Virus record (IMG/VR): IMGVR_UViG_3300031943_000020
Source: an uncultured virus (IMG/VR IMGVR_UViG_3300031943_000020)
Taxonomy: Duplodnaviria > Heunggongvirae > Uroviricota > Caudoviricetes
DNA length: 25,491 bases
Direction: 5' to 3' (one strand)
Under the pieces are notes generated by a model. It was not told the DNA's origin. It saw nothing but the letters and a program-made list of their open reading frames with translations, and searched no databases. Positions 1 to 25,491 of the stretch are shown here, piece after piece. The position numbers were made by a program, and so were the translations under genes. Every line of letters begins with the position of its first letter. Within the stretch, counting starts at the first letter, position 1.

Positions 1-240
1 GCTCGCAGAGTGGGCGTGAAGGCCCAAACGATGAATGCCATTGAGTTGGAGCGTCTTGATCCCAAGGCGTCGCTGGTGCGCGACATTGCGCGGGTCCTGC
101 GAGTGCGAGGGGAGTATTTGCTGTGTTTGACTGATGATAAGGACATCCCGGCGCGACGATGCCGGGGCGTGGTGCACCCAGGGATAGAAGATACGACCAC
201 GCCCGCGATAGCGCCTACGGTGCCGTACACGCCGGAGTGA
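1..240 (+). CDS. XRE/Cro-family helix-turn-helix regulator, 5' truncated by window edge
   Basis: Frame 1 is open from base 1: ARRVGVKAQTMNAIELERLDPKASLVRDIARVLRVRGEYLL is a typical XRE HTH. 21/46 identities, ungapped, to the HTH at 16810-17064. Confidence 0.8.
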   Translation, partial: ARRVGVKAQTMNAIELERLDPKASLVRDIARVLRVRGEYLLCLTDDKDIPARRCRGVVHPGIEDTTTPAIAPTVPYTPE

Positions 241-282
241 GTGTAGCAGATGAGGGCCGCTGTCTGGAAGAGGAGGACCCGC

Positions 283-552
283 ATGCCAGATACGACTAAG
301 CTGGCACAACAGTTGGCGGACCAGAAAGCCCGCCTGCAACAGCAAAAGGAGACGCTGGCCCGGCAGCAGCGCACCCTTGATAACCGCCTCGCTGCGCTGA
401 CACGCCAGCGGACGCAGGCCCGCCTCATGCGGGTGGGGAAGCTGGTGGAGGCCGCTGGTGTGCTGTGGGTGGAGGATGCTGTGTTAGAGAAGGCGTTGGC
501 GCACATGGCTGAGACGCTGACGGATGTATCTGTGACCAAGAGTATCTCGTAG
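283..552 (+). CDS. TraD/MobC-like relaxosome accessory protein (coiled coil)
   Basis: SD AGGAGG at 271-276, ATG at 283. Q/L heptad N-terminus, then RTQARLMRVGKLVEAAGV resembling the Ti-type TraC/TraD motif. Lies directly upstream of a MOBQ relaxase. Confidence 0.6.
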   Translation: MPDTTKLAQQLADQKARLQQQKETLARQQRTLDNRLAALTRQRTQARLMRVGKLVEAAGVLWVEDAVLEKALAHMAETLTDVSVTKSIS

Positions 553-592
553 AGATACCCTGAACCGTGTTTGAGTTCTCGTAAGGGGTGTC

Positions 593-1672
593 ATGGCCTT
601 AGCCCATTTTTGGATGCAAAGTATCAGTCGTGCGAAGGCGAGTTTACCGGCGTCGGTCGCGGTGCATTATCTCAAACGTGAAGCGGAGTTTGCCCCGGAA
701 GCCTACCTCTCACGCACAAGTGAAAGCACGAAGGATCGTCATGATTTAGTCGCATGGGATGTGCAGCATCTCCCAACCTGGGCCGAGGACAGTCCTGGGA
801 AGTTTTTTAGTGCCGCCGAACGCTATGAGGGGGTCAATCGGTACCACGCGATTATGCTACAATTCTCCCTGCCGAAAGAAATGACCCACGATCAGCATCT
901 TTCCCTGACCCAGGACTTTCTTGAGGCCACGATGCCAGACAAGAGTCTGCTCTGGGTCAAACATGAGCCGCTCGACAATTTCACGCATGAGCCCCAGCCG
1001 CATTGTCACATCTTACTTTCTGCACGCACGGTCGATGGGATTGCGCGTGATCCTGCGCAGACGTTTATGCGTTGGAATGCTGCCCATCCAGAGGAGGGGG
1101 GCTGTCAGAAAGATGCGTTTTGGAGTCAGCGGCAAGCCGTGGAACAACTCCGGCATGCGTTTACCGATCTCACGAACTTCCATGCTGAGAAGCTCGGGCT
1201 CGCTATGCGGATTGATAGTCGCAGCTTGCACCGTCGCGATATTGACCGGAAGCCGATGGTCAAAGAAGAGGACCGCCCAAGCCGTGAGGCATTGGCCGCC
1301 GAACAAGTCAAAGCTGCATACGCCTGGGAGCAGCGCAAAGTCTATAAGGGGCTCGGTGAGATCCAGGCGATCCCGCGTGAAGAGTTTGTCCTCCTTGTGC
1401 GGCAGTGGACGCGGGACTACGACCGGGGCCAGCAGCTCCCCCGCGTAAGTCTGACCGAGGTCCAGGCGTGGACGACGCAGGAGCAGGCACGGCTCGCGCA
1501 GCGCCAGCAGGGGGTAGACTACCAGCTCGCCCAGGTAGAGCGGGGGCTGGCGGGGGAGTTGCGAGCGCATGAACTGCTCGCTCTGACGCAGCGCCCGAGG
1601 CAGGAGCAGCCCGTGACGCCAGGGTTACGCGCACGGATCTTTGAGGATGACCACCCAGGGTATCGGTACTAG
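593..1672 (+). CDS. mobA: MobA/MobL family (MOBQ) relaxase
   Basis: N-terminal MALAHF..SISR..HYLKRE (catalytic Tyr motif), HLPTWAEDSPGKFFSAAERYE, FSLPKEM, 3H motif KHEP..QPHCHILLSAR, and RIDSRSLHRRDIDRKP. Confidence 0.92.
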   Translation: MALAHFWMQSISRAKASLPASVAVHYLKREAEFAPEAYLSRTSESTKDRHDLVAWDVQHLPTWAEDSPGKFFSAAERYEGVNRYHAIMLQFSLPKEMTHDQHLSLTQDFLEATMPDKSLLWVKHEPLDNFTHEPQPHCHILLSARTVDGIARDPAQTFMRWNAAHPEEGGCQKDAFWSQRQAVEQLRHAFTDLTNFHAEKLGLAMRIDSRSLHRRDIDRKPMVKEEDRPSREALAAEQVKAAYAWEQRKVYKGLGEIQAIPREEFVLLVRQWTRDYDRGQQLPRVSLTEVQAWTTQEQARLAQRQQGVDYQLAQVERGLAGELRAHELLALTQRPRQEQPVTPGLRARIFEDDHPGYRY

Positions 1673-3289
1673 ATGATTGCCAAGATGCTCCTCGCCCTGC
1701 TGGCCCTGACGGTAGGACTCACGACCGCCGCGCAAACGTTTGCCTATCTTATGCAGTTGGACCCTGCGCTTGGGTTACCGCTGTGGCGGCAGAGCGGATT
1801 GGCGATCTATGCCCCCTGGCGCGTCGTCGTTTGGGCCTGGCGGTGGGGACAGCTTGCCCCGACCGCGTTCGTGCTCCCGGCGTTTCTCGGGGGGCTCAGT
1901 GCGGGATGGACGGTCTGTCAGTGTCTGCCCACGCGTCCCAAGCCGGGGCAGGCCCACTGGGCCACGGAGCGGGAACTGCGGCAGGCTCAGTGCCGAGGCA
2001 CGAGCGGGATTGTGCTGGGGTGGACCGGCGCGCGGTGGCGGCGGCGGCTCGTGTGTTATGACGGCCCGCTGCACTGCTTCTTTGTAGGCAGGACCGGGGG
2101 AGGTAAGACGAATACCCTGACGAGTACGCTGCTCACCTATCGGCATAGTGTATTGCTGAACGATCCCAAGGGCGAACTGTGGACACGCACCGCAGGCTTT
2201 CGGGCGACGCTGGGCACAGTCTATCGGCTGGCCCCCACCGAGACCGCGAGTGCCGGCTACAACTTTTGGGGCGCCATCGACCCCACCAGTCCAGCGGCGT
2301 TCCGCGAGGTCGAGTTGCTGAGTCATTACCTGCTAGAGAAAGAGGGACCGGGCCATGAGAGTTCCGCCGGCGCCTTCTTCAGTGGGCTCGCCATGCAGTT
2401 CTTGAATGGCCTGAGTCTCTACGGGCTGCGTACCGGGCTGGCGACGTGTGGGGAGGACTTTAATGACCTCCTGGCCATGTCAGACTGGGCAGAGTTGTGC
2501 CAGCGTATGCAGGAGCATGATCTGCCGGTGGTCCAGCAGGCAGGTCGGCTTGGCGCCACAGGGAAGGGCGAGGTCAACGATAGCTTGCGCCTGACGCTCC
2601 TCCGCGCCTTGAGCGTGTTCAGTGATCCCCAGGTGGCCGCCATGACGCGCACGACCACGTTTCCCCTGACGGCGCTCCGGGAGCAGGACCAGCCCTGTAC
2701 GGTGTACTGGCATGTGCCCTTTCGCGACCAGGCCAGGCTGAAACGGCTCACGCGACTGTTCTTCCATCAGGTGCTCGATTACTGCACGCAGGGGCGATTC
2801 CTGCTCGACCAGCCGGGCCGTCTTGCTGTCGGTCATTCCCTCCTGTGGGTGGCCGAAGAACTCCCCAGTCTGGGGTATTTCCCGATGGCGACGGGGGGGC
2901 TGAATTACTTGCGTGGCTACGGCATTCAGATGCTTCTCCTGACGCCGAGTATGCAGGAGGTGATGAAGGAATACGGGACGCATCAGAACTTTCTGGAAGG
3001 CAGCTATGTCAAAGTGATTTTTGGCTTGAGTGATCCCCGAACGGCCCGCGAGTTTGCGGACAGTGTCGGGACCCACGAGGTGACCCGTACTCGTATCACG
3101 CGCCAGCGCGGAAGGAGGAGTACCAGTATCGACACGCACGATAAGGCGCTGCTGGACGCCACGGGCATTACGAAGTTGCCCCCAGGGCATGTCCTCATCC
3201 TGGCCGGGATGCACGCCCTGGTGGCTCGGCAGGCACCGTTTTATGGGTACCGGGTCTGGCGCGAGGCAAGCACCAGACCGGTCCCGTAG
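1673..3289 (+). CDS. traG: Type IV coupling protein, VirD4/TraG family
   Basis: N-terminal TM region with PALGLPLW..IYAPW, AHWAT motif, Walker A GRTGGGKT, LNDPKGELW..TAGFR. The Walker B position reads WVAEELPSLG. Confidence 0.92.
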   Translation: MIAKMLLALLALTVGLTTAAQTFAYLMQLDPALGLPLWRQSGLAIYAPWRVVVWAWRWGQLAPTAFVLPAFLGGLSAGWTVCQCLPTRPKPGQAHWATERELRQAQCRGTSGIVLGWTGARWRRRLVCYDGPLHCFFVGRTGGGKTNTLTSTLLTYRHSVLLNDPKGELWTRTAGFRATLGTVYRLAPTETASAGYNFWGAIDPTSPAAFREVELLSHYLLEKEGPGHESSAGAFFSGLAMQFLNGLSLYGLRTGLATCGEDFNDLLAMSDWAELCQRMQEHDLPVVQQAGRLGATGKGEVNDSLRLTLLRALSVFSDPQVAAMTRTTTFPLTALREQDQPCTVYWHVPFRDQARLKRLTRLFFHQVLDYCTQGRFLLDQPGRLAVGHSLLWVAEELPSLGYFPMATGGLNYLRGYGIQMLLLTPSMQEVMKEYGTHQNFLEGSYVKVIFGLSDPRTAREFADSVGTHEVTRTRITRQRGRRSTSIDTHDKALLDATGITKLPPGHVLILAGMHALVARQAPFYGYRVWREASTRPVP

Positions 3290-3298
3290 GAGTGTACC

Positions 3299-3676
3299 AT
3301 GTTGGTTCCTCTCGCAGAAGGGTCGACACTCGGGTGGGTCGCGCCTATCACCGCCGTGGCGACGGAAGTCCGGGGGATTGGGGTTATCGTGGCGGTGCTG
3401 GCGATTACCTTATTGGGTATGCGGGTCTTTATGCGCCGCCATCTGGAAGACCTGGGCGAATCGCTGACGGCCTATGCCGTGGGAGGCGCGCTGATCGGCA
3501 CGGCAGCCGCGGCAGCCCCCGCCATTCTCGGGTTTACCGGCGCGGCGACCATGAGCGGCTTGATGGTCGAGCCAGACGTCCTGGAAAGTCTGGGGACGAT
3601 CGCCAGCCTGTATGTGACGCAAGCGCCGATCATCCTTGGCGGCATGTGGGTCTGGCTGAGGCTCCGTCATGGCTGA
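3299..3676 (+). CDS. trbC: TrbC/VirB2-like pilin
   Basis: W..P followed by two hydrophobic helices as in TrbC; position before trbD; SD overlaps the upstream stop (TAGGAG). Has an extra C-terminal hydrophobic segment. Confidence 0.65.
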   Translation: MLVPLAEGSTLGWVAPITAVATEVRGIGVIVAVLAITLLGMRVFMRRHLEDLGESLTAYAVGGALIGTAAAAAPAILGFTGAATMSGLMVEPDVLESLGTIASLYVTQAPIILGGMWVWLRLRHG

Positions 3677-3947
3677 CGCGCTGCCTGGCTGGCATGCCCC
3701 GGTCTATAGCGGTATGGCCGCGCCGCCGAGTTTTCACGGCGTGCCGCAGATGTTCTTTGTCTTCGACCTGCTGGGGACGTTGTTCGTGGCGTTCATCTTT
3801 CTCTTGATTCAGCCGGTCTATAGCGTGTTGGTGGTGCTGGTGGGGGCGAGTTGCTACGGCGTGGTCTATGCCTGTGTGCAGGTAGAGCCACGGCTGGGTC
3901 GCATCCTGAAAGAGTACCGCAGCTACAAGCGGGTGTATGAGGGGTAA
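3669..3947 (+). CDS. trbD: TrbD/VirB3 inner-membrane protein
   Basis: GWHAPVYSGMAAPPSFHGVP matches the TrbD pattern (P-V-x-x-x-L-x-x-P-x-x-x-x-G-x-P); two TM helices; 92 aa; synteny. Confidence 0.8.
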   Translation: MADALPGWHAPVYSGMAAPPSFHGVPQMFFVFDLLGTLFVAFIFLLIQPVYSVLVVLVGASCYGVVYACVQVEPRLGRILKEYRSYKRVYEG

Positions 3948-3950
3948 GGC

Positions 3951-4280
3951 ATGATACGTGAGTGGGGTATACACGTCGTATTCGGGTTGCTCATGGCGGG
4001 ACTCTTTCTGGCAGGTTTCGTCACACGTCCGTTCCTTACTGCCCCCCGCGAGGACTGCTTTGCGGCACGGGAGGCGACGGCGATGGTCGTCCAGCGGGGG
4101 ACGTGGAATGATGACAAAGAGCGCTGGTGGGTGACCGTGGCCTTTGCGCCTGCCAACTGGCACCGCACCTATGCCTCACCGCAGGAGGCCCCACGCACGC
4201 GTCATATGGGCTTCTGGAGTGCAGAAGGCACCCTGGGAACGATGACGCCCATTATTGCCTATACCACGAATCCGGAGTAG
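3951..4280 (+). CDS. Hypothetical membrane-anchored protein between trbD and trbE
   Basis: Fills the gap exactly; single N-terminal hydrophobic helix; no recognised family. Confidence 0.6.
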   Translation: MIREWGIHVVFGLLMAGLFLAGFVTRPFLTAPREDCFAAREATAMVVQRGTWNDDKERWWVTVAFAPANWHRTYASPQEAPRTRHMGFWSAEGTLGTMTPIIAYTTNPE

Positions 4281-4299
4281 GCCGCATGCGGGGGACTCC

Positions 4300-6501
4300 A
4301 TGAGTACACCAGTCGCTAAGCTCGTACTCTGGGACGCGATGGCCAATGCGCATACGCTGGTCAATAGGGATGGTGCGCTTATGAGCTGTATCCGCTTTCG
4401 TGGTCCAGATCTGCACAGTGCCATGGCCAGTGCCCTGCTCGTCCAGGCCGAGCAACTCAACAATTGTTTCAAGCGTCTGAGCGGAGGCTGGGGGGTCCTG
4501 AGTGAAGCCCGGCGCCGTGAGGTGCGGACCTATCCTGCGAGTACGTGGACGCATCCGGCGGCCCGCCTCGTGGACGAGGAACGGTGTGCGCGGTTCTTGA
4601 CACCCGGCCTGCATTATCAGACGGACTGCACGCTCACGCTGACGCAACGGCAGGCCCCTAAGCTGGCCGGTGCCTGGAAGCATCTCCTGTATGAGGGGCT
4701 CCCGAAGGCCGTACCGCTGCCGGGGCTCACCGCCTTTGAAGAACAGGTCCGCCGCACGGTCGCCCTCCTTGGGGAAGCCTGCGAGGAGGTGATCCTCTTG
4801 GAAGACAATGCTCTGCTCACGTATCTCCACAGTACCGTCAGTTGGAAAGACTACGCCGTGGCGGTGCCCGATCCTCCCGCCTACCTCGACACGTACCTCA
4901 GCCGGGATGCGACCATCGCGTATGTCTGGGCACTTCCGTCGCTCATTCAGTACCCGACGCTGAACGGGCAGCACGTGCGCTGTGTCAGTGCCCTGGCGTA
5001 TCCCAAGCAGACGGAGCCAGGCCTGCTCGATGTGCTCGATACCTTGCCGCTCGAATATCGCGCGACGGTGCGGTATCTGCCCCTGTCCAGGCAGGCCGCC
5101 ATCCGGGCTGCACAGGCGGCCGGCGATTCGTACTGGGGGCAGCGCCACCGGGGAACCAATACGCGCACGGAAAAGGCGTCGATGACGCGCGCCGAGGATG
5201 CGAGCACGTTTCAAGAGGGTATCGAGCTGGACGCGTGGATGGCCGGGTACGTCACGCAGACCATTGTGGTGTGGGATGCCACTCCCGAGGGCGCCATTGC
5301 CAAGGCGGAAACCATCGAAGCCACGCTGAACACCGCTGGTTTTACGGCGAAGGTGGAAGGGACCAATACGCTGCCGGCCTGGGACGGCAGCCTGCCGGGC
5401 AATCGCACGCGCAACCTCTCGACGACAATGCTGACGACCAGGAACCTGAGCCATCTGGTGCCGGCCACGAGTCATGTGCGGGGGCCAGCCTGGAATAAAC
5501 ACCTGGACGGGCCGCCGCTCCTCATGGTGACGGGACGGGGTCAGACGCCAGTGGCGCTCGATCTGCACGACGATGACGTGGCGCACACGTTTATTGTGGG
5601 GCCGCCGGGGACGGGCAAGAGCACGCTCGTGGCCAACCTGGCTCTGGCCTGGCTGAAATACCGGGGCGCGCAGGTCTACGCGATTGACAAAGACCAGTCG
5701 CTGCGTTGTGCGACCTATGCGGTCGGTGGCGATTGGTACGACATTGGCGCCGAGCTCACGGCCCAGACGCAGGGGAGTGCCGCGAGCATGGACGATCCCG
5801 GCTTTCAGGCGTGGGGGGCGCTCTGGACGCCACCGCCCGGCTGGTGGCAATGCTACGAGATGGCCAGTCTGCTTACGACCCCGACGATTATTCCGCAGGT
5901 GATGGGGCCGCTGCTGCGGCAGATGGAAGAGCGCTTGACGGGGGTGCCGACCCTGATTGTGCTGGACGAGGCCTGGGTGTACCTGCGCAACGAGTTCCTG
6001 CGGGGCAAGATCCAAGATTATCTCCTGACGCTACGCAAGAAAAACGGGGTGGTGATTTTCAGCACGCAAAACCTGGAACACCTGATTGGCAGCGAGATTG
6101 GGAGCGACGTGTATCAATCCTGCGTCACGAAGATTTTCCTGGCGAATGCCCAGGCCCTGACGCCCCATGTGGGAAAGCTGTACCGGGACCTGGGGCTCAC
6201 CGAGCGCGAGTGTTACCTGATCGCCACACTGGCCAGCAAGCGGCAGTACCTGGTTATGGGGCCGCATGGGCGGTATGTGATGGACCTCGGGATGGGCAAG
6301 GTGGGCCTGGCGTATACGGGCGTCGGGCGGAAGGAAGACCTAGCGGCTATTGCCGAGGTCTACGGACGATCACGGGCAGACTTTGCCCACAACTGGCTGG
6401 TGTACAAGGGGCTGCATGACGCGGCAGCGCGCTTGCACGAAGGAGACAACGATGAAGAAAATGCTGACCTGTGGCCTGCTGCTGCTCACGCTTTGGCCTA
6501 A
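4300..6501 (+). CDS. trbE: TrbE/VirB4 ATPase
   Basis: LVNRDGALMSCIRFRGPDLHSA N-terminus, Walker A GPPGTGKS, Walker B LIVLDEAW, LRKKNGVVIFSTQ. Start placed at ATG 4300. Confidence 0.95.
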   Translation: MSTPVAKLVLWDAMANAHTLVNRDGALMSCIRFRGPDLHSAMASALLVQAEQLNNCFKRLSGGWGVLSEARRREVRTYPASTWTHPAARLVDEERCARFLTPGLHYQTDCTLTLTQRQAPKLAGAWKHLLYEGLPKAVPLPGLTAFEEQVRRTVALLGEACEEVILLEDNALLTYLHSTVSWKDYAVAVPDPPAYLDTYLSRDATIAYVWALPSLIQYPTLNGQHVRCVSALAYPKQTEPGLLDVLDTLPLEYRATVRYLPLSRQAAIRAAQAAGDSYWGQRHRGTNTRTEKASMTRAEDASTFQEGIELDAWMAGYVTQTIVVWDATPEGAIAKAETIEATLNTAGFTAKVEGTNTLPAWDGSLPGNRTRNLSTTMLTTRNLSHLVPATSHVRGPAWNKHLDGPPLLMVTGRGQTPVALDLHDDDVAHTFIVGPPGTGKSTLVANLALAWLKYRGAQVYAIDKDQSLRCATYAVGGDWYDIGAELTAQTQGSAASMDDPGFQAWGALWTPPPGWWQCYEMASLLTTPTIIPQVMGPLLRQMEERLTGVPTLIVLDEAWVYLRNEFLRGKIQDYLLTLRKKNGVVIFSTQNLEHLIGSEIGSDVYQSCVTKIFLANAQALTPHVGKLYRDLGLTERECYLIATLASKRQYLVMGPHGRYVMDLGMGKVGLAYTGVGRKEDLAAIAEVYGRSRADFAHNWLVYKGLHDAAARLHEGDNDEENADLWPAAAHALA

Positions 6502-7168
6502 CGTGAGTTGGGGAGTATTCGGGGTTGGAGATATCGTGGTTGATCTCATTACCGAGGCACAGACGTCGCTGACGGCGCTGCGTACCCTCGCCTCGAACCT
6601 CAACGAGGTGAAGATCTTGAATAATCAGGTGACCCAGCTTGGGAACGACGCCGCCAATTTGGCCAAGCTGCCCCTGTCCCTCGTGGGCGAGGTGCAACAG
6701 ACGATGACCACGGCGACGAACTTGTTCAATCAGGGGCGGGCGATTGCCTACCAGGCGAAGGCCTCTCTGGATGCCTTCGATACGCTGTTTACCAATGGCC
6801 AGATACCTTTTAGTCAGCGTGCGCAAGCCATCTTCAACGAAATTCGCCAGACCAGTCGCCTCGCCACCCAGGTCCAGTCTATTTATGACGAGTTGTGTGC
6901 CAATACGGCTCGTGTCGAGCAACTCACGAATGCCAGTCAGGCGGCCGTGGGCGTGCTCCAAGCCGAGCAGGCCGGCAATCAACTCCTGGGCGTGCTCGCC
7001 AGCCAGCAAAACGGCATGTACCAGTTGCAGGCGAACACGGCGCGGCTTCAGACGCTGGTCTATATGCAAGGCGTGGTCGAAGACGAAGCGGCGAAGCAGC
7101 ATGCGGAGAATATGCTCAAGGACTGGCCCACCACATTGGGGGGCGTCACGGGGTTTAAGCTGCCCTAG
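6452..7168 (+). CDS. trbJ: TrbJ/VirB5-like protein
   Basis: SD AGGAG at 6441, signal peptide MKKMLTCGLLLL, Q/N-rich helical body, ASQAAVGVLQAEQAGNQLLG typical of TrbJ. Confidence 0.88.
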   Translation: MKKMLTCGLLLLTLWPNVSWGVFGVGDIVVDLITEAQTSLTALRTLASNLNEVKILNNQVTQLGNDAANLAKLPLSLVGEVQQTMTTATNLFNQGRAIAYQAKASLDAFDTLFTNGQIPFSQRAQAIFNEIRQTSRLATQVQSIYDELCANTARVEQLTNASQAAVGVLQAEQAGNQLLGVLASQQNGMYQLQANTARLQTLVYMQGVVEDEAAKQHAENMLKDWPTTLGGVTGFKLP

Positions 7169-7180
7169 AGAGGAGATAGT

Positions 7181-7387
7181 ATGCGTGACGGGATACGATG
7201 GGGCATTGATGTTCAAGCGGCCACACTGCTCTGGAGGCTCACCAGCTTCCTGTGTGGGCTGCTGCTTCTGCCCGTGCTCGGGCTCGCTCTTGCCGGGCAG
7301 TATGTGCTGGCGAGTGTCTGGTTGTGCGTCGTTCTGGCGGTCCAGCGGGGCGTGTGGCGATTCCTGCTGCGGCGCATGATGCCATGA
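7181..7387 (+). CDS. Small two-TM membrane protein in the trbK (entry exclusion) position
   Basis: SD GAGGAG, ATGA overlap with trbL, two hydrophobic helices; function inferred only from position. Confidence 0.6.
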   Translation: MRDGIRWGIDVQAATLLWRLTSFLCGLLLLPVLGLALAGQYVLASVWLCVVLAVQRGVWRFLLRRMMP

Positions 7388-8334
7388 ATCCCCTCCCCGA
7401 AGGTGGCCTGCTCACCAAGCTCCTGCAAATCTTCGTCTTTAACTTTGCGGGGGGCGTGGACCGGCTGACGCCCGATGCGCAGTGGCTGCTCGTGCTGTTC
7501 TACGGCATCGACCTGGTGAGCACGGGAATCTGGTTTGTCATGCGGCGCGAACTCGACATGTGGTCGCTGCTGACCCGTGCCTTGACGGCGGTCATCTTTG
7601 GCTGGCTCATTACCAACTGGGTGGTCGTGACCAAGGCGCTGATGCAAGGCTTTCTCGGGGCTGGGATCAAGGCCGGGGGGGATAGCCTGACGGAGTTGGA
7701 CTTCACCAACCCGGATCGCATCCTCATGCATGGCTTTGGCGTGACGGCCGTGATCTTTCGGATGATCGCCGACACCAGTCTCTGGTCACTCAAAACGCAG
7801 GTACTCAACCTCCTGGCGGGACTCGTGACCCTGGCCACGATGAGCATTTATATTGTGCTCGCCGGCTTCGCCTTTCTGGCCCTGGTGGAGTTTTACTGGA
7901 GCTTGCCCGTGACGCTCATCATGTTGCCGTTTAGCATGCTCCCACGGGCGCATTGGCTGGCCGAGCGCGGTATTGCCCATACCTTTGCCGGGGCCATTCG
8001 CATTGGCGGGATTGCCCTCGTGCTGTCCGCCTCGCTCCCCCTCATGGTGACGGCGAGTTGGGGGAGCGTGGACAGCCTGACCGCCGCCTTTTATACCCTG
8101 ATTATCGCCTTTGCCCTGGCGGGCATGGCCTGGAAAGTGAATAGCTGGGCACGGGCCGTCCTGAACGGCAGTCTGGCCTTTGGGCCGCAGGATGTGACGA
8201 ATCAGATCCGCAGTATGACGACGCAGATTACGCATCTCGGTATCGTGATGCAGGCGTTGATGGACACGCTAGCCCACACGGACCCGGGCCATGCGTCGAG
8301 GCAACCACCACCGACAGCGAGGAATCGCCCATGA
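7384..8334 (+). CDS. trbL: TrbL/VirB6 polytopic membrane protein
   Basis: Multiple TM helices; GIKAGG..FTNPDRI and LVEFY..LIMLPF..WLAERGI match TrbL. Start at ATG 7384 overlaps the previous stop. Confidence 0.9.
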   Translation: MNPLPEGGLLTKLLQIFVFNFAGGVDRLTPDAQWLLVLFYGIDLVSTGIWFVMRRELDMWSLLTRALTAVIFGWLITNWVVVTKALMQGFLGAGIKAGGDSLTELDFTNPDRILMHGFGVTAVIFRMIADTSLWSLKTQVLNLLAGLVTLATMSIYIVLAGFAFLALVEFYWSLPVTLIMLPFSMLPRAHWLAERGIAHTFAGAIRIGGIALVLSASLPLMVTASWGSVDSLTAAFYTLIIAFALAGMAWKVNSWARAVLNGSLAFGPQDVTNQIRSMTTQITHLGIVMQALMDTLAHTDPGHASRQPPPTARNRP

Positions 8335-8741
8335 ACCACTCACGCCTCCCGACCGTCGCGCTCTTTACTCTGCTGGCCTTGCTGATCCTCTGCTCGCTGC
8401 TCACCCTCCTCCTGAGTAGCTGTGCGGGCTCCTTTGCGGGGCGGGCGCCTGAAACGCGCACCCTCACTGTGCCCTATAGCCAGGCGCAGGCCTATACCAG
8501 GTCGTCGCAGGTGCTCAGACAGATGGGGGCTGAGATGACCGCGATGGATGGTCGCCAAGCGCTCCAGGGCCTCGTGCATGGCGCGGTTCTCCTCAGTGTA
8601 CAGCTTCAGGAGCAGGGCATGAGTACCCTGGTGACCGTCACGGCCAGCATTCCCCCTGGCAAGCTCATACTGGGGACGGTCGATGAACTTGACCAGTTCT
8701 GTACCCGACTCCAAGCGGTGGAGACGGTCTATGCTCACTAG
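8331..8741 (+). CDS. Putative lipoprotein in the virB7 position
   Basis: Hydrophobic signal ending in LLLSSC (lipobox-like); ATGA-coupled to trbL and overlaps the trbF start. Confidence 0.65.
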   Translation: MNHSRLPTVALFTLLALLILCSLLTLLLSSCAGSFAGRAPETRTLTVPYSQAQAYTRSSQVLRQMGAEMTAMDGRQALQGLVHGAVLLSVQLQEQGMSTLVTVTASIPPGKLILGTVDELDQFCTRLQAVETVYAH

Positions 8742-9354
8742 CCATCCCGAGGCGGGCATGGAGGAGCGACTGGGCGTGATCGAGCGCGTCGCCAATGCGG
8801 GGCGGTCCTGGCGTCATGCCACCTTTGTCTTGCTGGGTCTGGGCGGGCTGTCACTGCTGGTGCACGTCTACGCCTTTAGCCGGCCTGGCGAGAAATTTGC
8901 GGTCATTGAGATTGATACCTGTGGAGGCCAGAGCCGCGTCGTAGGACCGCTTCCGACCCATCTGTCGTTTCGGCAAGTGGCGATTAATCGCGTGCTGCAA
9001 GACTTCGTCATGGACCTGCGGGGCATCAGTACCGATGTGGAAGTCACGAAGGCCCAGTGGCGGCGATTGCGCGACCAGGTGACCCCGGAGGGGGCGCAGC
9101 TCCTCCTCCAGACAGAGGTGGACTACCAGCCGCTAACGAAGCGCGACTCGGTCGTGGTCAAGATTATTCGGGTGCAGCCGCGGGACCCGACACGCTATGA
9201 CGTGCGCTGGCAGGAGAATCGGTACAGTCCCAAGGGGGAACTCGTCGAGGGGAAGGTCTACGGGGGGTTGTTCACGTTCGAGTGGAGTACTCCCAGGGAA
9301 GCGGCGCCGCTGGGCATGCTCTTTCGCCAATGGCAGGTAGGTCAGGAAAAATGA
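8731..9354 (+). CDS. trbF: TrbF/VirB8
   Basis: EERLG..RSWR + TM helix, FVMDLRGISTD, YDVRWQENRY, PLGMLFRQW. Confidence 0.88.
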   Translation: MLTSHPEAGMEERLGVIERVANAGRSWRHATFVLLGLGGLSLLVHVYAFSRPGEKFAVIEIDTCGGQSRVVGPLPTHLSFRQVAINRVLQDFVMDLRGISTDVEVTKAQWRRLRDQVTPEGAQLLLQTEVDYQPLTKRDSVVVKIIRVQPRDPTRYDVRWQENRYSPKGELVEGKVYGGLFTFEWSTPREAAPLGMLFRQWQVGQEK

Positions 9355-10547
9355 TGGCTGGACCGTCCCCACAACCACGGTTGCGCCGCTGGGTGGTGCC
9401 GGTCGCCATCGTCGTGGGCGTGTGCCTCCTCGTAGTCGTGCTGGCGCTACCCAGTCTCGTGGCGCGGTTCTCCCTGCCGTCCTGGCACAGTGATGGGACC
9501 GACACGGCCCCGACGACGCCGGTAGTCCTCCCAGACACCTACCGAGAGCCGACGACCACCTATGGTGCCAAGCCTGTGAAGGCACTTGCCCCTGAGCCTG
9601 TTGCCCCGGTGCAGACGAGTACGCTGGCACCGGTGACGATGCCCCAGCCACCTGCTGCCTTGCTCCAACCGCCGCTGTCTACACGCCAGACGGTGAGCAC
9701 GGCGAACATCCCTACGGCGCAACTTCAGCAGACGCCAGGACTCCCTGGGGCCACCCAGCAGGCGCAGCGGCCCCTCCTGCCAGGGGAGCGCCAGCCGCCG
9801 TACCCGCTGCCGCAGACCCAAGGCGCTGGTCCCAAGCGCTGGGGGATTGACTTGACGCATACGCAGCAGCAACGGCGCCAGCCATCGGCACAGGAACGGG
9901 AAGAGGCGCGGCGGCAGGAGGAGGCGAAGAAGCTCATCAAACCAGCACTCTGGGCCACGCCTGCCTTTCCGAAAAAGACGCTCTACCGGCAGCAAGCCAT
10001 CCCAGGGATCACTATTGATGAAATGGTCAGTGACATCCCCGGACAGTACAAAATACGCGTGAGTGTGCCCGTGTACGATCGCTTTGAGCGTGACGTTGAA
10101 CTGATTCCCAAGGACTCGATTGTGATTATCACACAGAAGCGCGTACCCGGGTACGGCGAGAAGCGTCTGGAATTAGCCGTCGAGGAGATTCAGCCGCCGA
10201 CACCCGAAGTGATTAGCCTGAAGGCCTCCGTGTCGGACAAAGAAGGCGGAGCGGGGGTAGCAGGCGACGTCAACAATCATTACGGAAAGCTTATCCTGGC
10301 CACGATTATTTCCACGGCCATTAACATTGGGGGACGCGTGGCCGCAGGCACTCCACAGGGGTACCAATATAGCGTCGGGCAGGAGGTCGTGCGCGAGGCC
10401 GGACAACAGGTATCACAGGATGCGAAAACCATTATAGACCGTCAATTGCGCGTGCCCCCGACCATTACCATACCGGCGCAGACCCCTGTCAGTGTGAGTC
10501 TCCTTGAAAACGTGACGTTTAGTCGCAAACCCGTAACCGTGCGCTAA
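9351..10547 (+). CDS. trbI: TrbI/VirB10
   Basis: TM helix, Pro/Gln-rich linker, then SDIPG..VSVPVYD..LIPKDS, DKEGGAGVAGDVNNHYGKL, VPPTITIPAQ. Confidence 0.92.
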   Translation: MMAGPSPQPRLRRWVVPVAIVVGVCLLVVVLALPSLVARFSLPSWHSDGTDTAPTTPVVLPDTYREPTTTYGAKPVKALAPEPVAPVQTSTLAPVTMPQPPAALLQPPLSTRQTVSTANIPTAQLQQTPGLPGATQQAQRPLLPGERQPPYPLPQTQGAGPKRWGIDLTHTQQQRRQPSAQEREEARRQEEAKKLIKPALWATPAFPKKTLYRQQAIPGITIDEMVSDIPGQYKIRVSVPVYDRFERDVELIPKDSIVIITQKRVPGYGEKRLELAVEEIQPPTPEVISLKASVSDKEGGAGVAGDVNNHYGKLILATIISTAINIGGRVAAGTPQGYQYSVGQEVVREAGQQVSQDAKTIIDRQLRVPPTITIPAQTPVSVSLLENVTFSRKPVTVR

Positions 10548-10562
10548 CCGCGAGGGACGACG

Positions 10563-11261
10563 ATGCGTGTTGTCTGTCTTGTAGTAGTCCTTATGCTCGG
10601 GGGCTGCGTGATTGGCGACGTGGCACCGCCTGAGTTGCCTCTGGGGCCGCTGGTGACGTATGCGCCCCCGGATACACCGCCGGATGCCATTCCCCCGACG
10701 CCCACACTGATTGCCTTTACGCCACCGGTCATCCCCAGCCCTCCCCCAAAGGTTGCGCGGGTGGAGCGATTAAAGGACCTTCCAGCATCCAAGCCGGAGC
10801 CGGTGCCGCAGCCTACCATGATGATTAAAGATGCGCACCGGGCCGCGCAGATCGAGCCCCAGGCCCGCGGCTATCATGGCCAGAGTGCGACGCAACGCTG
10901 GATCTGGCAGCCTGGAAAATTGTACGTGGTGTATGTGGCGTCGAGCCAGATGACCAAGATTGTGCTGCCGCCCGGCGAGTTGCTCGTGTCGAAGGTGTTT
11001 CTCGATCCGGAACTCTGGGACGTGCAATCGTACCGGGTCGGCAACGAGACGCAGACACAGGACGTCGTGTTCGTGCGGCCCTTAGAGGCGAAGGAGGGGA
11101 AAGGGGCGAAAGATGTAGACCTGGCGCTCCTGACCGAGCAGGGCCATAGCTATGATGTCCATTTGAAGGTAGGGAGTACGGGCATGTTCAGCGTGACGTG
11201 GTCGAATCCGACCGTCCCGCAACTGCTCGTCGATGATCAGCCCTTGAGGAGTCATCCATGA
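10563..11261 (+). CDS. trbG: TrbG/VirB9-like protein (N-terminal domain only)
   Basis: Lipobox LGGC, Pro-rich linker, WQPGKLYVVY..TKIVLPPGELL..VFVRP..HSYDVHL..FSVTW; ends soon after. Confidence 0.8.
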   Translation: MRVVCLVVVLMLGGCVIGDVAPPELPLGPLVTYAPPDTPPDAIPPTPTLIAFTPPVIPSPPPKVARVERLKDLPASKPEPVPQPTMMIKDAHRAAQIEPQARGYHGQSATQRWIWQPGKLYVVYVASSQMTKIVLPPGELLVSKVFLDPELWDVQSYRVGNETQTQDVVFVRPLEAKEGKGAKDVDLALLTEQGHSYDVHLKVGSTGMFSVTWSNPTVPQLLVDDQPLRSHP

Positions 11262-11818
11262 GGCGCCTGCTCTGTGCGGTATGTCTGCTTGTGGTGGGGA
11301 GTACGGCGGCGCACGGCCAACTCTTGTTTGGCTGGGAATATCCCCGCGACCTGGCCGCCGAGGCGTTCTTGCTCACGGCTGATGGCCCCGGCGGGCATCT
11401 CACCTGGCGTACGGCGCCGTCTCCCCCCGGAGCCTGTCTGGGGGACAGCAACCCGGATGCCTACTGCACCCAACTGCCGCAGTGCCCACCGTCGGGCGCT
11501 GTGCAGTTCGAGCTGACCGCCGTGGTCAAGGGCGAGCCGTCGGGTCCCAGTGCCACCCGTCTGCCGTGCCAGGTGACCAGTCAGGCACCCTGTACGGTGC
11601 AGTGTGAGGCACCCGTAGGATCGCCACCGCCGGGCAGTGGTTCGGTGGCGCAGGTGCCCATGACGGGCGAGCCCGCGCAAGTTTTTGATACGGAGAAAGG
11701 GCGCGTGGTGGTGGAGAAAGTCGACGTGCCGACCAAGGACCCGGTCACGCTGCCCCAGATTGCTGCGATGCCGGCGGTGCCGCTCTTTCAGCCGGCGGCG
11801 TCTCAGGCGCCGACGTGA
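11258..11818 (+). CDS. Secreted Cys-containing hypothetical protein
   Basis: Signal peptide ending in AAHG; ATGA-coupled to trbG; six Cys in the mature part; beta-rich pattern. Confidence 0.65.
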   Translation: MRRLLCAVCLLVVGSTAAHGQLLFGWEYPRDLAAEAFLLTADGPGGHLTWRTAPSPPGACLGDSNPDAYCTQLPQCPPSGAVQFELTAVVKGEPSGPSATRLPCQVTSQAPCTVQCEAPVGSPPPGSGSVAQVPMTGEPAQVFDTEKGRVVVEKVDVPTKDPVTLPQIAAMPAVPLFQPAASQAPT

Positions 11819-11934
11819 CATCCCTAGGCGCTCCCTGGATGGGGGCAAGGAGGTGACGATGGAGTAACGGTCCGCGTTTCTTCCCCTCGCTCCAAGCAAG
11901 GGGTCTCTACAACGTTCTTCATAAGGAGTCCAGC

Positions 11935-12447
11935 ATGTCTATCCGTATCTTTCCGACGCTCACCCTCCTGGGGCTGCTCGTACTTCCCCTGGCACAGCAG
12001 GCCACGGCTGCGAGTGAAACGAAGGCAACGACCCCGCCGCCCGTGACGGCAACGCAGCCGGTCACATCACCTCCCCCTGTGGCGACCACCCAGCCGGTCA
12101 CGGGCCAGCCAGTGGCAACCCAGCCGGTAGTGACGGCTCCGGTCCAGGAGTCGCATGAGCCGCTGTATTGGAGTGGGTGGTGTGCCGGGCAGAAGGTGGC
12201 CCTGGAACAGGCCACGCTGGCCTTGCAGACGATTCGCGATATGGTGATCAAGAGCCTCGCTGGAGACGCGGGGCAGGCCGAGGCGGGGACGGTGACCCTG
12301 CATGAAGCGTTCGAGCGCTTCTTGCTGGTACTCGCCCCGCCGCCACCAGCGGATGCCGTGGGCACCCCCGTGTTTAGCGTCGAGCTGGCGGGGACCCTGG
12401 AAATCCTCTGTCCGACGGGTGAAGTCCTCACTCCTCCTACCCCGTAA
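11935..12447 (+). CDS. Secreted hypothetical protein with Pro/Thr-rich TQPV repeats
   Basis: SD TAAGGAG, signal peptide, PPPVTATQPVTSPPPVATTQPVTGQPVATQPVV. Confidence 0.7.
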   Translation: MSIRIFPTLTLLGLLVLPLAQQATAASETKATTPPPVTATQPVTSPPPVATTQPVTGQPVATQPVVTAPVQESHEPLYWSGWCAGQKVALEQATLALQTIRDMVIKSLAGDAGQAEAGTVTLHEAFERFLLVLAPPPPADAVGTPVFSVELAGTLEILCPTGEVLTPPTP

Positions 12448-12453
12448 GGGCAT

Positions 12454-12491
12454 GGGCAGCAGGACCACCTACGCACGGGGTCCTGCTGCCC
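12454..12491. terminator. 13-bp inverted repeat between convergent operons, probable bidirectional terminator
   Basis: GGGCAGCAGGACC (12454-12466) and GGTCCTGCTGCCC (12479-12491); no clear U-tract. Confidence 0.65.
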
Positions 12492-12518
12492 TGCTGTCTG
12501 TACAACCCTTCGCGCTTC

Positions 12519-12686
12519 TCAGTTCTTCCTGGGAGTGCTCTCCTCCTCCGCTGTCTGTCCGTAGGGGCAGTCGGGGGCATGCATCGGTAGCTGGGGGTTC
12601 AGGCACACTGCGCAGTAGAAGCGTGCACAGCCACAAGGTTGGGGCACCTGATAGCGTGTCCAGGTATGTACATGGCGTGTTGTCAT
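12519..12686 (-). CDS. 55-aa Cys/His-rich putative zinc-binding protein (not in ORF track)
   Basis: MTTRHVHTWTRYQVPQPCGCARFYCAVCLNPQLPMHAPDCPYGQ...; SD AGGAG; ATGA overlap with the upstream gene. Confidence 0.6.
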   Translation of the reverse strand: MTTRHVHTWTRYQVPQPCGCARFYCAVCLNPQLPMHAPDCPYGQTAEEESTPRKN

Positions 12687-12952
12687 GGACTGATCTCCTG
12701 CATGTACTGCTCTGTCGCGTCAGAGTCCCGTTGCTCCTCGCGCATCACCTGTGCTAGGCTGGGGGGTACGGCCATCCCCAGGAGGAAGCGTAAGGCTTTG
12801 ACATTGCCTGCCAAGGTGGCAGTGCCTCCGGGGCTATCGACCCCGTTGGTATGCTCCAGGATCTCCAGATACCAGAGGACGTCTTGCAGGGCGTCGTCCG
12901 CGTCCTGCAAGGCTCGTTGGATGTCAAGGGTCGGGTAACAGCGCCGAGGCAT
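12683..12952 (-). CDS. Hypothetical protein
   Basis: SD AAAGGAG before ATG 12952 (MPRRCYP...); part of the leftward operon. Confidence 0.65.
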   Translation of the reverse strand: MPRRCYPTLDIQRALQDADDALQDVLWYLEILEHTNGVDSPGGTATLAGNVKALRFLLGMAVPPSLAQVMREEQRDSDATEQYMQEISP

Positions 12953-12971
12953 GGCACTCTCTCCTTTCGTG

Positions 12972-13244
12972 TTAGGGTTCATCGTTGGTGTCAGTGCTTA
13001 GGCACTGTGGGCAGGCACACCGTACAAAGCGCTGCTGGTCGTGCTGCCAACGAAAGCCGCGGCCATCCTCGGTTTTGACGTGGGTAAGGCACAGTCCATT
13101 CTCCAGGCGATGCCAGAGTTGAGACTGCGGCGACCGCTCATAGAGGGCCGTGCGGGTAACCAGGGCGTCGTTGGTGAGGCGGACGCCACGGCTGCTGCGG
13201 ATAAGGAGGCTGACTTCCGTCTCGGTAAGCAAGGGAAGGTCCAT
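12972..13244 (-). CDS. Hypothetical protein with C-terminal CxCxxC
   Basis: SD AAAGGAG; ends ...FVRCACPQCLS. Confidence 0.7.
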   Translation of the reverse strand: MDLPLLTETEVSLLIRSSRGVRLTNDALVTRTALYERSPQSQLWHRLENGLCLTHVKTEDGRGFRWQHDQQRFVRCACPQCLSTDTNDEP

Positions 13245-13634
13245 GGTATGGCTCCTTTCAGGTGGCGTATCTGGATCTGCGCCCAGGTGCGGACACGTGT
13301 CGTCCAGGGGTCGGCTCGCATCCAGGCCAGCGGCCCGGGGGCGCGCATCGGGTACGGGGCCGGCGCGGTCAGTGGTGCCTCCCAGTGAATACAGGTCTCC
13401 AGGGTGGAACTCCAGGGGATGCCCGCGTAGGCATCTGAGGTATGTTCAAACCACCCCGCCAGAAAACAAGCACAGAAAAGGCCTAGGGCAAAGCTCATGA
13501 GTGCGACACACACGCACGTCATGGTGAACCTGGTGCAGCGTCAGTGTTGCAGCTCTTGACGGGCACGGGCCTGCGGCGTATGGTGAACATCGTTCGCTCC
13601 TTCTCGTAGGGGGTGACACCGCTGGCAGCCGTGA

Positions 13635-14269
13635 CCTGGTGGGGTGGGGCTGCCAGCGGGGGATTCAACTCAGGTGGTCGTTACTGGGCCTGCACCGTCC
13701 CTTCCACGCGCTGCGCACAGACCCGCTCGGTCTGGTACTGCGCACTGGCGGGGGTGAGCGTTGGTGTTGCGTAGATCGCACGCAGGGTGGCTAGGGCTCC
13801 CGGGATCAGCGCGGGATCGAGCACCTGACGCACGATAGCAGCAAGCGCCTCCTGCGCGACGCCCCGATCGCGCGCAGTCGCCTGTTCAAAGGCGAGGCTG
13901 CCCAGCGTGGCGCAGAGCCGCTCAAACGCAGCCCGTATATCAACGGACGATGGCAGGGGGGGCTGGGGCTTCCTGGCCTCGGCGAAGAATGTGAGGACCA
14001 TCAGGGCCAGGCTCAGGAGGAGGCCACATGTCGAGATTTTCACGGATGAAGGCATAGACTGTGTCTCCTTGTGATACACTGAGGGTGTTGGGATGTCTCA
14101 TGGGGATCAACCCAGGGAGGCACACACCTTCCTGGGCTCTCTGCCTGCGTTACTCCTCCTCGTCAATCTCTGCCGTCTCCCGTTTGATGATCGTCACTAA
14201 CTGCTCAAACGCCATATCGCGCAGATGGCGCGGCGGAGTCCTGGTGGGGCGGGGCTGCCAGCGGGGGAT
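13635..14269. repeat. 30-bp direct repeat, two copies (13635-13664 and 14240-14269)
   Basis: CCTGGTGGGG(T/C)GGGGCTGCCAGCGGGGGAT, 29/30 identical. Confidence 0.9.
13681..14055 (-). CDS. Hypothetical exported or membrane-anchored protein
   Basis: SD AAGGAG before ATG 14055; N-terminal hydrophobic signal ending in FAEA. Confidence 0.65.
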   Translation of the reverse strand: MPSSVKISTCGLLLSLALMVLTFFAEARKPQPPLPSSVDIRAAFERLCATLGSLAFEQATARDRGVAQEALAAIVRQVLDPALIPGALATLRAIYATPTLTPASAQYQTERVCAQRVEGTVQAQ

Positions 14270-14306
14270 GTCTCTCAGACGGCACGACCCAGCGGTGCCG
14301 CACGCC

Positions 14307-14519
14307 TTAGGGCGCGGTCTCGAACCACGCATCGAATGCATCAGCCGTCATCGTCTGGGCAATAGCGATCACCTCCTGGCGTCGGGCCTCCGTGATAAAA
14401 CCGCCATACCAGGTCCACATGTGCCCGCCGTGGATCCAGAGCCGCCCAAGGTCGTTCCCGGCATATTCCCCTTCCTGTTCGATCGTTGTGATCGTGTGCC
14501 CATCGGTCGTCTGCATCAT
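14307..14519 (-). CDS. Hypothetical protein
   Basis: SD GAAGGAG, 70 aa, fits operon spacing. Confidence 0.7.
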   Translation of the reverse strand: MMQTTDGHTITTIEQEGEYAGNDLGRLWIHGGHMWTWYGGFITEARRQEVIAIAQTMTADAFDAWFETAP

Positions 14520-14555
14520 CGTCTCCTTCTAAGGGGCCTCGTGCTCCCGTAGTGG

Positions 14556-15317
14556 TTACTCCATCTCTTCGACGCTACACAGATCCACGGACAGCGCATC
14601 TCTGAGAACGCGGGCTTTCGCTCGTGTGAGACTCATCCGCCGCCACGCATCTTTGACTCGGGCCGCATTGGTGGGTGTGCTGTCGCCACACTCGACAAAC
14701 CGGCGTCCGTCCTGAAAGATGGCCACGGCCCGTGCCAAGCTCAATTGCTCCTCATTGTGTGTCCACTCTGCCTCTAAGGAGAGCAATCCTTCGGCCCGTG
14801 CGAGCTGCAACAGTCCCGTGTAGCGAATGCACTTGACCCCCTGGATCACCGTAAAGAACCGCGCCGGGAGCTGATACCGTTGCTCTGGGGCGTCCTCATC
14901 CTCACCCTCATGCTCAGGGACGGACGCTCTCTCCTGCGCCACGATCTCCCCCGTCTCCTGGTCATAGGTCGCGGGATCAATCACCAGGTCACTCTCAGGA
15001 ATCTCATGGGCACGGCGCACCATGTTGGCCGCCAGTTTGTGTTTGCACCAATTGCCCATAGCCCGGGGAAAATCCGGGCAGGTACACGTGCCATTGACGC
15101 GGTACCACCCGCCCTTGGTCGCGGCGACTTGCCACACCCCGTCCGCGTCCCGATGCACCTTGCCTTGGTCGAGGGCCAGGGCTGTCGCGGCTTCGACGCG
15201 GCCATGCAACTCGTCGGGAAATTGCCGATGCAGCTTGTCGCTCACCAGCATGACCCGCTGCGTCCACATCGCATCATGCACTTGGACGGTCTCGTCTACG
15301 TGTGCTACACTCGTCAT
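14556..15317 (-). CDS. SWIM zinc finger fused to a probable single-strand annealing / recombination domain
   Basis: VNGTCTCPDFPRAMGNWCKH (CxC..CxH), acidic linker, then IRYTGLLQLA..ARAVA..GDSTP..RMSLTRAKARVLRDAL..EEM, a pattern resembling Rad52/RecT-like phage annealases. Confidence 0.7.
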   Translation of the reverse strand: MTSVAHVDETVQVHDAMWTQRVMLVSDKLHRQFPDELHGRVEAATALALDQGKVHRDADGVWQVAATKGGWYRVNGTCTCPDFPRAMGNWCKHKLAANMVRRAHEIPESDLVIDPATYDQETGEIVAQERASVPEHEGEDEDAPEQRYQLPARFFTVIQGVKCIRYTGLLQLARAEGLLSLEAEWTHNEEQLSLARAVAIFQDGRRFVECGDSTPTNAARVKDAWRRMSLTRAKARVLRDALSVDLCSVEEME

Positions 15318-15403
15318 GATGACTTATCTCCTGTTCGGTGTTTGTGTCTCTTCGTGATGGGGGGCCGCCGGAGTCTGCGCTGCGTGCGGCCCCGTCTTCG
15401 TCC

Positions 15404-15607
15404 TTATGCCTGCGGTGTGTGGGCTTCAAGCATCTCCGCTAGCCGTACCTCTAGGGCCAGCACCTCATCAATCATCGTCTGCGGATAGTGCCGTTGCCGT
15501 GCCACCATCTTATGACAGGCCAGGCGGGTACGGAACCACCCCAGGGCCTTTAGAATGACCTCCTGGGCGTCCAGGTAGGCGGCACGACGGGTCTCATCGT
15601 CGGTCAT
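15404..15607 (-). CDS. Hypothetical protein
   Basis: SD GAGGAG, 67 aa, helical. Confidence 0.65.
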   Translation of the reverse strand: MTDDETRRAAYLDAQEVILKALGWFRTRLACHKMVARQRHYPQTMIDEVLALEVRLAEMLEAHTPQA

Positions 15608-15648
15608 GGTCGTACTCCTCTGGGGGCCTCCCGGCCCCCGATGTGGCG

Positions 15649-16176
15649 TTAGGCGATGGTCATGTGCTGGCTGTCGAGTTGACTCAGGTCGGTGCCCGCC
15701 AGTAAGTCGAGGCGGCGCTGGTCGGCGGCCAGGTCAACTCGCCCATGCAGGTGCAGGGTGGGCAGGTCCGCGTCATGCAACTCCGTGACCTGATCCTCGT
15801 CACTGATAAACCACACGCGCCCCTGCTCATCGCGGATGGCCTGGCCATGGCCGGTGGGAAGGCAGGCGTAGTACGCGATGCGCGTATACGTCTTGGGGAG
15901 GCTTGCCCGCTTCACCAACGCCTTGGCCCACCGATGCTTGCATCGGCCGTCCGGTGCCCGTGCGGCATCGGGGCAGTCACAATGCCCGTTGACCTCGTAC
16001 CGCACCTCGGCGTCACTGCCGCTCTGGACGGTCGCGGTGCCATCGGCATGCAGGGTCACATGGCCGTTGAGGGCCAGCAGTAAGCCGCGCTCGATGCGGG
16101 CCTGTTCGCCGGCGTAACGCGCGGTGGCCTGGGTCGCTAAAGTGCGTAAGGTGTTATCAAAATCTGCTATACTCAT
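15649..16176 (-). CDS. SWIM zinc-finger protein
   Basis: VNGHCDCPDAARAPDGRCKH; paralogous to the N-half of 14556-15317; SD GAAGGA. Confidence 0.8.
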   Translation of the reverse strand: MSIADFDNTLRTLATQATARYAGEQARIERGLLLALNGHVTLHADGTATVQSGSDAEVRYEVNGHCDCPDAARAPDGRCKHRWAKALVKRASLPKTYTRIAYYACLPTGHGQAIRDEQGRVWFISDEDQVTELHDADLPTLHLHGRVDLAADQRRLDLLAGTDLSQLDSQHMTIA

Positions 16177-16251
16177 CAGACTATCCTTCTGGTTGGGGGA
16201 TTGTTTCTGGGGGCCGCGCAGTGGTTGCCCGTCACTGCGCGGCTTGTGTTG

Positions 16252-16464
16252 TTAGGCTGTTTGCAGTGCCTGTACCTGGCTGTCGTATAGTGTCTTCGCG
16301 TGTGCTAACGTCCGGGCCTTTGCTTCGATCTTCCAGCTATACTCCTCCGTGTTACGCTGTCTCCGTACCCATATTTCGTACTGAGCCTTATAGCTGTTCT
16401 CGTGGAAATCCAGTCGGATACTGATGCCGTTGTCGAGCTTCGTCTTGGCCATGTTCCTGTCCAT
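16252..16464 (-). CDS. Hypothetical protein, first gene of the leftward operon
   Basis: SD GAAGGAG, 70 aa. Confidence 0.65.
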   Translation of the reverse strand: MDRNMAKTKLDNGISIRLDFHENSYKAQYEIWVRRQRNTEEYSWKIEAKARTLAHAKTLYDSQVQALQTA

Positions 16465-16725
16465 CGTCGTGCTCCTTCTCAGTGTTTCTACGTTTTCGCG
16501 TTATCAACGGGGCCACACAGCCCCGGACACCGTGGGGAGTCCTCATCCTCCCCTTATCTCCTTCTCTCCTCCCTCGTCCCTAGCCTCTTCGCCACTCTGT
16601 CTCACCCCTGAGCTTGCCCTCGCGGTAGGGCTCAGTAGACATGCGCGCCAGGTCGGCCTCTTTCAGGATTCGGTTTCTTTGTCAGGCGCTGTCCCCGTCC
16701 AGCTCGTCGTCATCAACTAAACAAT

Positions 16726-16754
16726 AGTATATAACCAAACTTGAAAACATGCAA
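16726..16754 (-). promoter_or_regulatory. Leftward sigma70-type promoter
   Basis: On the - strand: TTGCAT, 17 nt, TATACT, within an AT-rich island. Confidence 0.7.
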
Positions 16755-16760
16755 GTGTAA

Positions 16761-16789
16761 TTGACAAAAAAATAGCCAAAGTGTATAAT
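16761..16789 (+). promoter_or_regulatory. Rightward perfect-consensus sigma70 promoter
   Basis: TTGACA (16761-16766), 17 nt, TATAAT (16784-16789), followed by SD GGAGGT and ATG 16810. Confidence 0.9.
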
Positions 16790-16809
16790 ATTTTCTGAAG
16801 GGAGGTTTC

Positions 16810-17064
16810 ATGGCAGAAACACTAGGAGATCGGATACGAGTTGCACGGGCACGACTTCGTCTCAGCCAGGCAGCCCTCGCCAGGCGCATCGGTATTAGCT
16901 CGACGGCGATGAATGCTATCGAGTCAGGAGGGGCTGATCCACGGGCGTCACGGATTACGGCCCTGGCAAAAGCCTTGCAGGTCCGTCCTGACTATCTGCT
17001 AGGGTATACAGAGGAAGGACACGATGATGCCCCGCTTACCCTGGGTCTACTACCTCAGCCTTGA
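16810..17064 (+). CDS. XRE/Cro-family HTH regulator
   Basis: LGDRIRVARARLRLSQAALARRIGISSTAMNAIESGGADP..LAKALQVRPDYLLG; no peptidase domain. Confidence 0.92.
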   Translation: MAETLGDRIRVARARLRLSQAALARRIGISSTAMNAIESGGADPRASRITALAKALQVRPDYLLGYTEEGHDDAPLTLGLLPQP

Positions 17065-17356
17065 CCCTGCCACCACCGCGGCGCTCGGCCAGCCCATGCT
17101 CGACCTTCTCTGCGAGATTCACCAGGCGTGGGAGGGAACGCCCCCGGATGCCCAGGCCCAGGTGGCGCGGTGGGAGCAGGTCCGCCTCCGCCTCGCGGCC
17201 TTCCTCACGACCTGGGCCGGCGGCACGTTGGTCCCGAGTCGCCTCACGGCTGGCTGCCTGTCCTGTGGGGAACGGGCGTTTGAGTGCCGGACCTGTGCAG
17301 CCCGGGTCGAGGCCGTCTGGGTCCACCCGGGCATGGACGAGGATGTGTCTGTATGA
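17024..17356 (+). CDS. Hypothetical protein with CxxC...CxxC zinc ribbon
   Basis: CLSCGERAFECRTC; SD GAGGAAGG; ATGA-coupled to the next gene. Confidence 0.6.
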   Translation: MMPRLPWVYYLSLDPATTAALGQPMLDLLCEIHQAWEGTPPDAQAQVARWEQVRLRLAAFLTTWAGGTLVPSRLTAGCLSCGERAFECRTCAARVEAVWVHPGMDEDVSV

Positions 17357-17544
17357 CTCTACGCGCTGCGTCCTTTGTAGCGGCTCTCAATGCCCTATGT
17401 GTGGCCTATCAGTGTGATCTGGTCATCGATGTCGAGTATGACGGTCCCAAGTTCGTGCTTGTCCCGCTGGCGCTCGGCGAGGAGCCCTTGCGCTTTGCCG
17501 TGTGGGAGGACGAGACGACTAGCCCTTCATGCAAGCACGAGTAA
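17353..17544 (+). CDS. Hypothetical protein
   Basis: ATG 17353 overlaps the previous stop; MTLRAASFVAALNALC... Confidence 0.55.
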   Translation: MTLRAASFVAALNALCVAYQCDLVIDVEYDGPKFVLVPLALGEEPLRFAVWEDETTSPSCKHE

Positions 17545-17675
17545 TGCTTGCCAACGCCCTTCCGCTCTGGCATACTGGTGTCTCCGTCCACACCTCAGCG
17601 CCACACGTCAGCCCCTTTATCTGGGGAGAGGGGGGTAGGCGTGTGGTCTGGTATCGCCTGCGGAGGACGTCCACG

Positions 17676-17990
17676 ATGCCTGAGTGTCCGCATCCCGACT
17701 TTGAATCCCTCGTGACCGTCGCCGTGGTCACGCCTCCGGGCTTACCCCCCGGGCACCAGGTCCGCCTGCAAGTGCGCTGTACGCACTGCCAGGGACGGCT
17801 TACGTTTAGCGGATTGCCGCCGGTCCTGCCCGTGTCCGGCCAGACGGTCGCGCTCGGGGCAGGGGGGAGTGAAGTCTACCTGACTGGCACCGTCATACCG
17901 CCTAGCCCACCCCAGGAGGGGCAAGCGTGGACGCGGGTCGTGATGCCTGCGGCTCCCCCTGCGGAGGCGAGTGCCCTTACACAGCCTTGA
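17676..17990 (+). CDS. Hypothetical Cys/His protein (CxH...CxxC)
   Basis: SD GGAGG at 17662; MPECPHPDF..VRCTHC; an upstream start at 17544 is possible. Confidence 0.6.
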   Translation: MPECPHPDFESLVTVAVVTPPGLPPGHQVRLQVRCTHCQGRLTFSGLPPVLPVSGQTVALGAGGSEVYLTGTVIPPSPPQEGQAWTRVVMPAAPPAEASALTQP

Positions 17991-18016
17991 CAAGAACATG
18001 TCGATATTCTTATAGT
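17987..18016 (+). promoter_or_regulatory. Sigma70-type promoter for the MTase/packaging genes
   Basis: TTGACA (17987-17992), 18 nt, TATAGT (18011-18016). Confidence 0.6.
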
Positions 18017-18059
18017 AGAAGCAAGGCTAGAGCTGCGTCTTCTGTCAGGATACCCTTCT

Positions 18060-20660
18060 ATGCCACGCGCGCCACGTCCTAGTGTGCCCCAGGATGATCT
18101 GACGACGACGCTGGAACTGTTGCCCCTGGCTGACTTACGCCCCCATCCTCGCAATGATGGGTCGCATCCTCCTGAGGAACTCGCCCATCTCAAGCAAAGC
18201 CTGACTGAGCATGGCGTCTATCGCAATGTGGTGGTGGCTAAGGATGGCACGATTCTCGCTGGGCATGGGGTGGTCCAGGCAGCACGGGAACTTGGCCAGA
18301 CCCACATTGCGGGCAAGCGCCTACCCTATGGCCCCGACGATCCGCAGGCCCTCAAGGTGCTCGTGGGGGATAACCATATTGCGCGGCTGCGGCTTCAGGA
18401 TGATGCGCTGCTCGCGATGCTCCTTGAGGAGGTAAGCCACGATGATCCGCTGGCGTTGCTCGGGACAGGCTTCGATGCGGAGACGCTGGCGGCGCTGGGG
18501 GAGAGGCAGGGCGTATGGCCTGCAACGGGGGATGGGGAGGGCCGTGATGCTTTAGGCGCCGCTGGGGGCTCCCTGTCCACGGTGTCGCTGGCCGAGCGGT
18601 TCCTGGTGCCCCCGTTTAGCGTGTTGGATGCGCGCCAGGGCTACTGGCAGGCACGGAAACGGGCCTGGATTGCGCTGGGGATACAGAGTGAGTTGGGGCG
18701 GGGTGACAATATTGGAGCCATTCCAGCCAATGAAGCGGCGCTCCCTGAGCGCCGCTTCAGCACCGAGAACGGCCTGCTGGGAGAATCCCAGCAGGCCCGC
18801 AGTCACTACCGCGCCAGTCCTGGAGGGACGTTGCGTCCCGCAACGTCCCTCGGCAAAGACGGCAAGACACAGCGCGGCGACGGGGCTGGCAAGCCCCTGG
18901 CCCGAACCGAAGGTTCGGGCAGTCCAGGGGAGTTAGCGGCAGCCTACAAGGCGCAGGGCCGTCTCACGGCCCTGCAAAAGACGGGGGATAGCCGGCAAAC
19001 GGCCAGCTTGCGTGGGGGCTTGCTGTTTGGTACGACGCTCCATCCGTATGATGGAGCGTCGCCAAGCGGTGATCGTATGGGGAACCCAAGGGTGAACAGC
19101 GTCTTCGGGCCGCCCGAAGACGCTGGGACGGCTGCGTCACAATCGGGTACCTCCATCTTTGACCCCGTCCTCTGCGAATTGGCCTATCGGTGGTTCTGCC
19201 CGCCTGGCGGCACCATCCTCGATCCCTTTGCCGGGGGCAGTGTGCGCGGCATTGTCGCCGCCCGGCTGGGGCGTGCCTATACCGGCATTGATCTGCGCCC
19301 GGAACAACTCGCTGCGAATGACGCCCAATGGACCCAGATTGGTGGGGGTCCTGCCGGCGCCCCTGCGCTCCTCGCCCCTCCGCGTGTCGAATCCTGTGGC
19401 GACCTGCGCATCGTCCGCGATGACGAGGTGCCCGGCGGCTCCAAAGTCCGGGCGCTTCTCCGTGTACTACCGACGTTTCCGGCTGAGGAGCTGGTCTATG
19501 CGAGCCCTGCCGCTGGCTTTGCGCAGATTGCGCTGGCCCTGGCGGCCCAGATGACCGGAAAGCGCGCCACCATCTTTGTGGCGCACCGCAAGACGTTGCA
19601 TCCGTGTACGGCTGCTGCCCGCCAAGCCGGCGCTCGCATTGAAGAAGTCCCTGCCGGGTACCTCTCCAATGTCCAGGCGAAAGCCCGGGCCTATTGCGCG
19701 ACAACGGGTGCTGAGTTGGTGCCGTTTGGTCTGGACGCCCCGCCCTACCTGGAGGCTCTGGCCCAGATGGCGCGGGAGACCGGTGAGCACCCCAACGAAG
19801 TCTGGTGTGTGGCGGGGAGTGGCGTGCTGGCCCGCGCCTTGCGGCAGGCCTGGCCGACGGCCCACCTCTGCGTCGTGGTGATTGGCAAGGCGCCCACGCT
19901 TCCCGAGGACAATATCCACGTCTACCAGGCTCCCGAAGCCTTTGAGCAGGACGCACGCCAGCCGCCGCCTTTTGCGTCGTGTGGGCATTATGATGCCAAG
20001 GCGTGGCAGTTTGTGACGCAGCATGCGACGCCTGGCGCCTTGTTCTGGAATGTGGCGGGGGAGGCTCCCCTGGATGCCGCGCCTTCTAGGGTCTGTGCGC
20101 CGCGCTGGCTGGTGGGGGATAGCCAGGCGCTGGACACGTTACCGCTCGACCCGGCCTACGACTTTGTGTTTACCTGTCCCCCGTATGCCGATCTCGAACA
20201 GTACAGTGATGATCCCCGGGACCTTAGCGTCATGGACTTTCCGGCCTTCCTGGGCGCCTATCGTACTATTCTGGCCCAGGCGCTCGCCCGGCTGAAGGCG
20301 GACCGCTTTGCCTGTGTGGTCGTTGGGGATGTCCGTGCGCCTGATGGCTCCTACCGCAATCTGGTGAGTGAAACCATTGCGGCCGGCCAGGCGGCGGGGG
20401 CGACGCTCTACAATGAGGCGATCCTGGTGACTGCGGTGGGGAGCCTGCCCTTGCGCGCGGGGATCCCCTTTGTGGCCACGCGTAAGCTCGGCAAAACGCA
20501 TCAGAATGTACTGGTCTTTGTGAAGGGTGATGCGCGCCGGGCCACGGAGGCGTGTGGCCCGGTTGAGGTCACGCAGGCGTTAGAAGCGGTTATGCCGATA
20601 GGGGAGTCGAGCGGAGCGCTCGATACTGCATATAATACCCCTGCGGGCGCTCTGGAGTAA
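18060..20660 (+). CDS. ParB-like domain + amino (N6A/N4C-type) DNA methyltransferase interrupted by a PLP-dependent fold-type-II domain
   Basis: ParB: LRPHPRN..LKQSLTEHG..ILAGHG..DNHIA. MTase: TSIFDPVLCE..ILDPFAGGS..GIDLRPEQ (SAM-binding) and GDS..DFVFTCPPY (catalytic). Insert: VRDD..GGSKVR..VYASP..GFAQIALA..VWCVAGSGVL..YDAKAW..LFWNV. Confidence 0.85.
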   Translation: MPRAPRPSVPQDDLTTTLELLPLADLRPHPRNDGSHPPEELAHLKQSLTEHGVYRNVVVAKDGTILAGHGVVQAARELGQTHIAGKRLPYGPDDPQALKVLVGDNHIARLRLQDDALLAMLLEEVSHDDPLALLGTGFDAETLAALGERQGVWPATGDGEGRDALGAAGGSLSTVSLAERFLVPPFSVLDARQGYWQARKRAWIALGIQSELGRGDNIGAIPANEAALPERRFSTENGLLGESQQARSHYRASPGGTLRPATSLGKDGKTQRGDGAGKPLARTEGSGSPGELAAAYKAQGRLTALQKTGDSRQTASLRGGLLFGTTLHPYDGASPSGDRMGNPRVNSVFGPPEDAGTAASQSGTSIFDPVLCELAYRWFCPPGGTILDPFAGGSVRGIVAARLGRAYTGIDLRPEQLAANDAQWTQIGGGPAGAPALLAPPRVESCGDLRIVRDDEVPGGSKVRALLRVLPTFPAEELVYASPAAGFAQIALALAAQMTGKRATIFVAHRKTLHPCTAAARQAGARIEEVPAGYLSNVQAKARAYCATTGAELVPFGLDAPPYLEALAQMARETGEHPNEVWCVAGSGVLARALRQAWPTAHLCVVVIGKAPTLPEDNIHVYQAPEAFEQDARQPPPFASCGHYDAKAWQFVTQHATPGALFWNVAGEAPLDAAPSRVCAPRWLVGDSQALDTLPLDPAYDFVFTCPPYADLEQYSDDPRDLSVMDFPAFLGAYRTILAQALARLKADRFACVVVGDVRAPDGSYRNLVSETIAAGQAAGATLYNEAILVTAVGSLPLRAGIPFVATRKLGKTHQNVLVFVKGDARRATEACGPVEVTQALEAVMPIGESSGALDTAYNTPAGALE

Positions 20661-20853
20661 CGTTGTTGCGATAGGGTGCGATTACTTCGCCTGTATAGGG
20701 CACATAGGTGACGCCGCCATGGGTAAAGTTTGGCAGATGCCGTGCGTGCAAGGCCATGGCCACGGGAAAGCGTATCTCGGCACAGCGGCTCCCGCCTGGG
20801 GTGGTGCTAAAGCTGATCTGGGCGGGGAGTGTGGTACAATGTGTGGTATTCAT
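20590..20853 (-). CDS. Hypothetical protein, independently expressed (moron-like)
   Basis: SD AAAGGAAGG before ATG 20853; own promoter; convergent 71-nt overlap with the MTase 3' end. Confidence 0.55.
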   Translation of the reverse strand: MNTTHCTTLPAQISFSTTPGGSRCAEIRFPVAMALHARHLPNFTHGGVTYVPYTGEVIAPYRNNVTPERPQGYYMQYRALRSTPLSA

Positions 20854-20890
20854 AGTGAACCTTCCTTTACAAGGTTGACTGTGGATATTG

Positions 20891-20951
20891 GGGGTAGGTG
20901 TTCTGATCAACACCTGCCCCTGAGTCTAATGCATACGTTTACGAAAGTCCA
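20891..20951 (-). promoter_or_regulatory. Leftward promoter plus 5' hairpin
   Basis: On the - strand: TGGACT, 17 nt, TAGACT (20951-20923). Hairpin GGGGTAGGTGTT / AACACCTGCCCC at 20891-20920. Confidence 0.5.
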
Positions 20952-21007
20952 CGACAAAATGCTCTAGTCTCGCTTGTGCGGTTTATGCGGCAATAGAAAA
21001 GTGAACT

Positions 21008-21472
21008 ATGGGACGTCCTTTTCCGGATATTACGCCATATATTGACAAGCTCGTGAATGCGATTCTCATTGGCGCGACGTATGAACTGGCGGCGCTCTAT
21101 GCCGGGATTAGTGTCGATACCTTCGGGCGGTGGCGCAAGAAGGCCGCGACGGCGCCCGCCGGGACCCCTTTGGCCCTGTTGCATGAACGGCTCCAGGAGG
21201 CGGAGGGCCGTGCGGCTATCGGGTGGCTGGCGAAAATTGAGAAGGTTGCGACGGAGGGTGATTGGAAAGCCGCGGCGTGGAAATTGGAGCGTCGCTATCC
21301 TGAGACCTATGGTCGTACGTTCCAGAAGGTGGCGCTTACCACGCCTGATGGTGAAGCTGCTGCGCAGCCCACGATTATTTTCCTCCCCGCCCAATCGCCC
21401 AGCGCCGAGGAATGGGCGCAATCGGTGCAACATCTCTTGCCCACCAACGGGCACAAGCCTGATGAGGCATAG
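21008..21472 (+). CDS. terS: Putative terminase small subunit (HTH)
   Basis: HTH GATYELAALYAGISVDTFGRW and DWKAAAWKLERRYPETYG; sits immediately before terL. Confidence 0.72.
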   Translation: MGRPFPDITPYIDKLVNAILIGATYELAALYAGISVDTFGRWRKKAATAPAGTPLALLHERLQEAEGRAAIGWLAKIEKVATEGDWKAAAWKLERRYPETYGRTFQKVALTTPDGEAAAQPTIIFLPAQSPSAEEWAQSVQHLLPTNGHKPDEA

Positions 21473-21475
21473 CCT

Positions 21476-22903
21476 GTGGCAACGACCGCCCCGCCTGCGT
21501 CCGTTGCGGGTCGCGTCCTGTGGTATCCCCAGCCCAAGCAACACGCCCTCATGAGCTGTCCTGTCGAGGATATTCTCTTTGGTGGAGCGCGCGGCGGTGG
21601 GAAGACCGATGGCCTGGGCGGTGACTGGTTGCGGCATGCGCAGCACTATGGCCCTGCGGCACGTGGCTTCTTCTTTCGTATGACGTATCCAGAGTTAGAG
21701 GAAGTCGAGCAACGGTTTCAGGACTTCTTCCCCGCGATGGGCGGCACCTGGCAGGCGGCCAAGCGGACCTGGACCTTTGCTAATGGCGCACGGCTGCGCA
21801 TGCGGTATCTCGCCAGCATCAAAGATGCGACACAGTATCAAGGGTTTAGTAATACCTGGGTCGGGGGCGATGAGCTGGGCAATTATCCTGACAGCAAGGC
21901 CGTCGATCTCCTACGCGCAACCTTGCGCTCAGCAGCGGGCGTGCCGTGCGTGTTTCGGGGGTCCGCCAATCCTGGCGGCGTCGGCCATAACTGGCTGCGT
22001 GCCCGCTACGTTGATCCTGCCCCACCGCTGACGCCGTTTGATGCGGTCGAGACGGTGGCGGGCGAGACGATCACCGTCAAGCGCTGCTACATCCCCTCAA
22101 CGCTGGAAGACAATGCCCTGCTCATGCGCAACGACCCCACGTACTGGCAGCGGGTTATGGCGGCAGCCGGGGGCAATGAGGCACTCCTTAAAGCCTGGCG
22201 GTATGGGGATTGGGATGTCATTGCCGGCGGGCTGCTCGATGACGTGTGGGACGCGCGGGTGCATGTGCTAGAGCCGTTCGACATTCCTACGGCATGGACG
22301 ATTCGGCGGGCGTTTGACTGGGGTAGCTCGAAGCCGTTTAGCGTGGGGTGGTGGGCGCATGCCGACGGGGCATGCCCGGCTGGACCGCAGCAGGTTGTCT
22401 ATCGCAAGGGCACGCGCTTTCGCCTTATGGAACTGTATGGGTGGAATGGCAAGCCCAATGAAGGCTTGCGGCTTACTAATACCGACATTGCGCGGCGCAT
22501 TAGGGAGGTCGAGGCTAGCTCGCCCTATGCGGGCCGTATTCAGGCTGGCCCTGCGGATAGCCAGATTTATGATGTCGTCAACGGCCGCTCGATTGCGCAG
22601 GAGATGGCGACCCAGGGCGTAAGCTTTATTGCGGCCCAGAAAGGGCCAGGCTCGCGGCGTCAGGGCTGGTCGATGTTGCGACAGTTGCTCAATGCGAGTC
22701 GTCACTGGCCGATGGAGGAGCCGGGGCTGTTTGTCTTTAACACGTGTCGCCAATTTATCCGTACCGTGCCCATCTTGCCGCGCGATCCGCGTGATGCAGA
22801 TGATGCTGATACGGACGCGGAAGACCATGTGGGGGATGAGTGCCGATATGAATGTACCATGCCCTTGCCCACGAAGGCCGAGATGCGCGGCTTGAGGTTC
22901 TAG
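21476..22903 (+). CDS. terL: Terminase large subunit (Terminase_6-like)
   Basis: PQPKQ, Walker A GGARGGGKT, Walker B VGGDELG, GSANPGG, nuclease RAFDWG..ADS..EDHVGDECRY. Confidence 0.96.
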   Translation: MATTAPPASVAGRVLWYPQPKQHALMSCPVEDILFGGARGGGKTDGLGGDWLRHAQHYGPAARGFFFRMTYPELEEVEQRFQDFFPAMGGTWQAAKRTWTFANGARLRMRYLASIKDATQYQGFSNTWVGGDELGNYPDSKAVDLLRATLRSAAGVPCVFRGSANPGGVGHNWLRARYVDPAPPLTPFDAVETVAGETITVKRCYIPSTLEDNALLMRNDPTYWQRVMAAAGGNEALLKAWRYGDWDVIAGGLLDDVWDARVHVLEPFDIPTAWTIRRAFDWGSSKPFSVGWWAHADGACPAGPQQVVYRKGTRFRLMELYGWNGKPNEGLRLTNTDIARRIREVEASSPYAGRIQAGPADSQIYDVVNGRSIAQEMATQGVSFIAAQKGPGSRRQGWSMLRQLLNASRHWPMEEPGLFVFNTCRQFIRTVPILPRDPRDADDADTDAEDHVGDECRYECTMPLPTKAEMRGLRF

Positions 22904-22906
22904 GCT

Positions 22907-24475
22907 ATGTCCGTTGCGCTGAACCATCCTCAATACGATGAGTATGTGTATACTTGGCAGACCCTGCGTGATGCCTATGCCGGATCGGGAAACATCAAAC
23001 CCGCGGTAGTGTCCTCCAATAGTGCTCGCTCAAGTACCGGTATCAAGCAGGCCGGCACGCGCTACCTGCCCAGACCTGAAGGCATGCGCCTCGATTCCCA
23101 ATACGCGGCGTACCGCGACCGCGCCACGTGCAGCGGCGCACCCCAATGGGTCGCGCTCGGCCTGACGGGGGCGATCTTTCGCCGTGAACCGCAACTGGAG
23201 GTGCCCTCTCAACTCGATCCTCAGATGCGCAATGTGACCCGCACTGGCCTCCCGCTGCGCACCTTTGCGGAAGAAGTGGTACGCGATACGTTGCGCATGG
23301 GGAGGTACGGCGTCCTGCTCGATTTCCCCGCGCCGACCGTGCTGCCGAATGGCCGGGTCATTCCTCCCCCGCCTGGTTCTCGCCCGTACTGGATACCCTA
23401 CGCGACCGAGGAGATCGTCAACTGGCATGTAGTAGAGCGCGAAGGGGCGGAGCATATCGACATGATCGTCCTTGAGGAGAGTGTGCCCATGCGCCAGGGA
23501 GCATGGGGCACGGATGACTACTTCGTGATCAAGAATCAGCTCCAGCGCCGGGTGCTCCGGCTCAATGAGGAGGGCGTCTATGAGGTGAGCGTGTGGGTGA
23601 AAGTGCCGGCTACTCTGGGGGGCCAGCCCGCTACGTTCATGCCCACGCAGACGTGGATCCCTGATCGCATGGGGGAGCCGCTGAAGTTCCTCCCGTTCGT
23701 CTCAATGACGCCGCTGTCCCTCAAGCTCGATATTGTGCAATCGCTCCTGGAATCGCTTGTGGAGATTAGTTATAGGTATTATAGGCATAGCGCAGATTAT
23801 GAGCATGCCTTGCACCTGACCTCGCTCCCGACGCCCTGGGTGAGCGGCAATCTCGATCCCGCCACCGAACTCCTCATCGGCTCCCTCGTCGCCTGGGTCT
23901 TGCCCGATGGGGCGCAGGCGGGTATGCTGGAATACAAGGGCCAGGGCCTTCAGCCGCATGAGCACGCGATGCAGCAGGACCTCCATGACATGGCCGCCCG
24001 TGGCGCGAGTCTGCTGGAGGTGGCACCCCTGGTTCCCGAAACAATGACGGCCATGCTTACGCGCACGCAGGGGAGTGAGAGTCCCGTACAGACGTTGATT
24101 CGCAACGTAAGTGAGGGATTGACCACCTTGTTACGGTGGCACGCCTGGTGGAATGGCCAAAGTGAACGGCTCGATGATCCTGCGATTAGTTACAACCTGA
24201 ACAACAAGATCGCGGCCACAACGTTAGCGCCCCAACAGCTTCAGGCTCTCATGCAGACGTTCCTCAATGGGGCGATGTCATACGAAACGTTTTATTATAA
24301 TTTACAACAGGGCGAAGTAGCCCGTCCAGGTGTTGAGGTGGAGGAAGAGCAGGCCTTGCTCGAGGCGCGGGAAGCGGAACGGCTGGTGACGATGGCACAG
24401 GAGCAACGCATCGCAGGACGCAATGGCCAGCCGCGGCAGAACGGGCAGGCCGTGGGTCAAGGTGCTCGGGGGTAG
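22907..24475 (+). CDS. Portal protein (DUF4055-type)
   Basis: HPQY..YLPRP..YAAYRDRA, HSADYEHALHLTSLPTPWVSG, IGS..AGMLEY; follows terL. Confidence 0.88.
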   Translation: MSVALNHPQYDEYVYTWQTLRDAYAGSGNIKPAVVSSNSARSSTGIKQAGTRYLPRPEGMRLDSQYAAYRDRATCSGAPQWVALGLTGAIFRREPQLEVPSQLDPQMRNVTRTGLPLRTFAEEVVRDTLRMGRYGVLLDFPAPTVLPNGRVIPPPPGSRPYWIPYATEEIVNWHVVEREGAEHIDMIVLEESVPMRQGAWGTDDYFVIKNQLQRRVLRLNEEGVYEVSVWVKVPATLGGQPATFMPTQTWIPDRMGEPLKFLPFVSMTPLSLKLDIVQSLLESLVEISYRYYRHSADYEHALHLTSLPTPWVSGNLDPATELLIGSLVAWVLPDGAQAGMLEYKGQGLQPHEHAMQQDLHDMAARGASLLEVAPLVPETMTAMLTRTQGSESPVQTLIRNVSEGLTTLLRWHAWWNGQSERLDDPAISYNLNNKIAATTLAPQQLQALMQTFLNGAMSYETFYYNLQQGEVARPGVEVEEEQALLEAREAERLVTMAQEQRIAGRNGQPRQNGQAVGQGARG

Positions 24476-24478
24476 TCT

Positions 24479-24646
24479 ATGCCCATCCGCATGATTCGTA
24501 AAGGCGCCAGCAAAAAAGCCAAGCAACGCAAAGTCGGCCAGGTGATGCACGAGTTAAAACACAGTAGGACGAAGCGGCCACGCAAGCAGATGATCGCGAT
24601 TGCCTTACGGAGTGCGCGGCTCAATCGGCGCCGCAAGAAACGCTAG
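24479..24646 (+). CDS. 55-aa very basic protein, DUF6496-like (not in ORF track)
   Basis: MPIRMIRKGASKKAKQRKVGQVMHELKHSRTKRPRKQMIAIALRSARLNRRRKKR; 22 K/R, 1 acidic; KV..VMHE.K...RKQ.IAIAL motif. Confidence 0.75.
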   Translation: MPIRMIRKGASKKAKQRKVGQVMHELKHSRTKRPRKQMIAIALRSARLNRRRKKR

Positions 24647-24655
24647 GAGTACGCC

Positions 24656-24811
24656 ATGGCTGAACAGGATGTCGGGATCACCGAACAAGCGGTCCGCCAA
24701 TTTATCGCGCTGGTCGATGGTCCCCAGGGCGACGCAGCTCACGCGGATTATGCGACGCTGCTGCGTCGTGCGCAGGAGATCCTTGCCCAGGAACAACAAG
24801 CCCATCCGTAA
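24656..24811 (+). CDS. 51-aa hypothetical protein (not in ORF track)
   Basis: SD TAGGAG overlapping the previous stop; MAEQDVGITEQAVRQFIALVDG... Confidence 0.6.
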   Translation: MAEQDVGITEQAVRQFIALVDGPQGDAAHADYATLLRRAQEILAQEQQAHP

Positions 24812-24830
24812 TCTGTCGAGGAGATACCCC

Positions 24831-25229
24831 ATGCCTGACTATGATCCGACCATGGAAGCGCTTATCGCCTCCATCCGTGAGGCGCTTGCTCCGCCGGATG
24901 CCGATGCACCGCGCGGCTATATCGAGGATCTTCGTGCCGTCCAGGGTGCACTCGTCAAACAGTTGGCGGAGGAAAGTCCCGAGTCTCCCTCGCCTGAAGT
25001 CGAGCAGATGATGCGCCAAGCGCTCGGGGTATTGGACCCGAAGAGTGAAGACCAGTATCTTGGCTACGGGGAGGTGCTGCGGCGGCTGCTCAGTGCCGTG
25101 GATCGCCAGCTCTTTATCTGGTCCAGTGGCATGGTCCAGCCCGTCGGCCCCAGCGGGGATTACCAGGTGCATGAGTATGAGGAGCCTGTGGCTGCTGAGG
25201 AACCGCGTGCGCATCGGGCGCCGCATTAA
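24831..25229 (+). CDS. Hypothetical acidic protein
   Basis: SD GAGGAG before ATG 24831 (MPDYDPT...). Confidence 0.65.
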   Translation: MPDYDPTMEALIASIREALAPPDADAPRGYIEDLRAVQGALVKQLAEESPESPSPEVEQMMRQALGVLDPKSEDQYLGYGEVLRRLLSAVDRQLFIWSSGMVQPVGPSGDYQVHEYEEPVAAEEPRAHRAPH

Positions 25230-25242
25230 CGGGAGCACCACT

Positions 25243-25455
25243 ATGCCCGATCCTACGAACCTGGAACAGATCCAGGAACAGAAAGCTCAGGAAAGCCACA
25301 GGGCCTTTAAGCGCGGGGCCGTCCGCAACGCCATCATCGCGCTAGACCTGGCCTATAACGGTATCGCCGAGGACTACCCAACGCTGGTAGTGCGGCTGCG
25401 CGACTTGCTCGAGAAGGAATTGGCCACCCTGACTGCGCCACCGAAGGGCAAGTAA
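25243..25455 (+). CDS. Hypothetical protein
   Basis: SD GGGAG before ATG 25243 (MPDPTNLE...). Confidence 0.6.
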   Translation: MPDPTNLEQIQEQKAQESHRAFKRGAVRNAIIALDLAYNGIAEDYPTLVVRLRDLLEKELATLTAPPKGK

Positions 25456-25491
25456 ATGGGGCTCCTCCTGCTCATCGTGTTGATCGTCCTG
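25456..25491 (+). CDS. Partial small membrane protein (runs off window)
   Basis: ATG abuts the previous TAA; MGLLLLIVLIVL. Confidence 0.45.
   Translation, partial: MGLLLLIVLIVL

Follow-up and report, generated by a model that had tools for sequence, protein, structure and literature searches.

The window, by which we mean the whole stretch of 25,491 nucleotides that was analysed, represents about 29% of a circular-assembling element of about 87.5 kb. Its left part carries conjugation genes and its right part carries phage genes.

Conjugation cassette

The cassette of 12.7 kb is of the P-type (Trb/VirB, MPF-T-like) and has its own HTH regulator at its head. The window holds the 3′ part of this Cro/CI-type regulator gene (1..240, + strand; HTH_31), the first of the transfer operon. 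The gene is complete in L038, a piece of an 87,528 bp contig, where it lies at 8260-8568 and codes for about 102 aa from the aligned Met (HTH_3/HTH_31). It is followed by an ORF of 100 aa (250..552, +) with no family above threshold in Pfam, PHROGs and NCBIfam, possibly a relaxosome accessory protein as judged from position only. Shortly before the relaxase gene, a 10-nt inverted repeat (539..561; L038 8867-8876 and 8880-8889, 90% complementary) is a weak oriT candidate. The nick motif YATCCTGY was not enriched (4 matches vs 3.5 expected, none near 539..561), and the scan for nick motifs and inverted repeats identified no oriT.

The operon from 593 to 12447 lies on the + strand. It starts with a MobA/MobL (MobQ-type) relaxase of 359 aa (593..1672; Pfam MobA_MobL 64.9 bits, gathering threshold 26.7; NCBIfam MobQ, E 4e-13, which like all NCBIfam matches of the cassette proteins is below NCBI's curated cut-off). 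Residue 26 of the relaxase is a Tyr, and a stretch rich in His lies around residues 130-139. A TraG/VirD4-like coupling protein of 538 aa follows (1673..3289; Pfam T4SS-DNA_transf 127.2 bits, cut-off 20.1; NCBIfam IncP-type TraG, E 3e-52). It also matched TraG-D_C and has a Walker A motif at residue 139. By their predicted functions, relaxase and coupling protein point to DNA transfer.

A candidate for a VirB2/TrbC-like pilin (3299..3676, 125 aa) immediately precedes VirB3 and contains long hydrophobic helices, with no NCBIfam family match and no fold match. The VirB3/TrbD-like protein (3669..3947) has two hydrophobic segments and a Pfam VirB3 match just under the cut-off (E 1.7e-4, 22.3 bits; cut-off 23.9). 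The VirB4/TrbE ATPase (4255..6501; Pfam CagE_TrbE 35.2 bits, cut-off 21; NCBIfam TrbE, E 1e-165) has 733 aa in its source-called forms, and the Walker A and B residues do not vary among 21 members of its clade. Further genes encode a TrbJ/VirB5-like secreted protein of 238 aa with a signal-peptide-like N-terminus (6452..7168; NCBIfam TrbJ, E 6e-28) and TrbL/VirB6 (7252..8334; Pfam 40.8 bits, cut-off 25.9; NCBIfam TrbL, E 1e-13). A small protein (8331..8741) whose hydrophobic N-terminus precedes a Cys matched no Pfam or NCBIfam family and is, from its position, a candidate VirB7-like lipoprotein. VirB8/TrbF (8683..9354; Pfam VirB8 62.7 bits, cut-off 23.2; NCBIfam TrbF), VirB10/TrbI (9282..10547; Pfam TrbI/VirB10 112.9 bits, cut-off 35; NCBIfam VirB10) and VirB9/TrbG (CagX; 10563..11261; Pfam CagX/VirB9 37.7 bits, cut-off 34.2; NCBIfam TrbG) come next. 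The operon ends with two ORFs of 186 aa and 170 aa (11258..12447) that have signal-peptide-like N-termini and no Pfam, PHROG or NCBIfam match. The 170-aa protein is Pro/Thr-rich; 20 contigs of up to 87,528 bp have exact copies of it.

In gene content, and largely in the order of the genes between TrbE and TrbI, the cassette resembles P-type systems (Trb, IncP/Ti; MPF type T). Among named proteins, alphaproteobacterial TrbE comes closest to its VirB4; identity to named TrbE is about 31-38%. Unlike P-type systems, the cassette has a MobQ-like relaxase, its carrier is a phage genome, and no TrbB/VirB11 was identified by the NCBIfam search of the window proteins. The host is uncultured and probably a diderm bacterium.

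Junction and phage module

Position 12447 is the end of the last + strand gene, and 12519 that of the first − strand ORF. One GC-rich hairpin (12454..12491) lies in the 71 bp that separate the convergent operons. An 86-nt stretch at the junction folds at −39.5 kcal/mol (z −3.9), and 0 of 200 shuffles were as good; the hairpin is a probable two-way terminator. Integrase and transposase families were absent from the 44 window ORFs scanned, the 21 left-flank ORFs and the downstream ORFs. The window contained no tRNA, no tmRNA and no matched Rfam family. An att-like repeat pair was found neither among the window repeats nor at the 12.5 kb join or downstream of the tail genes, and the cassette ends have no 10-mer in common. 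The joins read show no element boundary. An earlier note on this DNA had described an uninterrupted relaxase-coupling protein-trb operon that converges on a second operon across one hairpin, with no integrase, transposase, tRNA or att-like repeat at the junction. The coordinates and the Pfam, tRNA and repeat scans agree with this description.

The leftward block (12519..16464, −) comprises about ten small ORFs in the ORF list. Two SWIM zinc-finger paralogues (14556-15317 and 15649-16176, −; SWIM E 1e-3) matched phrog_22961 and phrog_17897 (E 8e-6 and 6e-4). The block was confirmed; its label as a phage early operon is tentative and derives mainly from position, with weak PHROG matches in the two SWIM ORFs only. 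Beyond the cassette, the left flank encodes two beta-helix proteins, a VRR-NUC nuclease (phrog_824, E 2e-34), an AAA_25 helicase and a T5orf172 protein.

A consensus sigma70-type promoter (16761..16789, +; 12/12 positions) precedes the first gene of the rightward operon, which codes for a Cro/CI-type HTH regulator of 84 aa (16810..17064, +; HTH_3/HTH_31; 21 PHROG regulator families). It shares 48% identity over 69 aa (E 3e-19) with the cassette regulator. The latter is preceded by a sigma70-like promoter, an RBS and an ATGGCA start, and both genes have the same promoter/RBS layout. On this similarity, the two HTH regulators, that of the cassette and that of the phage, are paralogues.

The operon continues with a protein of 866 aa (18060..20660, +; Pfam, PHROGs), in which a ParB-like nuclease domain and a DNA methyltransferase with a PLP-enzyme-like insert are fused. 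Relatives are found in MAGs from many phyla, and PHROGs assigned the ParB domain to the phage nuclease-methyltransferase kind. The packaging genes were found where the earlier note had placed them, with TerS starting 8.5 kb past the junction (21008..21472, +; phrog_4102, E 2e-19). TerL (21476..22903, +; phrog_979, E 2e-26) has a Walker A motif at residue 37, no Pfam match and no PDB sequence match. The portal gene (22907..24475, +) matched phrog_145 (E 2e-96), Pfam DUF4055 and the PDB portal 8xb5 (E 7e-31). Downstream, tiled contigs encode MuF, scaffold, major capsid (phrog_212, E 3e-78), adaptors, major tail protein, a tape measure of 1084 aa and a J-like tail fibre of 1749 aa. The phage part reads as a complete siphovirus-type genome that looks temperate. 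Lysis genes were not identified in the parts of the element read.

Circularity and extent of the element

Contigs of the viral collection tile the element from window position 18909 to window-equivalent 65,440 (100% identity, 99.99% in three overlaps). The part read amounts to 73.8 kb, or 84% of the circle; about 13.7 kb, from window-equivalent 65,440 to about 79,200, lies outside it. Nine of the ten proteins looked up are present in the collection. Eight have exact copies on an 87,528 bp contig (coupling protein, VirB9, the 170-aa protein, a SWIM protein, the 84-aa HTH regulator, TerS, portal and major capsid). The tape measure has an exact copy on an 87,505 bp contig and a variant of at least 90% identity on the 87,528 bp contig. 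L038 is 99.99% identical to window 1-7610, and position 7610 is the contig end. Since VirB9 and the phage genes beyond 7610 are on the same contig, it starts just after 7610 and is circularly permuted. The two assemblies of 87,528 and 87,505 bp are nearly equal in length, with permuted ends. Capsid, tape measure and tail fibre are encoded on identical contigs from other assemblies, and the structural and transfer ORFs are all intact and identical across many assemblies. In the 84% read, integrase, plasmid replication initiator and ParA were not found; the phage-type ParB domain was.

The proteins on either side of the 12.5 kb join are present on 20 and 21 contigs, respectively. At least four assemblies span the join: the window, the 87,528 and 87,505 bp contigs and a 39,488 bp variant with VirB4 and portal. 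Both modules are also carried by diverged relatives. An assembly chimera, with an unrelated plasmid or ICE joined to a phage at 12450-12520, was rejected on these grounds and has a negligible probability; nothing was found in its favour.

A chromosomal phage-ICE tandem that arose by site-specific accretion and excises as a joint circle would likewise link phage and conjugation modules physically and make joint transfer possible. According to the tandem study (Sci Adv 2026, PMC13651849), such tandems of Streptococcus and others are widespread (612 across seven phyla) and consist of two integrative elements att-joined in the chromosome, 'rather than a hybrid element'. A contig of 98,809 bp, longer than the circle, has both markers. 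This origin is very improbable for the element, which assembles as a circle and has a cassette regulator paralogous to that of the phage. The two integrases and attL/attM/attR that define a tandem in that study were found at neither cassette end, the near-equal assemblies have permuted ends, and no host genes were seen in the 73.8 kb read.

In tetranucleotide usage, the correlation of the cassette was r 0.68-0.79 for the left flank and the three early/late phage segments, 0.50 for the post-tail segment and 0.39-0.50 for five unrelated high-GC controls. This likeness shows a common host and says nothing on a common replicon.

Pairing of both modules in relatives

VirB4 relatives formed 21 clusters at a threshold of at least 42% identity. 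The four closest clusters on contigs of at least 17 kb each have a portal relative on a contig of equal bp, with VirB4/portal identities of 99%/96% (39,488 bp), 75%/78% (39,575 bp), 69%/53% (77,660 bp) and 68%/52% (89,517 bp). Capsid relatives also match for the 77,660 and 89,517 bp contigs, and in both cases the VirB4, portal and capsid proteins were each seen on exactly one contig. The 98,809 bp contig has a VirB4 fragment (cluster of at least 90% identity) and a 78% portal fragment. For these relatives of 39,488-98,809 bp, linkage means equal bp figures of contigs, not gene order read off them. Both modules are directly visible within 21 kb of L039, from a frameshift-rich contig of 83,931 bp: portal, TerL, ParB, HTH regulator, relaxase, coupling protein, VirB3, VirB4, TrbJ-like protein and VirB6. 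No integrase or transposase family was found in its 51 frames. By these matches, the pairing of phage and conjugation genes is conserved in diverged relatives, down to 68% VirB4 and 52% portal identity. Together with the independent assemblies and the circular permutation, this upholds the central claim of the earlier note, conjugation and virion genes in one element. Its placement of the transfer module in the lysogeny slot is not supported: the cassette sits between two leftward blocks, and in L039 it has the opposite orientation and abuts the ParB and packaging genes. Separate insertions would account for this difference in orientation as well.

For four VirB4 relatives at greater distance (43-51%; contigs of 17-62 kb), the list of portal relatives has no partner. 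The phage relatives for which the VirB4 list shows no contig of equal bp come from contigs of about 47-66 kb, one of them 66,439 bp long (capsid 88%, portal 81% identical). Because these are so much shorter, the 87.5 kb genome may exceed the capsid's headful.

The element could be a conjugative plasmid that harbours a prophage, or an old plasmid-phage cointegrate, which we consider unlikely. In the prophage version, the cassette and the left flank with its helicase and VRR-NUC would be plasmid backbone, and the 13.7 kb remainder could hold the phage's integrase and att sites or a plasmid replicon. The phage relatives without VirB4 counterpart, 20-35 kb shorter, and the reversed cassette of L039 fit such an origin. 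There are published precedents: prophages on conjugative megaplasmids and E. coli p1002-1, a conjugative plasmid fused with a phage-plasmid, called a 'conjugative phage-plasmid', of which both parental plasmids are still recognisable in related isolates (bioRxiv 10.1101/2025.03.14.643293). Like p1002-1, the element has phage and conjugation genes on one replicon; unlike there, no parent elements are known and the pairing recurs across lineages. This persistence argues against such an origin, as do the lack of integrase and att sites at the 12.5 kb join and after the tail genes, the PHROG matches of left-flank genes and the paralogous regulators.

A proposed hybrid replicon

With moderate confidence, we favour a single hybrid replicon, in which a conjugation cassette headed by a paralogue of the phage HTH regulator is embedded in a siphovirus genome of temperate appearance. 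In the quiescent state, the cell would maintain the circle as a plasmid or by means encoded in the remaining 13.7 kb. The transfer operon would be read from its own sigma70-type promoter under control of the HTH paralogue. The relaxase would nick an oriT, the coupling protein would feed the strand into the Trb-type channel, and the whole circle could reach a cell in contact. After induction, terminase and virions would be made from the rightward operon and would package the same DNA. Between the convergent operons, the hairpin would keep the transcripts from running into each other.

Such a replicon may in practice move by one route only, as a phage-derived conjugative plasmid that either is too large to package or has virions acting solely as transducing particles, or as a phage that uses its T4SS for a purpose other than transferring itself. 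Relatives with no matching VirB4 are on contigs that cluster near 50-54 kb and 66 kb vs 78-99 kb, and oriT, VirB11 and lysis genes were not identified in the scans above. A single route is nevertheless quite unlikely: the structural and transfer ORFs are intact, the catalytic residues are kept (Walker motifs of VirB4, coupling protein and TerL; Tyr and His of the relaxase), and relaxase and coupling protein would suit DNA transfer.

The proposed hybrid replicon resembles the phage-plasmids of the P1, N15 and SSU5 groups in its temperate tailed-phage genome, circular assembly and additional plasmid-type functions, with no integrase in the 84% read. Phage-plasmids known so far have replication and partition genes and no conjugation system, according to a 2025 review. 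In the present element, this plasmid-type part is a full transfer system; rep/par genes of a plasmid were not recognised. Phi1207.3, a 'conjugative prophage' of Streptococcus pyogenes, was reported as 'capable of conjugal transfer' (PMC4260502). The present element encodes a relaxase, a coupling protein and a channel; Phi1207.3 is not known to have a type IV secretion system of its own.

From the intact genes, we infer that the element may be transferred both as a virion and by cell contact. It pairs a full tailed-phage genome with a full plasmid-type transfer system, a combination of tailed phage and conjugation system that the 2025 review reports as not yet found.

Gene content of the transfer operon

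Positions 250–12447 of the window (plus strand) form a single transfer operon without interruption. It encodes a MobA/MobL relaxase (593–1672; Pfam MobA_MobL, 64.9 bits against a gathering score of 26.7; NCBIfam MobQ, E 4e-13) and a coupling protein (1673–3289; Pfam T4SS-DNA_transf, 127.2 bits against 20.1, plus TraG-D_C; NCBIfam IncP-type TraG). The channel genes lie on the same strand: VirB3 (3669–3947; Pfam, 1.6 bits under the cut-off), VirB4 (4255–6501; NCBIfam TrbE, E 1e-165), TrbJ (6452–7168; NCBIfam alone, E 6e-28), TrbL/VirB6 (7252–8334; NCBIfam TrbL), VirB8 (8683–9354; NCBIfam TrbF), TrbI/VirB10 (9282–10547; NCBIfam VirB10) and CagX/VirB9 (10563–11261; NCBIfam TrbG). VirB4, VirB6, VirB8, VirB10 and VirB9 exceeded the Pfam gathering scores. 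The NCBIfam names identify the set as P-type. All NCBIfam matches fall below the curated NCBI cut-offs, so the transfer system is divergent. Relaxase, coupling protein and VirB4 together with co-located VirB3, VirB6, VirB8, VirB9, VirB10 and TrbJ agree with a self-transmissible system of MPF type T (P-type).

A 125-aa protein (3299–3676, plus strand) is a candidate pilin by its position before VirB3 and its hydrophobic helices. It had no family match, and a fold search with its predicted model (pLDDT 68) returned nothing at E ≤ 0.001. A VirB11/TrbB (T2SSE) ATPase was not found among the scanned ORFs. Walker A motifs are present in the coupling protein and in the phage terminase TerL, and the relaxase has a tyrosine and a histidine-rich stretch. 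The Walker A and B residues of VirB4 are unchanged across 21 clade members. A 10-nt inverted repeat preceding the relaxase gene was the sole oriT-like feature; a nick-site motif occurred at chance level across the scanned sequence, with no enrichment. The presence of VirB9, VirB10 and a candidate lipoprotein suggests that the host is a diderm. Five arginine-rich ORFs without matches (3292–3807, 6744–7379, 12998–13522, 16424–16720 and 17390–17638) were rejected as wrong-frame artefacts of high-GC DNA.

Phage genes in and beyond the window

Between the end of the transfer operon (12447) and that of a block of small leftward ORFs (12519) lie 71 bp with a hairpin (12454–12491; z −3.9, with 0 of 200 shuffles as good). 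The leftward block (12519–16464, minus strand) includes two SWIM zinc-finger paralogues (14556–15317 and 15649–16176) with weak PHROG hits, both matching phrog_17897. It also contains a 49-nt direct repeat with 82% identity (13625–13673 and 14230–14278), one copy intergenic and the other inside a small ORF. The repeat includes a short GC stem and might serve in regulation or termination, present in two copies.

A consensus sigma70-type promoter (16761–16789, plus strand, 12/12) precedes a Cro/CI-type HTH gene (16810–17064, plus strand). A second near-perfect sigma70 promoter was located at 17987–18016 (11/12), and a similar one lies ahead of the transfer-operon regulator, at about 8205–8245 of L038, a metagenome locus that overlaps the window. 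These promoters sit in AT-rich islands of an element with 62% GC and suggest that the host uses classical sigma70 promoters. An 866-aa ParB-methyltransferase (18060–20660) and the genes for TerS, TerL and portal (21008–24475) follow on the plus strand, identified by Pfam and PHROG. The window has no tRNA, no Rfam family and no att-like repeat, and no integrase or transposase was detected among the 44 window ORFs scanned. The earlier note had described a transfer operon meeting a phage block, with packaging genes beyond and neither integrase, tRNA nor att site; the profile and RNA/repeat scans confirmed this description.

The ParB-methyltransferase has a composite structure. The methyltransferase PHROG matched in two stretches, with a PLP-dependent-enzyme-like part between them (Pfam PALP, E 1e-6; phrog_7093 'threonine dehydratase', E 2e-35). 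MAGs of many phyla contain relatives, and the pattern of their tblastn segments varies. As a probe it retrieved 22 loci from many phyla, and a second window gene was present at one of them alone (locus L009, a TerL fragment with 58% identity). It is thus a promiscuous phage gene and was rejected as a lineage marker.

Phage and plasmid collections contained no near-identical DNA for the window. Viral-collection contigs matched it at 100% from positions 18909, 21107 and 23944, and a walk over overlapping contigs reached position 65,440 in window numbering carried rightward (window-equivalent), with all overlaps 100% identical apart from three at 99.99%. The extension encodes a MuF-like head morphogenesis protein, a DndB-like protein, a Dam methylase, a scaffold protein, the major capsid protein (phrog_212, E 3e-78; Pfam GP7), head–tail adaptors, a major tail protein, a 1084-aa tape measure, a tail assembly protein and a 1749-aa J-like fibre (phrog_31, E 4e-93). 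By this predicted gene content, the structural module is complete and siphovirus-type. Capsid and tail genes were to be sought after the earlier note, and terminase, portal, major capsid and tail module are all present, as in Caudoviricetes.

The genes for the DndB-like protein (Pfam, E 1e-17) and the Dam methylase lie between the MuF and scaffold genes (L025, a locus of the extension, 3867–5715; window-equivalent about 27810–29658) and look like DNA-modification or anti-defence cargo. The tail fibre is followed by a leftward block (L053, a further locus of the extension, 5110–11186; window-equivalent about 59364–65440). It includes a 1177-aa ORF for which the ESM Atlas and Pfam had nothing informative.

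The left flank was provided by L038, retrieved in a single metagenome scan with the coupling protein, which is 99.99% identical to window positions 1–7610, where its contig stops. The window opens with the 3′ end of an HTH gene that L038 carries whole. To the left of the window, 8.3 kb of L038 encode, on the minus strand, two beta-helix proteins, a VRR-NUC nuclease (phrog_824, E 2e-34), an AAA_25 helicase, a T5orf172 protein and small ORFs. The adjacent right-handed beta-helix proteins (L038 6119–8156; 329 and 343 aa) are pectate-lyase/NosD-like. Their genes are directly upstream of the conjugation cassette and transcribed away from it; they may be tailspike-/depolymerase-like proteins or surface enzymes. 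A viral-collection walk leftward from the L038 start met no overlapping contig, and about 13.7 kb of the circle lie outside the sequence read; these could encode an integrase, lysis functions or a plasmid replicon.

Evidence for one molecule of about 87.5 kb

An exact-protein look-up found nine of ten queries in the collection; the absent query was the helicase, for which the start had been guessed. Eight proteins were exact on an 87,528 bp contig: the coupling protein, VirB9, the 170-aa product of the last operon gene, a SWIM protein, the phage HTH protein, TerS, portal and major capsid. The tape measure was exact on a contig of 87,505 bp, with a variant of at least 90% identity on the 87,528 bp contig. 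The latter, the contig of L038, stops at window position 7610, although VirB9 (10563) and the phage genes must lie on it. Its start thus falls immediately beyond 7610, and the contig is circularly permuted. The permutation is accounted for by a circle of about 87.5 kb, or by phage DNA of that size with terminal redundancy, as is the near-equal size of the second assembly. The circularity raised in the earlier note thus found support in assemblies permuted relative to the window. An assembly chimera at the join of cassette and phage is practically excluded by the other assemblies holding both modules.

We lean towards a single hybrid replicon in which the phage and the conjugation machinery both appear intact. 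The 73.8 kb read of the circle of about 87.5 kb were searched for an integrase and for replicon/par genes, as the earlier note had advised. They contained no integrase, no host genes, no Rep and no ParA; only the AAA_25 helicase and the phage-type ParB-methyltransferase were found. Endolysin and holin families were likewise absent from the ORFs scanned in these 73.8 kb. A conjugative plasmid that harbours the phage as a prophage, or an old cointegrate of the two, is less likely: the join at 12.5 kb and the region beyond the tail genes show no integrase, att site, transposase or IS element, but the far boundary of such a prophage may fall in the part of the circle beyond the sequence read. An excised phage–ICE tandem is very improbable. 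A recent report (Sci Adv 2026, PMC13651849) describes such tandems as products of site-specific accretion that possess integrases and att sites, 'rather than a hybrid element'. The expected two integrases with attL, attM and attR were not found in the 73.8 kb, and the cassette ends lack a repeat.

The cassette spans 12.7 kb from the HTH gene of L038 to window position 12447 and is flanked on both sides by leftward-read genes. Its ends share no att-like repeat of at least 10 nt; shared 9-mers arise in 154 of 200 shuffles. The first cassette gene is paralogous to the phage HTH regulator (48% over 69 aa, E 3e-19). Promoter, RBS and start have the same layout in both HTH genes, and the upstream regions share no operator of at least 8 nt. 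Against the left flank and the three early/late phage segments, the tetranucleotide usage of the cassette gave correlations of r 0.68–0.79; these segments reached 0.55–0.72 among themselves, and five unrelated high-GC controls gave 0.39–0.50. The post-tail segment is an outlier (0.50 with the cassette, 0.36–0.64 with the others). Composition, HTH paralogy and the conserved VirB4 residues favour a long co-residence and regulatory integration of the cassette, as far as sequence can tell, and are alone no proof of a single replicon.

Recurrence in relatives

The coupling-protein metagenome scan also retrieved a diverged relative, L039, on a frameshift-rich contig of 83,931 bp with both modules within 21 kb. 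It encodes a portal (about 80% identity along most of the protein), a TerL of a different PHROG family (phrog_2; phrog_979 in the window), ParB and an HTH_3 regulator, together with a relaxase (40%), a coupling protein (57%), VirB3, VirB4, a TrbJ-like protein and VirB6. The cassette is reversed relative to the window and diverges from the packaging genes over about 2 kb. No integrase was present in 51 stop-to-stop frames covering this gap and the extra DNA inside the transfer operon. ORFs for an HNH (phrog_3593, E 1e-16) and a weak GIY-YIG-like endonuclease are located between the VirB4 and TrbJ-like genes (L039 14884–16653).

For further relatives, pairing of the modules was inferred from VirB4 and portal on contigs equal in bp. 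VirB4 formed 21 clusters at 42% identity or above, of which 13, on contigs below 12 kb, are uninformative for pairing. Eight clusters are on contigs of at least 17 kb. The four closest equal a portal relative in bp (39,488, 39,575, 77,660 and 89,517); the four remoter ones (43–51%; 17,380, 46,569, 55,602 and 62,219 bp) have no portal partner. A capsid search gave the same match for 77,660 and 89,517 bp, and at these lengths VirB4, portal and capsid were each seen on exactly one contig. One contig exceeds the 87.5 kb circle, at 98,809 bp; on it, a VirB4 fragment of a cluster with at least 90% identity is paired with a portal fragment of 78% identity. Both modules thus appear to be retained in about six lineages on contigs of 78–99 kb, with identities down to 68% for VirB4 and 52% for the portal. 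A cassette or portal moving among related phages would also fit, in view of the different orientation in L039 and the mosaic identities, with VirB4 of at least 90% beside a portal of 78% on one contig.

Outside the clade, the nearest VirB4 is alphaproteobacterial TrbE with about 31–38% identity. A scan with the clade alignment yielded 80 loci, mostly alphaproteobacterial TrbE and all at or below 41% except a 45-residue fragment at 49%. The 301 genomes of the phylum of L009 contained one distant VirB4 match. In the viral collection, the VirB4 protein and the junction sequence had no matches; the phage part alone is present.

The capsid had 3161 relatives. Many close ones have no VirB4 on a contig of equal bp and cluster near 50–54 kb and 66 kb, for example a 66,439 bp contig with 88% capsid and 81% portal identity. 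If these relatives of about 50–66 kb are complete, 87.5 kb may exceed the capacity of the same head. In that event mating could be the sole route of spread for the element, or a larger capsid may be needed. A hybrid replicon moving by one route only seems rather improbable to us.

Significance of a possible conjugative phage

For the hybrid replicon with both machines, the same circle would exit the cell by either of two routes, packaged in virions or as single-stranded DNA passing through the Trb-type channel that it encodes, with the transfer operon under a paralogue of the phage regulator. Tentatively, and with less confidence than in the hybrid itself, we propose that conserved temperate siphoviruses of uncultured diderm bacteria, with genomes of about 78–99 kb, might be self-transmissible conjugative replicons too, in which a duplicated phage switch protein, the HTH paralogue, would govern transfer and let the element choose between lysis, silence and mating.

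Known systems come close. In E. coli p1002-1, a conjugative plasmid has fused with a phage-plasmid, according to a preprint (bioRxiv 10.1101/2025.03.14.643293). Another preprint reports that putative phage-plasmids carry T4SS domains just sporadically, and conjugative phage-plasmids are mentioned in a single-cell preprint. Both p1002-1 and the phage–ICE tandems are fusions or tandems of two still-separate elements. A literature search on conjugative phages, prophages and phage-plasmids, and on phages combined with T4SS, turned up no account of a conserved phage lineage that encodes a complete conjugation system of its own. We count the element among the known hybrids, as a variant, and do not claim that it establishes a class by itself.

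Gene transfer by phages and by conjugative elements is treated as the work of two separate engines, which differ in costs, host ranges and size limits. A lineage keeping both machines through substantial divergence would, if true, be a test case for the rarity of this combination, for the conflict between a capsid size limit and a 12.7 kb transfer cassette, and for the escape from a receptor-limited host range by mating. It would also bear on metagenome classifiers that force 'virus' or 'plasmid' on each contig.

Follow-up and report, generated by a model that had tools for sequence, protein, structure and literature searches.

A DNA-modification gene of a phage 'ParB-terminase' locus was found to encode a methyltransferase (MTase)-type protein whose Rossmann domain carries an entire, compact PLP enzyme in the loop that joins strands 2 and 3. 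The gene lies in a window of 25,491 nucleotides, i.e., the whole stretch of DNA that was analyzed, from an uncultured virus (IMG/VR IMGVR_UViG_3300031943_000020). According to the ORF list and the translation, it is a single, unbroken ORF of 866 amino acids at positions 18060-20660, on the + strand, as are all other features described below. With the Pfam and PHROGs matches added, the domain order of the product is ParB, linker, MTase N-half, PLP insert and MTase C-half; the PHROGs matches to MTase, PLP and ParB profiles are far beyond chance in strength. The original prediction, made from the sequence alone, had described three domains in this ORF, with the PLP enzyme amid the MTase motifs. 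This layout is confirmed by the ORF itself, PHROGs, Pfam, AF2 and Foldseek, and each of the three domains is matched by PHROGs profiles. Taken as a whole, the earlier interpretation is partly supported: the three domains, the PLP fold and the reality of the fusion stand, but the serine-kinase role suggested for the ParB domain does not.

The next gene downstream encodes the terminase small subunit (21008-21472; phrog_4102, E 2e-19), and the terminase large subunit (21476-22903; phrog_979, E 2e-26) and a portal protein (22907-24475; phrog_145, E 2e-96; PF13264) follow. Upstream of the module is a Cro/CI-type HTH regulator (16810-17064; phrog_8, E 9e-16; PF01381). No tRNA genes were found in the window, nor was a near match to it found among plasmids. 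The identical stretch is also present in an IMG/VR contig, L014.

ParB domain and divided methyltransferase

The N-terminal domain has the ParB/Srx fold (residues 16-148, 18105-18503), and was assigned from phrog_620, phrog_15396, Spo0J 6sdk and alignment A1. In PHROGs, phrog_620 matches over residues 16-148 (E 4e-19) and phrog_15396 over residues 18-223 (E 8e-29); altogether, nine ParB or nuclease PHROGs match the window protein, with E from 8e-29 to 4e-5, and the ParB matches span residues 16-223. Pfam did not report PF02195 for the window protein at E up to 1; this family is on record for three fused homologues. In alignment A1, the window protein reads GHGV at the usual ParB GHGR, i.e., the conserved Arg of the GxxR nucleotide-binding motif is absent; to judge from the accessible portion of the literature, this Arg is probably the one needed for NTP binding. 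The original prediction had likened this domain to the ParB-fold serine kinases SerK and SbnI. That idea was rejected as unsupported: its closest solved relative in a PDB sequence search is Spo0J (6sdk, E 5e-5), no SbnI or SerK chain is found among the PDB sequence matches of the ParB domain at E up to 1, and most ParB-MTases are insert-less. Beyond the ParB domain, a conserved segment, F..PPFSVLDARQGYWQARKRAWIALGIQSELGR (residues 181-214, 18600-18701), forms nearly invariant columns in alignments A1, A3 and A4, and is common to all family members, with or without a ParB domain. A poorly conserved Gly/Ser/Pro-rich linker, with gappy, unconserved columns in A1, occupies residues 215-360 (18702-19139).

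The MTase N-half (residues 361-430, 19140-19349) includes SIFDPVLCE..YRWF, motif I, motif II GIDL and helix B, as judged from PF01555 over residues 379-417, the A3 invariants and AF2. The C-half (residues 681-845, 20100-20594) includes motif III W.VGDS, motif IV and the distal motifs to GKTHQNVLVFVKGD, as judged from phrog_498, phrog_12517, A3, 2zie and AF2. Motif I, DPFAGGS, corresponds to residues 388-394 (19221-19241), GIDLRPEQ to residues 409-416, GDS to residues 686-688, and motif IV, TCPPY, to residues 705-709 (20172-20186). Both DPFAGGS and the acidic motif II GIDL are invariant in alignments A3 and A4. CPPY is likewise invariant, in 10/10 sequences of A3; its Cys, at the first place, is outside the residues of the classic (D/N/S)PP(Y/F/W) motif, and our literature search yielded no paper pairing 'CPPY' with methyltransferase. 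The match to phrog_498, a DNA MTase family of PHROGs, has an E of 2e-100 and is split into two stretches, and N6_N4_Mtase (PF01555) scores 38.1 bits in Pfam against a cut-off of 26.7.

The original prediction had proposed that a structural model would show the MTase reconstituted around the insert. An AF2 model of residues 355-866 (pLDDT 84.3; pTM 0.65, a value at which the interdomain geometry carries no confidence) indeed re-forms the MTase strands on both sides of it, with strands 1-2 before and strands 3-5 after the insert, and block pLDDT values of 86-97. In model numbering, MTase strands are found at 31-34 and 52-57 in the N-half and at 328-331 and 346-351 in the C-half. Structure 2zie matches both halves, in swapped order. 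The MTase is an N6/N4-amino-MTase-type Rossmann domain, an unpermuted relative of PF01555. In beta-class MTases, the junction between strands 2 and 3 is the point of circular permutation, where additions are tolerated, according to the accessible text of Iyer et al. 2016 (PMC4738411).

The inserted PLP domain and its kinship with M6 gp52

The insert is a fold-type II PLP domain of 223 amino acids between MTase motifs II and III (residues 443-665, 19386-20054; phrog_7093, AF2, Foldseek and hhalign); the limits first proposed, 19377-20060, agree with these to within a few codons. Modeled alone by AF2, it reaches a pLDDT of 95.4 and a pTM of 0.91. The top PDB matches that Foldseek listed for the insert are fold-type II PLP enzymes only, among them 4d8w (E 7e-11) and 1j0a (TMq 0.79). 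The Pfam family PALP (PF00291) scores 28.5 bits in the window protein, below its cut-off of 35; some homologues exceed this cut-off, e.g., with 46.2 and 42.0 bits.

VRDD..GGSKVR spans residues 452-464, and the AAA codon of its Lys462, the predicted PLP Schiff-base lysine, is located at 19443-19445, exactly where it had been placed. In profile alignments this Lys coincides with that of the 1j0a GGNK and TrpB GGAHK motifs, and its column reads K in 218/218 non-gap rows. The loop VAGSG (residues 584-588) contains the Gly-rich AGSG (residues 585-588, 19812-19823) that is predicted to bind the PLP phosphate, as it aligns with 1j0a aaGSGg and OASS vGTGG; position 587 is S in 206 and T in 10 of 223 rows. 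The family motif YDAKAW (residues 644-649, 19989-20006) emerges from column counts and from the hhalign alignment with YDLKAW of M6 gp52. Across the Y-[DE]-x-K columns, there are 206 Y and 7 F, 203 D and 12 E, and K in 215/216 rows; the residue after Tyr is an acid in 215/216 rows. Thus, the likeness to ACC deaminase and D-cysteine desulfhydrase that had been pointed out is borne out in the fold, the Lys and the Gly loop, and Y-D-x-K is conserved as well. The Asn of the S-x-N or TSGNT loop, which contacts PLP O3', is not kept: OASS TSGNT aligns with AYGYA/AAGFA, and position 487 is F, Y or G.

By sequence, the insert is a member of the phrog_7093 / M6 gp52 family. Residues 448-666 match phrog_7093 (PHROGs, E 2.4e-35) over profile positions 17-278 of 279, and M6 gp52 itself matches the same family with an E of 2e-159. 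An hhalign comparison of a 70-sequence insert profile with M6 gp52 gave 98.5% and E 1.8e-15 over 218 columns. In that alignment, Lys36 of gp52 pairs with Lys462, with SKIRG of gp52 opposite SKVRA of the window protein; YDxKAW and FWN[VI]G are also common to both. As described in the accessible text of Lee et al. (NAR 2021, PMC8989533), M6 gp52 and ViI gp226 absorb at 410-425 nm when purified, and decarboxylate amino-acid:nucleobase conjugates in polymeric DNA. The original prediction had drawn a connection with the PLP enzymes that tailor hypermodified thymidine; this connection is stronger than had been noted, because the insert shares both its PHROG and its profile family with M6 gp52, a DNA-acting decarboxylase.

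Distribution of the module

The fusion is real and recurrent. The possibility of a one-off assembly artefact, raised at the outset, was rejected: 81 fused homologues were found, and the fusion is also present in Erythrobacter phages that have been cultured. Most often, the PLP enzyme is encoded by a separate gene of ~235 amino acids that overlaps the end of the ParB-MTase gene, upstream of the terminase. Among the best 150 cluster representatives, 105 have the PLP enzyme as a stand-alone protein and 12 have it internally, all 12 as DPFAG..PLP..CPPY. The stand-alone gene follows a phrog_498 ParB-MTase and precedes the terminase in 4/4 viral loci checked, and lies directly 3' of the MTase in 27/80 genome loci; MTase and PLP genes overlap by 4 nt in 11 loci. 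In minimal prophage modules, only the MTase and PLP genes stand ahead of the terminase. No PLP module is present in 51/80 genome loci, nor in 52/91 loci of a sample biased towards having PLP. In these counts of homologues with and without the insert, of the kind that had been proposed, insert-less ParB-MTases are in the majority, and a separate PLP gene is commoner than the fusion.

In a tree of 86 MTase rows, PLP presence changes at least 22 times. Close sisters differ at 100* support, e.g., L053 without and L067 with PLP; because PLP presence switches between such sisters, the MTase must work without the PLP module. The same MTase site can also harbor a second, divergent PLP type as an insert (phrog_3650; Pam4 gp70), C-terminal fusions of PLP to SPPY-type MTases also occur, and a different genome module has the gene order SbcCD - PLP - SPPY MTase. 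In 80 loci of related PLP clusters we found the PF05118 2OG dioxygenase in 14, YunG in 8, HD in 6, and two SPL-like radical SAM genes in 1; in 31/80 loci, PLP family members reside in clusters in which no MTase could be detected. For contigs of one type (L211), the gene that precedes PLP was considered as an amino-acid:DNA transferase, and this was not confirmed (hhalign to M6 gp51, 0.1%); the gene has no Pfam, PHROG or PDB match.

A tblastn search with the insert against cultured phages returned only 3 records. Carriers of the module in culture are the Erythrobacter phages R6L and ZS04, the Microcystis phage Mae-JY30 and the Pseudanabaena phage Pam4; prophage carriers were found in Sinorhizobium, Paracoccus, Bartonella and Rhodobacter. 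Four records with an MTase-linked PLP (R6L, Mae-JY30 and Pam4, whose genomes are complete, plus a 63-kb contig) were searched for ADDT, HMUDK_hel and thymidylate synthase, which were found in 0/4, and in 1/1 for the control, M6. The search thus covered PF18723 and PF18724, the families that stand for the 5-hmdU kinase and the amino-acid:DNA transferase, and neither of these is found in the window. In phage ZRG1, an insert-less ParB-MTase is followed by an AdoMet decarboxylase (PF02675, E 1.6e-23), which would represent an alternative route to an aminopropyl donor. As a general partner this decarboxylase was rejected, as it is found in 1/42 downstream ORFs, with no more matches in any ORF set.

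Possible chemistry and known systems

The polypeptide may install more than a methyl group. The reading we tentatively prefer, at somewhat less than an even chance, has the MTase-like domain attach an amino-acid adduct derived from AdoMet, which the PLP domain then trims. Around packaging, ParB would guide the enzyme to phage DNA. A base would be flipped out by the MTase-like domain, which would place an AdoMet group bearing an alpha-amino acid on the exocyclic amine of that base, the most economical candidate being the 3-amino-3-carboxypropyl moiety. The PLP domain would form an aldimine with the tethered amino acid via Lys462 and remove the carboxylate, as gp52 and ViI gp226 do with glycinyl- and seryl-thymidine. 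The base would then bear a positively charged aminoalkyl (aminopropyl) group, which could be a block to restriction. Phages without a PLP gene might stop one step earlier, or simply methylate. This adduct chemistry is favored by the kinship with gp52, the kept catalytic residues, the MTase linkage, the lack of any other adduct source in the four records searched, the tailoring enzymes in related clusters, and the AdoMet decarboxylase that follows the ZRG1 MTase. Against it, DPFAGGS, GIDL, GDS and CPPY are the motifs seen in ordinary amino-MTases that transfer methyl, and PLP-less relatives have them unchanged; the majority of family members are without PLP, which is optional among near-identical MTases; PALP is sub-threshold; the S-x-N Asn is lost; and the AdoMet decarboxylase occurs in 1 locus only. 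A decarboxylase activity of the insert would be carried over by analogy from relatives that are ~25% identical, and fold-II enzymes catalyze many reactions. We know of no enzyme of the N6/N4-MTase fold that transfers aminocarboxypropyl to DNA, and a literature search of titles and abstracts produced no relevant work on an aminocarboxypropyl adduct in phage DNA. More specific, and rather doubtful, is the proposal of an undescribed base in which a CPPY/SPPY alkyl transferase would add 3-amino-3-carboxypropyl to the exocyclic amine of A or C, gp52-type decarboxylation would convert it to 3-aminopropyl, and 2OG dioxygenase, YunG or HD proteins would elaborate it in related clusters; ZRG1 would arrive at the same base via decarboxylated AdoMet.

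That PLP is optional among near-identical MTases would also be expected if these made ordinary m6A or m4C and the PLP domain, working on the alpha-amino-acid end of the cofactor (AdoMet or AdoHcy), gave an optional boost while phage DNA is modified in large amounts, either by clearing inhibitory AdoHcy or by turning AdoMet into another donor. We consider this unlikely. It does fit the association of PLP with CPPY, SPPY and SPPF MTases, whose common feature is AdoMet, as well as the AdoMet decarboxylase in the same slot in ZRG1 and the small amino-acid substrates of ACC deaminase and D-Cys desulfhydrase, the enzymes with the nearest solved folds. However, the characterized members of the gp52 family act on DNA-borne adducts rather than on a free cofactor, 31/80 loci have the PLP family in clusters without a detectable MTase, and we know of no fold-II enzyme that acts on AdoMet or AdoHcy. 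The variety of PLP neighbors in other phages (LOG/SLOG, MazG-like, dioxygenase and radical SAM genes) would instead suit an MTase that only methylates, with the PLP domain trimming an adduct made by an unlinked phage or host enzyme. The fusion would then reflect late-operon adjacency and a shared, ParB-guided access to DNA, and stop-codon loss between overlapping genes can indeed give C-terminal fusions. Yet we regard this as distinctly unlikely, given that two PLP subtypes have invaded the same internal loop, at several places of the MTase tree, that the complete R6L, Mae-JY30 and Pam4 genomes are without ADDT, HMUDK_hel and thymidylate synthase, and that minimal prophage modules consist of MTase and PLP genes only before the terminase.

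It is very improbable, in our judgment, that the PLP-fold domain is a non-catalytic module which would regulate or target the MTase by sensing a ligand, as a structural element or by recognizing DNA. Parallels for such a non-catalytic use are CysK, which can serve as a binding partner, and MocR regulators, whose effector domains have the PLP fold. The insert is without the usual Asn loop and ~90 residues shorter than solved enzymes, and it sits at the junction of strands 2 and 3, a place tolerant of additions according to the available text of PMC4738411. Nevertheless, at least 218 rows retain the Lys, the Gly loop and Y-[DE]-x-K, stand-alone forms are in the majority (105/150 best cluster representatives), and the relative gp52 is an active enzyme, as reported in the accessible part of PMC8989533. 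A replacement target-recognition domain was also considered and rejected: insert-less relatives have a short linker at this place, and the catalytic residues are kept.

To our knowledge, there is one established route to amino-acid-derived DNA hypermodification, which proceeds from 5-hmdU via a kinase and an amino-acid:DNA transferase to tailoring enzymes. A gp52-type tailoring enzyme is now placed in hundreds of phages and prophages without the rest of this route, and is there joined to an N6/N4 'methyltransferase', by fusion or by translational coupling. Either the activity of this MTase family goes beyond methylation, or the PLP family serves a second function. In the former case, there would be a new base, AdoMet would have a new use on DNA, and DNA labeling would gain new tools. 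The finding is also relevant to the way in which DNA is shielded from restriction by ParB-terminase loci.

Among solved structures, the nearest folds are those of the D-cysteine desulfhydrase 4d8w and the ACC deaminase homologue PH0054 (1j0a), with which RDD..GG[ST]K and the GSG loop align. The insert differs from them in being only 14-18% identical, ~90 residues shorter, without the Asn loop, phage-specific and tied to DNA enzymes. In the SbnI/SbnA and SerK/CysK pairs, a ParB-fold serine kinase feeds a fold-II PLP enzyme; the likeness is that of a ParB-fold domain and a fold-II PLP enzyme within one pathway. Unlike SbnI and SerK, the ParB domain described here is nearest to Spo0J, belongs to an ordinary ParB-MTase lineage mostly without PLP, and has GHGV for GHGR.

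The ParB-Tls loci were reportedly defined by Iyer et al. in 2013 (NAR). Among the titles and abstract openings listed by our literature search, no link between PLP and ParB or MTase was found. As far as the accessible texts go (PMC4738411, PMC6536676, PMC12704722), the phage ParB-MTases of these loci have, as here, a ParB N-terminal domain and an amino-MTase (phrog_498) directly upstream of the terminase genes. Neither PLP nor pyridoxal is mentioned in the available portions of Iyer et al. 2016 (PMC4738411), Decewicz et al. 2019 (PMC6536676) and the 2025 ParB-CTPase survey (PMC12704722). In the text at hand, Decewicz et al. (PMC6536676) state that the activity of ParB-MTase homologues is yet to be confirmed experimentally. 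CPPY is common to the window protein and to the insert-less proteins of Listeria phage B054 (gp77), prophiT37-1 (gp72) and ZRG1. A precedent for a phage MTase homologue that transfers a non-methyl group with the help of a neighboring enzyme is the CmoA/CmoX carboxymethyl-cytosine system of Synechococcus phage S-B43 (Nat Commun 2025, PMC12783734); according to the accessible text, this system differs from ours in its C5-MTase fold, in its Cx-SAM donor, supplied by CmoA, and in having no PLP enzyme. The closest parallel in sequence is offered by gp52 of Pseudomonas phage M6 and gp226 of Salmonella phage ViI, which, like the insert, are phage-encoded and have a 1j0a-like fold-II fold. M6 gp52, at ~25% identity, is a free protein of 278 amino acids, and the 5-hmdU pathway to which it belongs also includes a radical SAM isomerase besides a kinase and an amino-acid:DNA transferase, whereas the insert and its relatives reside inside or beside an N6/N4-type MTase.

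Architecture of the ParB-methyltransferase-PLP gene

The gene is located within a phage late-gene block, where the ORF list and translation give 866 uninterrupted residues on the + strand (18060-20660). On its 5' side are a gene for a Cro/CI-type HTH protein (16810-17064) and small ORFs of unknown function; the terminase small subunit (21008-21472), the terminase large subunit (21476-22903) and the portal (22907-24475) follow on its 3' side. The left half of the window (593-11261) carries a conjugative type IV secretion set identified with Pfam, about 5 kb from the packaging block and comprising a MobA/MobL relaxase, VirD4/TraG coupling protein, VirB4/TrbE, VirB6/TrbL, VirB8, TrbI/VirB10 and CagX/VirB9. 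This set could belong to an ICE or plasmid adjoining a prophage, or to a phage-plasmid; there are no tRNA genes in the window, and its comparison with plasmids gave no near match.

The original prediction described the product as a ParB-methyltransferase (MTase) with an inserted PLP enzyme. PHROGs, AF2 and Foldseek agree with this description, the motifs named in it were all correctly located, and the codon of the putative Schiff-base lysine (Lys462, 19443-19445) is confirmed as AAA. The PHROGs search matched three kinds of family, namely ParB families at residues 16-223 (E down to 8e-29), the DNA MTase family phrog_498 in two separate stretches (E 2e-100), and phrog_7093 ('threonine dehydratase') at residues 448-666 (E 2.4e-35, profile positions 17-278 of 279). 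With Pfam, N6_N4_Mtase exceeds its cut-off, and PALP, at 28.5 bits, is under its threshold of 35.

The motifs of the MTase core occur in the order I, II, III, IV, and the two parts of the core match the beta-class enzyme 2zie the other way round: the part with motif I corresponds to residues 221-266 of the 2zie chain, and that with motifs III-IV to residues 26-101. The MTase is therefore an unpermuted relative of PF01555. The insert (residues 443-665) falls precisely where strand 2 meets strand 3, which is the permutation point of beta-class enzymes (Iyer et al. 2016, PMC4738411). In insert-less relatives, among them Listeria phage B054 gp77, prophiT37-1 gp72, phage ZRG1 and many contigs, this site is just a few residues long, and CPPY is invariant in ten of ten aligned members, whether or not the insert is present. 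As had been anticipated, the Rossmann strands re-form on both sides of the insert in the AF2 model of residues 355-866 (pLDDT 84.3), with strands 1-2 before it and strands 3-5 after; at a pTM of 0.65, the inter-domain orientation is not confident. One fused homologue (P0016, 1129 aa) has a LAGLIDADG/intein-type insertion (PF14528, precomputed column) that interrupts GKTHQN, a conserved motif in the MTase C-half (columns about 1190-1580 of the homologue alignment, A1).

The suggestion that the ParB domain acts as a serine kinase was not borne out. Among solved proteins, Spo0J is the nearest to this domain in sequence; the domain falls within the ordinary ParB-MTase lineage, and its GHGR motif is altered, reading AGHGV at 18255-18272 (residues 66-71) versus AGHGR in most relatives in A1. 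Judging from these residues, the window ParB domain may lack nucleotide binding.

The PLP domain and its relation to M6 gp52

Modeling of the insert with a 70-sequence alignment gave a pLDDT of 95.4 and a pTM of 0.91 (AF2). The matches that Foldseek listed from the PDB are all fold-type II PLP enzymes, headed by D-cysteine desulfhydrase 4d8w (E 7e-11); the highest TM-score among them is 0.79, for the ACC deaminase homologue 1j0a. A PDB-sequence profile search recovered OASS, TrpB, 1j0a and diaminopropionate ammonia-lyase (E 3e-5 to 5e-4), and in these profile alignments the insert Lys falls opposite the PLP lysine of both TrpB and 1j0a, and AGSG opposite the glycine loops. The insert is thus predicted to fold as an entire PLP-type domain, with about 90 residues fewer than solved fold-II enzymes. 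Across the 223 domain rows gathered in this analysis, the Lys462 position is K in all 218 non-gap rows. In the YDAK motif, 206 rows have Y at the first position and 7 have F, 203 have D and 12 have E at the second, and 215 of 216 have K at the last. According to the profile alignments and the 223 rows, the insert family does not conserve the Asn of the usual TSGNT/SxN loop.

The closest link to known function is phage M6 gp52, a 278-aa protein annotated as 'threonine dehydratase' that matches phrog_7093 over its whole length (E 2e-159). The 70-sequence insert profile aligns with gp52 over 218 columns (hhalign 98.5%, E 1.8e-15), with gp52 Lys36 opposite Lys462. The profile and gp52 have YDxKAW and FWN[VI]G in common, motifs that do not occur in the aligned solved fold-II sequences, whose alignments stop before that region. 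According to the available text of Lee et al. 2021 (PMC8989533), gp52 and ViI gp226 were modelled on 1j0a, are yellow (absorbance 410-425 nm), and decarboxylate C-alpha-glycinyl-thymidine and O-seryl-thymidine in DNA. The insert therefore belongs to a family whose characterised members act on DNA-tethered amino acids. Phages with MTase-linked PLP lack the thymidine pathway. PF18724 (ADDT), PF18723 (HMUDK_hel) and PF00303 were all found in M6, the positive control, and in none of four records with an MTase-linked PLP domain (phages R6L, Mae-JY30 and Pam4, and a contig of 63 kb with a completeness rating of 81%).

Distribution and gene arrangements

The fusion is not a one-off assembly artefact. 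Searching with residues 430-680 in the 476-1516 aa size range gave 81 matching proteins, of which 70 have PF00291 together with PF01555 (precomputed column), and Erythrobacter phages R6L and ZS04 match in one piece over 94% of the length. R6L also has a PAPS-reductase-family gene (gp7, L001:3520-4563) about 1.4 kb 5' of its ParB-MTase-PLP gene; the window has no counterpart.

A HMMER search of the representative library yielded 1232 clusters at E <= 0.001 and 212 at E <= 1e-30. Among the best 150 representatives, a stand-alone PLP gene (~235 aa) is the commonest arrangement (105), followed by C-terminal (24), internal (12, all of the DPFAG..PLP..CPPY type) and N-terminal (9) domains. Fusion partners include CPPY MTases, SPPY/SPPF MTases, YunG (PF24585) and DUF3102. 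The stand-alone gene lies directly after ParB-MTase and before terminase in all four viral loci checked with PHROGs and in 27 of the best 80 genome loci, including Sinorhizobium, Bartonella, Paracoccus, Rhodobacter, Thioclava and Acidovorax. The PLP start codon and MTase stop overlap by 4 nt in 11 loci and by 17 nt in another (L007), and Microcystis phage Mae-JY30 has ParB, MTase and PLP on three separate genes. The same MTase loop also holds a second, divergent PLP-like type (phrog_3650, with GAK and YEAK motifs) in Pseudanabaena phage Pam4 gp70 (L003:5833-8319) and in loci L015-L017, L023, L030, L089 and L093; in the sampled loci it occurs as an insert only, never stand-alone.

On an MTase tree (FastTree, 86 rows, 346 columns, insert columns dropped; duplicates L025 and L078, the window's own copy L014 and fragments L039, L075 and L091 left out), PLP presence requires at least 22 changes, nine of them forced by starred branches, and proportions on the tree are biased because the loci were partly fetched with PLP-containing queries. 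Even sister MTases differ, with no PLP at L053 versus an adjacent one at L067.

Scanning viral contigs for DNA encoding YDAKAWxF gave at least 120 places; 80 were fetched with flanks, and all 80 encode a true PLP domain. Within 3.5 kb of the PLP gene, an N6/N4-type MTase occurs in 49 of the 80, frequently in the order SbcD-SbcC-PLP-SPPY MTase, a PF05118 2OG dioxygenase in 14, YunG in 8 and an HD protein in 6. At L199, L205, L217 and L192, a 391-451-aa 2OG-Fe(II) dioxygenase (PF05118, Asp/Asn beta-hydroxylase family, E 1e-9 to 1e-15) lies just 5' of the PLP gene; this dioxygenase is frequently found alongside a YunG-like protein, an HD phosphohydrolase and an SPPY-type MTase. At one of the 80 loci (L249:131-4959), the PLP gene stands between two SPL-like radical SAM genes (PF04055, PF20903) whose products match phrog_13321, as does M6 gp53; this is an M6-like hypermodification cluster. 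About 22 of the 80 come from contigs of large phages, in which the neighbours are MazG-like and LOG/SLOG proteins and an MTase is not detectable. Large-phage contigs up to 150 kb long carry a 298-aa PLP form (L175, L211, L230 and some 20 loci like them); it lies beside LOG/SLOG (PF03641), a MazG-like pyrophosphohydrolase, DNA polymerase, RNR and two unknown proteins. An Atlas likeness of one of the latter to amino-acid:DNA transferases was not confirmed by hhalign, Pfam or PHROGs.

Possible chemistry and relation to known systems

The architecture, the conservation of catalytic residues, the family membership and a tight, repeatedly reinvented linkage to amino-MTase-type enzymes are established. 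The PLP domain would need a base that carries an alpha-amino acid, and the sole linked enzyme able to provide such an adduct would be the MTase-like domain. The simplest source would be the 3-amino-3-carboxypropyl (acp) group of AdoMet, whose decarboxylation would leave an aminopropyl base. Pseudomonas phage ZRG1 (OQ504961.1, L006:4382-4768) has an insert-less CPPY ParB-MTase followed directly by an AdoMet decarboxylase (PF02675, E 1.6e-23) and then terminase genes, the single such case across all ORF sets searched; its decarboxylase could lead to the same aminopropyl product with the steps in the other order.

That the PLP domain acts on a DNA-borne adduct made with the MTase is a reading we put forward tentatively, and the specific acp/aminopropyl chemistry is doubtful. 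Against a DNA adduct, the MTase carries canonical motifs (apart from the Cys in CPPY, which is not a classic motif IV residue), near-identical MTases occur with and without the PLP module, and the majority of the MTase family is without it; furthermore, we know of no precedent for 3-amino-3-carboxypropyl transfer to DNA. The PLP domain might instead serve in cofactor handling, which seems unlikely, or be a tailoring enzyme independent of the MTase, for which the prospects are poor; that it is a non-catalytic module is highly improbable. The interpretation of the fusion as a DNA hypermodification enzyme is partly supported, and the homology to gp52 sharpens it.

ParB-MTase fusions and ParB-terminase loci have been described (Decewicz et al. 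2019, PMC6536676; Iyer et al. 2016, PMC4738411; a 2025 ParB-CTPase survey, PMC12704722), as has a phage T-dioxygenase activated by ParB (PNAS 2026). 'PLP' and 'pyridoxal' are absent from the available text of these four sources; that of Lee et al. 2021 (PMC8989533) has no ParB or aminopropyl, and none of its four uses of 'methyltransferase' refers to an N6/N4 DNA methyltransferase. Full-text literature searches brought up no description of a PLP and ParB/MTase pairing in the titles and abstract openings listed (10 of 11 hits); literature searches likewise found nothing for 'CPPY' with methyltransferase or, in titles and abstracts, for an acp adduct in phage DNA. Database annotators had already seen the domain, in that Pam4 gp70 is a 'pyridoxal-phosphate dependent enzyme' and PF00291/PF01555 Pfam pairs are recorded. 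The window protein combines two known kinds of system, a ParB-terminase-locus MTase and a gp52-type tailoring enzyme, and there is a genuine possibility that its chemistry is new.
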